Shown here: one piece after another, positions 1-63,522 of the stretch | Numbering within the stretch: position 1 is the first letter of the stretch | Layout: each line of letters begins with the position of its first letter | IMG/VR virus record: IMGVR_UViG_3300013132_000051 | Location: 1 to 63,522 of that record | Length of the DNA stretch: 63,522 nucleotides | Source: a virus | Lineage: Duplodnaviria > Caudoviricetes | Direction: 5' to 3' (one strand) | Notes under the pieces: model-generated | Database searches by the model: none | The model's input: only the letters and a program-made list of their open reading frames with translations | What the model was told of the DNA's origin: nothing | Translations under genes and position numbers: made by a program

Positions 1-13
1 AGAGGTATCGCGG

Positions 14-358
14 TTGGGGCTCGACAAGCTCATCCGTACCTCGGTCCAGATCCCCTCAACGGGTTCCGGGCCGCACGGATGGATGAAGATCGCGGAGACG
101 CTCGACTACCCGGAAACCCGCCTCTATGAGGGCACCGCCTCGACCGGGGAGACGATCTACTGCGAGCACCGCGTCTATGTGGACGAGGACCGCATCTACT
201 ACTACGGTCCGGTTTCGGTCGCCGAAGCCGCGTGGGAAGTCCACGCCCACAACAACGGCATCGACGGAGACGAGGCCCGAGAGTGGCTCCTCAAGTACAC
301 GAACTGCGAGGGTGCAGAGTTTTACGGGTACATCGCCCGCACCCGCCCGGAGGTCTGA
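14..358 (+). CDS. hypothetical phage protein (true start may lie upstream of the window)
   Basis: ORF with normal composition and GC3 bias; TTG start near the window edge; no motif recognised. Confidence 0.6.
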   Translation: MGLDKLIRTSVQIPSTGSGPHGWMKIAETLDYPETRLYEGTASTGETIYCEHRVYVDEDRIYYYGPVSVAEAAWEVHAHNNGIDGDEAREWLLKYTNCEGAEFYGYIARTRPEV

Positions 359-436
359 CCTGTTCCACGTCGAAATTCGACTCTCCAACTAACTTTTGCA
401 GTCGGTTTCCCCTTCGCCCTACGTCTTTAGGTACAT

Positions 437-1033
437 ATGACCCTCACGAACCTCTCCCCCTCCCCTGAAGCCTCCGCCCGCGTTCGCGCGGCCATCGACC
501 GCATCAAGGCAGACGACCCCGCCTATTGGCAGCGGTGTCAAGACCAGCGCGACCCCCGCTCCCCCGCCGCAGCGGGAAGTGTTCTCCACCTCGTGCCCAC
601 GTTCACCGGGGACATCGAGTCCGTCCTCCGGGCGTGCGAGTGGATCCCGTTCAAGGACGACGCGATCCTCCCGCAATGCACGGCGTTCCGCACCTTCGAC
701 CTTGCGGGTCGGCTCGGCCTCGTACCGCTCGCGGACCTCGGCCCCGATGCAACGGTGACCCTCGCGGACCCGAAGGAAACCGGCAAGGCGGAGGCGACCG
801 TCGTGCTTTCCAAGCGGGACGCCGAGCGGTCGCGCCCGTTCGTTCAGTACACGGTCATCATCCTCGGCCCGACCAAGGACGGGGGCGAGTGCGTGTGGAC
901 GTTCCACCCCGGACCTCCCATCAAGCCCTCGGAAGTGGCGACCCCGCCCGAAGGCGAGCGGGCCATCCTCGTAGCGAAGGCTCGCGAACTCGGCCTCGTG
1001 TTCGCAAAGATCGTCGTTCAAGAGGGCGAATGA
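437..1033 (+). CDS. hypothetical phage protein
   Basis: 198-aa ORF, ATG start, stop overlaps the next start (ATGA); C-terminal VWTFHPG motif of unknown function. Confidence 0.75.
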   Translation: MTLTNLSPSPEASARVRAAIDRIKADDPAYWQRCQDQRDPRSPAAAGSVLHLVPTFTGDIESVLRACEWIPFKDDAILPQCTAFRTFDLAGRLGLVPLADLGPDATVTLADPKETGKAEATVVLSKRDAERSRPFVQYTVIILGPTKDGGECVWTFHPGPPIKPSEVATPPEGERAILVAKARELGLVFAKIVVQEGE

Positions 1034-1383
1034 CCACCCCGCTCGCTATCCCGACGACGTGGGAATCCGCGTTCACTTGGATCGCGCTCATCCACCGTGC
1101 CGCCCATGAAGCCGGTCACTCGTTGTTCTTCGCCCAGACCAAGGTGAGTGACGAGCAACAACGCACCATCTTGGTGGCGGAGGCCGACGGGGACCGGAAG
1201 CGTCTCATCTGGGTTCTCCAAGAGTGCCCGGTCCCTGCCCCCATCATCGGCGGCGTTCTCGCTACCGAGAAGTCGATAGCCGATTTCCTCATCGAGCAGC
1301 ACCGGAAGGTGCTGGAGGAGAAACTCGGCTATCCGCCGGAGCGATGGGAGTTTCTCGACTACATTCCGGCCCCCGTAAGCTGA
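1030..1383 (+). CDS. hypothetical protein (MTTPLAIP...)
   Basis: ATGA coupling at 1030-1033; the longer 526 start of the ORF track overlaps the previous gene. Confidence 0.7.
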   Translation: MTTPLAIPTTWESAFTWIALIHRAAHEAGHSLFFAQTKVSDEQQRTILVAEADGDRKRLIWVLQECPVPAPIIGGVLATEKSIADFLIEQHRKVLEEKLGYPPERWEFLDYIPAPVS

Positions 1384-1390
1384 CCCTAAG

Positions 1391-1406
1391 CGGTAGGGGC
1401 TCTATC
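1391..1406 (+). promoter_or_regulatory. putative late-type promoter motif (CGKT-N4-7-YTATC)
   Basis: CGGT-AGGGGCT-CTATC 13 nt before ATG 1420; similar elements at 3689, 21852, 23989, 25727, 29523 (+) and 27137, 44300 (-). Confidence 0.45.
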
Positions 1407-1419
1407 CGGGCGAGAAGGT

Positions 1420-2334
1420 ATGAGCGACCTTCGCGCCCGTGTAATTCGTCTCGCCCGCGCCCGACCGGAGCTTCGCGCCCAACTCCTCCCGCTCGTGAAG
1501 GAAGCGCGGGTCACGGAGGAACTACTCCGGGTCAAGTACGTCAACCTCGGCGATTTCGGCGGGACGAACCCGATCCAGGACTCTTGGCTCCTGGAGGTCG
1601 CGGGTCCGACGTTCGACTATCGGGACGAGCTAAAGAGGCTCGGTCTGCGATGGGACCCCTCTTCCAAGACTTGGTCGCTTCACGCCACGCTTCCGAAGTA
1701 CGGGAACCCTCGCCTGGTCGCGGAGTACGAGAAGATCCGTCGGCTACAGAAAGCCGCGTACCCGAAGCTCCAGGAGCTAGCCGAAGAGCACAACCGCGTC
1801 GCTGAGGAAGCGAACAAGGGCCTCCGCCCCAAGGATCCGCGAGAGCTAGCAGAGCTAATCGACCGCCTCGACCGGATGGAGCCCGCGCTCGGGCGGGCGG
1901 GACTCGTCCTAGAGCGTAGGTTCCCTAGCCGGTATGACGCTTGGGAGCCCTTCGTTCTGATCAAGGGCAACACCTACCCCCTCGCGAACCTCATGAAGAG
2001 CCACGGGTTCCGCTGGAACCCGCGCGAGAAGGCGTGGTCGATGGCTGCGGCGGAGTTCTCCGTCGTCGGTCCGAAGTGGATGGGCGAAGTCGCTCGGTCG
2101 TTCCCCGCCGCCCCTCCGAAGGATGAGGGCGTCGGCGTCTTTACGGCGATGAGCAACGCGGAGCTGAAGAAGTGGATCTCCCGCTACATCGCGGGCTACG
2201 ATCCCGAAGGCTTCTACATGGACGGCGAGCGTTCCGATACGGAAGCCTACGCCTACTACTTCCGTTACCTCCGGGGGCTCAAGCCCGCCGAGCAAGACAA
2301 GCAGAAGCAAATCTACGAGCGTTACGACGTATGA
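1420..2334 (+). CDS. leader-peptide protein with two DUF5710/HARP-like repeats
   Basis: N-terminus MSDLRARVIRLARARPELRAQLLPLVKEA; repeats GPTFDYRDELKRLGLRWDPSSKTW and GNTYPLANLMKSHGFRWNPREKAW. Confidence 0.8.
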   Translation: MSDLRARVIRLARARPELRAQLLPLVKEARVTEELLRVKYVNLGDFGGTNPIQDSWLLEVAGPTFDYRDELKRLGLRWDPSSKTWSLHATLPKYGNPRLVAEYEKIRRLQKAAYPKLQELAEEHNRVAEEANKGLRPKDPRELAELIDRLDRMEPALGRAGLVLERRFPSRYDAWEPFVLIKGNTYPLANLMKSHGFRWNPREKAWSMAAAEFSVVGPKWMGEVARSFPAAPPKDEGVGVFTAMSNAELKKWISRYIAGYDPEGFYMDGERSDTEAYAYYFRYLRGLKPAEQDKQKQIYERYDV

Positions 2335-2762
2335 GCGACCTTCGATCCAAAGTGATTCGCCTCGCCCACGCGAAGCCGTCGCTGCGCCCGCACCTTTTGC
2401 CGCTGCTAAAGACGGCGAGGGTTTTTCCCACGCATGAGCAATCAGACGTGCTCATCAACGCTGGGATTACGTTTCTTGATTACACGCCGTTCGACAATGA
2501 GGTGAGGATCGGGGAGGTTCAGGGCAACGACCTCGCTCGGCTCATGAAGAGCTTTGGATTCAAGTGGGTTCCGAAGGACCGCGAGTGGGTCATCCCCACT
2601 AAAAAGTTTGAAGCGACCGCCGACAAGTGGGTGAAGCGCCTCTCGCAGCTTCGACCTCTGCCTCGCAAGCCGGGGCGCAAAGAGCATGACCGGAGCCTCC
2701 TTGAAGAGGAGCGGAGACGCGAGTTGGATCAGGACGACGAGCTTGACTCTGACTACCCGTAA
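2331..2762 (+). CDS. leader-peptide protein, partial paralog of 1420-2334
   Basis: ATGA overlap at 2331; MSDLRSKVIRLAHAKPSLRPHLLPLLKTA; LARLMKSFGFKWVPKDREW repeat. Confidence 0.8.
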   Translation: MSDLRSKVIRLAHAKPSLRPHLLPLLKTARVFPTHEQSDVLINAGITFLDYTPFDNEVRIGEVQGNDLARLMKSFGFKWVPKDREWVIPTKKFEATADKWVKRLSQLRPLPRKPGRKEHDRSLLEEERRRELDQDDELDSDYP

Positions 2763-2779
2763 CGCGGGTAGCGTTAGCC

Positions 2780-3679
2780 ATGAGCTTCGGATGGACAGGA
2801 TTCTTTCGGCAAGGCGCGTGGCGCGAGCTACGCCGGTTCCTCCTGAATCAGAAGCGGGACGCTCTACCCCGTATTCGGGCGATCAACGCTGAGTTGTCCC
2901 GTATCGGGTACGTCCGTATTCTTTATGCGAGGACGGACCCGTCGAACCCTAACTCGCCGATGAGCGAGCGGAGGATCGGCCTGGACGTGTCGCCGGGGAC
3001 GAGCCTAGAAAAGCTCCTCCAGGCGTACATCGCCCAAGGCGGCAACCCGTTCGACATCTCGATGTTCCTGATTCCCGACTCGTTCATCTTCGTCGAGAAT
3101 GAGGAATCTACCTCCCCCGTCTCTGAAGAAATCGACGAGACGGGCGTCGAAGGCGAGCCGATACGCCGAGAGACGGCTCCCTACTCGGGGATCGTTTACC
3201 CGATCTCTGCCGATCCGGTTATCGGCGGGCTCTACACCGGAGGGTGGCTACCGCTGTGGAGGTACCCGCCTCGGAAGTTCGGCAACAACATCACCTACAT
3301 CACCGAGTCGGCGGATCTAGCTCCCGCGACGAGACAGCTCCGGGACTGGGCGAATCGGGACATCCGGGGCCTCCGGAACAACCTAGAGGCCCGGATCATC
3401 AAGCTCTGCGACCTCCGCGAGCAGCTCCTCCTAGAGCGGGATGAGATTCTTCCCCAGGCCGTCGGCGGAGCCACTGACGGGGTTTCGTTCAACCCGGACG
3501 TTTTTGCGGTAACGCACCACACGTCCGGCATCATCCGTCAGATTGACGACGTGTTCTACACGATCGCCGACGGGTTCTACGATTTCGAGAACCCGCGTCA
3601 GTCCCAGCCCAACCCCCCGTACCCCGTCCTGCTCGAGGACGCGCCGACGGGCGAGGAGGCGTGGACCGCGTTCGGATAA
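2780..3679 (+). CDS. hypothetical protein, probably virion-associated
   Basis: 299-aa ORF directly upstream of the baseplate operon; role inferred from context only. Confidence 0.7.
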   Translation: MSFGWTGFFRQGAWRELRRFLLNQKRDALPRIRAINAELSRIGYVRILYARTDPSNPNSPMSERRIGLDVSPGTSLEKLLQAYIAQGGNPFDISMFLIPDSFIFVENEESTSPVSEEIDETGVEGEPIRRETAPYSGIVYPISADPVIGGLYTGGWLPLWRYPPRKFGNNITYITESADLAPATRQLRDWANRDIRGLRNNLEARIIKLCDLREQLLLERDEILPQAVGGATDGVSFNPDVFAVTHHTSGIIRQIDDVFYTIADGFYDFENPRQSQPNPPYPVLLEDAPTGEEAWTAFG

Positions 3680-3731
3680 CCGCTTCCGCGTTCCCTTCTA
3701 TCGCCCCGGAAAGACGGAGCGCGGAATAGGC

Positions 3732-4850
3732 TTGTCTACCGACGTACAAATCGCCTTCCTGTGCCCCCACGTCGTGGGGGAGGAACGGGTCGCGCTCTCG
3801 CCGGACCGCCAGACCCTCACGACCCGCTACCCCATCAGCGGGGCGAAGCTCCTCAAGGTACTCGTCAACAACGAGTACGAGGTGCTACCGGGAAGCGGGA
3901 TCTCGACGCGGGCGGCTCTGTCCGCCGCGCGACCGGAGCCCTATCTCGTCGTCGCGGGCGAGCAGGAACTCACAATCAAAACGGCGTTTCGTCAGGTCAC
4001 GACGACGCTCCCGCCCGGATACCTGACCGCTGACCAGCTCGTTGGAATTCTCAACGCGCTCGCGGTTGTGCCGGGGGACCGGCCTTTTTTCGTAGCCGAG
4101 AAGGACGAGCTATCGACGCTGGTGCTGAGAGAGAACCAGCGCGTCGGCCCTGAGTCGCAGATCAAAGTGCTCGGACCCGCCTCGGCGAACCTCGGGTTTG
4201 ACTTTCAGTTCGGCAGCGTCGGTCGCGTTGTCGTCCCGCCGTTCGTCCTAGTGAGGCGGACCGCTGTGGGGGCGACCTCGGACCTGGACCTCGGGTATGA
4301 GATCCGGTTCCGAGCCCCGGTCCCGTCCAACTACTTCTTTTCGGTGACCTATCCGACGCCCTGGAACCTGTGCCCTCGGTGTCGGGGGACCGAAGTCGAA
4401 AACGACTACCGCTTCAACGACCAGGGAGAAACTCTCCAGGTCGCGGACAACAACCTCCTCTATCAGGGCTGTCTCAAGATTATCCTCACGGAACTCGGGT
4501 CGAACATCTACGCGAAGTGGTACGGGTCGAGCGTCTCGTCGAGCATCGGCTCCAAGGCCCTCGCCGGTACCCAAGCGACGCTTCAACAAGCCGTTAGGAC
4601 GGCGCTCAATAACTTCCAGGGGATCCAGACCTCCCAGGCCAAGTACCAGCGCATCACCGCCAAGGAGCGTCTCTTCTCGGTCGATCAAGTCTCGGTCGTT
4701 CCGGATGCCCAAGACCCGACCGTATTCTTGATCAACGTCCAGATCCGCAGCTACAGCTCGGACCCGATCAACATCGACATCGTGTACACGGCTCCCGGAG
4801 CCTACGCCCTGCCCGGAACGAATAGGCTATCGCTGGGGAGATACGGATGA
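3732..4850 (+). CDS. baseplate wedge subunit with C-terminal gp25/GPW-like domain
   Basis: LYQGCLKIILTELGSNIYAKWYGSSV matches the gp25 Q-I-IL-T-G-YGS pattern; precedes the baseplate J-like gene; TTG start chosen to avoid overlap. Confidence 0.75.
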   Translation: MSTDVQIAFLCPHVVGEERVALSPDRQTLTTRYPISGAKLLKVLVNNEYEVLPGSGISTRAALSAARPEPYLVVAGEQELTIKTAFRQVTTTLPPGYLTADQLVGILNALAVVPGDRPFFVAEKDELSTLVLRENQRVGPESQIKVLGPASANLGFDFQFGSVGRVVVPPFVLVRRTAVGATSDLDLGYEIRFRAPVPSNYFFSVTYPTPWNLCPRCRGTEVENDYRFNDQGETLQVADNNLLYQGCLKIILTELGSNIYAKWYGSSVSSSIGSKALAGTQATLQQAVRTALNNFQGIQTSQAKYQRITAKERLFSVDQVSVVPDAQDPTVFLINVQIRSYSSDPINIDIVYTAPGAYALPGTNRLSLGRYG

Positions 4851-7800
4851 GCGTTCTTCAGGTACTCGCCCCCGACGGCAACTACTACACGAGCATCGCC
4901 TGGTCCACAACCACGACTCGGCGATTCTTCGCGGGCACCGTACCGACGACGGCGGCGGACCTGGAAGTCTCGATCCGGGGAGCGCCGTTCTCTAGCGACC
5001 CGTCTCTCATCTCGTTCACGGCCTCGGGATGGGTCGTTCCGAATCCGGCTTCGTATCCGGACGGGTTGGACCTGTTCTCGGGCACGAACGTCGTCCAGGT
5101 CCGATCTATCCCCCTCGTCGGTTCGCCTTCGGCTCCGGTTACGGCGACGGTCTACCTACTCTCGGACACGGCTACCGTCGGAGTAGCCCCTCCGACCAAT
5201 ATCACCGTCGAACGCCTCGACAACGCCGTCAACATCTCGGCCCAGGGACTGACGGATACTCGCGTCACCGGCTACAACTTCTACGCCTCGCTCCAACCCG
5301 GAGGCGGGGCCGTAGGCTACTTCCGAATCAATCTCAATCCCATCACCGTTCCCGTCCTCCAACAGAACGTCGTCGAACTCTCGTCCCTCACGACGAACAA
5401 CCTCCCGGCGAACGCCGACCCGCTCTTCGTGAGACTGTCTGTTTCACAGGAAAACTCGTCCCAGACTACTCTCCAGACCGACGTAGACTCGCGAGTCGAG
5501 ATCCCCGAAACGGTTACTGAGATCCAAACCAGCGTCACCCTCTCCTCAGTCGAGACGCTCCGCTACTACCAGTTTCTCCACCGACGCAGCGCCGGTCTCT
5601 CCTCCGACCCCGCCACCGTCCCCGTGGGTGCCTTCTCGGCGCTTCCGGCGAGCGAGCCCCTCTACTACATCGTCACGGCGCTCTACTACGATCCGCTAAC
5701 CCAGACCGAGTACGAGTCCTACTACTCGCCGGAAGTCGTCGCCAACCCCATCGACGTTCGCATCACGACCCAGACCCTCCCCGTCGTCACTCGTCAACAG
5801 ATCCTCCAAGACGCCGTCGCCTCCATCTACCGTAAGGATCGGAACATCTCCGTCCAGCCCGGAAGCGTCCCTCGGGACGTGTTCCTGGACCCGTTTACCT
5901 CGGAAGCTGAGCGGATTCGCTTCGTCCTCGACTTCATCTACCGCGCTAGCTCATTCGACACGCTCCTGGGGATTGACGACCCGTTCGGTACGGGCTTCTC
6001 GATTTCTCCGAGCCGGTCTACCTACAAGCAGACCCTCGCCCAGTCTTTCTTCCTGGCGAACGCTGACACCGCCCAGACGATTATCAACGCTGCCTTCGAC
6101 AAGCTCGCCGCCAACTTTGGCGTGACTCGCATCCCCGGCAAGCGCGCTCTCGGCGAAGTCCGATTCTTTACGAGCGTAGTTCCGACCGCTTCGCTACAGG
6201 TACCCCTCGGAACCCGCCTCTCCGGAGGGGGGAGGACGTTCCTGACGACGAGGTACGTCGAGATCCCCGTCTCCCAACTCGCCTCCTTCTTCAATCCTTC
6301 GACCGGACAATACTCGGTTCGCTGTCCCGTCCAAGACAACAGCGCGGGGGCGGGAGGGAATCTCGGCCCCCGCCAAATCACCTCCGGCGCTCCTTACGGG
6401 CTGAGCGTCACGAACGACGCGGCGCTCTTCGGCGGTACGGACAGCGAGACGAACGCCCAGCTAGCCGCTCGCGCTAGGTCGGCTCTCTCAGCGGTCGATA
6501 CCGGAACGCAACAGGGCTACCTCCAGACCGCCGCCGGGGTTCCGGGCGTACTAGAGGCGAGCGTCGTCGCTTCGGGTTCGCCGTTGATGATGAGGGATTT
6601 CGACCCCGCTACCGGAGAGCACGTCGGCGGCAAGGTAGACGTTTGGGAACGGGGGTTCCAGGTCAACACCCTCACCGACACGTTCGCCTTCACTTACGTC
6701 CGGAAGCTCAACATCCAGTTCGTCACGGTCGGACCTCCGGGAGGGTACCGATTCCGGGCGGTGGACTCGGACCTCTCGCCGACGAACCCCCTCGCCCAGA
6801 TGCTCGACTATCCGGCGCTGGGGCTGGGCCTCCGAAACGCGACGACAGGGCTCGACTTCGACCTAACGAACGTCCAGATCGTCACCTACGACACGATACA
6901 GCTCTCGTTGGACGTGCCTCAGCCCCCGGTCACTTTGACCGACGTAGTGCTCGGGGACTACCGGCTTCGTACCGGCGAGAAGTTCGTCCTGACCCGCCAG
7001 CCCGTTATCTTCCTGAACTCGCTCGTCGGTGAGTCCTCGGGAACGATCGGCGCTTCGGCCTACCGGCTCGTCCATCCTAACTCACCCCTGGAGCTAGGGA
7101 GGTCTACGAAGGCGGGAGACTACCTGCTCGTCACGGGAAGCCCCGACCCTGGAGTCGTCTCTCCGTCGGGGGCGATTCTGTCGGTCCTCAACGAGCAGCA
7201 CGTCATCGTCGGCGAATACATCGAGTACGTCAACCGCCTCGGTGCGGACTCGCTGTCTATCGTCGTGACGAACCTCACGTCCACCTTCACCTACAACGGC
7301 CCGTACACCCCGCCGTCGTTGGGTTCGCCAGACTACACGATCATCGAGGGTACTCAGACGGTTCCCGTCGGTATCAAGCGCACCAGCGGATCGAACATCG
7401 CCGACGGCGAGACGATTCTGATTAGCTACTCGCATGACGAGAACTTCACGGTCTCCTATCAAGTCAACCAGGTCACCAGCGCCCTCCAAGACGCCATCGA
7501 CGCGAGCCGACATATCACCGCCGACGTAGTAGCGAAGTCGTCCGTCCCGGTGTCTATCGACCTGAAGGCGACGATTATCCTCAACCGGGGTGTTCAGCAG
7601 TCCTCGGCGGACCAGGCGATCCGAACGAACCTGAACCTCTTTTTCTCGACGCTTCAGCTAGGCACCTCCATTCGGCGGTCGGACGTAATCGGGGTAATCG
7701 AAACGACGGTGGGCGTGTCCTACGTCGTGCTGCCGCTAGTACAGATGGCTCGGATCGTCGGGTCTATCGTCGTCAAGGACGAGATTTCCACGACCCAGCT

Positions 7801-8275
7801 CGACGACGCGCTGCGAGTAGCCGCCTGGTCGAACTCCGAAAACGCGGTCTGGCTTCTCCAGGACGAGCTATCCGCTCCGACGACTGACGGCGGAGGGCCT
7901 CCCGGCGAATTCCGCCGCGTCTACCAGGACGACTACGCGCTCACGCTTCAGGAGTCGTTCCCCGACCAGCTCGGTCGGGAAGCCGGTCGCTCCTACATCA
8001 TCGGCAACAGCGGTCTAATCATCCCCGGCTACTCCGACGACGTAACGCTCGCCGCCCAGGGCTACAACACCCCCGACGAACGCGCCGCCCGCCGTCAGGA
8101 TATTACCCAGAACCGCGTTCTCGTCTCGCTAAAGGTCGGAGACGCGCCGTCGAGTCACCGATACTGGGCGACCTACATCGTCGGGTTCTCGGACCTAGAA
8201 GCCGACATCACCCTCTCGTCCGCCGAGTACGCGGCTCCGGGGTCCTGGTCCTTTACCTACGATGAGGATCGTTGA
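4847..8275 (+). CDS. baseplate J-like (gp6-type wedge) protein
   Basis: PGSVPRD, FDKLAANFGVTRIPGKRALGEVRF, GGTDSETNAQLAAR and GT..GY...VPGV motifs typical of Baseplate_J. Confidence 0.85.
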   Translation: MSVLQVLAPDGNYYTSIAWSTTTTRRFFAGTVPTTAADLEVSIRGAPFSSDPSLISFTASGWVVPNPASYPDGLDLFSGTNVVQVRSIPLVGSPSAPVTATVYLLSDTATVGVAPPTNITVERLDNAVNISAQGLTDTRVTGYNFYASLQPGGGAVGYFRINLNPITVPVLQQNVVELSSLTTNNLPANADPLFVRLSVSQENSSQTTLQTDVDSRVEIPETVTEIQTSVTLSSVETLRYYQFLHRRSAGLSSDPATVPVGAFSALPASEPLYYIVTALYYDPLTQTEYESYYSPEVVANPIDVRITTQTLPVVTRQQILQDAVASIYRKDRNISVQPGSVPRDVFLDPFTSEAERIRFVLDFIYRASSFDTLLGIDDPFGTGFSISPSRSTYKQTLAQSFFLANADTAQTIINAAFDKLAANFGVTRIPGKRALGEVRFFTSVVPTASLQVPLGTRLSGGGRTFLTTRYVEIPVSQLASFFNPSTGQYSVRCPVQDNSAGAGGNLGPRQITSGAPYGLSVTNDAALFGGTDSETNAQLAARARSALSAVDTGTQQGYLQTAAGVPGVLEASVVASGSPLMMRDFDPATGEHVGGKVDVWERGFQVNTLTDTFAFTYVRKLNIQFVTVGPPGGYRFRAVDSDLSPTNPLAQMLDYPALGLGLRNATTGLDFDLTNVQIVTYDTIQLSLDVPQPPVTLTDVVLGDYRLRTGEKFVLTRQPVIFLNSLVGESSGTIGASAYRLVHPNSPLELGRSTKAGDYLLVTGSPDPGVVSPSGAILSVLNEQHVIVGEYIEYVNRLGADSLSIVVTNLTSTFTYNGPYTPPSLGSPDYTIIEGTQTVPVGIKRTSGSNIADGETILISYSHDENFTVSYQVNQVTSALQDAIDASRHITADVVAKSSVPVSIDLKATIILNRGVQQSSADQAIRTNLNLFFSTLQLGTSIRRSDVIGVIETTVGVSYVVLPLVQMARIVGSIVVKDEISTTQLDDALRVAAWSNSENAVWLLQDELSAPTTDGGGPPGEFRRVYQDDYALTLQESFPDQLGREAGRSYIIGNSGLIIPGYSDDVTLAAQGYNTPDERAARRQDITQNRVLVSLKVGDAPSSHRYWATYIVGFSDLEADITLSSAEYAAPGSWSFTYDEDR

Positions 8276-11200
8276 TGTCTGACGACCCCAAGTCGAGGGG
8301 AACCTCGGGACTATTCGCGCCGCTCCCGGCGGTACTGGCGGGGCCGGACGCTCAGAATCCTGCGCCCTTCGATCAAGAAGGCCAGGTAGACGAGTCTCGA
8401 GTCCGGACGATTGCCGACCAGATCGTCCGGGTCTTTCTCAACTCGTTGCCGTCCAACTATGTCTCCCAGACGAAGGGGCCGTACTACGCGCAGCAGTTCC
8501 AAGCCGCCGCCGAAGAGCTAGCCCGCATCCAAGTAGCCGCCGAAGACGCCTACGAGGACGTGGACTTTGACTTCACGCGCTCGGAGGTGCTCTGGCAGTT
8601 CCTCGCGACGCTGGTGTTTCCCTGGGCCGAAGAAACAGGGCTCCCGGACATTCAGGGAGATGTCTCGTTCCGGACGTTCCTGAAAACGATGGTCGCGCTG
8701 CTACTCAAGGGCAGCAAGGAAGTCACCCTCCTCCAGGGCGTCGAGGCGCTTACCGACGCGGAAGTCGCAATCGTAGACCGTTCCCTTTACAGCCCTCTGC
8801 TGAAGGATCGGTTCACGTTCGACATCAACGTCTCCAATCATCGCCGCACGACCGTCTGGGACGACACGACGGCGAGCGACTATGACCACTACCACACGGT
8901 CAGCATCAACGCGGCGGGCGAGGGCAAGACCACCGGCACCGTGTGGACGGGGGCGACCGGACCCGACCACACTCACGACATTGCGGGGTTCCTGACTGAG
9001 AGCGTATCCGCGACGGGGCTCGGGTCGCACACCCACGACCTCCTATCGAGCTTCCCCGACCTCCCCGTCGAGCTAGCACGGAACGTCCGTCTAGTAATGC
9101 GGGCTCTGAAGCCCGCCCACACCCTCTACGAGTACACGAACCTCTTTCGCGAGACGTACCGCCAGGTCTTCAGCGACGAGGTCTCTCGCTACGAGATCGA
9201 CAGCTACTACTACGATGACCTGCGGAAATACTGCACCGGCATCAAGGAAGTCGGCAGCTCCTCGGGCACGGTTCTCTCGGACCGCTACACGCTCAATGAC
9301 ACGGTCAGCTTCCGGGCGGTACGTCCGGGCGCTCCGCTTCGGGTATTCGACGGTTCTGGGATCGTCCTCGGGCTTTACCAAGTCCGCGAGGTACTCGCGT
9401 TCCCGTTTGGCGATGACCCCGTAGCCCGTCCGTATATCACGGCCCCCTCGGGGGTGGCGAGCACCGCGACCGTGGTAGCCGGGGCAATCATCGATCCGGC
9501 TCGGGACTGGGCCGTAGATGTAGTAGCGGGCGAGGTTCTGACGTTCCTCTCGGGGCCTAACCTCGGTGACTACGTCCTAGAAACGGTGCTCGGCTCGGGC
9601 GGCGGCGCTCTCGGTACGGCGACCGGCCCTGGAACAGAGGTGGTCCCCGCGCCCTGCTTCGTGCGAGTAGCGCCCCGGTTCCCGGCGACGGGCTCAGTCA
9701 TCTACTCCATCGAAGTAGACCGCCTCGGGATTCGCAAGCCGATTCAGGTCGTCAACGAGGACGTGTCCTCGCAGTTCTACTCGCCCCCCGTTGGGAACAA
9801 CGCGACCGTCATCGTCGCGAAAGGCCCGCTTGTCCGCGACTACGGCGACGCGACTCCGGCGACGCCTCTGGATGTAGTAGTCGAGCTAAACGGCGTACCC
9901 CAGACGGTCGAGAGTCTCAACCCGTACACGGGCGAGATTACCCTCGCCCCTCCGGGTATCGCCCGATTCCTACCGGCCTTGGGCGATACCGTTACGGTTT
10001 CGTACTGGTGGTTCCCGATGCCCCTTCAGGGCATGACGGGCCTCAATACGAAGGGCCTCACTCTCAACAAGTGGGACCTCCGGGGCGGAAGGACTGCGAC
10101 CTCGCCGACCTCGGGCGGGCTATGGGGCGGGTTCCGAACGACCCGTTTCCCGATGGGCGTCGCACTCGGGCGGTTCCCGACGCGGAAGCCCCCAGTACGA
10201 GTCGCTCACAGGTACATCGCGTTTGAGCGGGCGTACACGGCGGCGATCAACTCGCCGACGACGCTGCTTCTCAATCAGGCACCGGGGCGCGTTACGGTGC
10301 CCTACGCCGAAGCGGACGTTCCTTCGACGACCGTTCAGTACGAGGGTACCTCCCCGCCGACGGCTCCTTGGGTCCAAAAGGGCGCGCTCTCGGGAGTCTC
10401 CAACGGGGACTTCTACACGCTCAAGAAGACCTCGGGCACGGAAGTCGGATATTGGAGCCGGGACTTTGAGCTACCCGTCGCCTCGGTCATCGCGGCGGCG
10501 ACCCGCATCCAAATATCCAGCTACACGCTCGATGGCGTGTTCACGGGTATCGGACTCGGGTTCCACGACAACCAGCGGCTCTATCTAGCGGGGGCGCTCG
10601 TCGTCAACGGCGTCAAGCACGTCGGATTGCTCGCCCGTCCCGGTAGCCCTAGCGAGTTGAGCTCCTGGATTGTCGGACCTCAAGTCGCCGGTCGAGTCAC
10701 GACCTCAACGACGGTCGTTTGCAAGCTGAGCGAAGCGCCGACGGTTCTGACGCCGGGAGATCGGTTCCAGATTCTCTCGGGCAACCAGTCGGGCGTCTAC
10801 ACGATCAGCCAGATCTTCAGGGACCGAACTCGGGACCGGATCACGTTCGTTATCTCAGGGACGTTCCCGGCGAATCCCGCGCTCTTCGGCAACCGGGACG
10901 TGACGCTCGCTTTTGAGACGCTATGGGACGAAGCGGTCTGCTCGTGGCGCATCTACGCGAACACGCGCAGCCAAACCGCCCAGGTCTACTTCGGGGGTTC
11001 AACGGGGGCGGGGTTCGCCCGTCTTACGGCCTCGCCGGTTCTAGCGTCACCTGCGTACCTCGGGCCGGATGTCTTGCCCCAAGGATCCGGGCGGTTCGTA
11101 TGGGGCACGTTCTCGCGCTCGGCGACCTCGGAAGTCGTTTGGGATTTCATCCGGTACTTGTCTACGCCGGACGGGGGGACTCGGTTCTCGCGGGGCACGG

Positions 11201-13806
11201 TCATCGACACGACGATGACTGAGAACCCGGAGGACACCGATTGGTACGTCACGACGCCGTGGGGCGACTCGGCGGTCGGCGGCGGGATTCTTCGGCTCAC
11301 GAGCACCCCCGGTAACGCGAACCTCGACGCCTCCTACGGCTACGCGAAGGTAGACCCGTTCCTGAACGGACGGCGGGTCGTCGCGCTCGACGCGAAGCTC
11401 ACGGTCGCTCGGGACACGTCGGCCTCGGGTGGCGCGGCGCTTTCGATTAGCGACCCGTACCGGGAAGCTCGGCTCGGCACGCTCCTCTATCAGGACAACG
11501 GCCTCGCTGGGAAGCAACTATTCCCGCAGCCCGTCTCCTCTTTGATTGGGGCGGTGCCCTTTGCAGATCAGGGGTGGACCGCGACCGGGACGCCCTCGGC
11601 GTTCGCCAACGGCCCGGAGACGCTCCTCTCCGGCGACGATGCCGCCTCGTGGTCCATCAGGAAGAATCTCCCGTTCACGAACGGGGCGTTGAACCGGACG
11701 TTGGAGTTCCGGCTCGGAGTTTCGGCCTACTCGCTCGGTACGGGCGGCAATACGGGGTTGGTGTTCACGGCGACGGCGAACGGGAGACTCGTCGCAATCT
11801 CGTTCTCGGGTCCTGACGACATCAACTTTGTGGACTTGATTACTCCGGCGGTCCTGCTGAGCGTCCCGTTCGTTTGGAGTGACGGGGAGCCTCATACCTA
11901 CCGCCTCGACATCGACCCGACCGGAGACTCGGTCGTCCTCTATGTAGACGACGTGTTCGTGGGAGCGGTTTTGTGGTCGCTCTTCCCGGCCATCGTCGGT
12001 GCCCCGGATGCCTCGGTACGAAATCTCCCCGAATCGGGGTCGGCGTTCGCTGTATCGCTGGAGTCCTTGACGCTCTTTGAAGGGCTCGACGGCATCCCGA
12101 ACCTCGACCGGACCTTCGGCCTGTGGAAAGGCGACGACCCCGCCGACATCGACAGTTGGGAGATCCCTCGCTCGGACGGCAACGCCGTACCGAACTCAGA
12201 CCCGCTCTCGGTTATCGTGCCGATGGATTGGTCGGCGGCGGAGTGTTGGGTGAGGGTGTTCGTGGACCCGACCTTCGGCGCGGTGTTCTTGCGCCCGGAC
12301 TTGAACCCCCCGCCCGGATACGCGGGGAACTTCGCCACCCAGAGCCTCGACCCGACGGCGGCGTGGGCGAAGATTGAATACTCCCGGCTCCCGCGCTCGG
12401 AGAACACGACCCGCTTCGGCGTTACGAGCTTCGGGGCGCTGAACCCTGCGGCGTCGGTTCTCTCGTTTTGGAACGAGGTCCGGTACCGGGTCTTCACGAA
12501 CACGAGCGTTGATTACCGCGCCCCGCAACGGATGGCGCTCAATCAATGGAACGTCATCACCTCCGGGGACTACCTCAAGGACATCACCCCGGAACAGGTC
12601 ATCCTCGCGAGCTTGACCCCGACTCGGGTTTCGCTCCGACCGGGACACATCTTCGCGGATCGGGTCTTTCAAGTCATCATCGAAGGAGTGCCCGTTCCCC
12701 CGGAGGGATGGCGCTTCAATCAGGACTCGCAAGAGATCCTTCTCTTCACGGCGTTGCCCTCGGCGGGCTACCCCGTGACGGTGGTGTTCGCTCCGGCGAA
12801 GCCGATCACGACGACGTACCTTCAGACGCAACCCCTCCCAGAGAGTCAGACGATTCTCAACGAGGGGACGCCTCCGGTTCCCCTCAACCGTGTCGGTCAG
12901 GCTACCTCCTCGACTGTTTCGGGAGACGGCGGGCCGACCCCGGCGTTTCCCCCGGCGGGTCCAGGGAACCCCAACTACTTCCTGCGGGATCAGTACCTCG
13001 TCAAGAAGTTCGCCGACGACCCGGACACGCTCTACGAGCAGATGCAGTTCTTCCAGTTGGAGGACGGCGGCTCGTTCAACCAGATTTCTTCGGTATGCGA
13101 CGCGCCTGGAAACGGCGGCGGGCTCAACACCATCGGCCTCTCGGGGGCGTTGTTCTTTGAGCTACTCGGAGGCTCGACGCTCGCCTCTCGGCGACCGGGA
13201 TACTCGGGCGGCGCTCTTACGGCAGGGACGTTCCTACACGCCTCCGGAGGCGCTTCCGGGGCGCTCGGGGTACTCGGCCCCGCCGTGTACGCCGCGCCCT
13301 TTACGGGGCCGAATCCCGCGCCGACGGGCGTGTATCCGGCGATGCTTCTACCGACGTACCCCTCGGGAGGGGCGACGCCGGGGGCGGGGATGGGGGCGAT
13401 CTACCGCGAGGTCCAGATCGTCCTCCGCCTCGGCGCTTCGCCGGGATCGGTCCTCACGAACACGAGCCCAATCACCGACGTTCCTCTCATCGAGGGAACG
13501 ATCTCGGTTCCGATCTTCGGATCTCTCCCCGTAGACCAGAACTACGCCTCGGCGGGTCCCGCCCTGTTCAGCCCCTCGGTAGCGGGGAACGCGACGGGGG
13601 CCGTCTGGTCCCAGCTCCAGGACGCCGCTGCGTACACGCGGATCGGTCCCTGGGGCGGGGCGACGGCGCTGGCCCTGAACTCGCTGCTGTACGGGGCCTC
13701 GCCTCTGCAACCTACCGGCGTACCGTCCTCGGGAACCGGCTTCACTCCGAACGGCGGAAGCCCGCTACCGAACCCACCCGCTCCCGTAATCAGCGTTCTC
13801 GGATAG
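8272..13806 (+). CDS. large baseplate/tail protein with N-terminal gpI/gp7-like region
   Basis: follows the J-like gene; LVMRALKPAHT motif; HxH triplet; long beta-rich remainder; start 8272 (TTG) or 8275 (ATG). Confidence 0.7.
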   Translation: MMSDDPKSRGTSGLFAPLPAVLAGPDAQNPAPFDQEGQVDESRVRTIADQIVRVFLNSLPSNYVSQTKGPYYAQQFQAAAEELARIQVAAEDAYEDVDFDFTRSEVLWQFLATLVFPWAEETGLPDIQGDVSFRTFLKTMVALLLKGSKEVTLLQGVEALTDAEVAIVDRSLYSPLLKDRFTFDINVSNHRRTTVWDDTTASDYDHYHTVSINAAGEGKTTGTVWTGATGPDHTHDIAGFLTESVSATGLGSHTHDLLSSFPDLPVELARNVRLVMRALKPAHTLYEYTNLFRETYRQVFSDEVSRYEIDSYYYDDLRKYCTGIKEVGSSSGTVLSDRYTLNDTVSFRAVRPGAPLRVFDGSGIVLGLYQVREVLAFPFGDDPVARPYITAPSGVASTATVVAGAIIDPARDWAVDVVAGEVLTFLSGPNLGDYVLETVLGSGGGALGTATGPGTEVVPAPCFVRVAPRFPATGSVIYSIEVDRLGIRKPIQVVNEDVSSQFYSPPVGNNATVIVAKGPLVRDYGDATPATPLDVVVELNGVPQTVESLNPYTGEITLAPPGIARFLPALGDTVTVSYWWFPMPLQGMTGLNTKGLTLNKWDLRGGRTATSPTSGGLWGGFRTTRFPMGVALGRFPTRKPPVRVAHRYIAFERAYTAAINSPTTLLLNQAPGRVTVPYAEADVPSTTVQYEGTSPPTAPWVQKGALSGVSNGDFYTLKKTSGTEVGYWSRDFELPVASVIAAATRIQISSYTLDGVFTGIGLGFHDNQRLYLAGALVVNGVKHVGLLARPGSPSELSSWIVGPQVAGRVTTSTTVVCKLSEAPTVLTPGDRFQILSGNQSGVYTISQIFRDRTRDRITFVISGTFPANPALFGNRDVTLAFETLWDEAVCSWRIYANTRSQTAQVYFGGSTGAGFARLTASPVLASPAYLGPDVLPQGSGRFVWGTFSRSATSEVVWDFIRYLSTPDGGTRFSRGTVIDTTMTENPEDTDWYVTTPWGDSAVGGGILRLTSTPGNANLDASYGYAKVDPFLNGRRVVALDAKLTVARDTSASGGAALSISDPYREARLGTLLYQDNGLAGKQLFPQPVSSLIGAVPFADQGWTATGTPSAFANGPETLLSGDDAASWSIRKNLPFTNGALNRTLEFRLGVSAYSLGTGGNTGLVFTATANGRLVAISFSGPDDINFVDLITPAVLLSVPFVWSDGEPHTYRLDIDPTGDSVVLYVDDVFVGAVLWSLFPAIVGAPDASVRNLPESGSAFAVSLESLTLFEGLDGIPNLDRTFGLWKGDDPADIDSWEIPRSDGNAVPNSDPLSVIVPMDWSAAECWVRVFVDPTFGAVFLRPDLNPPPGYAGNFATQSLDPTAAWAKIEYSRLPRSENTTRFGVTSFGALNPAASVLSFWNEVRYRVFTNTSVDYRAPQRMALNQWNVITSGDYLKDITPEQVILASLTPTRVSLRPGHIFADRVFQVIIEGVPVPPEGWRFNQDSQEILLFTALPSAGYPVTVVFAPAKPITTTYLQTQPLPESQTILNEGTPPVPLNRVGQATSSTVSGDGGPTPAFPPAGPGNPNYFLRDQYLVKKFADDPDTLYEQMQFFQLEDGGSFNQISSVCDAPGNGGGLNTIGLSGALFFELLGGSTLASRRPGYSGGALTAGTFLHASGGASGALGVLGPAVYAAPFTGPNPAPTGVYPAMLLPTYPSGGATPGAGMGAIYREVQIVLRLGASPGSVLTNTSPITDVPLIEGTISVPIFGSLPVDQNYASAGPALFSPSVAGNATGAVWSQLQDAAAYTRIGPWGGATALALNSLLYGASPLQPTGVPSSGTGFTPNGGSPLPNPPAPVISVLG

Positions 13807-13852
13807 GTTCCCTATCCCTAACGCTCGGAGAGCTATTCAAGAGGGCGGACCT

Positions 13853-14497
13853 TTGATACACGACGACAACCTCGGCACTCCCCGGCAGGGACTCAAACTC
13901 AGCTCCGCTATTCGCTACGCCGACGCGCTCAGGGGCGCGAAGGGGCGGTTCCTCATCGAGATGAAGGACGCCCGGACGGGCGAGCTTCTCCATTACCAGG
14001 AGAAGGACAACATCATCACCCGCGACGGAGGCATCCTCGCGGCGATCTGTTTCGCTTCGGGGACGACCGGCGCTCCGGGAATCTCGATGCTCGCGATTGG
14101 GACGGGGGCTACGGGTCCGCTGCTCAACCCGGACGCTCCGACGAACGTCCAGCGGAGGCTCAACAACGAGATCGCTCGCAAGGCGTTCTCCTCGGTCACG
14201 TTCCGAACGGCAGCGGGCGCAGCGTCGCTCACCGGACCGACGAACATCGTCGATTTCACGACCACGTACAACGAGTCGGAAGCCGTCGGGCCGTTGAATG
14301 AGATGGGGTTGATTCGGCCCCTGAATCCGGGAGGGTCTCCCGCCGTTCCGAACCTAAACGGAGGGCTTCCGTTCCCCAGCTATGACGCGACGGTAGACGT
14401 GACGACCTGCGACGTACTCGTCAACTACCTAACCTTCGCCGTTATTTCTAAGCCGAGCACGGCGATCTTGACGATCACCTGGCGTCTGACTTTCTGA
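13853..14497 (+). CDS. tail collar/fibre-anchor-like protein (DUF3751-like)
   Basis: NIIT..G, AIGTG, L.NEIARK, EAVGPLNEMGL and terminal ISK....LTITWRLTF pattern. Confidence 0.65.
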   Translation: MIHDDNLGTPRQGLKLSSAIRYADALRGAKGRFLIEMKDARTGELLHYQEKDNIITRDGGILAAICFASGTTGAPGISMLAIGTGATGPLLNPDAPTNVQRRLNNEIARKAFSSVTFRTAAGAASLTGPTNIVDFTTTYNESEAVGPLNEMGLIRPLNPGGSPAVPNLNGGLPFPSYDATVDVTTCDVLVNYLTFAVISKPSTAILTITWRLTF

Positions 14498-14503
14498 GGA
14501 TTC

Positions 14504-17500
14504 ATGCCCTCTTTCGCCAAGCGATACTACAACTACACGGGGAATCCCACGACGGTTTCTCGGGACGTGCCTCCCGGTGAATACTCGTGGGACACCGTCG
14601 TGTACCAGAGCGGGCGTCCGGTACTGGACGCTGAGCTCAACCTAACCCAAGAAGCCGCCGAGTACGCCCGCCTTCTCCTCGGGACGAAGACGGTATCCTC
14701 GGGGTTCCTCCGGGGCCAGAGCACCCGCGACTCGCTCCAGGACTACTTCTACTTTCCGGCCCCGGTTCCGGGCGACGAGAACAAGCTCGGCGTCCGCAAG
14801 CAAATCGCCTGGGTTGCGGGGATGCCCGTCGTCGTTGAGTACACGAACACGGCGACCCCCGGCGATAACGTCATCGAGCTTCCCGTTCCGTCCCAATCAA
14901 CGGGAATCGCAGCGACCGACATCAAGCGCACGGACTTTGTGTTCTTGGAGGTCTGGCGAACGCTCGTAGCCCCGTCGCCTCGGGCTTTCTCGACGGTTAC
15001 TGTGGCGACTCCGGCGAACCCGAACGCGATTACGATTGACGTGACCGTGGTCGCGGGTGCGCCGACGGCGGTGACCCTGACGACCGGCGTAGACTTCGCG
15101 GTCGGCGGCAACAACATCATCACGGCGACGAACCTCGCCACGGCTATCAACGCCAACCCCACGCTCAGCCTCTACGTCGCCGCAGCGAACAGCGGCACGA
15201 GCACCGTTACGATCACGACCCTCGGCGGCGGTGCTATCGGGAACGGGATTATCCTATCGAGCACGAACACGGCGACGCTCTCCCCTCCGGGCGGGCTCTC
15301 GCCGGTTCTCTTTACGGGCGGCGCGGACCGACTCAATAAGCCCCTCCCCGCCGGAACGTACCAGGGCGACGTTTACCGCCACGGCAACGTCGAGAGCGAC
15401 CCGACGACCTGGCTCCCGGACGAGCTAGTAGATCCGGTTCTCAACTCCGAGTCAGCGCAGCGAGTCCAGGTCCAGTACCGGCTTCGCGTCTACGGGGCAA
15501 GCCTCCCGTCAGGAGTCAACCCCAAGACAGAGCCGGACGGGTTCTCTAACGGGAGCCTCTACGCTCAGGGCGCTCAGGGCGCTCCCGTTGCGACCTATCC
15601 GTTCGTTCCGGCAGACAACTCAACCGTCTCGGCCAACTCTGACTCGACCGCCTACGGGATCGTGGATCCGGGCCTGCAAATCGCTGGAGACGGTACTCAG
15701 GCGAGCGCCAACGCTCTCGGCACCGTAGACGGGTTCGTGTACGCGATCCCCGTGTGCTTCGTCTTTCGGCGCTCTGAGTACACAACCCCCCTCCTCGGCG
15801 GATTTTCCCCAGCCCAGGGGGCGAACGCAGGGCCTCTCTACGCTCACGTCGGGTTCAACAACACGAACATCGACGTAACCGGAGCCGCGTTCCCGATTGC
15901 GGCGGGCGCGAGCGACCGTCCGGACGGGCTGTTCGCGGACGTGATCGTCCCCTCGGACGTACTCGACCTCCGGCGGCACGTCACGCCTCCCGGATACGAC
16001 TTCGGAAGCGAACTCAAGTACCAGCTCCAAAGCCTCCTCGACAAGAAGACGGCGACCTGGCAAGTGGACGGCTCTGACTGGTCGAGCATCGGCAACGGCT
16101 CCGGGGACCAGTCTACGTTCCCATTGTTCTGCGACGAAATCGGTCGCGAGAACGCCCAGGGAGGCAATCCCGCAAACGGCTCGGGCGACACTTTCCGAGG
16201 CACGACAATCCGTAACTTCGACCACGTCTCTCGCCGCTTCGGTTCCCAGAGCGTAGTCGAACGAATCGTGTTCGAGGTCTACCCGAACGTCCCTCCTCCC
16301 ACGGGTATCACCGTCACCAAGGCGGCGGGCGTGAAATGGTACGAGGGCGACCAGGTCGCCATCGACTTCACGACGCTAAACCCCACGACGACGCCGGACT
16401 GGGTGACACCCTCTCTCGCCGTGGCGAACGTGGCGAACTTCTGGCCGACCGGGACTCTCATTACGGACGTTCTCTCGGTCTACCACGACGACGGGAACTC
16501 GACCGTCAACGTCGCCCAAGAAACCCAGGTTTCCTTCGTCTCGGGAATCGGGACGAGCGCGGTCACGCTCACCCTCGACGCCAATCCGACGACCGTAGAC
16601 GAAGGCGGTCTAGCGGTGGCCCACCCGATGGTCGGCGATGCGGGATCCGGCGACGTAGGCTCGCCCCGTCGAATCTTCATCGAGCTAGAGATCACCTACC
16701 CGACGGGCTTCGGGCTAACCCAGACCCCCGACGTTCAGGTCATTCCCGACCCCGCCTCGGGGTATCCCGGCTACATCGCCGGACCCATCGTTGAGAACAA
16801 CGTCACTCAGCGACCCGTAAATCCGACCGGGGGCATGAAGACGGACTGGATTCCCGCGCCGAAGATGCGGCCTGGGTACCGGGAAACTCGCCTCGACCAG
16901 AAAACCGCAACCGGCGCTCCGAATACGGCGGTGGTTAGCGATACGCTCGTGACCTCCTCCTCAAACATCCTCCGAACTCCGCGAAGGTTCTTTTTCGACT
17001 CGATGCTGGCGAACGGCGCGGCTCCCGCAGCGGGAACGACCTACGGAAGCTCGGAGCGACTCGTGAATCTCGCGGTTCCGACGACGGGCGGATTCCAAGA
17101 AGCCGTCGCCGTGGATTACTATCCGCAGGATCCGGTTCCGAACTGGGGCGGAGCAGGCGGCGGTTACCAGGTCGCCGTCTACTACCGGACCCAGGCCCCT
17201 CAGACAGCGGGCACCCAGGCGGGAAGTCTCCCTGCAACGCTCCTTCCGACGGAGCTAATCGTCGAGCCGGTCGCTATCTCGCCGGAAATCTGGACGGGCC
17301 AAACCGGCAAGGGCTCCCCCGACCTCGCCTACCCGTATGAGTCGCCGCTCGATCCGATTCCGGTATCGACGGGCCTCCCCGTCGTCGGTACGCCCCGCGA
17401 GTGGTACTTCTCGGCGCTCTCGGAAGTAACCGTCTCGGACTTCTCGGCGGCAACGGGCCTGTTGTCCTTGCACTCGTTCGTCCAGGTAGACGGCACGAAC

Positions 17501-17851
17501 CCCGTCCAGCTAGGGGATTCTCCGGGTCGCGGACCTGTAAAGGATCCGGAGTTCCGGGCCTACTACGACTTTGCGAACCCCGGCGGGTACAAACCCACGG
17601 CGATGGCCCAGCCTCTCTTCGGGGCGACCCGTCACAAGGCGTTCACGCCGATGCTCGTTCGCTCGACGGTAGATACTCGCTTGTTCCGTAAGGGAGAGCT
17701 TCTGCTCCTGGTGCTGTCGCAGTTCCATGAGTTGAGCGCCGACAACAAGATCACCTTCGTGGATAACCCCGCCCTACCTCCGCCTCCGACGGCCCGGACC
17801 TCGGCAGCGATCTACCGGACGCGCAACCTCCTGCTCACGGTCGGAGACTGA
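14504..17851 (+). CDS. virion baseplate/fibre protein (DUF4815/DUF6519-like N-terminus)
   Basis: VVYQSGRPVLDAELN motif at the N-terminus; DFVFLEVW; RPDGLFAD; SD GAGG upstream. Confidence 0.7.
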   Translation: MPSFAKRYYNYTGNPTTVSRDVPPGEYSWDTVVYQSGRPVLDAELNLTQEAAEYARLLLGTKTVSSGFLRGQSTRDSLQDYFYFPAPVPGDENKLGVRKQIAWVAGMPVVVEYTNTATPGDNVIELPVPSQSTGIAATDIKRTDFVFLEVWRTLVAPSPRAFSTVTVATPANPNAITIDVTVVAGAPTAVTLTTGVDFAVGGNNIITATNLATAINANPTLSLYVAAANSGTSTVTITTLGGGAIGNGIILSSTNTATLSPPGGLSPVLFTGGADRLNKPLPAGTYQGDVYRHGNVESDPTTWLPDELVDPVLNSESAQRVQVQYRLRVYGASLPSGVNPKTEPDGFSNGSLYAQGAQGAPVATYPFVPADNSTVSANSDSTAYGIVDPGLQIAGDGTQASANALGTVDGFVYAIPVCFVFRRSEYTTPLLGGFSPAQGANAGPLYAHVGFNNTNIDVTGAAFPIAAGASDRPDGLFADVIVPSDVLDLRRHVTPPGYDFGSELKYQLQSLLDKKTATWQVDGSDWSSIGNGSGDQSTFPLFCDEIGRENAQGGNPANGSGDTFRGTTIRNFDHVSRRFGSQSVVERIVFEVYPNVPPPTGITVTKAAGVKWYEGDQVAIDFTTLNPTTTPDWVTPSLAVANVANFWPTGTLITDVLSVYHDDGNSTVNVAQETQVSFVSGIGTSAVTLTLDANPTTVDEGGLAVAHPMVGDAGSGDVGSPRRIFIELEITYPTGFGLTQTPDVQVIPDPASGYPGYIAGPIVENNVTQRPVNPTGGMKTDWIPAPKMRPGYRETRLDQKTATGAPNTAVVSDTLVTSSSNILRTPRRFFFDSMLANGAAPAAGTTYGSSERLVNLAVPTTGGFQEAVAVDYYPQDPVPNWGGAGGGYQVAVYYRTQAPQTAGTQAGSLPATLLPTELIVEPVAISPEIWTGQTGKGSPDLAYPYESPLDPIPVSTGLPVVGTPREWYFSALSEVTVSDFSAATGLLSLHSFVQVDGTNPVQLGDSPGRGPVKDPEFRAYYDFANPGGYKPTAMAQPLFGATRHKAFTPMLVRSTVDTRLFRKGELLLLVLSQFHELSADNKITFVDNPALPPPPTARTSAAIYRTRNLLLTVGD

Positions 17852-17854
17852 AGA

Positions 17855-20800
17855 ATGCCCCGCTCCGTAGACCCCTCCCTCATCCTCACGGGCGTAGGCT
17901 CGGCCTCTCCCGGCTCGGTAAGCCAATCGGCCCTCGGCCCCGCTGAAGCCGGACCTGTAGCGGGCGGGCTAGAAGCCCACCTGACAGACCCCGCTGGGGC
18001 GCACCCCGCGACGGCGATCTCGATTCAAGACGTGTTTGAGCGGTATCTCTCGGGGAACGTCGAGGGCGCGCTCGGCGAGCTAGCGGCGCTCGTGCCCCCG
18101 GCTCCCGGAGTAGTAGGCTCCTCGGGTCCGCCGTGGCTCGGCTCGACCAACACCGGCATCCCGGATTGGGGCGTGCTGAAGCTGTGGGACGGGGCGCTCA
18201 ACCTTCTGGGTTGGGTCAACGACCCGGAAGAAATCTACCCGTACTATTGGCGCGCACCTGTCTCGCTAAACGGCGACGGCGTAGACCCCTCGACTGATCC
18301 GACGTTCAACGTCGTGGACGGGGCGAACACATACACGGGCGGCGGGGCGGGGCTCGCCCACGCGGCCTTCGCCACGGTGTCTATGGGGGGCGGTGCGGCG
18401 AGCGCGTACCCGTCATGGCGCACTCTTCCGGCGCTCCCGGCTTCGACGGTTCCCGATGTAGGATTCGTCGTCTCGGGAATCGTGTCTCCAGCAGACCGTG
18501 GCGTGCTCGCCCTTGTGCGTTGGCCCGCTGGAACGACCTCTCCTTGGGGCGCAGCGGCGAATGTCACCGACATCCAGGATCGTTGCATCGCAGCGATCAA
18601 GCTCGGCCTCGGCCTCGCAGACGGCGGTGGGGGTTGCGACGGCGACCCCGGCGGTATCTTCACGGAAGGCTCGCCCACCCCGTATGACTTCCCCGGACGG
18701 GCGGCGGGTCAATGGGAGCTAGACGAGCTTCATACGGGATCGGCCCGCGTTCCCGGCACGACGGCCCCCGCGTCCCCTGATCCCACGGCGGGTCAGGTCC
18801 GGCTCTTGACGGATCCGGCAGCGGTATCCTTCTCTCCGGGAACGGTGGCCGGGGGTATGCCGATCTTCGGGGCGACGAGCGCCGCGACGGGCGGCGGCAC
18901 CAACGGCAACTTCTTCGCTTACCGGCTCCCGTACCTCAAGGACTACTCAGTAGCTACGGGAATCATCTACACGCCCGTTGTAGATAAGCCTCGCTATCTA
19001 AGTCGCATCGCTCCTGCGTCTGGCACTCCGGTCGCGCAAGCGGGCGACTACGATGACTTCACGACGGACTTTTGGGCCATCCAAATCGCCCGCTACCGGC
19101 ACCGGCACTCCCTCGGTACAGCGACCGTCGCGTTTCGGCGCGATGACTCATTCGCCCTCGTCCACTTCCGGCGAGAAACCTACTTTGAGGAGTTCATCCG
19201 GGACGGGATCATCCCCACGGCGGACAAGCTCTACTCGGTGAGCCTCGTGGATTGGGCGCTCGGCTTTACCGTCGCTGACACCCGCAACCTGACCAACGTG
19301 TACCCGGCGGCTCCCCCGGCGACCTCGACAGCCTACTCGGTCAACGCCTCTGAGATTACCGAAGACCCGACCGGAACCACAGTCCCGGCTCTCGCTGTCG
19401 GTCCCTCCAACACATTCACGTTCGCGGGAACGTCCACGATCTTCACGTCGGGCGTGGAATACTACGTCCCGCGTAATCCGGGTACGGGCGCGGCGGCGGC
19501 GCAAGTCACGGCGCTCGACGTGGGCATCGACAACGTGTTCCTGTCGAGCTACCGGACGCACGACACGCCCCCTGCACCCCTCTCGCTTCCAAATGCACTC
19601 AAGAACGCCGTCAACCAAAACCCCGTGTTCTTGTCGTTGTCACCGTTCTCTTATGAGGGCACCGAGCTACCTGACACGGACACGATCTCATTGACGGGTA
19701 CGGCTCCGAATCAACTATTTCCGGGTTTCCTCGGTCTCACGAAGCGGCAACGCATCGAGTTTGGTTTCTCGGACCTGACGAGCGGCGCGCTCAACCCCGC
19801 AACTGGGGCCGTGGCGGGGATCTCCTTGGGAGCCGGAGGGACTATCTCCTTCGACGGCGATAAGGAAATCCCGGCGTTCACCACCGACGCGAAGGTCCGG
19901 GCATTCGTGCGTCGGCCTCTCGTAGTAGACGGCACGACCGGCTATCCGCTTCCGGCATCCCCCCTTACGGGTTTCGACATCTTGAACTCCGCCGCAGGCA
20001 CGCCGAAGATTCTCTATCATTCGATGCTGGAAACTACCCTCGTCTCCCCTGAATACGGCAACGCGGCGAATACAAGCAACGCTGTCTACACCACGACGAA
20101 GGACCGCGAGGAGCGGTTCCTCGATGAGGTGTATCGGTATCCGCAGGATTGGGCCTCGTCGGGTGGGCTTCCAGCACCGACGCTCGCGAACCTAGTGGGT
20201 CCCGGCTTGCCCTCTGGATTGGGAGCAATCGACCTACCCGTGCGTCCTGCCGTGGGGTTCTGGGACGGGTACTACTTGTTGGGACGGAACGCGACCAGCC
20301 TCGACGCGGTGTCCCCTCCGGCTCCTTCAGCGATGCGACAGGAGCTTCAAGTCGCGGGTCTCCCGGAACGCAACCCTCCGTACACGGACGGGGTCGTATC
20401 CCCGTTCCCGTCGCGAGGCATCCTACTATTCCCGCAGGATGATTACTCGTCGGGCTATGACCCCATCGGTCCCGACTACAGCGCGGTGACTTCCCCGTTG
20501 GGGTATCGGGCGTACATCCGGGCGTTCAACGCTGGAGCGGCGAACGTCGGCAACACCTCCATCATCATTCGGGTGTGGGGAGTTGAGCTATCTGATTTCG
20601 CGTTCGCGGCGGGTCCGGGTCCGTTCGGTGGCGGTGACCTAGCCATCGCTATCAAGGTGCCCGGACTGACGACGTTTATGAACGCCGGTCGCGTAGACGG
20701 GGCGGGTCCGTCGAAGCAAGACCCTGCTATCGACGGCGCGGGATGCAGGGTCATCGGCCCCAACACCTTCGATGCGGTCGATCCGGGGAGCCAAATCACC

Positions 20801-20998
20801 TACTCACAGGTCGAGATCAACCTCGGCCCCCTCGCGCCCCTGTTCGTGAACACCAACGGCGATTGTCCGGTTCTCATCGGCGTCGTCCTACAAGACACGG
20901 CGGGGGCGCGGACCAACTACAACTGGAAGAACGTCCTCCCCACGACAGCGACGGCGGGTTGCCGAGGCATCGTCGGCCTTGATATGGTAATCCCGTGA
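17855..20998 (+). CDS. virion structural (fibre-associated) protein
   Basis: HLTDPAGAHPATAIS...NVEGALGEL motif seen in phage fibre proteins; G/P/T-rich; same operon. Confidence 0.65.
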   Translation: MPRSVDPSLILTGVGSASPGSVSQSALGPAEAGPVAGGLEAHLTDPAGAHPATAISIQDVFERYLSGNVEGALGELAALVPPAPGVVGSSGPPWLGSTNTGIPDWGVLKLWDGALNLLGWVNDPEEIYPYYWRAPVSLNGDGVDPSTDPTFNVVDGANTYTGGGAGLAHAAFATVSMGGGAASAYPSWRTLPALPASTVPDVGFVVSGIVSPADRGVLALVRWPAGTTSPWGAAANVTDIQDRCIAAIKLGLGLADGGGGCDGDPGGIFTEGSPTPYDFPGRAAGQWELDELHTGSARVPGTTAPASPDPTAGQVRLLTDPAAVSFSPGTVAGGMPIFGATSAATGGGTNGNFFAYRLPYLKDYSVATGIIYTPVVDKPRYLSRIAPASGTPVAQAGDYDDFTTDFWAIQIARYRHRHSLGTATVAFRRDDSFALVHFRRETYFEEFIRDGIIPTADKLYSVSLVDWALGFTVADTRNLTNVYPAAPPATSTAYSVNASEITEDPTGTTVPALAVGPSNTFTFAGTSTIFTSGVEYYVPRNPGTGAAAAQVTALDVGIDNVFLSSYRTHDTPPAPLSLPNALKNAVNQNPVFLSLSPFSYEGTELPDTDTISLTGTAPNQLFPGFLGLTKRQRIEFGFSDLTSGALNPATGAVAGISLGAGGTISFDGDKEIPAFTTDAKVRAFVRRPLVVDGTTGYPLPASPLTGFDILNSAAGTPKILYHSMLETTLVSPEYGNAANTSNAVYTTTKDREERFLDEVYRYPQDWASSGGLPAPTLANLVGPGLPSGLGAIDLPVRPAVGFWDGYYLLGRNATSLDAVSPPAPSAMRQELQVAGLPERNPPYTDGVVSPFPSRGILLFPQDDYSSGYDPIGPDYSAVTSPLGYRAYIRAFNAGAANVGNTSIIIRVWGVELSDFAFAAGPGPFGGGDLAIAIKVPGLTTFMNAGRVDGAGPSKQDPAIDGAGCRVIGPNTFDAVDPGSQITYSQVEINLGPLAPLFVNTNGDCPVLIGVVLQDTAGARTNYNWKNVLPTTATAGCRGIVGLDMVIP

Positions 20999-21882
20999 TC
21001 CGCGAAGCCCTACTATCTGAGATGGCAGGGCGGGTCGCGGCTCGTCATGAGATCCGCATCGCAGCGAAGCGGGCTTGCTTTTCAATCAACCGCACCGCCT
21101 CGGCCAACGGCCTCCTAGAGCGGTGCCTCGTCGCGATGGCAGAGGGCGCGCTAGTACCGGAGGACGGCTCCCCGGTACGGACGGCGGGGTTCGCCAACCT
21201 CGCCCGACGGCTCAAGCAGATGGCCGTGATGGTCGGGAAGTTCCCGAAGCTGTGGGAGCGCGTCAAGGAGTTCTTGGGCGTCGAGAGTCTCGCCGACCTC
21301 CCCGGTCGCATCACCGAGCTAGCCAAAGAAGGCTACAAAGCCCTCAAGCGCCTCATCGACAAGGCGTTCTCCGTGTGGCCTCTGAAGCTCTACACGCTCC
21401 CGGAGAGCAAGCTCTTTAGCTTGAACGCTCTCCTAGAGAAGATCGCTGACGCGAGCCCCGCGTTCAAGAATTTCCTTACTGATACCGTGAAGCCCCGCGT
21501 AGACCAGTTCGACGCATGGCTAAAGAAGTACCTCCCGGCTATCTCCAAGGTCGTGATGGTCGCGATTTACGTTTGGATCTGGCTCAACGTCGTCGAGTTT
21601 GAGTGGGATCTGAAGGGCATCATCGACGCCGCTACCGGCACGATCTCGCTTTCAGACTTGCTCACGAGCCTACCGGGGTCGATTCTCGGGGCGTTGATGA
21701 ACTCGCTCGGCCTCGGGACGTTCACGCTCCTACCGGCGGCGTATGCCGTGCGGTTGGCGCTCGTTATCTCCCGCCGCTACGTCACTTGGACGGGGAGCGG
21801 GTTCTCGTTCGACGCTGAGAAGCTCCGGGAGGACTTCAAGTTCAGCCCTGCCGTTGAAGAGCTTATCCCCGCGAAAGTTTGA
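20995..21882 (+). CDS. hypothetical helical protein with hydrophobic C-terminal segments
   Basis: GTGA coupling; VVMVAIYVWIWLNVV and ILGALMNSLGLGTFTLLPAAYAV hydrophobic stretches. Confidence 0.7.
   Translation: MIREALLSEMAGRVAARHEIRIAAKRACFSINRTASANGLLERCLVAMAEGALVPEDGSPVRTAGFANLARRLKQMAVMVGKFPKLWERVKEFLGVESLADLPGRITELAKEGYKALKRLIDKAFSVWPLKLYTLPESKLFSLNALLEKIADASPAFKNFLTDTVKPRVDQFDAWLKKYLPAISKVVMVAIYVWIWLNVVEFEWDLKGIIDAATGTISLSDLLTSLPGSILGALMNSLGLGTFTLLPAAYAVRLALVISRRYVTWTGSGFSFDAEKLREDFKFSPAVEELIPAKV
21846..21878 (+). repeat. 33-bp direct repeat, copy 1 (contains late-type motif)
   Basis: CCCTGCCGTTGAAGAGCTTATCCCCGCGAAAGT identical to 23983-24015. Confidence 0.9.
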
Positions 21883-21886
21883 GACT

Positions 21887-23965
21887 ATGGACGAACTAAG
21901 ACTCCAGACGATGCGACTCGCCTATAAGAATCCGTCGCTCCGGTCGCGGTTGATTCCGTTGCTGAAAGCCGCCGCCGAAGAGAGTCTCGTTGACGCTCCC
22001 GACACGGTATCCGCAGGCATCGAGCGCCAGGTCCGGTCGAAGCTCGGTCCGCAGGCTCTGGGCTTGATCAACCTCTATCAACAAGTCCGTCTCATGCACG
22101 ACGGAGCGCCCGGACCCGACGAAGGTCTCGCCCAGGCCTTCCGGACGGAGACAAAACTGTTTGCGCGGTCGATGATGCGAAAGCTCGACGGTCCGGTCGC
22201 CGCTCCCGCTGCTGAGACGCTCCTAAACCAGATTCAGAGCCTCAAGCCCCTCCTCCAGAAAGTCGAGCGGGGTTCCAGTACTGCCGTCTATCGGTTTCTC
22301 GGCCCACGTCTCGCCCAAGCAATCGCGGGCGCTCTCCAGGCCTCCGACATTGGAGTCGCGCTCCGACCTAGCCCGGACCAGGTCAAGTGGCCTATTCTAA
22401 AGATCACGAGCGCACCCGATCCGATCGGCGAGAAGACCTACTTCACTGAGGAAGAGATCGACCGACTGCCGGAAGCGGGTGCGGTAAACCAGCCTGGAAG
22501 CAAAGACAAGTTCGCTCTCAAAGCCCAAGCCGACGAGGCCCACGAGCAACAGCTCGACTGGCTAAACCGGGGCCGGGGTATCGACGCAGCTATCGGGGCT
22601 CAGGTCCTTCGCGGGGACCAGGGAGCTATTCCTGCGGATGACAAGGTCGATAGAACTCCTGATGGCAGATTCCAGACGAAGGACAAAGACGGGAGACCTC
22701 GTACCTTCAACTCCAAGGAGGAAGCTGACTTCTTCGCTGAGGGCGTTGGTAACGAGAAGCGCGCTGAGTATTTCAGCAACCTCCCTGAAGGACCGATTGT
22801 CCTAATCGGACCGAAGAAGGCGATTACGGGACGGGCCCAGGAGAAAGTAGACGCGAAGTACGGCGGGGACTGGTCGAAGCTCAAAGACTTCGTTCGCGCC
22901 TCCATCATCGTAGACCGGATCGACCAACTCGACGACCTGATGAAGAAGCTCCGGGCGTCTGGGCTAAAGCTCGCGGCGAAGCCTGATGACCGCTTCTCCA
23001 AACCGACCGAAGCTGGGTACCGAGACCTGTCGATGAACGTCGTGTACCCGAACGGTCACGTCGGTGAGCTCCAGATTCACCTCAAGCCGATGATCCAGGC
23101 GAAGGAGGGTTTCGGAGGCCACAAGCTCTACGAGAAGACCCGCAAGTTCTCAACCCAGGCTAAGAAAGAGGGTCGTTCGACGGTGACTCTTCAAGAGCAG
23201 ATCCTCATCAATGACCTGAACGACAAGCAGAAACAGCTCTACGGCGCTGCCTGGAGAGAGATCCAGGGCGAAAAGGGCGCTCTCCGGAACTACGTCGAAT
23301 CTGGGGGCATGGGAAAGCTATCTTTCGCCAGCCAGACCGTTCAGAACAAAGTCCAATACTTCCGGTATGACGGCGAGGCCGCTTACTGGGAGCGGGGGAA
23401 GTTCCCTATCGTGATCACCGACCGGGGGGAGCAGGTCGAATACAACCTCAAGAAATTCTTTACCAAAGCGATCAGCCTCACGAAGGATGAGTACGCGAAG
23501 CTCCGAAAGTCCCGCAACGCCAGCTCTTCTGGAGACTCTGACATGACCCTCCGTTCCAAGCTGATTCGTCTCGCCCACGAGAACCCGTCTCTCCGGGGGG
23601 AGATTCTTCCCCTGCTGAAGTCAGCTGCTTCCGGTCTGAGTCCAGAGGAGTTCCGTAACGCTTGGACAGCGTTGGAGAAGCTCGCTGATGAAGCCAGGCT
23701 CCCTAACCAAGTCAAAAGAAGACTCGATAGCTTCCTACACGGGAACCCGCAAATCGTTGAGCTACCTGACGGGCTCGACTCGCTTCTCAAGTACCTCCGA
23801 ATCGAGGTTAGTTGGTCCAGTCAATGGGACCACGCGGTCTTGAGTTGGGTCTGGACCACACCTGACAACAAGCCCAACACTCGGGTCATCGGCGAGATCG
23901 GAAATCCCAGCCCTGGTCAATGGTACTGGAAGGTCGCCTCCGGCGGGGGATCTCGGTACGTCTGA
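21887..23965 (+). CDS. leader-peptide polyprotein with RelA/SpoT-like (small alarmone synthetase-type) nucleotidyltransferase domain
   Basis: GPKK..GRAQEK, KLKDFVRASI, DRF.KPTEAGYRDL, GELQI and H.LYE motifs; leader at the N-terminus (ATG 21887) and again in frame at 23543. Confidence 0.75.
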   Translation: MDELRLQTMRLAYKNPSLRSRLIPLLKAAAEESLVDAPDTVSAGIERQVRSKLGPQALGLINLYQQVRLMHDGAPGPDEGLAQAFRTETKLFARSMMRKLDGPVAAPAAETLLNQIQSLKPLLQKVERGSSTAVYRFLGPRLAQAIAGALQASDIGVALRPSPDQVKWPILKITSAPDPIGEKTYFTEEEIDRLPEAGAVNQPGSKDKFALKAQADEAHEQQLDWLNRGRGIDAAIGAQVLRGDQGAIPADDKVDRTPDGRFQTKDKDGRPRTFNSKEEADFFAEGVGNEKRAEYFSNLPEGPIVLIGPKKAITGRAQEKVDAKYGGDWSKLKDFVRASIIVDRIDQLDDLMKKLRASGLKLAAKPDDRFSKPTEAGYRDLSMNVVYPNGHVGELQIHLKPMIQAKEGFGGHKLYEKTRKFSTQAKKEGRSTVTLQEQILINDLNDKQKQLYGAAWREIQGEKGALRNYVESGGMGKLSFASQTVQNKVQYFRYDGEAAYWERGKFPIVITDRGEQVEYNLKKFFTKAISLTKDEYAKLRKSRNASSSGDSDMTLRSKLIRLAHENPSLRGEILPLLKSAASGLSPEEFRNAWTALEKLADEARLPNQVKRRLDSFLHGNPQIVELPDGLDSLLKYLRIEVSWSSQWDHAVLSWVWTTPDNKPNTRVIGEIGNPSPGQWYWKVASGGGSRYV

Positions 23966-23982
23966 TCAGGCTATTCGCGGTA

Positions 23983-24015
23983 CCCTGCCGTTGAAGAGCT
24001 TATCCCCGCGAAAGT
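23983..24015 (+). repeat. 33-bp direct repeat, copy 2
   Basis: identical to 21846-21878; lies 16 nt before ATG 24032. Confidence 0.9.
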
Positions 24016-24031
24016 GTAGGAGTACGCGACC

Positions 24032-24466
24032 ATGACCCTCCGTTCCAATCTCATCCGCCTCGCCCACGCGAACCCGTCTCTCCGGAAAGACTTGCTCCCC
24101 CTTCTGAAGTCGGCGGGTAAGGGTCCGAACCAGAAAGACATCGAGTACGCGATTGTCGCGTTCGACGGGCTTTTCCACAGCGCGAAGATTCCGGGTGGTC
24201 TAGAAACTCGGTGGTTAGGAAACGGGAAGGACGTTGTCAACGGCGGGATTTTCGATCTCCCGGTTCCTAGAGGGTTTGAGTCCCTATTCAAGAGCATCTC
24301 AGTCGAAGTCCGATGGGTAAATCCGGAGTACGCCCGCGTGAGTTGGAAATACACCCACCCGAATGGCGGTCACAACGGATCCGAGATCGGCGAAATCGGG
24401 CGAGATCCGAAAAACGGAAAGTGGTACTGGAAGAACAACGCGCACGGGGGGCAAAGTTACGTTTGA
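24032..24466 (+). CDS. leader-peptide protein, paralog of the 23543-23965 domain
   Basis: MTLRSNLIRLAHANPSLRKDLLPLLKSA; shares EV.W, SW..T.P, IGEIG, WYWK and terminal GG.SYV/SRYV; SD AGGAG. Confidence 0.85.
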   Translation: MTLRSNLIRLAHANPSLRKDLLPLLKSAGKGPNQKDIEYAIVAFDGLFHSAKIPGGLETRWLGNGKDVVNGGIFDLPVPRGFESLFKSISVEVRWVNPEYARVSWKYTHPNGGHNGSEIGEIGRDPKNGKWYWKNNAHGGQSYV

Positions 24467-24469
24467 CCG

Positions 24470-25705
24470 TTACTCGCGGACCGCGTAGACGCGCCGCTCA
24501 GTAGGCTCCTTCGCGCCGCCGACCCAGAGGGGCGGGATCCACTTGAGGGTCCTGCCCCTTTCGCTTGCGACGATGACCTCACCCTCCCGCTTTCGGGGGC
24601 CGACGAGGAACGTGTGCCAATGGCCCCGGCGAACGTGCCCGGAGACCGTGCGACCGGACGACTCGGTGAGGTCATGCTCGCCGCCGACCTCTTGCTCGAT
24701 GGTCGGGCCGACCCACACGAGGCGGCACTTGGTGAGGTCATCGAGCTTCCGCTTGGCGAGGCGAGCATCCTTCTTGTTGGGGTTCTTGAAGCCCGCGATC
24801 TTCTTTCGGAGGCGGGCGCGCTCGCTCTCGGTGGTTTCTGGGTCAGACAGGTCCGCGCCCGTCGAGTTCATGTAGAGGACCGTGTTGACGGCGATCCGCA
24901 TGAGCTTCCGGGCCGTCTGACGCACGCGCTCGATGCGGTCCCTCGGGGAATTATCTAGCCCCATGCCGATGTCACTCGCCTCGGAAGCTCGGTTCGCCAA
25001 GAGCTTGTCGAGAGCCTTGTCGAGATTGATGCGCCGGAGCGCGTCCGGGTCTGCCGCGTGAACGGCCTCTAGCTCGTTCGCTACAGCGGCACTCTCGCTC
25101 TCGATGGTCGTGATGGTCTGGCGGACGTACTTGGGGTCGAGCGACTTCTCAAACGACTGTTCAAACGTCGTCTCAGAGTGGTGGTCGAGGTCGATCCTGA
25201 ACCAAAACGTCGCGTCGTCCGTAGGGACGATGCTCTTCTCATTTGCCTCGGCCCAAGCGAGGACGCTGAGGGCGCTGACATCGCGGTGGGTCTCCATGAC
25301 GACGTACATCCCGACGACGCGGTGCCACCCCGTCCGAGTGCCACCCCATAGTACGAGGTCTTCGCTCTCAGGCGTCGCGAGGTAGAAGCACGGATACGGG
25401 AGCCGCACCATGTCGAGCGGGACGTTGGCGAGGCTCGTGTTGGCGAAGGCCGCTTGCATCCGGGGGCCGACGCAGATGACTTGCTGGTGGTGAAGCTCAT
25501 ACAAGAGCATCGCCCGCGTCATCGTGTACGTCGTGCCGAAGAACTCGGCCATGTTCGCCATGCCGCATTCCTCGCCGGTCTCGTCGCGGATGATGGCGAG
25601 CTTGCGCTCCGGCGGGAACGCGAGGATCTGCCGGACCATGTCCATGTTCGGCGCGGTCCGCAGGAAATCGAAGTGGACCTTGGGCGGGGGGAGCTTGGAG
25701 GTCAT
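24470..25705 (-). CDS. hypothetical phage protein with C-terminal HxRRGHW motif
   Basis: 411 aa; GHVRRGHWH...KWIPPLWVG tail recurrent in phage proteins of unknown function. Confidence 0.8.
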   Translation of the reverse strand: MTSKLPPPKVHFDFLRTAPNMDMVRQILAFPPERKLAIIRDETGEECGMANMAEFFGTTYTMTRAMLLYELHHQQVICVGPRMQAAFANTSLANVPLDMVRLPYPCFYLATPESEDLVLWGGTRTGWHRVVGMYVVMETHRDVSALSVLAWAEANEKSIVPTDDATFWFRIDLDHHSETTFEQSFEKSLDPKYVRQTITTIESESAAVANELEAVHAADPDALRRINLDKALDKLLANRASEASDIGMGLDNSPRDRIERVRQTARKLMRIAVNTVLYMNSTGADLSDPETTESERARLRKKIAGFKNPNKKDARLAKRKLDDLTKCRLVWVGPTIEQEVGGEHDLTESSGRTVSGHVRRGHWHTFLVGPRKREGEVIVASERGRTLKWIPPLWVGGAKEPTERRVYAVRE

Positions 25706-25755
25706 ACCCCTAGCTTACGCTTTCCGCGTTCTTTCCTATCGAAAGTAGAGAGGGT
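25706..25755. promoter_or_regulatory. 50-bp divergent promoter region
   Basis: GCGTAA on the minus strand (25715-25720) 9 nt from ATG 25705; CGTT-N5-CTATC on the plus strand (25727-25740). Confidence 0.55.
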
Positions 25756-26367
25756 ATGACCCCCGGCACGCACAAGCTCCCGCCGCTCCCCTACGAGTAC
25801 AACGCGCTAGAGCCGTTCCTCAGCGAGAAGCTGATGCGGCTTCATCACGACAAGCACCACGCCGCTTACGTCGAGGGGCTCAACGAGGCCGAGCTAGCTC
25901 TCGCGGCGGCGCGGGACTCGGGCGACACCCTGCTCGTGCCCTATTGGGAGTCGCGTCGGGCGTTCAACGAGGGCGGGCACGTCCTGCACTCGATCTTCTG
26001 GCGGGGCATGACCCCGGTCGGAGGCGGGGGCGAGCCGGGGGGCCTCCTCGGGGCGCTCATCGAGCGCGACTTCGGCGGCTACGAGAAGTTCCGCGCTGAG
26101 TTCACCGCCGCCGCGAAGGGCGTCGAGGGCTCCGGGTGGGCGATGCTCTTCTGGAAGCGGGGGATGTCGGGCGACCACCTAGAGATCGCCGCCGTCCTCA
26201 ACCACGAGAACCAAGCCCTGTGGCAAGGCGAGGTCGTGCTCGTCTGCGACGTATGGGAACACGCCTACTATCTGGACTACCTGAACGAGCGGGCCGAGTG
26301 GGTGGACGTGTTCCTCGACAACCTAGTTGATTGGGAACAGGCCGCTTCCCGTCTCCTCCGCCGCTAG
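25756..26367 (+). CDS. sod: Fe/Mn superoxide dismutase
   Basis: LPPLPYEYNALEP, HHDKHHAAYV, FNEGGH.LHSIFW, GSGW and DVWEHAYY signature; all four metal ligands present. Confidence 0.97.
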   Translation: MTPGTHKLPPLPYEYNALEPFLSEKLMRLHHDKHHAAYVEGLNEAELALAAARDSGDTLLVPYWESRRAFNEGGHVLHSIFWRGMTPVGGGGEPGGLLGALIERDFGGYEKFRAEFTAAAKGVEGSGWAMLFWKRGMSGDHLEIAAVLNHENQALWQGEVVLVCDVWEHAYYLDYLNERAEWVDVFLDNLVDWEQAASRLLRR

Positions 26368-26472
26368 TACGGGTATCCCGTCAAAGTAACGAGCCGGTGG
26401 GCGGTTTCTGTTGCTTCCCGTCCTTCACGCCCGACCGAAGCAGAGCAGCGTCAGGTCGAGCGACGGCTCTAT

Positions 26473-27123
26473 TTAGAATCTGCTGCTTCTAGGGTATCCC
26501 AGATACCGTAGAGACCTAACGTAGTCATCGTATTGAGCATCTTCATATGCTGTTTCTTTCATTATGTCAATATACTCATTGATAGACTTATGACGATCCT
26601 CGAAGGGGAAATCCTTAAAGATTATTGGGTTGGGAACGTCAACAAATACATTAAACGCCGTCTGATCTAGTTCGTCTGCGGCGTCTCTGGCACTCACGCC
26701 GGTTTTCTCAGCGGCCTCAATGTATTTGAAAATGAGACTCTTGATGCGGGGGGCTTCCATCATAAAATTGATAGTGCCACTATTCATCCTCACGTTGAAA
26801 GGGTCTTTCCTCTTTTCATAGAGATACTGCATATATTCCCCGCTAATCCCCAACTCCCCGTCTTGGGTACGCGGGAGGTCATCAATTTCAGAATTTTCAA
26901 GAATCTCTAGCGACAAAGCTACCAAGTAGGGTTCCCAATCAGTCTTCCGAACCTCACCAAGGATTTGATTGAACAGGCGGTTTGCCTCTGGGTTATCGAG
27001 AAGCCACTTGTGAGGCTTACCGGCAACCCGAGAGGCGCTCTCCTTGAGCAGCGGCAAGAGGGCCGGACGGAGGTCGGGGCGGGAGTGGGCGAGCCGGATG
27101 ATGCGGGACCGGAGGTCGGACAT
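26473..27123 (-). CDS. leader-peptide protein with AT-rich cargo region
   Basis: ATG 27123 gives MSDLRSRIIRLAHSRPDLRPALLPLLKESASRVA; downstream coding region is markedly AT-rich. Confidence 0.8.
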   Translation of the reverse strand: MSDLRSRIIRLAHSRPDLRPALLPLLKESASRVAGKPHKWLLDNPEANRLFNQILGEVRKTDWEPYLVALSLEILENSEIDDLPRTQDGELGISGEYMQYLYEKRKDPFNVRMNSGTINFMMEAPRIKSLIFKYIEAAEKTGVSARDAADELDQTAFNVFVDVPNPIIFKDFPFEDRHKSINEYIDIMKETAYEDAQYDDYVRSLRYLGYPRSSRF

Positions 27124-27164
27124 AACTTTGCCTTTCGATAAGGAAGATAACCCGCCCCTCGGAG

Positions 27165-27410
27165 CTACTTCAGCGGGCCGTTGCGAAGCCCGTCGCACTC
27201 GCACTCGCGTAGCACGATGTCCACGCCTCGCCCGGTCGCTAGGCACCGGGGGCACGGGACGTAATCGTACCTGTCCCGTGCCAACGCGAACCGCCAATAC
27301 ACCCGCTTCACGGCGAACGGTAGCGCCTGAGCCCCGATGAACCACACGCGGCAACACGCCGGGATCCCCGAGTGCTTCCCGCAAACCCAATCGTAGCGGG
27401 CGTACCTCAA
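27165..27410 (-). CDS. small Cys-rich hypothetical protein
   Basis: TTGA coupling with the MTase stop; GIPACC...YVPCPRC. Confidence 0.6.
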   Translation of the reverse strand: MRYARYDWVCGKHSGIPACCRVWFIGAQALPFAVKRVYWRFALARDRYDYVPCPRCLATGRGVDIVLRECECDGLRNGPLK

Positions 27411-28012
27411 AACAAGTCGAGGACCGTCGGCTCCTCGTCTCCTAGCTGGTTGCCGAAGCGGTCCCAACCCTCGGCGGGCGCTCCGCGAGCGAACATCTCT
27501 AGTCTCCGCACTGGACCGTAGAGGCGTCCGATGCGGGAGCGGACCTCAACCGGCTTCGCGCTGTGTTCCCCGCGAGGCGAGAACACCGTCTGCTGAACAG
27601 TCTCGTCTAATAGGGGCAGGGGCCTCCCCCTCGCCTCAGTCGAACCCGCGATGACTAGCTCGACTAGCGGCTTCACCACCGAAGGGCGCACGCCTTGGGC
27701 TCCGATGGGGGTTCCATCGCTCCGAGTCTTGACCCAGACGAAGGGCACCCCTCGGAAGTGGAACCCCCACGCCCGCAGTAGGTCGATAGCCGCGTCGAGG
27801 CGGGGGCACGTCGCCCACATGAAGACGACGGCTCGGTCGGCGCACTTGCGGCGGACGGGCAACGCCATCAACGCCGCGTCGTCCATGAGCGAGTAGTGCT
27901 TGCCCGCCGCCGCCATCTTGTCCTCGGCCCCGTAATAGAGCCACGGCGGATCCGTGTAGACGATCTGATATGAGGCGTCCGGCACCGCGCTGAAGTCGGC
28001 GTAGTCGGTCAC
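27407..28012 (-). CDS. MT-A70 family N6-adenine methyltransferase
   Basis: DPPW catalytic motif, FMWAT, FVWVK, HSAKP, LEMFAR. Confidence 0.92.
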   Translation of the reverse strand: MTDYADFSAVPDASYQIVYTDPPWLYYGAEDKMAAAGKHYSLMDDAALMALPVRRKCADRAVVFMWATCPRLDAAIDLLRAWGFHFRGVPFVWVKTRSDGTPIGAQGVRPSVVKPLVELVIAGSTEARGRPLPLLDETVQQTVFSPRGEHSAKPVEVRSRIGRLYGPVRRLEMFARGAPAEGWDRFGNQLGDEEPTVLDLF

Positions 28013-28017
28013 GGAGT

Positions 28018-28650
28018 TCAGCGCATCTGGTGGGGTGCTCGTCGCCCTAGAGCAGCCCGCTTGCCGAGACCGTCAGCGGGGAAGCCGAGCATCGCCCCCC
28101 ACGAGTAGAACATCTGCTCCCAAGTACCACGGCTTACCCGTTGGGCGAGCAGGCCCGATGCTACTTCTAGCTGGGGGCGCGAGGGCTTCGGTAGAGAGCC
28201 GCCCCAATCCGTGTACCCGAAGCGGTCATCGAAGAAGTGCTGCTTCTCGCACGCGAGCGCGAGGAGGTCATACACCCGCACCTCGGCAGTACGCGGATCC
28301 TCGACCCCCATCGCCCGGAGGAACGCCGCTTGGAACTTGTCCTCGTAAGTCTGCCACGCTGGTCCGACGACGCGCCGCACGGGAGAGATCACGTCCCCGA
28401 CGTAGGCTTCGTGCCCGTCGTGCATGAACACGGCCCGGACGGTATCGCGGGGCTGGCCGTCAGCGGTAGCGAGGCTCGCCGCGAGAATCGAATGAGCGGC
28501 GACCGACCAATCGACTGCGCCGTTGTATCGGGCTTGCCGTGAGAGGTGGGTCGCTACGTCCCGCAACGAGAACACCCCCGGATCGAACTCCGGGGCGTCC
28601 GGGTCGAGGACGACCTTCCGGCCCGAAGCCGTGAGCGTCCAAGGCGTCAA
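28018..28650 (-). CDS. HD-domain phosphohydrolase (YfbR/5'-deoxynucleotidase-like)
   Basis: T.SGR, LSRQARYNG, SVAAHS, HDGHEAYVGD..SP, D..AL..E; TTGA coupling at 28647-28650. Confidence 0.85.
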   Translation of the reverse strand: MTPWTLTASGRKVVLDPDAPEFDPGVFSLRDVATHLSRQARYNGAVDWSVAAHSILAASLATADGQPRDTVRAVFMHDGHEAYVGDVISPVRRVVGPAWQTYEDKFQAAFLRAMGVEDPRTAEVRVYDLLALACEKQHFFDDRFGYTDWGGSLPKPSRPQLEVASGLLAQRVSRGTWEQMFYSWGAMLGFPADGLGKRAALGRRAPHQMR

Positions 28651-28850
28651 GCTCGACCCGCCATCATCTTGCCGAGCGCCGTCTCGCCCTCGTCGGTACA
28701 CGAGAACATCGACGGGTCCGCCGGATTGTGCGCGAGCAAACCACGCTTCACGAGCCGGTGGGCGAGCTTCTGGTCCTCGCCGAGCCACTCGGTGGGGCGC
28801 TTCTTCGGGGAGAGCATCAGGATACCAATCTCGACGGGCTTCAGGCTCAC
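28647..28850 (-). CDS. hypothetical protein (possible winged-helix fragment)
   Basis: 67 aa in a coupled operon; RLVKRGLL...TDEG. Confidence 0.6.
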   Translation of the reverse strand: MSLKPVEIGILMLSPKKRPTEWLGEDQKLAHRLVKRGLLAHNPADPSMFSCTDEGETALGKMMAGRA

Positions 28851-28857
28851 GGTCTAT

Positions 28858-29130
28858 TCACTCCTTCGGTTTTCTAGGGGGTCGCGGGAATCTCGATGTC
28901 GGGTATCCCAACGATGCTGGTGGGAGAGCGAGTACGGGAGCTTTTGGCTCTACAGGGGCTTCTGGGGAGCCATGCACGGGGCACTCGGCGTTGTGGACGT
29001 AGCCGTACTTCTCGGCGTTGCCCCAATACCCGCGCCCGTAGTGGTTGTCCATCACCGGACAGGCGCAACCCTCGCGCTGAGCCTCCGGGCTTCCGGGTCG
29101 CAGACCGTACCGGAGGGGGTGCTCACTCAT
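28858..29130 (-). CDS. small Cys/His hypothetical protein
   Basis: GSPEA..GCACPVMDN.YGRG...CPVH. Confidence 0.7.
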   Translation of the reverse strand: MSEHPLRYGLRPGSPEAQREGCACPVMDNHYGRGYWGNAEKYGYVHNAECPVHGSPEAPVEPKAPVLALPPASLGYPTSRFPRPPRKPKE

Positions 29131-29503
29131 GGGAGAACGCCTCTTCGATGAAGACCCGACGGGACGCCTCGTCCGGGAGTAGCTGCTTGAAGATGCACCC
29201 GAACTTCTCGCCGAGGTAGCGGGCTTGGAAGTCCGGCACCCGGAACTGCGTCTCGCAATGCCGGTTCACCAAAGGGAACTCGATGCCCTGAGCGAGCATC
29301 CGCTCGCACATATTGATGAACTCGGCTTGCACGCCGCAGAACTCGATGAAGGCGTGGGGCACTCCGCCGTGGAACACCTCCCCGTAGAACCGCTGGTTGA
29401 TGTCCCGCATCGAGCGGATCATCGCCCGCATCTCCCCAAGCGTGTACTGATGGCCGGGGAGCCGCGTATCGTCCGGTAGCTGGGCCACGTCGAGGTCGTC
29501 CAT
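29123..29503 (-). CDS. hypothetical protein
   Basis: ATG 29503 (MDDLDVAQ) 8 nt after a GCGTAA motif; HAFIEFCG...YLGEKFGCIF. Confidence 0.7.
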   Translation of the reverse strand: MDDLDVAQLPDDTRLPGHQYTLGEMRAMIRSMRDINQRFYGEVFHGGVPHAFIEFCGVQAEFINMCERMLAQGIEFPLVNRHCETQFRVPDFQARYLGEKFGCIFKQLLPDEASRRVFIEEAFSHE

Positions 29504-29558
29504 GATGTACGTTACGCCTTCGCGGTTTTCTTTATAGGGGCGCGAAGCTAGTAGGCTC

Positions 29559-29599
29559 GCCCGTGCGGCGGCGGGCACAACCCCAACGGCTACCGCCGT
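29559..29599 (+). promoter_or_regulatory. candidate H-type pseudoknot in 5' UTR
   Basis: S1 GCCCG(29559-63)/CGGGC(29572-76); S2 GCGGCGG(29565-71)/CCGCCGT(29593-99); 1-nt L1 and A/C-rich L3. Confidence 0.4.
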
Positions 29600-29621
29600 C
29601 GCTAGGTAGGAGAGAATCGAA

Positions 29622-30395
29622 ATGTCTGACCTTCGTTCCAATCTGATTCGCGTAGCGAGCACCCTTCCGGCGGGCGACCCCGGTCGGAGCGACATCCTCC
29701 ACGTCATTCGCGAGAACGACATTCGCCTCGCCTTCGGCAAGGCGGCGGCGTCCAAGCTCCCGACCCGCCTCGTCGCGGGCTACGACGGCTTCACGGACCA
29801 GATCCGCGAGCTGGCCGACACCGAAGCGAACGTCAAGCGCCTTCAGGCCGAGATCGACGCGCTCACAGGCGACCTCTCCAAGAAGCTGAAAGACGCCGAG
29901 AAGGGCTACAAGGACGCCGTCGAGGCGATCAAGGACGCCTACAAGGAGAACCTCTCGGCTCAGGGCAACGTCATCATCGAGCGCAAGACGAAGCTCGTTG
30001 AGGCGCAGGCCAAGCTCAAGGTCGTCGGCGTCAAGGGCACCCTCAACTCGATCCAAGAGGATATGCTCGCCGCCGTCACCGAGAAGTACGGCGCGGAAGT
30101 CGCCGCCTTCATCAAGGCGACGCAAGACGCCCTCCAAGAGCAACACCAAACGATGCGTATCTCGCTCGACGGCTTCGTGCTGGAGGCGCGCGAGGCGGCG
30201 GACAAGACGGCGGCGAGCAAGACCGCCCTCAGCTTCAACATCGTCGGCGTTCTCGCGAAGTTCCGCGACTACATCAAGAAGGGCTGGTCGAAGATCGTCG
30301 AGGTCGCGAAGGCGGCGACGGACGTGATCCTGGGCCGCTCGGCGAAGGTCGAGAAGGCGCACACCGAGTTCTTGAAGGCGCTCGGCTCCGTTTGA
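29622..30395 (+). CDS. coiled-coil protein with variant leader, probably an abundant virion component
   Basis: MSDLRSNLIRVA...; strong SD AGGAG; very biased codons; own terminator; several K/R-x-A motifs. Confidence 0.85.
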   Translation: MSDLRSNLIRVASTLPAGDPGRSDILHVIRENDIRLAFGKAAASKLPTRLVAGYDGFTDQIRELADTEANVKRLQAEIDALTGDLSKKLKDAEKGYKDAVEAIKDAYKENLSAQGNVIIERKTKLVEAQAKLKVVGVKGTLNSIQEDMLAAVTEKYGAEVAAFIKATQDALQEQHQTMRISLDGFVLEAREAADKTAASKTALSFNIVGVLAKFRDYIKKGWSKIVEVAKAATDVILGRSAKVEKAHTEFLKALGSV

Positions 30396-30410
30396 TCCCG
30401 GCTCAACCTG

Positions 30411-30456
30411 AAACGACGAAGCCCCGGAGCCGCGAGGTTCCGGGGCTTCGTCGTTT
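30411..30456. terminator. bidirectional intrinsic terminator
   Basis: 18-bp perfect inverted repeat AAACGACGAAGCCCCGGA/TCCGGGGCTTCGTCGTTT around a GCGA loop, between convergent genes. Confidence 0.85.
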
Positions 30457-33082
30457 AGCCGCCCGACACGGCGATCAGAATCAAGTCCGTAATCAGCGCC
30501 GGAAGCCCTCCCGCCGTGATGACGAGGCCCGCCGAGTACGCCTGAGGGCCGTCGGCGGGCTTGTTTCCAGCCCCGACGAGAGCTGAGACTACGCCATCGG
30601 TTCCCGAAGCCACGACAGGAAGGATCAGCGCGTCCGGGATCTCAAAGGACAGGGGGATGTTGATGTAGGACTGGATTCGGCGGACGAGTTCCTGGATCTC
30701 TTTCACGCGCTGCTCTAGGGCGCTGATGAAATCGAGGATCGTCCCAACGATTCCGGTCAGACCCGTATCGAGCGCCGCCGCGTATTCGCGGATCAGGTCT
30801 ACCAGATCCGCGACGCTAGACAGTCCGAACGCCCCTACGCTCGCGAACGGCCTCCACAGGAGCCAGCTACCCGCTGGAGGGGTCGTTTGGGCGACGCCTG
30901 CGAGTTGGAGAACCGCCTGGGCGTCGTCGTAGATCTGATCCGGTACTACGTCCCGAACGAACCACAAGCCCGCCCCGTCCGTAAGCAGCGGAGCCGACTC
31001 TGAGACGTTCAGAATCGAAGAGCCCCCGAAAGTACCGTTCTGGTACTTCTCGTTCAGGCTCAGGAACCGGGCTGTTTGAATCGAATCGGCTTCGGGTAGA
31101 AGATTCGGCAGAGCCAAGACCCCCAACTCGTTGAAAAACACATCGTCGATGGGGAGATCCGCGAGAGATCGGGCGTTCTTTGCTACAATAGGGGGAACCA
31201 AGTACGGATCCTCGGCTTCGGTTTCGGTTCCCTGGGCGAGTACGTCGTTCAGACCCCACCCGAGAAGCGGGTTCCCGGAGACACCCTCTACGTCAGAGGT
31301 GTTCCACTTGAAGTTGACGAGCCGGTCTAGCCGGGGGCGGAGGTTCGCGAGGAGCGACGGGGGGAGGTTCCCTTGGGACTCAACGAGCGTAGCCGCCAGC
31401 GCGGATACTCGACTCCGAAGCCCCGAAGAAAAAGCAATAGGGGGCTCCGGGGTAACGAAGTACCGGCGGACGTTCTCGATGACCGTGGGAATGAGATTCT
31501 GAGCTACTGGCTCCAGACCCGTAGGTACATACGGGCTCGCCGTCCCCGAAGAAGAGGCGCTAGCGACTGAAGTTTCAGTGCCCGTCGCCTCTGCGATCTG
31601 AGGAACAAGGTCCGACCGGCTCAGGAGCGTGAGCGTGATCGCGGCCTGGAGGCCGAGCATGTAGGCGTCGGTCGCCTCCGTCGGAATCATAGCCGTGGCA
31701 ATGTTCGACGGGAGCCCCCGCGAAGCCAGCGTCACGGTCCGGTCGCTGACGGAAGCGACCGGGGAGAGAACGTCCGTTCCGGGGTTCCGGTACGGGACGA
31801 CGTTCCACTTGTAGTCGGAGGGGCTTTGGACGGTGTTATTGACCGCGTAGACGCGGATCCAGACCTGAGTCGGGGGCGCGGCTCCGTCAATGTTCACGGA
31901 GCCGTCTGAGGGGTTCACCTCTGCTTTGAGGGGCAGCTCTCCGAAGGGAATATTGATCGAGAAGGTTCCGCCGATCCAGGACTGGCCGAGCACGGCGTTT
32001 GGGCTCACCCCCGAACCAATGTAGAAGGTGCGCTGGTTGTAGTAGCGTCCGTCGTCCCGAACGGAAATCGGGTTCTGCTTGATGAAGTTCGTCGAGGTCG
32101 GGCTCGTCAAGAAGAAAACCGGCCTCGCCCCGTCGCGAATCGCCCCGTCCGAGTCGAAGCAATCCGACCAGAGCGAGCCCTCGGCGAGCTGAACCGAGTC
32201 GGCTCCGCCGAAAATCTGCACGGGCGCTCCCGTCAAACCATCGAGGTAGAGCCCCGTCGTGTATCGAGCTGTGCCGTCGCTCTCGTCTCCGCCCGTCGAA
32301 GAGGCGACCGGCGCGTACCAGCCTAGATACAAGCCCTGCTCAAAGCACGAGACTTCGATCAGGAACCCGTCCGGCGGTACCGCCGGGGAGCTAGTCGGAT
32401 TCGCCGTCGGGGAGGGGGCGATGTTCCACTGGAGGTAGACGCTGTCTCGTCCGGCGAGTTGCGAAATCCCGAGCAGTAGGTTCGCCGTCCCTTGGCCTGG
32501 AGTGAGTCGCGAGTTGGCGTTCGCGTAAGCCGGGGTGAGCCCGACGGGTAGCGGGAGCGAGCTAGCGACGGGGTTCTGACCCAGGAGCCGAGCGAAGCCG
32601 TTGATGAGGTCTTGGAAGATCCCGAAGCGGCTCGTATCGAGGAGGCCCGTGATGAACGTCGGATCGAGCCCCGCGTAGAAAAACAGGGCCACGACCGTGT
32701 TCGACGGCGAGAAATCCGGGCGGGTCAGGTCTGCCCGATTCGTCAGGCGCGAGATCATCCGCCGTTCGTAGGCGGGATAACCGCCTTTGATCCCGGCGAA
32801 GCTCGTGTCCTGAACGATGGCGTTGATGTCGGAGTTGAAGTAGATACCGACTCGTCTGAAGTCGAGCAGCAGATTCTGGAGGAGCGCGATCAGCTCCTGG
32901 ATGATCTGACGGATCGGGTTTAGGAGTCCCGCGACAAACGACTTGACGACGTTCATCACGGCCAACGCCAGATCGAGCGCCACGATGGCGATCTGGAACA
33001 GTCCGTTCACCCCGTCTACGAAGTCCCGTAGACCAGGAACCTCAAAGCGGAGTTGTATTCCGCCCCATTCGCCTACCGCCAT
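30455..33082 (-). CDS. putative virion structural protein with amphipathic helical termini
   Basis: TAATG coupling at 33080-33084 (MAVGEWGG); last gene of the operon containing the 3652-aa protein. Confidence 0.75.
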   Translation of the reverse strand: MAVGEWGGIQLRFEVPGLRDFVDGVNGLFQIAIVALDLALAVMNVVKSFVAGLLNPIRQIIQELIALLQNLLLDFRRVGIYFNSDINAIVQDTSFAGIKGGYPAYERRMISRLTNRADLTRPDFSPSNTVVALFFYAGLDPTFITGLLDTSRFGIFQDLINGFARLLGQNPVASSLPLPVGLTPAYANANSRLTPGQGTANLLLGISQLAGRDSVYLQWNIAPSPTANPTSSPAVPPDGFLIEVSCFEQGLYLGWYAPVASSTGGDESDGTARYTTGLYLDGLTGAPVQIFGGADSVQLAEGSLWSDCFDSDGAIRDGARPVFFLTSPTSTNFIKQNPISVRDDGRYYNQRTFYIGSGVSPNAVLGQSWIGGTFSINIPFGELPLKAEVNPSDGSVNIDGAAPPTQVWIRVYAVNNTVQSPSDYKWNVVPYRNPGTDVLSPVASVSDRTVTLASRGLPSNIATAMIPTEATDAYMLGLQAAITLTLLSRSDLVPQIAEATGTETSVASASSSGTASPYVPTGLEPVAQNLIPTVIENVRRYFVTPEPPIAFSSGLRSRVSALAATLVESQGNLPPSLLANLRPRLDRLVNFKWNTSDVEGVSGNPLLGWGLNDVLAQGTETEAEDPYLVPPIVAKNARSLADLPIDDVFFNELGVLALPNLLPEADSIQTARFLSLNEKYQNGTFGGSSILNVSESAPLLTDGAGLWFVRDVVPDQIYDDAQAVLQLAGVAQTTPPAGSWLLWRPFASVGAFGLSSVADLVDLIREYAAALDTGLTGIVGTILDFISALEQRVKEIQELVRRIQSYINIPLSFEIPDALILPVVASGTDGVVSALVGAGNKPADGPQAYSAGLVITAGGLPALITDLILIAVSGG

Positions 33083-33321
33083 TACCGGCCTCCGCCTCTC
33101 TTCAGGCGAGCGATCTGCTCGTGAAGCTCCTGGATTTGCTTCTGGTCCTGGGCGACCTGGGCCTGGAGAAGCTCTGATACCTTCAGGAACATCTCGCGTT
33201 GTTTCTTCAGGACGGGGAGATTCGTGAGGTCGGCCTTGCGCCCCTGTACCCAAGCGGGGTTGTCCGGGTCGAGGCCGAGAGCCCGGAGCTTCGCTTTCGC
33301 TTCTTCTAGCGTGTCGGTCAT
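33082..33321 (-). CDS. small coiled-coil protein
   Basis: coupled at both ends; heptad-like Q/E/L-rich C-terminal half. Confidence 0.75.
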   Translation of the reverse strand: MTDTLEEAKAKLRALGLDPDNPAWVQGRKADLTNLPVLKKQREMFLKVSELLQAQVAQDQKQIQELHEQIARLKRGGGR

Positions 33322-36300
33322 CGGACTTGGGTTCCCTTCACCGCCGTGAGGAGGCGCTTTTGCTCAACGATGCGCCGGGATAGCTCCCGGTCAAACCGCC
33401 GGATAGCCTCTAGAGTACCCGAGACTCGGTCGGCACGGAGCGTAAGCCACGCCCACCGGGAGTCTCGGAGCTTGTCGCTTTGGTTGAGAACTTCCTCGAT
33501 GCGGTCGGGGAGCACGGGGCGTCCCTCGTCGTTTGCGAAGTCTGCATACGGAGGTGTTAGCGGGGGAGAGTACGGGGGCGTGAGCGTGTCGAGCCGGAAG
33601 TCGAGCCCCCAGAACCGCCGGTCGAGGATCGACAAGGCATCGCTCGTGTTCGTGTACGGGCTCACGTCTACTAGGCCCGCGATAGTCGCGATGTAGGCGT
33701 CGAACAGCACCCCGAGCCCCAAGAGCGGATCGGTCGGGTCGCCGAGGTCGGTGATATGCCGGTCCCTTTGGAACACGAAGTAGGTGCCCGACTTCCCCGA
33801 TTCAAAGAGCGTCCTGAGTTCGTCCATCCACGAGAGCAACCTCTCCCGCGTAGACAGGATTAGCTCCAACGCCTCGTCACTCAAGAAAGGCGAGGGCCGA
33901 ATCACTCGGTAGGAGAACGGAGCGACGCTGAACCAGTTGCCCCGGAACGAGTTGGACCCGTTGCAAAACGCCGTCGGTCGGAGGTCGATCTGACCTTCCA
34001 AGCCGTTGCCCGCCCCCGACAAGCTAGACCCGTGAACCGTCGGGTAGACCGCGTAGGAGGCGTCGTACACGACATCCGGGTCGGGCCTCATGCTCGCGAG
34101 CGCACCGCCGAGGGGTTCTACTTCTAGCACGGCGACGTTGACCGTCTTGATGCGGTAGAAGCCCCGGTTGTCATCGAGTTGCGACGGCCCGCCCGGATTG
34201 TACGGAGCGCCCGGACCCCGGTCGATAACGCTTTGGTCCCCGAAGGGTTGTCGCCCGAACTCCGAGGGGGTCGGCGAACCCGTTGGGCCACGGAGCTTCC
34301 CGGCGGGGTCGATGACAAGAAGATCCCCGACTTGCACGCCTTCCTTCGCGAAGTTGGTCGAGGGGACGGTGTCCGTGAGCTTGTTGATGCTCTGGTCGTA
34401 GGCGACCTGAAGATTGGGATCCGAGACGTAATCTACCTTGCCGCCTTGCTGCGTAACGAGGTTCGCTTTCCGGTCGAGAACCCGAACGTCGGTCGCGAGG
34501 TCGAGTAGCTCCTCGCACGATTGCTCGTGGGGAACCGGCGCTTTGCGGAGGTACACCTCAAAGCGCGTACCGGGAACGACCGCCGCGAGAGCCTTGCGCG
34601 AGAGCCGGAGCGTGAACCCGTCGGTTTCGACCGAGAGCACGTCCATCTCCGCGAAGGGCAGGCCGTCCGCTCCCAAGAACCTCACCGTGTCGCCGCCGTT
34701 CACGTTCAAGAGCGGCAGGGTGAAGTCCCCAAGCTGAGTCGCCGTACCGCCGGGGAAGGGCGAGGGGAACCGCGCCGTGTCTACGGGCTCCGCGACGAGA
34801 AGGCTCGCCGACCCCGAAGTCGTGAAGCTCGCGACGATGCCCCGCCGGATCTCATAGACGAACCTCAGCGCCCGGAGCGAGTCGGCGGCAATCCCAAGTA
34901 GGTCGTGGAACCGTCGGATGCGCCGGACTTCGATCTGGGCTAGCTCCAAGAAACTCACGCCCGGACCCGGAAGCGTAGTCGCGTAGCTCGTGTAGCTGCG
35001 AGCCCCGATCTCGTTAGCCGCGAGCGAGTTGGCCGCGTCTACTACGTTGACCCGAGGAGCCCCGAGGTTGTTGCCCGACACCGGGAACGAGGGCTCCACG
35101 AACAGGCCCGCTTGCGCGTGATATTGAAGGTCGAACGAATCTCCGGGGAACAAGCACGCGGGACCGCCGCCGTGTAGCGCCGCCCACGGGAATCCCGAGA
35201 GGTCGAGCACGCCCGGAATCTCCCGGTACACGGGAGCCTCCAACGGGAGGAAGCTCGTCGATGGCTGAATCGTCTTCTGGTAGACGCCGAGTTCACCGGG
35301 AGCCGGGAGAACCCCGACGATAGTCCCGAGGCCCGCGTCGAACGTCGAGGGGGCTCCGCCGTTGTAGCTGGCGCTCACCGCCCGGAATCCGAAGTAGTAG
35401 CGGTTGGCTAGAGGGACGAACGGGTCGGGGGCCGTCACTCCCGGCAAGTTGGGAGGCACGCCCACCCCCGACGGAGCTACGGGCACCGCGACCATGCCCG
35501 AGATTTTCTTCCCCACGGTCGCTGAGGCGACGAAAGCCGCGAGGGAGATCGCACCCCCGATCCCGTCTTGGAAGCCGGAGAGGGTGAGGAACCTGTTGTT
35601 GGGGCCGTCGAGCGAGGCGTAAGCCGCCGACACGGCGCTCCCCGCGACGGTTACGTCTGACTCGTTCAGCAGGACATAGACCCGCCCCGAGGCCGGGAAC
35701 GCGAACGGCGCTACTACGGGAGCGCCCGTCACGTCGCTCACCGGGGCGACCGGCAAGAGGCTAGACGCCTCCAGATATACGCCGCCGGGGTCTACTTCGA
35801 TAAGCGTCGGGAACTCGAAATCCAACCACGCTCCCGCCGAACCGACCGAGGCCGTGAGGTCAAGCCGGTGGCCCGGAGGGGTAGCCGGAGTCGCTTCGAC
35901 CGCCGCCCGAACGAGATAGGTGCCGACCTTGCCGCTGGAGATGTCCGTGCCCGGAGGAGCGATGGCCGGATCGACTTGACCCCGGATAACGGCGATGTCT
36001 CCGGGTTGAATCTCTGCGACGCCTCCGGTGAAGGGTGATCCCGCCACGACGAAGTAGTTGTCTTGGATGAACTGATACTCGCCCGCTCCCGGAGTCTGAG
36101 AAACGAAAGCGAACCCGTTGAAAATCGGGCCGGTTTCGCTTTGACGGGAGCTAGCCGCTGCTGAGAAGGTGATGCCCGTCGCCTCAATCGGTACGTTGCC
36201 ACGGCCCTCAAAGCCCGACACCCGGATCGCGCCCAGACCCCCCGGCGAGGGTGCGGGCGAGAACGTCCCTACGCCGTTTAGTGAGGGGGCGATCCAAGAG

Positions 36301-39300
36301 CGCGCCGGGAACGTGAACGGCAACCCCGCATTGATCGCAGCGTTCGCATTGAACGTAACCCCGACCGAGATGGGAGCCGGATTGTAGACGGTAGCCGCAT
36401 GACTGATGATAAACAGTCCGCACTCCATCAACGCGCCGGGAGCGCCCGCCGGATGCGTGAACCCCCGAGGAAGCGCTGACCGGAAATCAATGTGGTCGCG
36501 CCAAGTAAGCCGGTCCACGTCGATGGACGCCGTGTAGCCGCCGTCCACGAGGGCGCTCACGGCAAAGTCATGGAACCCCGGAGTCTCCGTCACGCCGGGA
36601 GCCGGGATCACCGACCCATATGGGGTGAAGTCAAACCACGGCGCGGCGGTAACGACCACCACCCGATCCGTCAGAAGGTAGAACCCGCTAGCGTTCACCG
36701 CCACGGGAGGTCCGCCAATATCCACGGTAAACACGCCCGCGAGGATCGACGTGCCCGGACCCGACCCGCCCCCGGTCTTGTCGATCACGGTCGAGAACGG
36801 GTAGGTGCCCGTCGCCTTGTCGATGAGCGAGAAGGCGAACGCGGTGCCCTTGCCTGCCCACCCGACTACATCGTTCCAACCGCCGACCGGAGCCGGAAGC
36901 ACACCGCCGCCCGCGCCGTCGTCGAAGACGATGTTGCCCGCCGGAATCGACGAGAGGATGAACTCGGTCGTGACGACCGGACCGACGACTGTTTCCCGAA
37001 CGACGACGCCGCTCGCGTAAGCGGGGTAGTCCACCCACGCTTGAGCGTTCAAGATGGCGTAGTCAATGCGCGTGTTCTCGCTCATGGGCGAGGCGAACCG
37101 AGGGGGCTCGATCTGACTGAGGGGAGCGCCCGGAGCGAGCAGCCCGCCGACCGTGTGGATGCCGGTCGATCCCGCCGGGAATCCCGCCGGACCGGGAGTA
37201 CCCGTGCCCTCTTGGATGAACACGAGGTCGAACGGCGCGAGGTCGCCTACGCCCGCGTGACCCGGAGGCGGGGGGTACGCGCCTGACGAGGTAGCCCGAA
37301 GCAAGTCCTCGCTCGTCAAGAGCGCCGACGGGTCAATGGACACCTTCACTCCGCCGTCCGCGCCGAGCGTCTCGTCCGGGTAAACCGCTTCCGTGACGTA
37401 AGCGGGAGCGACCCCCGGAGGAGTTGCCGGAGGAGGGTCCGGGCTATCCGAACGGGTGAGGTCGATGAGCGCCGCCGCTGCCGTTCCGAGAAGCTCTAGC
37501 TCCGAGACGGGCGACCCGTAGTAGGGGAGCGAGTAGTCGCCCGAGTCGAGGCGGGTACCGCCGTCGAGGGCGGGGATCTTCACCGGGAGCCGGTCGCCGT
37601 TTTGGAAGCTGACCCGAGCCTCTAGCGTCGAAAGCGGGGCGGGGGGGCGTTGGCCGGTGGTCTCTTTCAAGCCAAAGAGCGTCGGGTCATCGAACGACGG
37701 AAGCGTCGCGTCGATTAGCTCGCCGGTACGCGAGTTGAAGTTGAGGTCGGTGCCCGTCCGGTACTCCGGGAGCGCCGCCGAGAGCGCCCCTACCTCTGAG
37801 ATAGTCGGCGGGTCCGACACGACGAAGTTCTGACCTGTCCGAGGCACCACAAAGACGGTATCGCCCCGTTGAGGGTCGATGGGCGTACCCGATGCCGGAG
37901 CCGAGAGCGCGACCAACCGGGAGGGGTTGGCGATGGGAGCGCCCGTCTCGTCCGCGAGCGTGATGAGGCACCCGCTCAAAACCGAGTTGACGAACACCCC
38001 GCCGTAGCGGGTCACCGGAGGGATGCCTACCGGAAAGGAGATACCCGAATCTCCGAGTTGGGTGAAGCTCCCGTCGGGTACTCCGAGCGCGAGTTGGTCA
38101 CCTACTCCGAACGGGGGCGTGTGAAGCTCCGGGTCGCCGGTCGCGAGGTCGTTGAGCCCCGTAGGCGTTGGCGTGAGGCTCTGGGAAGCAAGCTGCGAAA
38201 TGTCCGGCAATCCCGTGTTTGACAACAGCGGGAAGTCCGCGAGGGGCAAGGGCGTCGCGATGAAGCACGGCAATCCCGCGCTCGCCGGATCTACGTCGGG
38301 GAAGCCCGTAGGAGAGTAGGCCCACACCCTCGCCCGAGCGAGCCGGTCCCGAGCCGCTACGCCGAGGACGTTCTGGACCGTCCCGAGGACGGGATTCTCC
38401 AACGTGCCGATGGCCGTGCCCGTTGTAGAGCGGACCGAGAACGGGAACCCGTAGAGGAACCCGAGCGGGTCGAAGCCGAGCTTGCCCGCCGAGTATACAC
38501 CGGGAGCCCCCGTCGCCTCATCGAAGTCGAGGCCCGGAGCCGTCGTCGTAAACGCCGTCGTGCGCTCCGGGAACACCCGCGAGTACGGGTTGGCTTGACT
38601 CAGGTCCGCGTAGTTGCCGAAGGCCCGGACCTTGAACCAAATGAAGCCCGCGAGCGTGCGTTCGACGCGCCCCCGCGACACGAGCACGACATCGTCGAGG
38701 TCGTTCTGGATAAGCGTCGCCTGAAAATCCATCAACCTACCGAACGAAGCCGAGTCTTGGACGGGGCCTTGCGGTCGCCCGTTCCCGTCGAGCACCGTTT
38801 GGCGGGGGCTGAGAATCGGATCCGTGCGAAGGAGCCGGATGACCGGGAGCCCGCGCCGAGCCGCATCGAACGCCCCGAACCACAAGATACGGGGATTGAT
38901 CGCGCCCGTGATCTCGTCCTCGTAGCCGGGAGGGGTCCAAGGATCCCGCTTTCCGAACCGGAGGCGGATCTTGCCGTCGCGCTCGCCGATGAGTTGGCCG
39001 TTGAAGGTCTCTTCGATCTGCTCAAAGGCCGAGACAACCGCGTTGTAGAACCCGAGGAACGCCCGCGCTACACGGTCGCGGTCCACGAGGTTCATGCGCT
39101 CTGATACTAGGCCGACCCGTCCCTTGGAGGAGGCGTCCTTGTTAGCGCCCGAGGAGATCGTCGGACCGAAGGAGGGCTCCTGCGCCGTCGCCGCCTTCTG
39201 AAGCTCTAGGGAGACTTCCCCGGCGAACGCCTGGAACGGAACCGCCCGAGCGTAGAACGCATCCGGCGACTCGAAAGTGTAGGTCGCCTGGAGGATGCCC

Positions 39301-42300
39301 CCGGCCCGACCGTTCTTGGAAGAGGGGGCTTCTAGGTAGCCGAAACTCGCTGCCGCCCGAGGGTACTGGACCTGACCCCGGTACGCGAAGGGCGCAATCG
39401 ACACCGTGTCGGTCCGGTAGAACTCTAGGCTCTGGAGCGAGGAGATCCCTGACTGACGGGGCTGTAGGAACGAGATACTCCCGTTTGAGGAGTTGAGGTT
39501 GTAGTCGGCCCCCGGCGCGAGAACCCGACCAGGAAGCTCGTTCCCTGAAGAGTCCTTCTCGCCGTAGAAAACGACCTCCACGCCCTCTTCCGGGAGGTAC
39601 TTGCCCGTGCCGACGAAGGCGGTCGCGCCGTCCGGGTAGACGGGGCGGACGCTGATTCGGACCGCGCTATTCGGCAGCGACGCCGACCAGGAGAACTTCG
39701 TCGGGAAGGGGGATCCGAGCGTGAGGGTCGTGACCCGACCGTCGCTGGATAGATCTGCTTTTACGATCAGGAACGGGTACCCGAGCAGCTCGATGAGATG
39801 GCCCGCGACTGCGTACTCGGTCAGGTCGCCCTCAAACTTGATCTCGATCTGATTAGCGACTACGGGCTCAAACCGAGGCGTCGAGGCAAGCCCGAACGCC
39901 GTTGTCATCTCGACAAAGAACCCCCCGTCTACCGGCCCCGATACTGGCGTAGGCGCGGGGCCGAACGGGTCGATTACTGAGACGACAGCCCGATCCGTCA
40001 ACAAGGACAGCGCGTTCGCCCCCGTGTCGAGCGACCCCGCCGTAAACCGAGGCGCAGGGAACACCGTCACGATGGTCGCGTCCTGAGCGGCATCGTAGGC
40101 GAACGCCCGGAGGTACGTCACGAACGCCCCAAGCCGGAACAACCTACCGACTTCTAGGTCGGCGCTCCTGTCGCCCTCCAAAGCAAACTGCGTAGCCCCG
40201 GCATCGATCCGAAGCGGCGGTCGCCACACCGGAGGGATACTCGCCGTGTACGCCGTCTCGCCACCGAACGCCTCGTAGACTGCGTAGCTGATCGTGACCT
40301 TCGCGGTACTGGGGACCTGCCCGACGAAGCTGATCTGATTCGTCGAGAAGTCCACCGCGCACGTCGGCGGAACCCCGTAAGTGTGCTGGAAGGCGTCCTC
40401 GTAAACGACGGGGCTGACGAGCTGGTCTACCGTGCGGCCTGTCGGGTTGAACGAGTAGACCTGGGACGAGACGCGGGTAGCTACCTCTGCCCGAACGTAA
40501 ACCGGGAGGAACTCCCGGACCCGAACGGGTTGGCCCGCCGAGTCGAGGTAAAGCTCGCCCGTATTCGGCACCGCCCGGAAGTAGACCGCCTCGACTAGTT
40601 GGCCTTCGCGAACGGGATTCGCGATGAACGTGAACGCCCCGAGCACGGGGTTGACCGCCATGTCGGTCGTACCCTCGCAAGAAAGCTGCTCGACGTAGTA
40701 GACGGGCTCCCCGGCGTAGGTCGTGAGGTCTGCCTGTGCCAAATAGACCGAGCCCGTGTTGGGATCGATCTCAGCTTCGCCCGAGGCGAGACTCGCCGGA
40801 GGGAGCCCCTTCTCGACGTAGGTGACGCTCGACCCACCGAGGTTCGCGAACACCGAGCTTCCGAACCGGAGCAGCCCCGGCGTCAGGGTCGTCCCGTCGA
40901 GGTACTCGACGTTGGTTCCGGGGTCCGGCGAGAACGCCGCAACCGGCAAGAGGTCTACGCCGTTCGTGAACTCGACCGTGCCGACGAGCACCGAGAACGA
41001 ACCCGTCGTGAACCGCGCCCCCGCCGAAGGCACCGCGAGCACGTCATTGGCGAGGCCCCCGAGGACGCTCGACCCGAGCACCGTAAGCGGAAGGTCCGCC
41101 CCCGTCTGGTTGAACCTCGCGAAGATGGGCCGACCGCGCTCGATGCTCTTGGCCGAGTCGGCGGGAGCGAGCGTACCCCCGGCGACACCGAGCTTCGTGA
41201 GTACCCGGATCTCAAACGGCTCGACGGGCAACGGGTTGAACGTCTCGTAGACGACATCCGCAACGACCGCCGGATTGATCGTATCCGGGGCTACCCCCTC
41301 GCGCACGAGGTAGCTTTGGACTTGGCCCCCGTCGCCCGCCGGGAAGTCCGGGCTGACCTGAACCTGGGTCGGCGAAATCGCCTTCTCGATTCGGTAGTAG
41401 CCCGCCGCGTCGCCCTTGAGAATCTGGAGGACGTACCCCGGCGTGACCGAGGCGAAGGGCGCACTAGAGTCCGTAAGGGTATCCGACCCCGCCGAGAACG
41501 TGCCCCGGTACCCGAGGAAGCGGACGGGATTGACCCGCTCGATGACGAAGGCTTCGCCGGTCGCTCCGCCGTTCGCTAGGTAGAGCCCGTCGCCTGGATC
41601 TTCGTAGACGAACGGCCCGCCCCGCGTCGAAATCCGGAAGTACCCCCCGAGCGGAGCCAGGAACGTCTCCTCGTAGACGCCGCTCGCCCCGAGGTTGATC
41701 GACGCGAGGGGCGACTCGACGATGCCCTGGAAGTTGCGAGAGCCGAGCCAAGCGAACTTGCTCTGCTCAAACAGGTACCGGACTTCTTTCCAGGGATTCA
41801 GGTTCTTCCTGAACGTCGGGGAGACGCCCGGAGCACCCGCCGACGACAACGCAAAGAACAATCCCTCGTCGTAGCCCGCAAGGTCTTCCCGAGGCGGGAA
41901 GTCCAGAAACTGAAACGGCGTCTCAGAGACGCTGTCCGTGAGTACCTGATCCTCCAGACGGTAAGTATCCCGGTAGTCGGGAACGTCCTGGCTCGCGTCG
42001 AGGTTGCGGGGCGAGCGGTAGAAGCCGAACTCCCCGCCGTAGTCCGGGAGCCAGTTCACGTCTGACGATGAGGTATCCCCCGGAGGCGAAGCGAGCCATC
42101 CCGGAAGGAACCCGAGCGCGCGGCTCCCGGAAGGCGTCGAGAAGCCGATTGCGACCGAACCCGTAACCGAGTCGTCGTCTGCGATTACCACGCGCCCGGA
42201 GAGCACATAGGCGCTGCCCGGAGCCGCCGCTGAGGTGATCGCCGCGTCGAGGCTCGCCGCTACGTCTACTGCCGTGTAGGTGCCCGCCCCGAGCGACGAG

Positions 42301-44276
42301 GCGAACCACGTCACGTCTACGCCGCCGACCCGGAAGAGCAGGGACTCGGACCCCTCAAGGGTGAAAGTATCCCGCACCCTCGAAACGAGCCGAGCCTGTA
42401 CCGCGTAGCTGGCGGGAACGAACTCTGCCTGCTTGAAGTAGAGAGGCTTGCCCTTGAGTTGCTTTCCGACAGCGCTGCCGAAGACGACCTTGGAGCCTAG
42501 CAAGCCGCGCTTCTCTAGGGCAACGTAAGCCGTCGAGCCGGGAATCCGGTACGGGTCCGTCGGTAACTCGTCCTCAAAGGCGACCGTGCGGATCGTCTCG
42601 ACCGCCCGACCCCGCGTAAACAGCGTTGCGTCGCCGAGGCCCGAGGACAAAACCCGAACCGCCCCCGAGTCGCCCGGACGAGGGGCGATAGGGAAAGCGC
42701 CGTCCGGGACGTTTCCCGTCGCGTCTGGGACGTTGAGGATACCCGAGCCGCCGACTCCGAGAAGCCCGTCAGAGTCCGGGATGAACACCTCGCCCGACGG
42801 GTCGTAACTCACGACGGGAGCCCCCGCCCCGTCCACGAGAAGCGTCGGAGCCCGGAGGGGCTGCGGATAGAAGCTCCCCGTTACCCCGTCATAGCGAACG
42901 AGTGCTCCGAGCCATAGCTTATCGAAGCCCGCATTAGGCACCGCCCGCGTACCGGGGTCAGCTTTAGTGATGTCTGCCGGGGAGAGCCGGATCCGGCCCG
43001 TCGAGAGAGCGAACCCGACCTCGCCCTCATTGATGACTGACAGGGCGAGAAGCTGAGCCTCCGTGTCGCAGGCGATGACCGTAAGAGGCTCGCGGTTGCC
43101 GAGCCGGATGATGGGCCGCTCACCGGGACCGGGAACCGGCGCGATGAACAACGGCTCCGTCTTGGCCGCGAGCAGCTCGCCGACGATGCCCGGAGATTTC
43201 TCCTCATAGACAGCGGGCGAGTACCAAACCGTCAGCCCCGCGTAGCTAGAAACCAGCGCCGGGTTCCAGGTCGCTTCTCCCGTCGATACGTTCACGACGC
43301 CCGCCAGCGGGGGCGCTACGCTCGCGAAGTCGTAGCTTGCGTTGGCGAGGTCGTCCGGGACCACGAGCAGGCCCGTGAAGTCTCCCACGCCCCGCTCGAC
43401 CACGGGATAGGCGTTCTCGTCCGGTAGGGCTCCGAGACGGACCGCCGCGTAGACGCTCCCCTCGCCGCCGGGGAGGTAACTACCGACCGGGGTAGAGGGG
43501 CGGGGGGAGAGCTTGTATCCGGAGCCCGAGTCCGAGGAGAGGGGGCCGAGGTTCTTTACCGAGCCGCCCCGGAGCGGGAGCCACTTCGACTTCGCCCCGT
43601 CCCAAGCGAACCGCGTCGAGTAGCGGTCGTTTTTCGTCCACCAGAACCGCGTCTCCGCGAGGTAGTAACTCACCCCCACGACACGGTCCCCGCGCTCGCT
43701 AGACGCGCCCGGAAGGGTTGGGTCTACGGGCTGAGTAGCCGCGACGACCGCCGCCGTCGGAAGGAGAGTCAGCACCCCCGAGGGCGCGTAGACGAAATCC
43801 GTCCCGGCGAGGAGCGTGTACCGAGTCTGAGAGGAATCCCCTCCCCGAATGAACGTCAGCGAGAGCACCCCGGCGATGTCCCGCCCGCCATCGTCGGTCA
43901 CGACAATCCGAGGCGAGGCGTCGGCTACTTCGCCCGAGGTACGGCTCGCGTCGAGAACCGCTACCGTTCCCGAGGTCAGGGCTCCCGAGCCGGTATCCAC
44001 GACCCAGGACGGATCTTCGACGGTCAGGATAGAGCCCGTGTTCGCGGCCCAGACGAGGTATTCCTCCTGGAACTCGCCCCCCTCTAGAATCGCCGCGCGA
44101 TACTGATCGGCCCGAACTGCGACGAGCTGATTCGGGGCCACTCCCGGAAACGGAGACGGGAGCGGGAGGCTGGATAGCTCCTTCGACACCCCGGAGTCTG
44201 CCGGAGCCGACGTAGCGGCGTTCGTCGGCGAAGTCCGGGCACCGACGAGAACCCACCCGTTGAAGTAATCGCTCAT
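33318..44276 (-). CDS. giant (3652 aa) putative virion baseplate/tail protein
   Basis: uninterrupted 10.96-kb ORF; G/P/V/S-rich beta-type composition like the other tail genes; no catalytic motif recognised. Confidence 0.8.
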   Translation of the reverse strand: MSDYFNGWVLVGARTSPTNAATSAPADSGVSKELSSLPLPSPFPGVAPNQLVAVRADQYRAAILEGGEFQEEYLVWAANTGSILTVEDPSWVVDTGSGALTSGTVAVLDASRTSGEVADASPRIVVTDDGGRDIAGVLSLTFIRGGDSSQTRYTLLAGTDFVYAPSGVLTLLPTAAVVAATQPVDPTLPGASSERGDRVVGVSYYLAETRFWWTKNDRYSTRFAWDGAKSKWLPLRGGSVKNLGPLSSDSGSGYKLSPRPSTPVGSYLPGGEGSVYAAVRLGALPDENAYPVVERGVGDFTGLLVVPDDLANASYDFASVAPPLAGVVNVSTGEATWNPALVSSYAGLTVWYSPAVYEEKSPGIVGELLAAKTEPLFIAPVPGPGERPIIRLGNREPLTVIACDTEAQLLALSVINEGEVGFALSTGRIRLSPADITKADPGTRAVPNAGFDKLWLGALVRYDGVTGSFYPQPLRAPTLLVDGAGAPVVSYDPSGEVFIPDSDGLLGVGGSGILNVPDATGNVPDGAFPIAPRPGDSGAVRVLSSGLGDATLFTRGRAVETIRTVAFEDELPTDPYRIPGSTAYVALEKRGLLGSKVVFGSAVGKQLKGKPLYFKQAEFVPASYAVQARLVSRVRDTFTLEGSESLLFRVGGVDVTWFASSLGAGTYTAVDVAASLDAAITSAAAPGSAYVLSGRVVIADDDSVTGSVAIGFSTPSGSRALGFLPGWLASPPGDTSSSDVNWLPDYGGEFGFYRSPRNLDASQDVPDYRDTYRLEDQVLTDSVSETPFQFLDFPPREDLAGYDEGLFFALSSAGAPGVSPTFRKNLNPWKEVRYLFEQSKFAWLGSRNFQGIVESPLASINLGASGVYEETFLAPLGGYFRISTRGGPFVYEDPGDGLYLANGGATGEAFVIERVNPVRFLGYRGTFSAGSDTLTDSSAPFASVTPGYVLQILKGDAAGYYRIEKAISPTQVQVSPDFPAGDGGQVQSYLVREGVAPDTINPAVVADVVYETFNPLPVEPFEIRVLTKLGVAGGTLAPADSAKSIERGRPIFARFNQTGADLPLTVLGSSVLGGLANDVLAVPSAGARFTTGSFSVLVGTVEFTNGVDLLPVAAFSPDPGTNVEYLDGTTLTPGLLRFGSSVFANLGGSSVTYVEKGLPPASLASGEAEIDPNTGSVYLAQADLTTYAGEPVYYVEQLSCEGTTDMAVNPVLGAFTFIANPVREGQLVEAVYFRAVPNTGELYLDSAGQPVRVREFLPVYVRAEVATRVSSQVYSFNPTGRTVDQLVSPVVYEDAFQHTYGVPPTCAVDFSTNQISFVGQVPSTAKVTISYAVYEAFGGETAYTASIPPVWRPPLRIDAGATQFALEGDRSADLEVGRLFRLGAFVTYLRAFAYDAAQDATIVTVFPAPRFTAGSLDTGANALSLLTDRAVVSVIDPFGPAPTPVSGPVDGGFFVEMTTAFGLASTPRFEPVVANQIEIKFEGDLTEYAVAGHLIELLGYPFLIVKADLSSDGRVTTLTLGSPFPTKFSWSASLPNSAVRISVRPVYPDGATAFVGTGKYLPEEGVEVVFYGEKDSSGNELPGRVLAPGADYNLNSSNGSISFLQPRQSGISSLQSLEFYRTDTVSIAPFAYRGQVQYPRAAASFGYLEAPSSKNGRAGGILQATYTFESPDAFYARAVPFQAFAGEVSLELQKAATAQEPSFGPTISSGANKDASSKGRVGLVSERMNLVDRDRVARAFLGFYNAVVSAFEQIEETFNGQLIGERDGKIRLRFGKRDPWTPPGYEDEITGAINPRILWFGAFDAARRGLPVIRLLRTDPILSPRQTVLDGNGRPQGPVQDSASFGRLMDFQATLIQNDLDDVVLVSRGRVERTLAGFIWFKVRAFGNYADLSQANPYSRVFPERTTAFTTTAPGLDFDEATGAPGVYSAGKLGFDPLGFLYGFPFSVRSTTGTAIGTLENPVLGTVQNVLGVAARDRLARARVWAYSPTGFPDVDPASAGLPCFIATPLPLADFPLLSNTGLPDISQLASQSLTPTPTGLNDLATGDPELHTPPFGVGDQLALGVPDGSFTQLGDSGISFPVGIPPVTRYGGVFVNSVLSGCLITLADETGAPIANPSRLVALSAPASGTPIDPQRGDTVFVVPRTGQNFVVSDPPTISEVGALSAALPEYRTGTDLNFNSRTGELIDATLPSFDDPTLFGLKETTGQRPPAPLSTLEARVSFQNGDRLPVKIPALDGGTRLDSGDYSLPYYGSPVSELELLGTAAAALIDLTRSDSPDPPPATPPGVAPAYVTEAVYPDETLGADGGVKVSIDPSALLTSEDLLRATSSGAYPPPPGHAGVGDLAPFDLVFIQEGTGTPGPAGFPAGSTGIHTVGGLLAPGAPLSQIEPPRFASPMSENTRIDYAILNAQAWVDYPAYASGVVVRETVVGPVVTTEFILSSIPAGNIVFDDGAGGGVLPAPVGGWNDVVGWAGKGTAFAFSLIDKATGTYPFSTVIDKTGGGSGPGTSILAGVFTVDIGGPPVAVNASGFYLLTDRVVVVTAAPWFDFTPYGSVIPAPGVTETPGFHDFAVSALVDGGYTASIDVDRLTWRDHIDFRSALPRGFTHPAGAPGALMECGLFIISHAATVYNPAPISVGVTFNANAAINAGLPFTFPARSWIAPSLNGVGTFSPAPSPGGLGAIRVSGFEGRGNVPIEATGITFSAAASSRQSETGPIFNGFAFVSQTPGAGEYQFIQDNYFVVAGSPFTGGVAEIQPGDIAVIRGQVDPAIAPPGTDISSGKVGTYLVRAAVEATPATPPGHRLDLTASVGSAGAWLDFEFPTLIEVDPGGVYLEASSLLPVAPVSDVTGAPVVAPFAFPASGRVYVLLNESDVTVAGSAVSAAYASLDGPNNRFLTLSGFQDGIGGAISLAAFVASATVGKKISGMVAVPVAPSGVGVPPNLPGVTAPDPFVPLANRYYFGFRAVSASYNGGAPSTFDAGLGTIVGVLPAPGELGVYQKTIQPSTSFLPLEAPVYREIPGVLDLSGFPWAALHGGGPACLFPGDSFDLQYHAQAGLFVEPSFPVSGNNLGAPRVNVVDAANSLAANEIGARSYTSYATTLPGPGVSFLELAQIEVRRIRRFHDLLGIAADSLRALRFVYEIRRGIVASFTTSGSASLLVAEPVDTARFPSPFPGGTATQLGDFTLPLLNVNGGDTVRFLGADGLPFAEMDVLSVETDGFTLRLSRKALAAVVPGTRFEVYLRKAPVPHEQSCEELLDLATDVRVLDRKANLVTQQGGKVDYVSDPNLQVAYDQSINKLTDTVPSTNFAKEGVQVGDLLVIDPAGKLRGPTGSPTPSEFGRQPFGDQSVIDRGPGAPYNPGGPSQLDDNRGFYRIKTVNVAVLEVEPLGGALASMRPDPDVVYDASYAVYPTVHGSSLSGAGNGLEGQIDLRPTAFCNGSNSFRGNWFSVAPFSYRVIRPSPFLSDEALELILSTRERLLSWMDELRTLFESGKSGTYFVFQRDRHITDLGDPTDPLLGLGVLFDAYIATIAGLVDVSPYTNTSDALSILDRRFWGLDFRLDTLTPPYSPPLTPPYADFANDEGRPVLPDRIEEVLNQSDKLRDSRWAWLTLRADRVSGTLEAIRRFDRELSRRIVEQKRLLTAVKGTQVR

Positions 44277-44293
44277 GTACCTAGAGGATCGCG

Positions 44294-44938
44294 TTAGACG
44301 ATAACCGAAACGGTCGTCCCGACCGAGGAAGCCGGTCCGAGCGGTCCCGCTGGGGTAACGATACCTGTTCCGGGGAGCGTTATCCCTGTAGAGAAGAATG
44401 TAGAGATACCCGAGGCCAACGCCGAATACAGAACGGGGTTAGAGGCCCCGGAGCCCCCGAGTACCGCCGCGAGAGCCGAGTGGGCGCTCTGGAGAGCCGT
44501 GATCAGGGTCGCGGTATTCGCTGAGGCAACGAGCGAAATATCCGTGCCCTGAGCGACGCCCGCTGAGACGCCCTGGTATTGGAGTGACCCGCTCAACGAC
44601 GAAGTCAGACCCAGCGTCAACGCGCTACCGAGCCGGGAGACCGTCGTGCCCGCGAGCCCCGCTCCCTGGATCGCCGAGGTAATCAAAGCCGGGTCCGCGT
44701 TGAACTGCATGAACCCGAGCACGGTCCCCGCCCCGACGACGCCGGTAGAAACTCCCTGGACCACGACGTTGCCCGGAACAACCGCCCACGTCGCTACCGC
44801 GTTACCGATGGCGTCGCACAAGAGGGGCCAAGTATTCCCTCCGGGGAAGCTCGCCGCCCCACGAATCGCCGACGAGATTGCCGTAGCCGGAACCATCACG
44901 CTAACCGGCGCAAAGGCGGGGAAACGCCCCCGCCTCAT
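44294..44938 (-). CDS. Gly/Ala/Ser-rich putative structural protein
   Basis: small-residue composition; directly upstream of the giant gene; start uncertain (44938 or about 44896). Confidence 0.65.
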   Translation of the reverse strand: MRRGRFPAFAPVSVMVPATAISSAIRGAASFPGGNTWPLLCDAIGNAVATWAVVPGNVVVQGVSTGVVGAGTVLGFMQFNADPALITSAIQGAGLAGTTVSRLGSALTLGLTSSLSGSLQYQGVSAGVAQGTDISLVASANTATLITALQSAHSALAAVLGGSGASNPVLYSALASGISTFFSTGITLPGTGIVTPAGPLGPASSVGTTVSVIV

Positions 44939-46737
44939 TCATCGTTGAACCCCAAGAGGTCGTCTAGGCTGGAGGGAGTCCCGGCTTCCGGGGAGGGCTT
45001 CGCGACCGGGGCTTCCTCGTCCCACGGGTTGGCGATACCGCCCTTGGCCCGGAGGGCGTGATGCTCGATGCGTTGGCGAGCGATCTCTAGGTACTCGTCG
45101 GATTGCTCGATGCCGATGAAGTTGAACCCCTCGTACATCGCCGCGCAACCCGTACTACCGCTGCCCATGAACGGGTCGAGTACCGTCCCGTCCGGTTGGG
45201 TAACTAGCCTCGCAAGCCAGCGCATGAGGGCGATGGGCTTAACGGTGGGGTGAAAGTTCGACGCGGTGCGCCCGCCCCGGTTGCGGGGGTTGTTCGCGCC
45301 GGGGGCGTCGGGGTCCCTCGACTCATCTACTTGGCGCGAGGAGCTACCCGTGACGCCCGCGTCGCGCTCCGAGCGGTTCGCCTTCGCCATGTACCGGAAC
45401 GGGGCCTCCTCTGCCGTGTAGCTGAACTGCGAGAAGAATCGGGACGCGCCCCCGCTGTCTCCGTAAAGTGTACCCGCATCTTCGTTTTGCCGCAGCGATC
45501 CGTCCGCGTTTCCACTAAGCGCAAATCCGGTCGCCGCACCCGTCGAAGATCGGCGGCGATGACCGCTGATCACGGCCTTTCCGCTCGTCAGCGTGCCCGT
45601 CTGCTCGTCGAGTGCCCTCACGGCGCACCCGTCGGCGCACTCCCACACGGGGACTTCTTCTTCACCGCCGCCGACGGACTCGTAAGGGTGTCCCGCCCCG
45701 TCGCCAAACGGCTTCATGCCGTCGGTGAAGCGGTTGATGACCGGGGCTTCAACCGTCTTTGTGCCGATTTGCTTACAGTCGGGAGTGTGAACGAGGACGA
45801 TATTGGCGGGCCAGCGGCCCGAAGGCTGTTGAAAATCACCAGCCCCTCCGTGCTTGTATCGCCAGTTTTCCGTTCCGTCGTGACGCCCTTTACGTCCCGG
45901 CGAAGGATGATCGTGATACGGCATAGTCGCCGCGTCGGGGCAGTTTGGATCGATGCACTGGTACGAATCCCCGTCTTCGGACTTGTACGCGCCACCGTTG
46001 AGGTTGTCCGCCGTTTCGACCCGACAACCGTCGATGTTGAGAGCACCCGTGCCGTGGGCCATGACGTTCTCCGCGACCGTGCCGATGAGGGGCTTCCTGA
46101 ACATGAGTACCGGCTCATGTGCGGGCTTGAGGGCTGTTCCCCAACCCTCCCATTGACGAGCGGCGTCGGTGGCAGGGGCGGTGATGTTGAGATTGGCGCT
46201 GATGTCGTATTGCTGAGCGTTGTAGTTGTAAGCCGTTCCGTTCATCGGGTTTGGCCTGCGACTGGCATACTCCGACCGCCCCACCACCTCCCGCTCCGCA
46301 CCCGCCGCCTTGTCGATGGCCTTGCTCACGTCGAGCGACTTGGGGAAGCCGCTCCCGAATTGGTAAGCCAAAATTCCTTCCACTCGGATCGCATCCCGCG
46401 AATCGAACCCCGCGAGCCGGATAGCGACCCCCATGAGGTCCTGCGTGCGGGTTCCGGCAAACGCAAGTAGGTATCCTCCGGGCTTGAGCACCCGGAGGCA
46501 CTCTCTCCACACCTCGGGTCCGGGCACGAAGGCGTCCCACGACTTGCCCATGAAGCCGGACCCCTTGGGGGAGTAGGGCTTGCCGTCGAGCCACGCCCGA
46601 AGCGCCTCGGCTACATCGTCAGCGTCGTGATTGGACAACCCGTAAGGCGGGTCGGTCACTACCGCGTCTACGCTCTCGGAGGGGAGCGTCTTGAGGACCG
46701 CAAGGCAATCCCCGTGGTGTAGCTTGTACTCGGGCAT
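44935..46737 (-). CDS. DNA amino-methyltransferase (N6A/N4C, beta class), orphan
   Basis: GDCL, TDPPYG (motif IV) before HPTVKP and VLDPFMGSGST (motif I); start MPEYKLHHGD coupled to the upstream stop. Confidence 0.93.
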   Translation of the reverse strand: MPEYKLHHGDCLAVLKTLPSESVDAVVTDPPYGLSNHDADDVAEALRAWLDGKPYSPKGSGFMGKSWDAFVPGPEVWRECLRVLKPGGYLLAFAGTRTQDLMGVAIRLAGFDSRDAIRVEGILAYQFGSGFPKSLDVSKAIDKAAGAEREVVGRSEYASRRPNPMNGTAYNYNAQQYDISANLNITAPATDAARQWEGWGTALKPAHEPVLMFRKPLIGTVAENVMAHGTGALNIDGCRVETADNLNGGAYKSEDGDSYQCIDPNCPDAATMPYHDHPSPGRKGRHDGTENWRYKHGGAGDFQQPSGRWPANIVLVHTPDCKQIGTKTVEAPVINRFTDGMKPFGDGAGHPYESVGGGEEEVPVWECADGCAVRALDEQTGTLTSGKAVISGHRRRSSTGAATGFALSGNADGSLRQNEDAGTLYGDSGGASRFFSQFSYTAEEAPFRYMAKANRSERDAGVTGSSSRQVDESRDPDAPGANNPRNRGGRTASNFHPTVKPIALMRWLARLVTQPDGTVLDPFMGSGSTGCAAMYEGFNFIGIEQSDEYLEIARQRIEHHALRAKGGIANPWDEEAPVAKPSPEAGTPSSLDDLLGFNDE

Positions 46738-46949
46738 CAGAAAATCTCCAAACCGTACTCGACGAGTAGCTCGTGGAGCAGCTTTCTCGCCCATTCTGCC
46801 CGCTCAGCCTCGTCGCCCTCCCGGTACTTCGCGATCTGCCGGAGGCGCTGGTCTAGCTCTGCGACGACCGCTTGCCACTTCGCTCCGTCGAGCGCCGCTC
46901 GGTGCTCGGCTTCTTCGTCGGGTAGAGAGAACTCAAGAGTGGCTTTCAC
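46737..46949 (-). CDS. hypothetical phage protein
   Basis: MKATLEFSLPDE...LR...KY pattern typical of small phage genes; TGATG coupling. Confidence 0.75.
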   Translation of the reverse strand: MKATLEFSLPDEEAEHRAALDGAKWQAVVAELDQRLRQIAKYREGDEAERAEWARKLLHELLVEYGLEIF

Positions 46950-46950
46950 G

Positions 46951-47295
46951 ATGTCAGCACCTTGGTACGTCTACGTCTTACGCGCTCGGCGTCCCGACGG
47001 GAGGGCCGTGTACTATACGGGCGCGACGAATGACCCCGACCGTCGGCTCCGCCAACACAACGGCGAGATAGTTGGGGGCGCGAGGTTCACCCGGAGCTAT
47101 CGACCGTGGGAACGGGTCGCGCTCTACGGGCCGTTCGACGGTCGGGGCGAGGCTCAACGGGTCGAACGCCGGATCAAGACGCTCCCCGCTTCCCGTCGGG
47201 CGTCATACCCAAAGGTACCGCTCGTCCCGGTGACGGCGGGCGCGATTCCGGCGGGCGTAGTACCAGCCCTCGACGGCGAACACGGCGTCGCCTAG
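46951..47295 (+). CDS. GIY-YIG endonuclease, SLX1/UPF0213-like
   Basis: WYVYVL...YTGATNDPDRRLRQHNGEIVGGARFT...RPW...A...E..IK. Confidence 0.88.
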   Translation: MSAPWYVYVLRARRPDGRAVYYTGATNDPDRRLRQHNGEIVGGARFTRSYRPWERVALYGPFDGRGEAQRVERRIKTLPASRRASYPKVPLVPVTAGAIPAGVVPALDGEHGVA

Positions 47296-47318
47296 CTTAG
47301 AGAACAAACGGGCGAACC

Positions 47319-47537
47319 TCATGACTTCTCCTCAATCACGCGCTCCCACGCAGAGGCATCCGCGAGGCTCGTATCCGTCACGACGATAGAACCAGAAAAG
47401 TACCCCCACGGCCCCGGTTGGATGCGGTTCAAGGCGACCTCGCCATCCGGGGACACCGCCATCACGAGGAAGCTACGCCCCCGGTCCCTCCCGTAGAGGC
47501 ACCGATACGTTTGACCCGTGACGACGGCGAAGCTCAT
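47319..47537 (-). CDS. hypothetical protein
   Basis: 72-aa ORF in a tightly packed minus-strand array. Confidence 0.6.
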   Translation of the reverse strand: MSFAVVTGQTYRCLYGRDRGRSFLVMAVSPDGEVALNRIQPGPWGYFSGSIVVTDTSLADASAWERVIEEKS

Positions 47538-47539
47538 GA

Positions 47540-47755
47540 CTAGCTCGTTTGATAGAGAAGACCCGCCGAGAAGTCAGAGTCAGCCTGCTCGTTGAGTCGC
47601 GTCGCGTACACCTGACAGGTGTACTTGCCCCCTCGGTATAGAGCGTGAGCGTCAGCAGCGGCCCGCGCTAGCTCCAACGAGTCATACACGCCCACAACGT
47701 AGGAGTGCTCCTCTCGGTCGCCCCACCGTAGGGCCTCGACGTAGTAGATCATCAC
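47540..47755 (-). CDS. hypothetical protein
   Basis: coupled ORF; HSYVVGVY.S...A...RGGKY. Confidence 0.7.
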   Translation of the reverse strand: MMIYYVEALRWGDREEHSYVVGVYDSLELARAAADAHALYRGGKYTCQVYATRLNEQADSDFSAGLLYQTS

Positions 47756-48018
47756 TCGTCATTCTCCTCGGGACGACGGAACCAGACGGGCGTGTGCGGC
47801 CCGAACCAAGCCCCGACGACGTTGAAGTCCATCCACTCGACCGCCTCTTCGTATTCCATTCCGTCGCGCACCCGGAGAACCTCGACCGCCTTCCCGTAGT
47901 CGTAGACGGCGAGGGTAGGTTGCCCGCACCTCTCCGCCATGCCGATGAGCGCGTCGTCGAACCCGTCGGCGAAGAGCGCGTTGGGATTCTCCTCGGCGAT
48001 GCGTTCGCGGAGGGTCAT
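47752..48018 (-). CDS. conserved-type small phage protein
   Basis: ADGFDDALIG...VYD...EEAVEW..FNV.GAW.G..TP; ATGA coupling. Confidence 0.8.
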   Translation of the reverse strand: MTLRERIAEENPNALFADGFDDALIGMAERCGQPTLAVYDYGKAVEVLRVRDGMEYEEAVEWMDFNVVGAWFGPHTPVWFRRPEENDE

Positions 48019-48269
48019 GCGTCCACCACCATATCGAGTTGGATCCACTTCATCGGGTACGTCATTTGGACGTTGAACGTGATGGATAGCTTGCCGTCAG
48101 GGCCGTGCTCGGCGCTCTGAAACGCCGGTAGGAGCGCCGCTCGGGGGCACCAAGCCACGTCCGGGATGCCCTCGGGGATCGTGAACCCTAGCGCCCGTAG
48201 CTCGCCCGCCGTTACGCACGTCGCGGGGTCGTACTCGCTCGGGACGCTCGGGATGTTCTTCTCGCTCAT
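48015..48269 (-). CDS. hypothetical protein
   Basis: ATGA coupling at both ends. Confidence 0.65.
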   Translation of the reverse strand: MSEKNIPSVPSEYDPATCVTAGELRALGFTIPEGIPDVAWCPRAALLPAFQSAEHGPDGKLSITFNVQMTYPMKWIQLDMVVDA

Positions 48270-48718
48270 GGCTCTTCTTCCTCGGGCTCCGATAGATAGA
48301 ACTCCGCCGCGCCCGGAGGCATGGGCTGCACTTGGATCATCGACCGCCCAAGGTACCCCGTCACCGAGTCCCGGTAATCGCACTTCGTACACCGGACCGA
48401 ACCCGCCCACGGGCTCGCCAGCATCAACCCTCGGGTCCGTTCCATCGGGCTCTTACACCGGGGGCAATCCGAACCCTCAGGTGCGGGCTCCCACGAGATC
48501 CCGAAGAGATGGGTGAACTGAAGCGGGATCGGATTCTTGACCGCCTCCAGAAGAAGGCGAGCCTGCTCCACGGCGTCGAACTCGGGCACCCGCTTCTTCA
48601 GGCACCAGCGGCACGTCACCTCGGCCCAATCGGTCGTCTTATTGGCGATGGCGTCGGGTACTCGCCCGCACGTCGAAGTTTGATACTCCCCCTCGGCCTT
48701 GTAGTGATGCGTCTTCAC
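48266..48718 (-). CDS. zinc-finger-like hypothetical protein
   Basis: VTCRWC, CPRC, CTKC; GTGA coupling. Confidence 0.7.
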   Translation of the reverse strand: MKTHHYKAEGEYQTSTCGRVPDAIANKTTDWAEVTCRWCLKKRVPEFDAVEQARLLLEAVKNPIPLQFTHLFGISWEPAPEGSDCPRCKSPMERTRGLMLASPWAGSVRCTKCDYRDSVTGYLGRSMIQVQPMPPGAAEFYLSEPEEEEP

Positions 48719-49413
48719 GGGGTTTCTCCAGTCGGCCAACTACACCGCGTACACCCGTAGGCGTCGCCTACGTCAGGGGGCGTGAGGTGGGTCGTCTGGG
48801 TAGGCGATCCGCACCGGGGGCACTCCTTCGGCACGACGGGAACGTCTACGCGAAGGGGAATCTCCCCGACGAACTCGACCTCGGAAGCGGCGTAGCTCTC
48901 CGGGTAGATGACGCTCCGGTCGGTGACGATGAAATCGCTCTCTTGGAACTGCCTCTGGTACGCCGCCTTGCGGGAGTGGTCGAAGCCGGACTCCGCGATA
49001 CGGTTGAACGCCTCCCGGTATTCGTCAGCGGCTCGGGCGTGCAACTCGTCGAGAATACGCTTGTCCTCGGCTTCCCGAATCGACGCGGCTCCGAACTGCA
49101 CGGCTCGCTCTAGGTCGGAGGGGGCGTCTTTGTGGGTCATGTTCCCTCGGGTCGCCCAATCTAGGAGGGCGTGTTTGAGGCTCGGGTTTTCTTGGATGGT
49201 CGGGCTTACGGGCAAATCAATGAGCGTATCCCGGCGCAAGGGCTGGGCTACTCCGAGAGGGCACCACTCGGGGGCTTGGAACTCGGTCAGGGTCAAGCCT
49301 CGCCCCTCCGGTAAGAAATCCGGGTGGTCGCAAGACGCACTCGCCTCGACGCTGCCGATCCAAGTCGTGTTCCGGTAGTAACACGACCGACAATTTCGAC
49401 GGGGCTCAGACAT
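48715..49413 (-). CDS. Cys-motif hypothetical protein
   Basis: CRSC...C...PEWCPL at the N-terminus; CPRC...CTRC at the C-terminus. Confidence 0.65.
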   Translation of the reverse strand: MSEPRRNCRSCYYRNTTWIGSVEASASCDHPDFLPEGRGLTLTEFQAPEWCPLGVAQPLRRDTLIDLPVSPTIQENPSLKHALLDWATRGNMTHKDAPSDLERAVQFGAASIREAEDKRILDELHARAADEYREAFNRIAESGFDHSRKAAYQRQFQESDFIVTDRSVIYPESYAASEVEFVGEIPLRVDVPVVPKECPRCGSPTQTTHLTPPDVGDAYGCTRCSWPTGETP

Positions 49414-49621
49414 TTTTCGACCTTCGGACCCGGAGCGGTCGCCCCGGACGGAAATGCGAAAGCTCGTACCGGCCCTTCCCGCCTCGGGCGAGCCAAGCAT
49501 CGAGGTTGCACGGGGCGCACTTCGCGTGGACCTTCGCCCCGCTCGGCGTGATGTAGGTCGGGAGCGTCCCCCGCTCCAACCCCTTCCCGCACAAGGGGCA
49601 GAGGATGTCTCGGAACGTCAC
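49406..49621 (-). CDS. small zinc-finger-like protein
   Basis: CPLC...HAKC; GTGA coupling. Confidence 0.6.
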   Translation of the reverse strand: MTFRDILCPLCGKGLERGTLPTYITPSGAKVHAKCAPCNLDAWLARGGKGRYELSHFRPGRPLRVRRSKNV

Positions 49622-49902
49622 GGCTCGTACCCCTCGCCTAGCGCCGCCTTCATCTCGCGCAGCCACCAACGCATCCTTTGGAGCGTACCGGGGCCGACGC
49701 TCGCGAAGTCCCCGGTGAAGGTGACCTGTTGACCGCCCTTCCCCCGGTTCTCGTGGTGTCGGACCGCGCTCTCAAACTCCCCGGCGAGAGCCGTGAGAAT
49801 CGCCCGGACGCGCTCGTCCGACCCCTCGGGCATCTCGTAGACGTACCGGATGGGTACGTCGCCCGCCGTCGAGATAGGCTTCATGTCGGTCTTGTCGTCC
49901 AT
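49618..49902 (-). CDS. hypothetical protein
   Basis: ATG 49902, 7 nt after a GGGTAA motif. Confidence 0.65.
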   Translation of the reverse strand: MDDKTDMKPISTAGDVPIRYVYEMPEGSDERVRAILTALAGEFESAVRHHENRGKGGQQVTFTGDFASVGPGTLQRMRWWLREMKAALGEGYEP

Positions 49903-49909
49903 AGCACCG

Positions 49910-50182
49910 TTACCCTTTCGGCTTCTGACGGGCGTCGGCGCAAATCTGGGCGGGGTTCGCCCCGTGGTGCCGGAGCCCGTTCGCCCAATACCACTCGCAC
50001 GCCCACGCCGCGCCTCGGATCTCAGCGATCCTCTCAGCCTCTTCGCGTCCCTCTTGAGCCAACTCAAAGAGCCCCTGCATCGACTCCATGACCGTCCGTA
50101 GCTTTTCTAGCTCGGCCAGAAGCTCTAGCTCACGCTCGGTCGGTTCGTCCTCGGGTCCGTGGCAGAAGTCGGCTTCGCTCAT
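49910..50182 (-). CDS. hypothetical protein
   Basis: 90-aa ORF filling the array. Confidence 0.65.
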   Translation of the reverse strand: MSEADFCHGPEDEPTERELELLAELEKLRTVMESMQGLFELAQEGREEAERIAEIRGAAWACEWYWANGLRHHGANPAQICADARQKPKG

Positions 50183-50204
50183 GGGTTCAAGTCCTTCATC
50201 AGAT

Positions 50205-50441
50205 TCACGACGCGCCCCACACGGAGTCCGGATTCTCCACGAGAAACAGCGCGACCGATAGCTTGTGGTCGAGAAGCTCCCCGGCGGGAAGGCCGGAGTC
50301 CTCCTCTAGCCACCGGAAGTACCGCATGAGGGTCTCGTGCCTAGAGTCCCCGCGCCGGTAAATGCGGTTCGTTGCGACGGTGGGGGTTTGCAATAGGCTG
50401 CAATCAGATCGCGGCGTCTTGAGGTAGAGGTTGAGGCTCAC
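50205..50441 (-). CDS. hypothetical protein
   Basis: GTGA coupling; LLQTPT motif. Confidence 0.6.
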   Translation of the reverse strand: MSLNLYLKTPRSDCSLLQTPTVATNRIYRRGDSRHETLMRYFRWLEEDSGLPAGELLDHKLSVALFLVENPDSVWGAS

Positions 50442-50938
50442 CGCTCGGACTCCCCGCGCTCAATGGCGTTGGCGAGGTCGATCATCACGCCGCGCTCGCG
50501 CATCGACACGCGATCATCCATCGTCGCGTGCGCGAGCCTCGCCCGGATGTACGAAATGACGCGCTGGCGCTCCGTGAACGCCTCGTTGTGAATCGCCTGC
50601 TCCGCGTCGGCTTCGGCGTGCGCGAGGCGAGCCTTGAGTTCGTCGCGCTCCTGCTGAAGCGTCCCATACTGAGTGCTCCACCATGCATCGCTGGTGGCGA
50701 GCGCATCGTCGATGGCCCGCTGTCGCTCGGCCCGCGCCTCGTCTAGCTGCCGCCGGAGCACCTCTTGAGAGGCGAGAAGCTCGTCCGCTGCCTGAATCAG
50801 CGATATGTCAGGCTTGGACCCCAACTTGGCGGCGAGTGCTTTCAAGATCATGCGATCCGCGTCCCGCTCTAGCAGGGCTTCATACCGCTCGGCTTCAAGC
50901 CGTCTCACGCGGTCTTCGGGGTCGTCCGGGGAGGTCAT
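50438..50938 (-). CDS. coiled-coil hypothetical protein
   Basis: ATG 50938, 8 nt after GCGTAA; E/R/A-rich helices. Confidence 0.7.
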   Translation of the reverse strand: MTSPDDPEDRVRRLEAERYEALLERDADRMILKALAAKLGSKPDISLIQAADELLASQEVLRRQLDEARAERQRAIDDALATSDAWWSTQYGTLQQERDELKARLAHAEADAEQAIHNEAFTERQRVISYIRARLAHATMDDRVSMRERGVMIDLANAIERGESER

Positions 50939-50975
50939 ATCGAACCTTACGCCCTCGCGGAAGAAACCTAGCGGA

Positions 50976-51317
50976 TTACCTAGCGTCTTTACGCTCGACG
51001 GACGCCTCGGACGAGAACCCCTCGGGGTAGCGGAGGCGTAGCTTGGCGATGTTCCCGGCGGCAATCTCGCTGAGCGGAAGCTCCAACGCCGTCGCCATCT
51101 CCGCGACGTACCAGAGCACGTCGCCTACCTCCTTGGCGAGCTTCTCGCGGTCGAGAGAGTGCCCGTGGAAGACGACTTTCTTGATGAGGTCGGCGGCTTC
51201 CCCGGCTTCGCCCGTGAGCCCTAGCGCGGCCATCGTCAGGTGGCGGGGCGCACCTAGCTCGGGGCCGTGGAAATTGCTCGTGCGGTGGGCGAGGCGCTGG
51301 TACTCGTCTAGGTCCAT
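50976..51317 (-). CDS. mazG: MazG-like nucleoside triphosphate pyrophosphohydrolase
   Basis: EYQ..A.RT, LGL.GEAGE..D.IKK, KEVGDVLWY, N..KL..RYP.GF. Confidence 0.9.
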   Translation of the reverse strand: MDLDEYQRLAHRTSNFHGPELGAPRHLTMAALGLTGEAGEAADLIKKVVFHGHSLDREKLAKEVGDVLWYVAEMATALELPLSEIAAGNIAKLRLRYPEGFSSEASVERKDAR

Positions 51318-51333
51318 GCGCGAACCCTACCGC

Positions 51334-51513
51334 TCAATCCCGGTACGGCTCGGGGTCGGGAACCGTGAGGTCATGGACCCGCACCGACATACGCTCGTAC
51401 CCCAGAAGGTAGAGCACCTCGGAGAGCGGGTGGGCCACGACGTTGTGGAGCGTCCACCGCCACCGGGGAGGCAGCTTGCCGATCAGGCTAGGTAGTAGGT
51501 CGAACGGGGTCAC
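51334..51513 (-). CDS. small hypothetical protein
   Basis: WTLHNVVAHPLSE...HDLT; GTGA coupling. Confidence 0.65.
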   Translation of the reverse strand: MTPFDLLPSLIGKLPPRWRWTLHNVVAHPLSEVLYLLGYERMSVRVHDLTVPDPEPYRD

Positions 51514-51863
51514 GCTTCGATCTTCGGCTTCGGCGCGTACTTCGCGTGGACCCGCTTCCACTCCTCGGCGGTCGCTCGGAGGGCCTTCTCGCTCGGGACG
51601 ATAGTGCCCAAGCCCTCGACGTGGATCGACCCCAAATGGGTGAGGGTCACGATCAGGTCGCCGAGTAGGTCCGTACACTCGGTAGAAATCTCCCGGATCT
51701 CCTCGGGAGTGAGCCCCGCCTCGGTCGCCGCCCGGACCGCCGCCTCGTAGTTGGAGGTCGCCTCGGGGTCTCCCGGCTCCGACGCCGCCACGAACATCGC
51801 CGCCGCCTCTAGGTCAGAGACAGCCTCTTCGCGGGGGGTCTTACGGCAACACGACTCGCTCAC
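51510..51863 (-). CDS. hypothetical protein
   Basis: GTGA coupling at both ends. Confidence 0.6.
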   Translation of the reverse strand: MSESCCRKTPREEAVSDLEAAAMFVAASEPGDPEATSNYEAAVRAATEAGLTPEEIREISTECTDLLGDLIVTLTHLGSIHVEGLGTIVPSEKALRATAEEWKRVHAKYAPKPKIEA

Positions 51864-52072
51864 GGCTCCCCCCGGTAAGGGACGAGGTGGATCTCTAGGT
51901 CTTGGGTCTTCGTCCACACGCGCCTCTCGACGACGTAGACGCCGGAGTCCGCCGTCTCGACGAGATCCCCGACGTTCGGCGGGACCCGCCAATGAAGGAA
52001 CGTGACCCGTCGCTGGGTCGGCGTTCCGTGGTCGTCGCCGTGGATGACGGTCAGGAGCCCTAGATCGGTCAT
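51860..52072 (-). CDS. hypothetical protein
   Basis: coupled; P.VGD.V...Y.V..R.W pattern. Confidence 0.65.
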   Translation of the reverse strand: MTDLGLLTVIHGDDHGTPTQRRVTFLHWRVPPNVGDLVETADSGVYVVERRVWTKTQDLEIHLVPYRGEP

Positions 52073-52326
52073 GCGCCGCTCTTTTCGGTTCGGGGGTACG
52101 CCTCTCGGGAACCGCTCGCTCGCTCGCGAGCGTAGCGGGAGGTGTAGATGGGGAAGGCTTCCGGCGGAAGGAGCCGGAGGAGGTGGGCGTTCTCGCTACG
52201 GAGGTACTCGACCTCGTGGAGAATCCGCGAATAGGCGTCGAGTAGTTCCGTGAGCGCCGTCGTGTCCTTCAAGATGAGAAGGGCCGCAATCTCAGCGCGA
52301 ATCTCTTGGAGGCGTTCGGGGGTCAT
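52069..52326 (-). CDS. hypothetical protein
   Basis: SD AAGGA; MTPERLQEIR...LL.EVE.LR. Confidence 0.7.
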   Translation of the reverse strand: MTPERLQEIRAEIAALLILKDTTALTELLDAYSRILHEVEYLRSENAHLLRLLPPEAFPIYTSRYARERASGSREAYPRTEKSGA

Positions 52327-52338
52327 GAGAGCGTCCTT

Positions 52339-52656
52339 TCAAACGGAGTCGAGTTCGACGGGTTGCTTGCCGAGCCACTCTAGGAGCGTCTCGCCCTTGT
52401 GCTGGTAGATGCGGAGGGCTAGTTCCGGGTCCGGAAAGCTCCACTTGTCCTCGGGGGTGCAGTTCTCGCACGCGAAGTATATCTCCGCCTCGTCCCGTCG
52501 TCCCTCTAGGCGGGCGATTTGCGTTCGGACGCCGGTCTTATCGACGGCGACGGTAAGCGACTCCATCTCGTCCTCGACGCGCCGGAAACCCGCGTAGACG
52601 GCGATCTGGTGTAGGTAGGTACCCTCGCACTTCGGACAGCATAAGCGGGTCATCAT
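52339..52656 (-). CDS. zinc-ribbon-like hypothetical protein
   Basis: CPKC...LH, F.CENC, QHKG.T; ATG 8 nt after GCGTAA. Confidence 0.7.
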   Translation of the reverse strand: MMTRLCCPKCEGTYLHQIAVYAGFRRVEDEMESLTVAVDKTGVRTQIARLEGRRDEAEIYFACENCTPEDKWSFPDPELALRIYQHKGETLLEWLGKQPVELDSV

Positions 52657-52664
52657 GCCCGTCT

Positions 52665-52925
52665 TTACGCCTTCGGGGGCTCGCCGGAAGCGCGGCGGTA
52701 CTTGCGGCGGGAGTTGCGGTCGGCCTTGGAAGCGGGCTCTTCTTCGCGGGGCGTACCGAAAGCCCAAAAGCCCCGGCACACGACGGCCTCCATCGCGAGG
52801 AGGGTCTCCTCCGGGTTGGGGTAGGGGTCCTGAAAGTCTAGGCGGTCGATGTCGGCGTCGCGTTGAAACGGCCCGACCCAATCGAAGGTGTGGAAGCCGG
52901 GGCCATTCAACGGCGAGCGTCTCAT
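52665..52925 (-). CDS. hypothetical protein
   Basis: 86-aa ORF filling the gap. Confidence 0.5.
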   Translation of the reverse strand: MRRSPLNGPGFHTFDWVGPFQRDADIDRLDFQDPYPNPEETLLAMEAVVCRGFWAFGTPREEEPASKADRNSRRKYRRASGEPPKA

Positions 52926-52941
52926 TAGAAAGCCGCGCCCG

Positions 52942-53406
52942 TCATCCCGTGTACACGGGGGTCACCCGCCAAAACGGCAAGGGTTTCTCCATCGCACGGG
53001 CCATCCGAGCGTGGTCTTCCAAGCGCACGTTGTGGACGTTGCGGGCGAGCGACACCGGGGGCGGAGCCACGAACTCAATCACCTCGACCTCGTAGCCGAA
53101 GGCGAACGCGAGGTCGTGGTACTTGCTCGCTTCCCAAAGACGGATGTTCGTGTTGTCCGCGATGACCGTCTCGGCCCCTTGAAAGACACCCTCGGCAAAC
53201 CTCTTGAGGCAATAGGCGTGGGCCTCTTGGCGACGGTCCGCGCTCCATCGGTACACGCCGTCCGGCCCCGTGAAGAAATCGTCCGCCGAGCAATACACGG
53301 TCCCCGGCTTCCACGTCCCGGAGAGCGTGTCGAACCATCGGGTTCGGGCGTAGGTGGTCTTGCCGGAGCCGGGGAGGCCCCGAAGGACGTAGGCGCGCTT
53401 GATCAT
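52942..53406 (-). CDS. P-loop kinase, AAA_33/N4BP2-like (polynucleotide kinase-type)
   Basis: RGLPGSGKTT, SADDFF, AH..C, DNTN, RNVHNV. Confidence 0.88.
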   Translation of the reverse strand: MIKRAYVLRGLPGSGKTTYARTRWFDTLSGTWKPGTVYCSADDFFTGPDGVYRWSADRRQEAHAYCLKRFAEGVFQGAETVIADNTNIRLWEASKYHDLAFAFGYEVEVIEFVAPPPVSLARNVHNVRLEDHARMARAMEKPLPFWRVTPVYTG

Positions 53407-53413
53407 GCTAGAG

Positions 53414-53484
53414 TTCGGGGTGATGGAATCGAACCATCATTCGCGGATTCAAAGTCCGATGTCCTGCCATTAGACGAACCCCGA
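53414..53484 (-). tRNA. tRNA-Gln (anticodon TTG), CCA not encoded
   Basis: cloverleaf: acceptor TCGGGGT/ACCCCGA, D-arm GTCT-AATGGCA-GGAC, anticodon arm CGGA-CTTTGAA-TCCG, T-arm GATGG-TTCGATT-CCATC; U1-A72 as in bacterial tRNA-Gln. Confidence 0.92.
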
Positions 53485-53524
53485 GCGAGGGCTATCCCGC
53501 CGGATATTACGCCGAAGAGCGAAA

Positions 53525-56011
53525 CTACACGGGGGAGAGAGTCTGGTTACGGGGAGCGAGGCCGAGATTCTCAAACGAGATGCCCGTCAGGGGGTCCAGG
53601 TCCGACCCGCAGAGAATCCCCCCGTTGGCCGGACCGGGGGAGACGAGCTTGACCCCGGTGGTGCCCTTGACCGTGACGGAGCCGGTAAGCGACTCCAGAG
53701 TCGCGCCCGACTGCGAAGACACCGAATACGCCCCCGTCAACGCCGAGATACCTACGTCGCCCGTGAACACGTCTAGGGCGTACCCGGAAGCCGAATCGAG
53801 CTGGAGGGAGTTGAGGCCCGCGACAGCGGCGAAGTCTCCCTGGAGCGTCTCAAAGGTGAAGCTCCCGACGGTAATCGTCGTGGAATGGTTGCCCTGGAGG
53901 GTGATTTCTTCGACCCTATCGCCGTAAGTGAGCGTGTAAGTATCGGTATCGCCTCCGGCGTTGCCCGTAGCGGGGGTCGAGTTGATCTGCAAAGAGTGCG
54001 ACGCGCCGTTTGCCGGATTAGAATCAGCAGGCCCCGAGACGACCGTGGTCATGCCCCCCGAAACCGACGCCGTGTACGAGGAGGCGTTGATATTGACCCG
54101 CTGGCCGGACGAGAGCGAGAGGGAACTCTGGGCCCGGAGGTCCAGCGTCGCCGCGTCGGCAATATCAATGCGGGGAGCCGCGAGCCGGATACCCGAAGGG
54201 GAAGCGAGAGTAACCCCCGCCGTACCGGCAATCAGTACCGACGGAACCGTACCTCCGGTGGAGGCCGAGGGGTCCCCTCCGTCGAGCGCGGTCGAAGCCC
54301 CGGAGGTAGGGGTACCTGAGGCGGAGATAACGACCGTCCCGTTCGGAGCGAGAACCGCGACGCCGGTATTACCGGGACCCGAGGAACCGGAGAGTGAGAG
54401 GCCCCCTGAAGCCTCTAGGGAGAGAAGGCCCCCAGAAGAAACGCGAGCCGAGCCGACGAGCGAAATCTCGGCGGCGGACCCCCCGGCCCCGACCCGAGCC
54501 CGGTACGCGCCGGACTTTGTCCATGACGAAAACGACTCCCGCCCCCCGACAACCGGAGGAATAACCCGAAAGAGGGAGGCGGCGTGGTCCCCGAGAGCCG
54601 CGCCTAACCCCGAATAGAGGCCGGGAGCCGTACCGGGAGCGCCCCCAAAGACAACCGGCTTTAGCGGGAGCCCATAGAGAGGGCGACCCGTAACCGAGTA
54701 AGGGTCGTTACCGACGACCGAGCCGAGCACCCACTCGACGAACGCCCGGTTGGGCGAGAGCGAGTAGGGGGAGGCGTCGTTGACCGAGCCCGTAGGGAGC
54801 CGTTCGGATTCAAAGCCGTCGGTCTGCTCAGTGACCGGGAGCGTCCCGTCGCTGGTGTGAGATACTTCTACGCGGTACTCGGTAAGGGAAGAGCCCGGAG
54901 CGCCGTCGCCGGGAGGGGCGAGCGCATTCACGACGCCGGTAACGGGGAGCCCCCCGGCTCCCGGAGTAACGCCGACGCGGTAGAGGGGCTTGCCCGCGTA
55001 CGCAACGGAAGCGTCTCCCGGATTAGGGTCCCCCCGGAAGCCGGTCGAGAGTACAAACCCACCCCACCCGAGGAACGTAAACGGATCGAGCGAATCGGGA
55101 ATCGTTCCCCCCGCCTCGACGAAGCGCGACGCCGGAGCGAGGCCGGGAGACTCGCCCTCAACGAACGTCGCGTCCGCGTAGCGGCGAGAGAAGATCAGCC
55201 CCGGAGTAAGCAGACCCTGGGGCTCTGGGTTCGGAGGGAATGAACTCGTGTCGAGGGGAATACCGTCGGCCCCCGTCTGGGGAATCGGCGCATCCCACCA
55301 CAGCCCATCCGAGAACATCGCCGTCGGCAATAGTCTAGCCTCGCGAGCGACCGGCCCCGAGTAGACCCGAGTACCCGAGGTAACGGCGTAGCTCGCGACG
55401 GACCTAGCTACGAACGCCGAGTCCGCGTCTCGCAGGGCCAGCTCGCACCCCCGCCGGTTCGCCAGCAAGACAGAGTCGTCTAGTACGAGGTCGGAGCCTT
55501 CCGAGCTAGAGCAGAGCACGTTACCGGGACCGGCGTGGCGGAGTTTGAACCGGACCCGTTCGGCGAAGCCGATAGCCGTGGCCCGGTCCTTTGGGGTATC
55601 TAACCCCTCCCCCGGCCCAAACCTAGAGAAGGGCGTCCACTCGTGGCCCATCCACGGAGCCGGAGGAACCCACCCCAGGATAACCGGAGTCCTAGCCGAG
55701 GCGGTACCGGAGGACTCCCGAGCCGCCCACCCGACCAGGCACAGGTCCCCCCGCTCAGGCAACGCCCCGAAGAAGTGCCGACGCCCTCCGCCGGGGAGAG
55801 TCAGGTCTACTCCGGCGTGCTCGAAGGTATCGGCTTCGCCCGTGAGCACGACGAGGGTGCATTTTAGCTCCTCGTACTGGATCTCTTTGAGCCGAGCGAC
55901 GGAGATGGCTAGCTCGGCCCAATTCTTCGACGGGTTTGCCGCTGAGACCTCTTCGCCCCGGAGTTCCCCCCGGATAGCGGAGCGGCTCATATGGGGGGTA
56001 CTCATCGCCAT
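53525..56011 (-). CDS. baseplate central spike, gp5/gpV-like
   Basis: N-terminal OB-fold-type motif LPERGDLCLVGW; C-terminal G/S/T-rich short beta repeats typical of a spike beta-helix. Confidence 0.7.
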   Translation of the reverse strand: MAMSTPHMSRSAIRGELRGEEVSAANPSKNWAELAISVARLKEIQYEELKCTLVVLTGEADTFEHAGVDLTLPGGGRRHFFGALPERGDLCLVGWAARESSGTASARTPVILGWVPPAPWMGHEWTPFSRFGPGEGLDTPKDRATAIGFAERVRFKLRHAGPGNVLCSSSEGSDLVLDDSVLLANRRGCELALRDADSAFVARSVASYAVTSGTRVYSGPVAREARLLPTAMFSDGLWWDAPIPQTGADGIPLDTSSFPPNPEPQGLLTPGLIFSRRYADATFVEGESPGLAPASRFVEAGGTIPDSLDPFTFLGWGGFVLSTGFRGDPNPGDASVAYAGKPLYRVGVTPGAGGLPVTGVVNALAPPGDGAPGSSLTEYRVEVSHTSDGTLPVTEQTDGFESERLPTGSVNDASPYSLSPNRAFVEWVLGSVVGNDPYSVTGRPLYGLPLKPVVFGGAPGTAPGLYSGLGAALGDHAASLFRVIPPVVGGRESFSSWTKSGAYRARVGAGGSAAEISLVGSARVSSGGLLSLEASGGLSLSGSSGPGNTGVAVLAPNGTVVISASGTPTSGASTALDGGDPSASTGGTVPSVLIAGTAGVTLASPSGIRLAAPRIDIADAATLDLRAQSSLSLSSGQRVNINASSYTASVSGGMTTVVSGPADSNPANGASHSLQINSTPATGNAGGDTDTYTLTYGDRVEEITLQGNHSTTITVGSFTFETLQGDFAAVAGLNSLQLDSASGYALDVFTGDVGISALTGAYSVSSQSGATLESLTGSVTVKGTTGVKLVSPGPANGGILCGSDLDPLTGISFENLGLAPRNQTLSPV

Positions 56012-56624
56012 AGGCTCGATCTCCTCTCAAGGAGAACGATACGGGGTAGCTACCGACCTGCCTGGAGTAGCCCCGAGAGAGCGAGGCCCGAGATCTGCCC
56101 CGGACTCCCAGAGACCCGGAGTCCGTAAAGCCCGTACCCACTCTCGTTTGACGAAGCCCGCGAAATACCTAACGAATCTGGGGGTCGAATATCTCTGATA
56201 AAAGAAAGAAAATCGTTTCTCGGATCTCTTTAGCGAATCTTTCTAGACGAGAGGGAACCGGGGGCGTAGGCTCTGGGCTCTTTGAGCTTTCCTCCCTGTA
56301 CTAGCCCGTACCTGAGAGGGAGGACCGGAAGGGGAGAGACTCTCCGGGTTCTATTCGGAGGGGTATCCCGTCTAGGGGGGAGGGGGAACCGGATGACCGG
56401 AACCGGATGACCGGAACCGGATGACCGGACGGGGCCGAAGAGCCCGATCCGTTCACTCTCCCCCCGAGGGGTTCGATTCGGAAACCGAACCCCCGTCGAA
56501 ATCGGTCTGAAATTTCTTACTTCGATTCCGAAACGGGGTTCACCCCGGCGAAGTTCCTAACCCGCGAGGACCGCGTGGACATCCTAGTACGCAACGAACC
56601 TACTCACACCCGGAGGCTCTACTG
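56012..56624. other. largest non-coding region (divergent; repeats, AT-rich patch, hairpin)
   Basis: no credible ORF; A-rich tract near 56197-56213; hairpin GGGGTTCG/CGAACCCC at 56468-56493. Confidence 0.7.
56385..56429 (+). repeat. tandem repeat, 14-bp unit x3.2
   Basis: GGAACCGGATGACC at 56385, 56399 and 56413, plus GGA. Confidence 0.95.
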
Positions 56625-57452
56625 ATGAACGCGCTGTATCTTGCTCCCTCCCGGAGTTCTTTCCCTCTCCCGGTCGGCGCTCTAGGAGGAGAGGTTCCAA
56701 TCTGGGAAACCTGGGAGGGTATCCCCTCGCGCTCCGGGTGGAGGCGGTCGGTACTCCCGTCCGGAGTCTCGGTGTCTTTCCGTAGGCGCAAGAAGAGCGC
56801 CCCCCTCCTTCAGGGAGAACCTGCGCTGATGCTCGTGCGCGATCTGGGGCCGGAGCCGGTAGAGCCGGAGCGGGTCTTTGCCCGACCCGCCCGAGTAGAG
56901 AACGCTCTGCGTCCTGACGGTCGCGGTATCGACCTAGCAAAGCGAGGCGACGAAGTTCGCAAGCTCTTCTACGCGGCGTTTGCGCGTGGGCTCATCCGGG
57001 ACGGGATCGACCCCGAGGAAGCTCTCCAGGAAGTCTACAAGGGGCTGCTCTCCCGGAACCGGGGGACGTGCCCGTTCGACGTCAAGAAGAGTTCGTTCGG
57101 CCACTACGTCCACATCGTCACGCGGTGCGTGCTCGCGAACTTCGTCCGCAAAGAAAAGAAGCGCGCCCTCTACGAGACTTCCGGCGAGGAGCTAGCCAGC
57201 TACTCCGGCGAAAACCGGGAGTGGGAAATCCCGGTCCCCGAAACCCAGGAAGAATCCCGCCGGGGGAGGGAGTGGCTCGCGGAGAAGCTCGCGGGGTTTG
57301 AATCCCCGGAGAGGGAGACTCTCCTACGGGCCGTGGTGATGATGTCTGAGGGGGCTTCCCGTCGGGAAGCCGCGAAGCTCGCCGGAGCCGACTTCCGGCG
57401 ACTCGGCTTGGCTTTGGAAGCTCTCCGGTCGCAAGTCACCTCCCCGGATTGA
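56625..57452 (+). CDS. phage sigma70/ECF-like RNA polymerase sigma factor
   Basis: region 2-like DPEEALQEVY...FDVKKSSFGHYVHIV.R....N..RKE; region 4-like EGASRREAAKLAG HTH; start could be about 56829. Confidence 0.75.
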   Translation: MNALYLAPSRSSFPLPVGALGGEVPIWETWEGIPSRSGWRRSVLPSGVSVSFRRRKKSAPLLQGEPALMLVRDLGPEPVEPERVFARPARVENALRPDGRGIDLAKRGDEVRKLFYAAFARGLIRDGIDPEEALQEVYKGLLSRNRGTCPFDVKKSSFGHYVHIVTRCVLANFVRKEKKRALYETSGEELASYSGENREWEIPVPETQEESRRGREWLAEKLAGFESPERETLLRAVVMMSEGASRREAAKLAGADFRRLGLALEALRSQVTSPD

Positions 57453-57681
57453 GCCGGGTAGATTTCTCACCCGCTAGCGCGAGCGCCCCGGCCCGCTTCC
57501 GGGCGTGAGCCTCTAGTGCCGCGCCGATACCGTCGGTGCCCGCCCAAAGTGCCCGCCCGAGGGGAGTCTCTCCCCGGCCCGTCTCGATGAGCCGGTTGCG
57601 CTCGGACTCCAAGAAAGAGATGAGCGCCCCGTGCTCCTCTGGGGTGGCGATTACTTTGGCGGTGATGCGTCGGGCCTTCAT
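57436..57681 (-). CDS. hypothetical protein
   Basis: 81-aa ORF convergent with the sigma gene. Confidence 0.55.
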   Translation of the reverse strand: MKARRITAKVIATPEEHGALISFLESERNRLIETGRGETPLGRALWAGTDGIGAALEAHARKRAGALALAGEKSTRLNPGR

Positions 57682-57736
57682 CCCGGACCGTACCCCGGAC
57701 CCCCGGTAAGAACTTTCGGGCGACGGAACGACGAAA

Positions 57737-57780
57737 ACCGCCCGGACCGGCTCCCGAGGGGGGAGTCCGATCCGGGCGGT
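57737..57780 (-). terminator. hairpin terminator, related to 62234-62275
   Basis: ACCGCCCGGA...TCCGGGCGGT stem followed by TTTT on the minus strand. Confidence 0.65.
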
Positions 57781-57806
57781 ATTCGTTCCGGGTTAGGCGG
57801 GGGGTC

Positions 57807-58094
57807 TCAGATTTGAGCCCAACCCACGAGGTCGCAGCGGAACGCCCGCGAGCCCGTCTCGTCACTCAAGACAACTACGTCCCCGACGCTTGTCGAGCGG
57901 GTGGGTCCGACGAGCGCCCGGACCTCCGGGTTCTCGTACCACGCCGCGTCAATCGAGTTGGTGAGGCGGAACGCCTCCTCCAAACTCGCCGTCTGGAGGA
58001 TCGCTACGACCCGGTAGTGGGCCGCGTCGAGGGGGAGGGGAGCCCCCATCCCGAAGTTGGGGTTCATCGCGTGGTAGACAGTCGCCGTGGTCAT
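57807..58094 (-). CDS. YodL-like protein
   Basis: Y.VVA, LEEAFRLTN, RSTSVGDVVVL, C..VGW. Confidence 0.75.
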   Translation of the reverse strand: MTTATVYHAMNPNFGMGAPLPLDAAHYRVVAILQTASLEEAFRLTNSIDAAWYENPEVRALVGPTRSTSVGDVVVLSDETGSRAFRCDLVGWAQI

Positions 58095-58447
58095 GTCGCC
58101 TCCTCTTCGTCCTCGTCAAAGTCCTCTTCGTTCTCTTCGTCCAAGTCCTCGTCGTCCAAGTCCTCGTCGTCCCCGTAGATGTCGGGGTTCGCCTCCGCGT
58201 AGGCGATAGCGCGCATCGCAGCGCGCTCGCCGTACTTCGCGACCCACTCCGCGAGGGCCTCCCCGGAGAGGGGGGCACCGTACTGCTCAATGTCATCCCC
58301 GTCGGCGTCTTGGCCGACGCTCACGACGGGGCGCACTTCGGACTCCTCCGTGTCGAAGGTGACCCTGCCGTCGCCATCCTCGATGGCGACGGCGTAGACG
58401 AGGAAGTCCTCGCCGTCAAACTCCATGTCCAACTCCATCTTCGTCAT
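58091..58447 (-). CDS. highly acidic small protein
   Basis: SD AAGGAG; ATG 58447; about 43 D/E in 118 aa by hand count. Confidence 0.8.
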   Translation of the reverse strand: MTKMELDMEFDGEDFLVYAVAIEDGDGRVTFDTEESEVRPVVSVGQDADGDDIEQYGAPLSGEALAEWVAKYGERAAMRAIAYAEANPDIYGDDEDLDDEDLDEENEEDFDEDEEEAT

Positions 58448-58470
58448 GTCTAATCTCTCCTTCGCCCTAG

Positions 58471-58497
58471 TACCGAGCGAGCCTCGCGAAACTAACC
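58471..58497 (-). promoter_or_regulatory. early-type promoter motif, copy 1
   Basis: GGTTAGTT-N12-CTCGGTA; six exact copies in 58.4-62.2 kb. Confidence 0.85.
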
Positions 58498-58548
58498 TGA
58501 AAAGCGAAACCGACCCCCGCTCGCTGAAGCGAACGGGGGCGGGGGGGT

Positions 58549-58761
58549 TCACGCCGCTTCCAGAGCCCGGATGATCCGGCCCCGGTGCAGCTCGTAGAGG
58601 TCGCGGGCGGATCCCGCCATCGTGTGGGGCTCGCCGGTCACGAACGACACGGCCTGGAAGTCCGCGACTTCCTTGAGATCGTGTCCCTGGACCGTCTGGG
58701 TTTCGACCCGCCCGGAGATCCGGTAGTCGATCCCGTTGAGAGCGATCAGCACTTCCTTCAT
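58549..58761 (-). CDS. hypothetical protein
   Basis: SD AAAGGAG; followed by a hairpin. Confidence 0.7.
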   Translation of the reverse strand: MKEVLIALNGIDYRISGRVETQTVQGHDLKEVADFQAVSFVTGEPHTMAGSARDLYELHRGRIIRALEAA

Positions 58762-58845
58762 GAGAGGCTCCTTTCGTGAGAGGGTTGGAGCGAACGAGCG
58801 AGCGTCACGCCCCCGTCGTTGAATCGGCGGGGGCGTGGGTGAGGA

Positions 58846-59466
58846 TCACGACGCGGCCTTGTGGGTGCCGTCCTCGTTGAGCCAGGGACAGGCGCGGTTG
58901 AAGGCGAGGCGGGCATCCGGGCCCAGCTCCCGGACGAGGTGCTGGAGGGAGTCCATCCGGCGCTGTCCCGCCAGGTAGACCCCGTGGTCGTCCGAGTAGT
59001 TGTAGTACCAGTCCATCCCGCCCAGGAGCCGGTTGAACTGGTCCAAGGGCGTCTCAACGACCTCCTCCCAGGCGTTGAAGACCTCCTCGAACCCGTAGGG
59101 GAACTGGAAGGTGGAGACCACGGGGGCCACCTGAGAGGCGAGGTCCCGGACCACCTGGTCCCGCGCTCGGGCGTGCTTCGCGTACTCGGGGTTGGGCCGC
59201 CACCCGAAGCGGCGGTCAGGCTGACCCGACTTCGTGAGGCGCTTGGGGAGAAGCGCCTCGATGCCCTGGGTCTTCTCCTCAAGGGCGGCGTCGGCGTCCC
59301 GGCGGATCTGGTCCAGCTCAGATTTCTGCTGCTGGAAGGCAGAACGGAGGTGCTCGATGAACTCCCGGCGGAGCGCCATCCGCTCCTCGCGGGTGGGCAC
59401 CGCCCGGTACTGCTCGAAGGTCATCACCTTGTCGCCGATGGAAACGCGAACGTAGGAAGTGTTCAT
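58846..59466 (-). CDS. hypothetical protein
   Basis: SD AAGGAG; ATG 59466; DWYYNYSDD..VY..G motif. Confidence 0.8.
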   Translation of the reverse strand: MNTSYVRVSIGDKVMTFEQYRAVPTREERMALRREFIEHLRSAFQQQKSELDQIRRDADAALEEKTQGIEALLPKRLTKSGQPDRRFGWRPNPEYAKHARARDQVVRDLASQVAPVVSTFQFPYGFEEVFNAWEEVVETPLDQFNRLLGGMDWYYNYSDDHGVYLAGQRRMDSLQHLVRELGPDARLAFNRACPWLNEDGTHKAAS

Positions 59467-59500
59467 GTCTATCTCCTTGAGAGGTGGGGGGGTGAGGGAT

Positions 59501-59827
59501 TCAAGCCGCCGAGGGGGCCACCGCCGCCTTCGGGCGGTTGGCCTCCTCGACGAGCTGGGCGCTGTGGCGCAGCGCGATGGAGAGCGCCTTGTCGAGGTGG
59601 GGGCCGCTGAGCGAGCGGCCCGAGCGGACCCAGCGGGCGTAGTAGCCCCCCCGGCGGGCCGAGGGAGCGTTGAACCCGCGCCCGTTGTTGTGGCGGGTCG
59701 CATCGACCGCCTGCTCGTCCGCCGTCTGACGGGCGAACAGGGCGAGCATCGCCCGCTCCACCGCCTTGGGGTTGGAGCGGAGGAGCGCGTTGATCTCGGG
59801 GCGGGTCCAAGTCTTCGTGGTCGTCAT
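59501..59827 (-). CDS. hypothetical phage protein
   Basis: SD AAGGGAG; AVERA...LFARQTADEQ...T.HNNG.GF. Confidence 0.8.
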   Translation of the reverse strand: MTTTKTWTRPEINALLRSNPKAVERAMLALFARQTADEQAVDATRHNNGRGFNAPSARRGGYYARWVRSGRSLSGPHLDKALSIALRHSAQLVEEANRPKAAVAPSAA

Positions 59828-59873
59828 GTGAATCTCCCTTTCGAGCGGGGGTCATCCCCGCCCTTCAGCCTAG

Positions 59874-60068
59874 TACCGAGCGAGGCTCGCGAAACTAACC
59901 GGGAATCGACCGGACCATCCGGCCACCCGCGTCTCGCTCTCTCGCTTCACCGGAGTACCGAGTAGCCCATCCGGAACTAACCGGAAATCGACCGGGGGGT
60001 TTCGCCCCCCGGTCTTTGAGCCGTTCGTCTCCTCGCCCTAGTACCGAGCGGGGAGCTCAGAACTAACC
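59874..60068 (-). promoter_or_regulatory. three tandem early-type promoter motifs (copies 2-4) separated by hairpins
   Basis: motif at 59874-59900, 59956-59982 and 60042-60068; no ORF between them. Confidence 0.85.
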
Positions 60069-60084
60069 GGAAATCGACCGGGGC

Positions 60085-61236
60085 TCACTCGTAGTCGCGC
60101 ACCCCCTTGAACGCGGGGAACCGGGGAACGCCGTCGCGGGTCAACTCCTGGTAGGAGTAGGTCACGAGCGAGCCGACCGCCGGGGGTGCCTCGCGCTCCC
60201 GGTCGGAGAGGCCGGTGCCGATCTTGAACTCGACCGTCCCGTTCGCCGTCCGGCACACGAGCGCGCCGACCCGACCCTTGTGCTTGCCCCGCCCCGGCTC
60301 GTAGCCGATGACCCGCGCCTCCGCGTCGTGCATCCGCTTGCACTTGAGGAGCGACCAGGTGCGCGTCCGCTCGTAGGCGGAGTTGGGAGCCCGGAGCATC
60401 ACGCCCTCGCCCCCGTTCCCGATCACGTCGTCCATGTAGGCGTCGAGGTGCTCGCGCCCGTGACAACGCTCTTGCTTCAGGATCCGGTAGCCGAGGCCCG
60501 AGAAGCTCCCCTGCGCCCCCGGACGGGACGGGACGATTCCCATGAGCTTGGCGAGCCCCGCTTGGCGCTGCTCAAAGCCACCGGGAAGGTCCGGAGCGTC
60601 GAACATCCAGAACGCGATCCCGCGCCACTCGGCGTCATCCGGCACGAGTTTCCGGACGATGCTGACCGTCTCTTGGAACTTCCCGCGACCAGCGAACAAC
60701 TCCCCGTCGAACACCCAGAACTTCGGGAGCTGGCTGAGGAACCACGACGGGGCGTGGATCTCGTTGCCGAGGCGGGTGAGGAGCTTCTCGCCCGTCCAAT
60801 AGGCGCGAACCCCATCGAGCTTCTCCGACATCCACCAGCCCGAGGGGTCCTGGCCCTCCCACGAGTGGGCGAGCATCACGCTCACCTCCTGCGGTTTGGC
60901 GACCGGAGCGGGGGTGACCGCCGCGCCCCGGATCGGAAGTACGGGCGTCCCGTGGTACACGGGGACCGGCGGAGCGGTCGGCTTCCACACGGGAGGCCAA
61001 GCCGGGGCCGCGTTGCCCGTCGCCGCGATTCCAGCGCGGTCCCGCGCCGCCTGCGGCCAGCAAGCGGGGTCCACGTTCGCCCGAATGTGCTTGCACGCGC
61101 GGGAGTCGATGTTCCCGCCCATGTTCCGCCACGCGGGACACGAGCAATCGATCACGCCCGCGATCTTGCGGATCGTGTACGGGCTCTTGCCGGACCCCTG
61201 CACCTGGAAGGAGTCACCGTTCGTCATCATTCGCAT
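60085..61236 (-). CDS. lig: ATP-dependent DNA ligase with N-terminal SWIM-type zinc finger
   Basis: SEKLDGVR (motif I), DGEL, FD, EGVMLR, LLKCK and OB-fold tail; CSCPAW...CKH; SD AAGGAG. Confidence 0.93.
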   Translation of the reverse strand: MRMMTNGDSFQVQGSGKSPYTIRKIAGVIDCSCPAWRNMGGNIDSRACKHIRANVDPACWPQAARDRAGIAATGNAAPAWPPVWKPTAPPVPVYHGTPVLPIRGAAVTPAPVAKPQEVSVMLAHSWEGQDPSGWWMSEKLDGVRAYWTGEKLLTRLGNEIHAPSWFLSQLPKFWVFDGELFAGRGKFQETVSIVRKLVPDDAEWRGIAFWMFDAPDLPGGFEQRQAGLAKLMGIVPSRPGAQGSFSGLGYRILKQERCHGREHLDAYMDDVIGNGGEGVMLRAPNSAYERTRTWSLLKCKRMHDAEARVIGYEPGRGKHKGRVGALVCRTANGTVEFKIGTGLSDREREAPPAVGSLVTYSYQELTRDGVPRFPAFKGVRDYE

Positions 61237-61319
61237 CTGTAAGTCTCCTTGGGTTGAAGGTTGTTGGTCGGGCAGAACGTCTTTGACCCGGCCCCTTTTC
61301 AGGAGCCGGGTCGGGGGTC

Positions 61320-61703
61320 TCACCCCTCGTAGTTCCACGGGGGGTCCCACCCGTCCCAACGACCGGCCCCCTCATCGTAGTAGCGATCCTCCGCCTCGTC
61401 ATCGGCGGCGGAATCGCAACACGACTCGTAGTCGGCCTCCATCGCGGCCTCCGCTGCTGCCGTGATGTCGTCGTCGGCCTCGATGACGTTGCCGTCCTCG
61501 TCGGTGATCCCACCGTCGAGAAACGGGCGCTCATCCCACGAGGGATCGTCGCGACCCCCGCGCTGCGCGGGCTCCACGGAATACTCGGCGGTGAGGGTCT
61601 TCATGACCCACCACCCGAGTTCCTCGCCGTCGGCGTCCTTTTCGGGAGCGCCATCGACGATGCTAGGGACCCACACCTCTGCTTCAAACTGAACCTTCGT
61701 CAT
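61320..61703 (-). CDS. highly acidic small protein
   Basis: about 37 D/E in 127 aa by hand count; 39-bp upstream/start region identical to that of 58091-58447. Confidence 0.8.
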   Translation of the reverse strand: MTKVQFEAEVWVPSIVDGAPEKDADGEELGWWVMKTLTAEYSVEPAQRGGRDDPSWDERPFLDGGITDEDGNVIEADDDITAAAEAAMEADYESCCDSAADDEAEDRYYDEGAGRWDGWDPPWNYEG

Positions 61704-61726
61704 GTCTAATCTCTCCTTCGCCCTAG

Positions 61727-61753
61727 TACCGAGTACGGGGTTCAGAACTAACC
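61727..61753 (-). promoter_or_regulatory. early-type promoter motif, copy 5
   Basis: GGTTAGTT-N12-CTCGGTA; preceded by hairpin 61761-61788. Confidence 0.85.
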
Positions 61754-61804
61754 TGAAATCGACCGGCCCTCTGATTGAGGGGCCGGTCGTCTCAGATTGA
61801 GAGG

Positions 61805-62170
61805 TCAGTCCCAGCGGACCGACCGGCTCAGATAGTCGTCTGCGCCGAATCGCTCATCCTCGATGCGAGCGATGAGCGCCTCGTCCTCCCGCTCCAGAAG
61901 GTCAGCGGGCGAGCCCTCGACGGGGTCCGTCGGGTCCCAGACCTCCGAGGTCCGGGGGTCCGGCTTCGTGTCGAGAGCCCGAGCAAGGAAGCGGGCCGTC
62001 ATCGGCGGGCACTCCGCGTTCGGGCTCATCTCAGCGTGGAAGTGGGCCCAGCGCGCCCCGTCCGGCGCGGTCGCCACGATGTAGTGGATGTACTCCCGCT
62101 TCGGGAGGCCGTACTCGTTGCGGCCCGCGAACGTCGGCGAGCGGTGCCAAGTGTAGCTGAACGTCGTCAT
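61805..62170 (-). CDS. hypothetical protein
   Basis: SD AAAGGA; own promoter motif and downstream hairpin. Confidence 0.75.
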   Translation of the reverse strand: MTTFSYTWHRSPTFAGRNEYGLPKREYIHYIVATAPDGARWAHFHAEMSPNAECPPMTARFLARALDTKPDPRTSEVWDPTDPVEGSPADLLEREDEALIARIEDERFGADDYLSRSVRWD

Positions 62171-62194
62171 GTGATTCGTTTCCTTTCGTTGGAA

Positions 62195-62221
62195 TACCGA
62201 GCGAGCCCCGAGGAACTAACC
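62195..62221 (-). promoter_or_regulatory. early-type promoter motif, copy 6
   Basis: GGTTAGTT-N12-CTCGGTA; preceded by hairpin 62234-62275. Confidence 0.85.
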
Positions 62222-62343
62222 GCGAAAAGTGAAACCGCCCGGACCGACCCCCGCGAGGGAGCCGGTCCGGGCGGCGAGTGTGCCGCCTGAGAGAGCGGGG
62301 GGCCGAGGGTGAAGGGGAGGAAGTCCCCGACCCCCGCTCTCAA

Positions 62344-63522
62344 TCAAGCAGCGCGGACCTTGCGGCCCCGGCCCCGGCCCGCTCCGCCGACCACCAGCTC
62401 GTGGAGCTTGGCGACCAGGGGGCGGGGGATGTCGGCCAGCTTTTCAGCGTAGACCGAGTGCTCGAAGGTGGTCGTGACGTAGCGGGAGTCGCGACCGAGG
62501 CCGACTCCAACGACCATCACGCCCGCCTCCGCAGCGCGGCGGAACTGGCCCTTCAGAACCTCCGCGTGACCCGAGTCGGGCTGTCCGTCCGTGAGGACGA
62601 AGATGACCCGGTACCCCTCGCGCCGCGTCGAGAGCAGCTTGAGGGCGTGCTCGACACCGTCCGACATCGGCGTTCCGCCCGTAGCGCGGAGCTTCGCGAG
62701 GCGGGGAGCCGCCGAGCGCCACCGCTCGTCGAATCCCTTGAACACGTCGATGTCCACGCCGTCAGCGCGGTGCGCGCCCATCGCCTTCATCTCCGCCGAA
62801 GCGGCGTTGTAGCCGCCGGGGTGCGAGTAGGCCGCCGACTGGCCGTTGGTCGCGAAGCCGGTGATGGCCGACTTCGCGCCGACCGCCTCCAGCGCCTCGC
62901 CCAGAGCGAGCGCGATCTTGGCCGCGCCCTCCAGCTTGTCGTGCATCGACCCGCTCTGGTCGATGACCGTGACCGCTGCGACGCTCGTGTCCATGGTCAT
63001 GTCGTCCGCCGCAAACGCGCGGTTGGGCTCGCGCCCGCCGCGAATCGAAGCGACCGAGTCAACCAGGAACCGATCCGAGAGGATCGGGCCGCGCTTGAGG
63101 CCGTGCTCGCGAGAGCCATCCTCCAGCGCCCGGAACATCGTGCGGAGCTTCGCCTTGAGGAAGCTCGTCTCCGCCTTTGCCGCCGACGCGAGCTTGTCGA
63201 GCTTGCGACCCTCGCCGGAGTCGGGGTTGCCGACGCGGACCTCGCGGTCAGCGTTGGTCGAGTAGGGACGGTAGGCCCGCTCGCCCGTTTCGAGCGTGCC
63301 GTCCTCCTCCTTGCGGGCGTCCTTGAGTTCGCCCTGGAGCGCCGAGGCGTAGTCCTGAAGGCCCGCGCCGTTCTGGCCGTCCTTCAGGAAGTCGCCCGCC
63401 GTTTCCGACGTGGCCGCGCCACCGCCCGAGCCGTTGCCGCCCGAGCCGGTTTCGCCCTGAGACGCCTCGCTCTCCCCGTCCGAATCCCCGTCCGAGCTGT
63501 CCCCGTCCGAATCCCCGTCCGA
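62344..63522 (-). CDS. vWA (MIDAS) domain protein, CobT-like; 5' end outside the window
   Basis: VIDQSGSM, GGTP and LTDGQP; frame open to the window end through an SDGD-repeat acidic linker. Confidence 0.85.
   Translation of the reverse strand, partial: SDGDSDGDSSDGDSDGESEASQGETGSGGNGSGGGAATSETAGDFLKDGQNGAGLQDYASALQGELKDARKEEDGTLETGERAYRPYSTNADREVRVGNPDSGEGRKLDKLASAAKAETSFLKAKLRTMFRALEDGSREHGLKRGPILSDRFLVDSVASIRGGREPNRAFAADDMTMDTSVAAVTVIDQSGSMHDKLEGAAKIALALGEALEAVGAKSAITGFATNGQSAAYSHPGGYNAASAEMKAMGAHRADGVDIDVFKGFDERWRSAAPRLAKLRATGGTPMSDGVEHALKLLSTRREGYRVIFVLTDGQPDSGHAEVLKGQFRRAAEAGVMVVGVGLGRDSRYVTTTFEHSVYAEKLADIPRPLVAKLHELVVGGAGRGRGRKVRAA

Follow-up and report, generated by a model that had tools for sequence, protein, structure and literature searches.

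Bacteriophage T4 carries the ADP-ribosyltransferase (ART) Alt, given as the prototype of packaged ARTs in an account of polyvalent proteins, which in the part drawn on here lists ART and RelA/SpoT domains among those of phage proteins for which packaging and injection are predicted (PMC5512222). Alt has propeptides at both ends, and in phage SPN3US a C-terminal propeptide of the protease is proposed to target the protease to the prohead, as described in sections of PMC9026906 and PMC7411985. In particles of phage G, 104 proteins are detected, many of them enzymes, as stated in part of a preprint (bioRxiv 10.1101/2024.12.16.628780). Here, we describe a 29-amino-acid peptide of which six full copies and one partial copy are present in a 63,522-nucleotide stretch of Caudoviricetes DNA (IMG/VR record IMGVR_UViG_3300013132_000051), hereafter the window. 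That this peptide is a portable address tag is well supported. As to its function, we give a probability of roughly one in two to a docking tag that is read by one conserved partner and loads cargo into the assembling head for co-injection.

Copies and conservation of the tag

A profile made from the six full copies (consensus MSDLRSxxIRLAHxxPxLRxxLLPLLKxA) was searched against the six-frame translation of the window and returned exactly six full-length matches (53.8–62.4 bits, domain E 2.8e-18 to 1.3e-15). Translation and profile together bear out the peptides that an initial annotation, made from the sequence, had quoted at 1420, 2331, 21887 and 24032 on the plus strand and at 27123 on the minus strand, as well as the internal copy at 23543 (Table 1). 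The variant it had seen at 29622 retains the first helix and lacks the second, and is a degenerate copy; the next-best match in the window has an E value of 0.079. In the three ORFs tested, GC3 is lower in frame upstream of the peptide (0.36–0.58) than downstream (0.64–0.73), so translation probably does begin at the ATG of the peptide; for gene 2 the values are 0.36 upstream and 0.73 inside. Mean identity among the copies is 64% at the nucleotide and 65% at the amino-acid level, and codons differ in 130 of 235 identical-residue codon pairs, so a recent DNA repeat does not explain the copies. Judged from these sequences, the tag is kept by selection at the protein level.

Ala12, His13, Pro16, Pro24 and the LLPLL block are near-invariant, and positions 5, 10, 19 and 27 hold Arg or Lys, the net charge being +2 to +5 across the 11 copies of the metagenomic phage record LR745208. 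The charge, the placing of the Arg/Lys residues and the Lys-rich linkers of multi-tag proteins would all suit an amphipathic, basic hairpin with direct affinity for DNA or membrane that tethers its cargo to the phage genome, perhaps to be co-packaged with it, or to the cell envelope. The near-invariant residues, however, point to a specific protein contact, and the tag matched no known DNA-binding family; we consider direct binding of this kind quite improbable.

For counts across relatives, copies were selected with a DNA pattern in which 13 residues are fixed, and conservation among them is therefore partly by construction. The K-x-A end, proposed earlier as the boundary of the peptide, is common in 110 such pattern-chosen copies but variable (K in 75, A in 73, with E the commonest middle residue at 36). 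An L-K-E sequence would fit the (L/I)-x-E site of a prohead protease; position 28 is E in those 36 of the 110 pattern-chosen copies and in two of the six window copies.

The initial annotation knew of no named family for the peptide, and searches of Pfam, PHROGs and NCBIfam gave 0 hits to it. Two LRV/HEAT-like repeat models (PF01816 and PF25591) had no match at E ≤ 0.01 on the tagged proteins of the window. In the literature covered, which lay outside subscription journals, we found no paper on the 29-amino-acid peptide and none that names LR745208 or joins a huge phage with capsid targeting. The tag looks like an undescribed address label.

Tagged genes of the window

Table 1. Features of the tagged locus, in coordinates of the window.
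Feature	Coordinates	Strand	Description
Tagged gene 1, 304 aa	1420..2334	+	Tag 1420–1506, 55.7 bits; two DUF5710-like repeats in cargo
Tagged gene 2, 143 aa	2331..2762	+	Tag 2331–2417, 62.4 bits; DUF5710-like cargo
Baseplate and tail-fibre block, untagged, between two pairs of tagged genes	2780..21882	+	Baseplate_J match (E 1.1e-21) at 4847–8275; sheath-initiator-like match at 3543–4850
33-nt exact direct repeat, copy 1	21846..21878	+	Directly upstream of tagged gene 3
Tagged gene 3, 692 aa	21887..23965	+	Tag 21887–21973, linker, RelA/SpoT-type (Tas1-like) enzyme, second tag, small domain
Predicted RelA/SpoT-family catalytic core	22454..23296	+	Gene 3 residues about 190–470; profile against PDB, AlphaFold2, Foldseek
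Internal tag copy	23543..23626	+	Gene 3 residue 553; 55.0 bits; heads a 140-aa module
33-nt exact direct repeat, copy 2	23983..24015	+	Upstream of gene 4
Tagged gene 4, 144 aa	24032..24466	+	Tag 24032–24115, 56.3 bits; small cargo without known fold
Tagged gene 5, 216 aa	26473..27123	-	Tag 27037–27123, 56.3 bits; orphan cargo
Degenerate-tag gene, first helix only	29622..30395	+	Tag 29622–29660, model positions 1–13 only, 15.2 bits, E 0.0016

The start of gene 2 overlaps the stop of gene 1, and the two share a DUF5710-like cargo, gene 1 matching Pfam DUF5710 below the cut-off (E 8e-4). The C-terminal module of gene 3 (23543–23965) is 41% identical to gene 4 over its whole length (E 7e-34) and is a paralogue of it, so that the module looks like a fused tag–cargo unit. 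Gene 4 has only two relatives among 5.8 billion clusters. Gene 5, with no match among PDB sequences, has nucleotide-metabolism genes as neighbours and lies on the strand opposite to the other tagged genes. Given these two relationships, we count four cargo types plus the partial-tag ORF, not the five or more unrelated types that had been claimed. The cargo of the partial-tag ORF appears largely helical by eye.

The block of baseplate and fibre genes is bordered by four tagged genes of the same strand, two directly upstream and two directly downstream, and one tagged gene of LR745208 lies about 8 kb from its baseplate J gene. Such an arrangement would suit a tag that loads cargo into the tail or baseplate and not the head, as N-terminal packing signals do in extracellular contractile injection systems. 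Most tagged genes of the relatives, however, are scattered across the genome, and the tape measure protein should occupy the tube of a phage tail, which leaves tail loading highly unlikely.

Cargo enzymes and two alternative tags

The core of gene 3 matches Pfam RelA_SpoT below the cut-off (E 6e-4), and a profile of its cargo family matches Tas1 in the PDB (6ox6, E 9e-11). AlphaFold2 models the core with a pLDDT of 85–95, and Foldseek ranks Tas1 first (E 1.2e-5), followed by Rel, small alarmone synthetases and CapRel. In both its synthetase-domain sequence and its modelled fold, this cargo corresponds to a RelA/SpoT homologue nucleotide pyrophosphokinase and is predicted to be a toxin-like enzyme.

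Among 26 homologues of this cargo, nine bear the 29-residue tag at one or both ends (in one of them as a weak match only, at residues 62–85), and eight others bear a terminal R-V-x-x-R-[FYH] peptide in its place. None of the 26 has both, and away from the termini the R-V-x-x-R-[FYH] pattern finds no match among them. On this comparison of sequences, homologues of one cargo family bear either the 29-residue tag or an R-V-x-x-R-F tag, a new observation.

Cargo domains in 72 pattern-chosen tagged proteins of relatives comprise ART-PolyVal in five (PF18760; 41–47.6 bits against a gathering cut-off of 31.2) and pentapeptide repeats, DUF2958, DUF5710 and an RNA ligase in one each; ART-PolyVal has no match in the window. 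PHROGs matched 12 of the 72 cargoes, none of these 12 in the category 'head and packaging'.

Structure and position of the tag

AlphaFold2 models the tag as a helix-turn-helix (helices 2–14 and 16–34, pLDDT 82–92), followed by a linker (residues 31–48) with a pLDDT below 50. The model thus depicts a small helical element that is joined to its cargo by a flexible linker and can be separated from it, like docking peptides of the encapsulin or scaffold type. With six copies on four cargo types, it supports the earlier description of a portable, self-contained module on unrelated cargoes; the statement that the peptide is no Sec/Tat signal also stands. The idea of a strictly N-terminal leader fails: relatives have the tag also at the extreme C terminus and internally, with two to six copies per protein, separated in many by K/E/D-rich linkers. 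At least 81 of 117 pattern-chosen copies are N-terminal and 10 are at the extreme C terminus, the others being internal; two copies, usually one per end, are found in six of 85 complete tagged ORFs chosen in the same way. The tag is modular and independent of its position in the protein.

A terminal position on a flexible linker also suits a handle for a phage or host chaperone, unfoldase or protease adaptor, which would set the timing or turnover of accessory proteins and not their location. ClpP (PF00574) and the ClpX zinc finger (PF06689) were each found in none of five records (LR745208 and four large relatives), with controls positive in 12 and 10 of 14 genomes, and a phage-encoded ClpXP is thereby ruled out as the reader of the tag. 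Known degrons and adaptor tails are also much shorter than a folded hairpin of 29 residues, and we think it rather improbable that the tag is such a handle, although a host partner may read it in this way.

The multi-tag proteins bear on a further reading, in which the tag binds itself: hairpins would pair as four-helix bundles, multi-tag linkers would assemble into a network or condensate, in the form of a viral factory or an inner body, with single-tag proteins as clients, and the destination need not be the capsid. The many relatives with two to six tags, the two-copy ORFs and the spread of conserved residues all round helix 1 speak for it, as does a natural 63-amino-acid two-tag protein modelled by AlphaFold2 as four helices, in which the hairpin appears twice; confidence in this model is modest (pLDDT 76, pTM 0.54; an alignment of only 14 rows). 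Generic four-helix bundles align with 60–63 residues of it at 2–3 Å rmsd, with Z up to 6.7 (VIA wide), where Z below 8 is unspecific for helical bundles. Foldseek returned 0 matches to this mini-protein in the PDB, and a search of the ESM Atlas with the tag part gave no usable match. Packing within a chain, moreover, does not show pairing between chains, and we regard self-binding as unlikely.

Spread of the tag and phage clade

Among 1.84 billion representative proteins, 3573 match the tag profile at E ≤ 1e-3, part of which may reflect chance likeness to LRV/HEAT-type repeats, and 404 at E ≤ 1e-10; LRV repeats stand beside the tag match in only two of 87 scanned profile hits. With a back-translated DNA pattern, 98 stretches came up in IMG/VR and only three in 596 Gb of prokaryote genomes, all three on contigs of metagenome-assembled genomes. 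The tag is virus-specific and almost absent from prokaryote genomes. A tblastn search of 50,697 GenBank phage records gave LR745208 as the sole match and no cultured member.

Besides the copies in LR745208, there are 8–15 in each of five IMG/VR records, the records spanning 167–485 kb. In all five large tag-bearing contigs, the capsid protein shares 93–94% identity with its LR745208 counterpart, itself a match to phage G gp27 (6wkk, E 1.2e-59) and a member of a family of 2094 clusters. The baseplate J protein of the window is 54–56% identical to its counterparts in two of five records searched, the identity to that of LR745208 being 56%. By these protein likenesses, the tag marks a clade of huge (~450–500 kb) phages with a phage G-type capsid protein, and the window is a fragment of an uncultured member.

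A proposed address tag for head loading

In the reading that we prefer, loading into the head, a basic helix-turn-helix hairpin on a flexible linker would serve as a docking tag, fused to about 8–15 or more unrelated proteins per 167–485 kb. One conserved partner would read it, and its destination would most likely be the interior of the assembling head; tagged enzymes would then be carried by the virion and delivered to the host together with the DNA, a route that T4 provides through its capsid targeting sequence (CTS). Proteins with two or more tags on charged linkers would act as multivalent linkers in the same assembly, and a candidate cut site lies after K27 or at K-x-A. Both head loading and cleavage at K-x-A are plausible.

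Head loading fits the context in three respects: the cargoes (Tas1-like RelA/SpoT, ART-PolyVal, pentapeptide repeat) are of kinds known or predicted to be injected, the baseplate genes of the window have four tagged genes beside them on their own strand, and the head module of LR745208 includes a tagged gene. This last gene, between a scaffold-like gene and decoration-like and capsid genes, is missing from that place in four relatives and is therefore an insertion, not a conserved feature. Tagged genes also do not cluster significantly near the capsid gene (in three of six records one is no more than about 3 kb away, where a rough estimate predicts some 1.6 records). We further count against head loading that the window contains no head genes, that the PHROG-matched cargoes fall outside 'head and packaging', that gene 5 lies among nucleotide-metabolism genes and that K-x-A varies. 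One candidate role within the head, that of the scaffold's coat-binding domain, is ruled out; the scaffold-like protein beside the capsid gene is untagged and has a conserved C terminus of its own.

More tentatively, and with considerable doubt, huge phages may have a sorting system of their own, in which interchangeable peptide address codes, one being the 29-residue hairpin of the phage G-type clade and another the R-V-x-x-R-F peptide of other phages, would load separately encoded effectors (Tas1-like nucleotide pyrophosphokinases, ADP-ribosyltransferases, possible DNA mimics) into the capsid for co-injection, and multi-tag linkers would form the matrix inside that keeps them in place.

Should the tag prove to direct head loading, the proteins injected by this large, common clade of uncultured huge phages could be listed from sequence alone; phages would use more than one code for the same kind of cargo, and a portable label of 29 residues that addresses an HK97-fold shell would be of use for filling capsids with proteins. 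Even with another destination, a virus-specific docking module on 8–15 or more proteins per genome record would point to an unknown hub in huge-phage biology.

Comparison with known systems

Encapsulin cargo-loading peptides and the helix-loop-helix coat-binding domain of the P22 scaffolding protein dock cargo or scaffold on the inner face of an HK97-fold shell, are portable and work at either terminus. We liken the tag to them by form only and know of no sequence relation; the scaffold-like protein of the clade ends in a different conserved C terminus, not the tag.

The CTS of T4, found on IPI–III and Alt, resembles the tag in being a short peptide that recurs on accessory proteins which evolve fast, have no other relationship and include an ADP-ribosyltransferase. 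It can be transferred to foreign proteins, and in Alt both ends undergo processing, as described in parts of PMC9026906 and PMC3012670. A T4-type CTS is a short N-terminal propeptide of 10–19 residues that attaches to the scaffolding core and is cleaved by gp21. The tag, in contrast, is a 29-residue two-helix unit that also occurs C-terminally, internally and in tandem, and by eye it does not resemble the T4 CTS.

SPN3US and phiKZ-like phages offer a second likeness, in terminal propeptides proposed to target proteins, including the protease by its C terminus, into the prohead of a giant phage (PMC7411985, in part). As characterized there, these propeptides have 64–130 residues, are protein-specific and end at an A-x-E site, whereas the tag is one short conserved module on many proteins. 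Polyvalent proteins, in the portion of their description used here (Iyer et al. 2017, PMC5512222), deliver the same kinds of effector domain (ART, RelA/SpoT) with the invading DNA. They string many domains together in one giant polypeptide, however, whereas the tagged domains are mostly separate small proteins, each with a tag of its own.

The tag and its distribution

Translation places N-terminal copies of the tag, a 29-residue peptide ending in K-x-A, on five genes in the window (tagged genes 1–5), with one more copy inside tagged gene 3 and a variant at the start of a further ORF. Searched against all six frames, a profile of the six full copies recovered exactly these six (53.8–62.4 bits) and matched the variant over the first 13 model positions only (E 0.0016); no further copy was found in the window, all other matches having E ≥ 0.079. 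Translation and profile thus confirm the peptides at the places where the initial annotation had quoted them. The copies share 64% nucleotide identity, and different codons are used in 130 of the 235 codon pairs for the same residue; the tag is therefore conserved at the protein level and not as a DNA repeat. Its ATG is likely the true start, because GC3 is 0.64–0.73 within the tagged genes versus 0.36–0.58 in the in-frame upstream stretches of three ORFs. A 33-nt exact direct repeat could act as a promoter or other regulatory site common to tagged genes 3 and 4, or mark the edge of a cassette.

Features of the window and of loci from related records
Record	Feature	Position	Strand	Remark
Window	Tagged gene 1	1420	+	N-terminal tag
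Window	Tagged gene 2	2331	+	N-terminal tag
Window	295-aa ORF	20995–21882	+	just 5′ of tagged gene 3
Window	33-nt repeat, copy 1	21846–21878		just 5′ of tagged gene 3; overlaps 3′ end of 295-aa ORF
Window	Tagged gene 3	21887–23965	+	N-terminal tag
Window	Internal tag copy	23543	+	residue 553 of tagged gene 3
Window	33-nt repeat, copy 2	23983–24015		just 5′ of tagged gene 4
Window	Tagged gene 4	24032	+	N-terminal tag
Window	Fe/Mn superoxide dismutase gene	25756–26367	+	complete, between tagged genes; Sod_Fe_N E 6e-26, Sod_Fe_C E 4e-30
Window	Tagged gene 5	27123	−	N-terminal tag
Window	ORF with partial tag	29622		begins with tag variant
Window	932-aa orphan ORF	30455–33253		next after 3652-aa ORF
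Window	3652-aa orphan ORF	33318–44276	−	matches nothing in Pfam or PHROGs
L115	Homing-endonuclease-like gene	7526–11215	−	
L115	Acidic scaffold-like protein	13707–14975	−	
L117/L118	Homing-endonuclease-like gene			downstream of capsid gene
L124	1248-aa protein	1813–5559	+	near head genes
L124	Homing-endonuclease-like gene	11833–13776	+	

Pfam, PHROG and NCBIfam contain no model for the tag and no description of it was found in the literature and databases searched, in agreement with the earlier remark that no named family is known for the peptide. The wider profile search proposed at that stage, made with a 32-column profile against 1.84 billion representative proteins, returned 3573 proteins at E ≤ 1e-3 (404 at E ≤ 1e-10); all ten looked up were metagenomic proteins without a name. 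The back-translated consensus, used as a DNA pattern, occurs in 98 stretches of IMG/VR, many on contigs of 100–485 kb; prokaryote genomes (596 Gb) contain only three such stretches, each on a MAG contig. Among 50,697 GenBank phage records the sole match was LR745208, a 485-kb metagenomic phage with 11 copies; five IMG/VR records carry 15, 10, 12, 8 and 8.

The window, which is the entire 63.5-kb record, encodes a contractile-tail baseplate block (Baseplate_J and a sheath-initiator-like protein) together with DNA methylases, a dNMP phosphatase, a DNA ligase and an Fe/Mn superoxide dismutase; Pfam and PHROG annotation found no head genes in it. The baseplate J protein of the window shares 56% identity over the full length with a protein of LR745208 and 54% with one of a 266-kb IMG/VR contig, with a match in two of five records searched. 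The 291-aa capsid protein of LR745208 matches phage G gp27 (PDB 6wkk, E 1.2e-59), is 93–94% identical to that of all five large tag-bearing IMG/VR contigs (167–266 kb, CheckV completeness 39–59%) and belongs to a family of 2094 clusters at E ≤ 1e-10. Together, these baseplate and capsid matches, completeness values and cluster counts indicate that the window is a fragment of a phage of roughly 450–500 kb from a large clade.

The tag was originally described as a leader, a description that proved too narrow. Among 117 distinct copies from IMG/VR and MAG loci, whose conservation is partly by construction because the search pattern holds 13 residues fixed, 81 start with Met and several more with Val, pointing to GTG start codons; ten are very C-terminal, the protein ending at K/R27 or at most three residues from it, and the rest are internal. 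Two copies, mostly one per end, occur in 6 of 85 complete tagged ORFs selected by the same pattern, and K-x-A is a common but not constant ending of pattern-selected copies; the unbiased sets are the six copies of the window and the eleven of LR745208. The best 152 profile matches, a list biased to multi-copy proteins since scores are additive, contain 350 copies (123 N-terminal, 57 C-terminal and 170 internal). Tags of multi-tag proteins are joined by K/E/D-rich linkers with further recurring short motifs, among others G-C-E-K-L-P-x-G-P-M-R-x-N-C-E-K-K, E-P-Y-M-K-G-x-F-T-Q-Q-E and R-F-E-E-G-K..D-P-T-E-N-M, which were observed in P0006, P0012, P0013, P0037, P0044, P0059 and P0118 (tagged proteins from the profile search). 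A similar element, E-L-P-P-A-L, is present in the scaffold-like protein of LR745208.

Cargoes and labels

The cargoes in the window fall into fewer than the five or more unrelated types first counted: tagged genes 1 and 2 have a DUF5710-like cargo in common, and the last 140 residues of tagged gene 3, a tag with its domain, align with the complete product of tagged gene 4 at 41% identity, which makes the internal copy look like a tag–cargo unit fused onto the preceding gene. The first cargo of tagged gene 3 is, by homology and modelling, a RelA/SpoT-family enzyme of predicted activity, closest to Tas1, a type VI effector that synthesises (p)ppApp. Tas1 is matched by the family profile (PDB 6ox6, E 9e-11) and is also the top Foldseek hit (E 1.2e-5), with Rel, small alarmone synthetases and CapRel ranking next.

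Nine of 26 homologues of this cargo carry the tag at the N terminus, the C terminus or both (one as a weak match at residues 62–85), and another eight carry a terminal R-V-x-x-R-[F/Y/H] peptide in its place. None of the 26 has both tags, and the second pattern had no match away from their termini. Of all the evidence here, this either-tag family argues most strongly that both peptides would be add-on labels and not enzyme parts; with the several cargo types, it bears out the proposal of a portable module. The 295-aa ORF upstream of tagged gene 3 begins ...LSEMAGRVAARHEI, which resembles the R-V-x-x-R-[F/Y/H] tag and is its sole instance within the window; on this resemblance, a second kind of tag may be in use in this phage.

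Among 72 tagged proteins of relatives, likewise drawn from pattern-selected copies, 11 have a Pfam match: five to ART-PolyVal, one each to pentapeptide repeats, DUF2958, DUF5710, RNA ligase and DUF7919, and a single weak one to bactofilin. PHROG matched 12 of the 72, all of function unknown except the RNA ligase and none in the 'head and packaging' category.

Shape of the tag and its candidate role

In an AF2 model of residues 1–552 of tagged gene 3 (mean pLDDT 79.6 from a 27-row alignment), the tag folds into helices 2–14 and 16–34 at pLDDT 82–92, residues 31–48 fall below 50, and the enzyme core reaches 85–95; the tag is thus modelled as a confident hairpin on a floppy tether. The 11 copies of LR745208 carry net charges between +2 and +5.

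A portable, virus-specific two-helix address label is well supported. As to where it leads, loading into the phage head is our best guess, with a probability of about one half, and self-association of the tag, or another hub, are live rivals. For self-association, P0088, a natural 63-aa two-tag protein modelled as four helices (pLDDT 76, pTM 0.54), gives a weak hint that the hairpins can pack on each other; the structural matches of its model are generic four-helix bundles at Z no higher than 6.7, an unspecific level. The phage's own ClpXP is an unlikely reader of the tag in this clade (0/5 records).

Head loading fits the gene order in two places. In the window, four tagged genes lie immediately on either side of the baseplate block, on its strand, and in LR745208 a tagged 134-aa gene lies downstream of the head protease, between a scaffold-like gene and the decoration-like and capsid genes. 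Against head loading, or neutral, are the absence of the latter placement in four relatives, a scaffold-like protein without the tag, and a closeness of tagged genes to the capsid gene that is not significant.

The head-gene neighbourhood of relatives has further features. Acidic scaffold-like proteins (loci L115 and L117–L120) have a conserved C terminus in common, ...G-A-V-S/A-K-x-A-S/G...L-S-K-L-W-E-S-A-P-D-V-S-K-x-F-G; K-x-A-[S/G] is kept in 5/5 sequences, but the element lies inside the conserved block and so proves nothing about a protease site. A LAGLIDADG/HNH homing-endonuclease-like gene lies directly 3′ of the capsid gene in LR745208, there within a 1229-aa ORF, and in several relatives. 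The 1248-aa protein of locus L124 (IMG/VR record G001) contains the catalytic core of a eukaryotic-type topoisomerase IB (Topoisom_I, E 6e-29).

The cargo types are also compatible with head loading. Iyer et al. include ART and RelA/SpoT among the domains of phage proteins for which packaging and injection are predicted, T4 Alt being the prototype of a packaged ART (PMC5512222), and 104 proteins were detected in phage G particles (bioRxiv 10.1101/2024.12.16.628780). Precedents for such targeting come from T4 and SPN3US and include C-terminal targeting propeptides, that of SPN3US being a proposed one (PMC9026906, PMC7411985).

Follow-up and report, generated by a model that had tools for sequence, protein, structure and literature searches.

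The window analysed here is an entire record, one 63,522-base contig classed as virus, and the runs containing its sequence are labelled lake water or freshwater metagenomes. Family searches of its ORFs identified it as a fragment of a large contractile-tailed phage because of its gene content, which comprises baseplate genes, very large ORFs and DNA enzymes. Specifically, the baseplate genes are the following:

3543–4850: sheath-initiator-like baseplate protein
4847–8275: Baseplate_J

Additionally, the window encodes very large ORFs without family matches (1844, 1115, 1047, 932 and 3652 aa), two DNA methyltransferases, an ATP-dependent ligase, a GIY-YIG nuclease, a dNMP-phosphatase-like protein and an Fe/Mn superoxide dismutase (SOD).

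The gene under study (the target gene) lies on the minus strand at 26473–27123, encodes 216 aa starting with MSDLRSRIIRLAHSRPDLRPALLPLLKESASRVA and ends a co-directional run extending from 28788 to 26473. Its parts and its surroundings, in the order of transcription, are listed below; X4 and X6 denote runs in which relatives of this locus were found.

27124–27164, minus strand: upstream spacer, following the co-directional ORF 27165–27467; conserved in X4
27022–27123, minus strand: codons 1–34, the common predicted two-helix tag and a linker (MSDLRSRIIRLAHSRPDLRPALLPLLKESASRVA); GC-rich like the surrounding genome, tag HMM score 58.5
26920–27021, minus strand: codons 35–68, proximal body; already AT-shifted, yet conserved in close relatives
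26476–26919, minus strand: codons 69–216, distal body; the AT-richest part, hypervariable among otherwise near-identical relatives
26473–26475, minus strand: stop codon TAA
26368–26472, no strand: 105-nt spacer between the target gene and the convergent SOD gene; normal GC of 0.61, no alignment with the X6 relative

The GC content of the window is 0.641, and its 540-nt minimum falls at 26470–27009 (GC 0.444; z −6.45 among all 540-nt windows), the next lowest 540-nt window having a GC content of 0.554. A three-segment maximum-likelihood GC fit over 26250–27400 placed one change point at 27019 (2-lnL support 26966–27033), which is the end of the tag and linker at about codon 35, and the other at 26467 (support 26450–26486), just beyond the stop codon. 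The fitted segments have GC contents of 0.667, 0.446 and 0.615, and the two change points bracket exactly the body of the target gene. At silent sites (GC3) the step was larger than in overall GC. Codons 1–34 have a GC content of 0.716 and a GC3 of 0.91, codons 35–68 have 0.50 and 0.56, and codons 69–216 have 0.441 and 0.50, while GC3 in the 47 coding-like ORFs of the window averages 0.786 with a minimum of 0.69. The target gene thus has what defines a compositional island, namely a composition far from that of the genome and sharp boundaries, and the step is far beyond chance.

The initial annotation of this locus had described a GC-rich leader in front of an AT-rich cargo, and this description held in detail. 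Its three G+C counts were exact (46/60 at 27061–27120, 19/60 at 26521–26580 and 26/60 at 26581–26640), and sliding-window GC and codon analysis, with the z score and the successive GC3 values given above, bore the contrast out. The switch had been placed near the peptide LLKESASRVA, at about 27000–27040; this peptide is encoded at 27022–27051, close to the fitted change point. The claim that this is the most AT-rich gene in the window was likewise confirmed, as it was the lowest-GC ORF among 52 greedily picked ones even when taken as an over-long 305-aa frame. A composition that differs across the boundary of tag and body would be the expected outcome of joining two pieces with separate histories.

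Such a step could also be an artefact in which reads of two phages were joined by the assembler through the conserved tag, and the tag, a repeated conserved sequence with seven matches in the window, could in principle mislead an assembler. However, tag copies are at most about 0.82 identical in DNA. Moreover, when contigs of four runs from four studies (X2, X3, X4 and X6) were aligned to 24500–29000 at an alignment threshold of 80%, all four runs provided contigs bridging the junction at 27019. It was crossed without any difference by X2 record 5 (26571–27062) and X3 record 12 (26814–27062), and at about 95% identity by X4 record 21 (26920–27145, 11 differences) and X6 record 27 (26920–27124, 10 differences). 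The 3′ boundary was also bridged, by X2 record 4 (26284–26534) with no difference, and the identical protein is recorded on three contigs from two sources. X2 and X3, both lake-water runs, share their year with the possible source run; they might stem from a single campaign and may not be independent of it, whereas X4 and X6 come from later studies. In X4, record 21 reaches into the upstream spacer and record 22 spans 27118–27327. Therefore misassembly, which had been named as one of two findings that would overturn the fusion, is excluded as far as contigs can show, and the probability of a chimera is negligible.

The first part of the target protein belongs to a tag with the window profile M-S-D-L-R-S-x-[LIV]-I-R-L-A-H-x-x-P-x-L-R-x-x-L-L-P-L-L-K. 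Its seven matches in the window, one of which is degenerate, accompany bodies unrelated to one another. Besides the target gene, they are found in the following genes:

1420–2334, plus strand: tagged paralogue sharing the tag only, unrelated body, 304 aa; tag score 58.9
2331–2762, plus strand: tagged gene, 143 aa, unrelated body; tag score 63.9
21887–23965, plus strand: 692-aa frame with two tags (aa 2–29 and 552–580) and a weak RelA/SpoT-like region
24032–24466, plus strand: tagged gene, 144 aa, unrelated body; tag score 62.8
29622–30395, plus strand: degenerate-tag gene, in which only MSDLRSNLIRVAS matches; tag score 15.9

The tag copies differ widely at silent sites and the DNA upstream of them is not conserved, indicating that the tag is conserved at the protein level. 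It comprises about 27 aa, is net basic and is predicted to form a helix-turn-helix. In an AlphaFold2 model of the target protein built from a 6-row alignment, a helix at residues 2–14, a turn and a helix at residues 16–26 were predicted with a pLDDT of 71–81 in the tag block, while the mean pLDDT was 56 and the protein beyond the tag was poorly modelled. No model in Pfam, PHROG or NCBIfam covers the tag, and full-text literature searches with the core motif and by topic returned no description of it.

The tag is widespread among phages. A metagenome scan in which loci were selected by tag patterns only yielded 57 tag loci, which together with the window gave 115 tag hits. In IMG/VR, nine tag loci were found on contigs of up to 265,895 bases. 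Four partial IMG/VR records of 133–266 kb carry 10, 15, 5 and 9 tag copies at CheckV completeness values of 59, 39, 56 and 25%, respectively, so very large genomes are implied. Among 185,579 species genomes there was a single tag match, on a 7.7-kb MAG contig, which gave nothing firm on the host, and a search of 50,697 GenBank phage records with the whole target protein as query gave no match.

The tag is mostly N-terminal, and also occurs at the C-terminus, internally or at both ends (P0012; L005:1831–2979). It is found on dozens of unrelated bodies, most of which are orphans. When tagged proteins were scanned against Pfam (77 + 12 proteins) and PHROGs (28 proteins), the domains recognised were WGR (2), DUF5710 (1), beta-solenoid or hexapeptide repeats (3), DUF7007 (1) and weak RelA/SpoT matches (2); the PHROG matches were phrog_2859 with a ParB-like part and several PHROGs of unknown function. 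In none of these scans did a tagged protein match a head, scaffold, protease or tail family. The tag is a portable module, and tag and body have separate histories.

We compared the step across 85 tagged genes from 58 sources that had a tag score of at least 35 and a body of at least 60 aa, cut-offs that dropped 30 of the 115 hits. The difference, tag minus body, was 0.027 ± 0.048 in GC and −0.025 ± 0.108 in GC3, and the target gene showed the maximum in both (0.25 and 0.45, respectively), about 5 sd out in each case. Such a step occurs in 1 of the 85 tagged genes and is thus no general property of the tag. The GC content of tag loci spans 0.39–0.72, and the GC3 of the tag tracks that of the locus, falling to 0.25–0.31 in L021 and L025. 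Across the 85 genes, the body differed from its locus by −0.023 ± 0.036 in GC. In the window, the four lowest-GC ORFs of the 52 are all tagged, and even without the target gene the tagged ORFs (n = 4, the greedy ORF choice having left out the degenerate-tag gene at 29622) were GC-poorer than the untagged ones (n = 47; Mann–Whitney p = 0.003). This GC-poorness of the tagged genes fits a cargo turnover faster than that of the backbone.

Four full-length relatives of the target protein (P0002–P0005), with 52–56% identity, and a distant one (P0006) were found by searching 5.8 billion clusters. P0002–P0005 come from metagenome contigs of 0.9–4 kb. All five carry the tag, and the tag together with the linker RVAGKPH is common to the whole of this small body family; a further set of proteins (P0007–P0012) has only the tag in common with the target. 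Tagged full-length homologues, which the initial annotation would have counted against the fusion if they came from low-GC genomes, do exist. With the body alone (residues 35–216), phmmer retrieved only P0002 from 1.84 billion representative proteins, and a body-only profile run on 5300 candidates retrieved only the same five proteins. The body was found neither in the 57 tag loci, nor in five large tag-bearing records, nor in IMG/VR, which was scanned with the protein and with a body-only alignment; the neighbouring 411-aa gene, used as an IMG/VR query, gave no relative either.

No function could be assigned to the body from Pfam, PHROGs or NCBIfam, and the best match of a PDB sequence profile had an E value of 0.72. 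In the ESM Atlas there was no usable feature match, the structural TM scores all being at most 0.31. The 182 codons following the tag and linker match in composition a genome with about 40–50% GC, and their product is predicted to be an orphan all-alpha domain.

These searches bear on the explanation given in the initial annotation, in which an untagged gene was recently captured from a low-GC organism and placed in frame downstream of a promoter and leader that were already resident, so that a new tagged cargo arose. The sharp composition step exactly at the boundary of tag and cargo, the portability of the tag across unrelated bodies and the GC-poorness of tagged genes as a class all speak for such a capture. 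However, neither the 1.84 billion representatives nor the 5.8 billion clusters, the latter searched by profile, yielded an untagged homologue of residues 35–216, and all five relatives have the tag and the identical linker, so the proposed grafting of a foreign gene is not supported. The resident promoter found no support either: an alignment of six tagged genes revealed no conserved upstream DNA, no promoter-like site lies upstream of the target gene, which is the last of its co-directional run, and the two promoter-like sites in 25600–27600 are both inside the AT-rich body, where chance matches are expected. Nor is a resident leader supported, as the tag DNA of the target gene is at most about 0.72 identical to the other tags of the window and reaches its best value, 0.82, with a tag on another contig (L023). 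Gene conversion from a resident tag was considered as a separate candidate and was rejected, since none of the window's own tags was among the 15 best matches.

What stands of the earlier description is the in-frame joining of separate pieces, given the composition break at the tag/cargo boundary and the portability of the tag; that the body came from outside the tag system cannot be demonstrated. A capture that took place in the ancestor shared by the five family members is conceivable. A recent capture is improbable, and the alleles described next, which date the join, argue further against it.

Amino acid identity between the target protein (P0001) and P0002–P0005 is 88–94% in residues 1–34, 56–91% in residues 35–68 (91% to P0003), 22–36% in residues 69–123, 54–68% in residues 124–160 and 17–25% in residues 161–216. 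At the DNA level, the contigs of both diverged relatives, X4 and X6, cease to align at the 80% threshold precisely at 26920, the position with which codon 68 ends. On the other side, X6 record 27 matches 25680–26361, a stretch of 682 nt that extends to the stop codon of the SOD gene, and differs there at 15 positions and by 1 gap. Between these flanks X6 has 525 nt and the window 558 nt, with less than 80% identity apart from a 39-nt island at 26690–26728, which encodes part of the conserved YIEAAEKTGVSA stretch. X6 thus carries a homologous, diverged allele between the same flanks, and the locus is not absent from close relatives.

Because codons 35–68 are about 95% identical in X4 and X6 and have a GC content of 0.50 in the window, they are AT-shifted in these relatives, too. 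The shared junction and the shared AT-shifted codons indicate that the join of tag and body is older than the split of these phages, which come from two other studies, and the claim of a recent acquisition is therefore not sustained. Since the split, either exchange or much faster divergence has affected the 3′ spacer and the distal two thirds of the gene.

The hypervariability of codons 69–216 between close relatives might suggest targeted hypermutation, by a diversity-generating retroelement or a deaminase, that lowered the GC content of the body and raised its divergence. We consider this very improbable: neither a template-like repeat of the body longer than 15 nt (the best second match being 15 nt) nor a paralogue detectable by tblastn was found within the 63.5-kb fragment, the AT-shifted codons 35–68 are about 95% conserved in the relatives, and the variable stretch includes a length change (525 versus 558 nt) and a non-coding spacer.

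Alternatively, the gene might be native, with no transfer at all. Its body would then have evolved rapidly, with mutation biased towards AT and with selection either weak or diversifying, or its AT-richness would have been selected (for expression level or regulator binding), while the tag was strongly constrained to remain GC-rich. In agreement with this, GC falls along the gene roughly as conservation does, from the tag through codons 35–68 to the C-terminus, other tagged bodies are mildly GC-poor and no donor has been found. Additionally, F, Y, M, I, N and K are fairly frequent in the bodies of all family members (0.24–0.35, versus 0.16–0.20 in three other cargos), so that the low GC at first and second codon positions could partly reflect protein composition. 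On the other hand, the silent sites of the tag have a GC content of 0.91 and those of the next 34 well-conserved codons 0.56, which protein constraint does not explain, and local AT mutation bias does not account for the step because the synonymous sites of the tag are GC-rich. Moreover, nucleotide divergence rises from 2–5% to more than 20% at fixed coordinates in two relatives, which looks like replacement, and the rarity of the step among tagged genes (1 of 85) also argues against a purely native origin. Taken together, an origin without transfer appears unlikely.

We therefore favour, at about even confidence, an interpretation of the target gene as a mosaic accessory ('cargo') gene of a large contractile-tailed phage with a two-step recombination history. 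In the first step, an AT-rich cargo would have been joined at the boundary of tag and linker before the split from the relatives of about 95% identity. Its source was probably a lower-GC member of the tag-bearing phage pool, in which the cargo would already have belonged to the present tagged family. In the second step, codons 69–216 and the 3′ spacer may have been replaced between relatives, the breakpoints lying at 26920 and about 26361. What we infer is where the transfer came from, in which direction it went, and that recombination rather than local drift produced the pattern. Exchange within the tag-bearing pool is more economical than capture of a cellular gene because tag-bearing phages with a GC content of 0.39–0.56 exist, and simple drift or effects of protein composition are disfavoured because the step at silent sites sits within well-conserved codons.

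Several observations run against the mosaic reading. Tags of high-GC and low-GC phages differ too much in DNA sequence to cross over easily by homology, with a best tag-to-tag identity of 0.82. The search for a donor lineage returned no identifiable homologue, the matches to the body being the five tagged proteins only. Furthermore, a fall of GC in parallel with conservation could also come from fast evolution in situ.

If the mosaic history holds, the target gene would be direct sequence evidence that tag and cargo travel separately, and its value would lie in recording a cargo exchange at the boundary of an undescribed, widespread phage tag. The composition step alone is an instance of phage mosaicism and says nothing on the function of the tag. 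Like ordinary phage mosaicism, the locus shows sharp transitions of similarity and composition between neighbouring segments in related phages; unlike it, the breakpoints lie inside one small gene, one of them just where a portable tag ends.

In polymorphic toxins such as Rhs and CdiA, an N-terminus of native composition is conserved and a variable C-terminal tip of lower GC is exchanged horizontally between near-identical loci. The target gene resembles this tip displacement in that its N-terminal part is conserved and its C-terminal part, from a fixed boundary onward, is variable and shifted in composition. It differs in that no immunity-like gene or ORF follows downstream, where the 105-nt spacer leads to the convergent SOD gene, in that its body matches no toxin family, and in that the conserved part is a 34-residue tag instead of a large delivery domain. 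Large and huge aquatic phages, with GC contents as different as 0.39–0.72, could use the end of the two-helix tag as a preferred joining point for trading cargo, a generalisation that we consider doubtful. If true, the tag would be a universal adaptor for accessory or effector proteins from a common pool that moves rapidly, and the target gene a compositional snapshot of a swap. Such a trade would parallel, in phages, the tip exchange of polymorphic toxins, and would be linked to a system of protein addressing as yet undescribed.

With respect to function, the tag is a putative docking or address peptide that would bring varied accessory proteins to phage assembly, most likely to the virion; we hold this tentatively, at somewhat less than an even chance. 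If so, the rapid turnover of cargo would reflect an arms race between host and phage. One of the two closest working parallels is the capsid targeting sequence (CTS) of phage T4, a peptide of about 10 residues that the prohead protease cuts off. One N-terminal peptide on several unrelated proteins of a single phage, the pattern that characterises the T4 CTS, is also what the window shows. The tag differs from the T4 CTS in being longer, net basic and a predicted helix-turn-helix, and in that it can be C-terminal, internal or present twice per protein. A conserved protease-type site is not apparent at its end, either: the residues after LLPLLK are E, T, S, A or Q. More broadly, the residues following LLPLL vary across the 115 tag hits (for example KE, KT, KS, KA, RQ, VAD, AS and TG), some subtypes lacking the K, and the target protein itself has L-K-E after the second helix. 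Family searches found no protease gene in the window.

The CTS of T4 is reported to be common to otherwise highly diverse internal defence proteins and has been used to load foreign proteins into phage particles (PMC3012670). The T4 internal proteins that carry it (IPI, IPII, IPIII and Alt) are similar to the tagged proteins here in having a short common N-terminal peptide on unrelated, fast-changing accessory proteins of a large myovirus. For DarB of phage P1, an N-terminal signal of about 30 residues is reported to suffice to direct a heterologous protein or reporter into the capsid (PMC9024508). The tag is similar to this signal in length; unlike the P1 signal, which is known from one protein of the staged Dar system, it is found on 5–15 or more genes per genome. 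If the address reading is true, the variable arsenal of uncultured large phages would be recognisable by its tags, which could be used to predict virion-delivered proteins and to load particles with foreign proteins.

Several further observations concern a virion or assembly address. On the less favourable side, no conserved cleavage motif is apparent at the end of the tag, C-terminal and internal tags occur, and neither a tagged structural protein nor a receptor was found. In its favour, genomes carry many tag copies on bodies that are unrelated and accessory, and some tagged genes lie beside genes for terminase and portal in L053, for a protein with a head-decoration-like domain in L028 and for baseplate proteins in the window.

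The genes carrying the tag, a portable two-helix peptide of about 27 aa found on many otherwise unrelated phage proteins, are GC-poorer as a class than the untagged genes of the window. Specifically, tagged ORFs had a GC content of 0.59 versus 0.648 for untagged ones with the studied gene left out (p = 0.003), and in a ranking of 52 greedily chosen window ORFs the four with the lowest GC (24032-24463, 21743-23962, 2172-2759 and 26476-27390) were all tag-bearing. Within the studied gene, one contig from X4, a sequencing run containing relatives of about 95% identity, aligned on the tag side to 27014 and continued beyond it into at least 255 nt of unrelated sequence, of which the first 30 letters included 12 G or C. 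Two readings fit this contig: a different cargo follows a similar tag, or it represents a further allele whose break coincides with the GC change point.

The other window genes considered here are as follows:

21887-23965, plus strand: double-tagged ORF, a single unbroken frame of 692 aa with tags at aa 2-29 and 552-580
29622-30395, plus strand: degenerate-tag gene beginning MSDLRSNLIRVAS, with the second half of the tag lost
25756-26367, plus strand: complete gene for an Fe/Mn superoxide dismutase, matching both Sod_Fe_N and Sod_Fe_C (E 1e-26 to 1e-30)
33318-44276, minus strand: 3652-aa ORF
8272-13806, plus strand: 1844-aa ORF

L005:1831-2979, L038:667-1227, L046:783-1745 and P0012, a protein sharing only the tag with the studied one, carry the tag either as their very C-terminal end or at each of the two termini; therefore, the tag is not an obligate N-terminal leader. 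The degenerate copy may be a decayed tag. The stretch between the two tags of the 692-aa frame includes a region with a weak Pfam match to RelA/SpoT nucleotidyltransferases (E 6e-4, which falls short of Pfam's cut-off). A comparably weak RelA_SpoT match was found in a tagged protein of another large record (L069:1886-3511).

Four tag-bearing IMG/VR records (those holding L060, L061, L062 and L067) each contained 5-15 tag copies. Their lengths of 133-266 kb at CheckV completeness of 25-59% suggest genomes of several hundred kb.

The 3652-aa and 1844-aa ORFs had no Pfam or PHROG match at E <= 0.001. The superoxide dismutase gene is phage-borne and convergent with the studied gene, and among the sequencing runs compared, many contigs from other organisms aligned to it.
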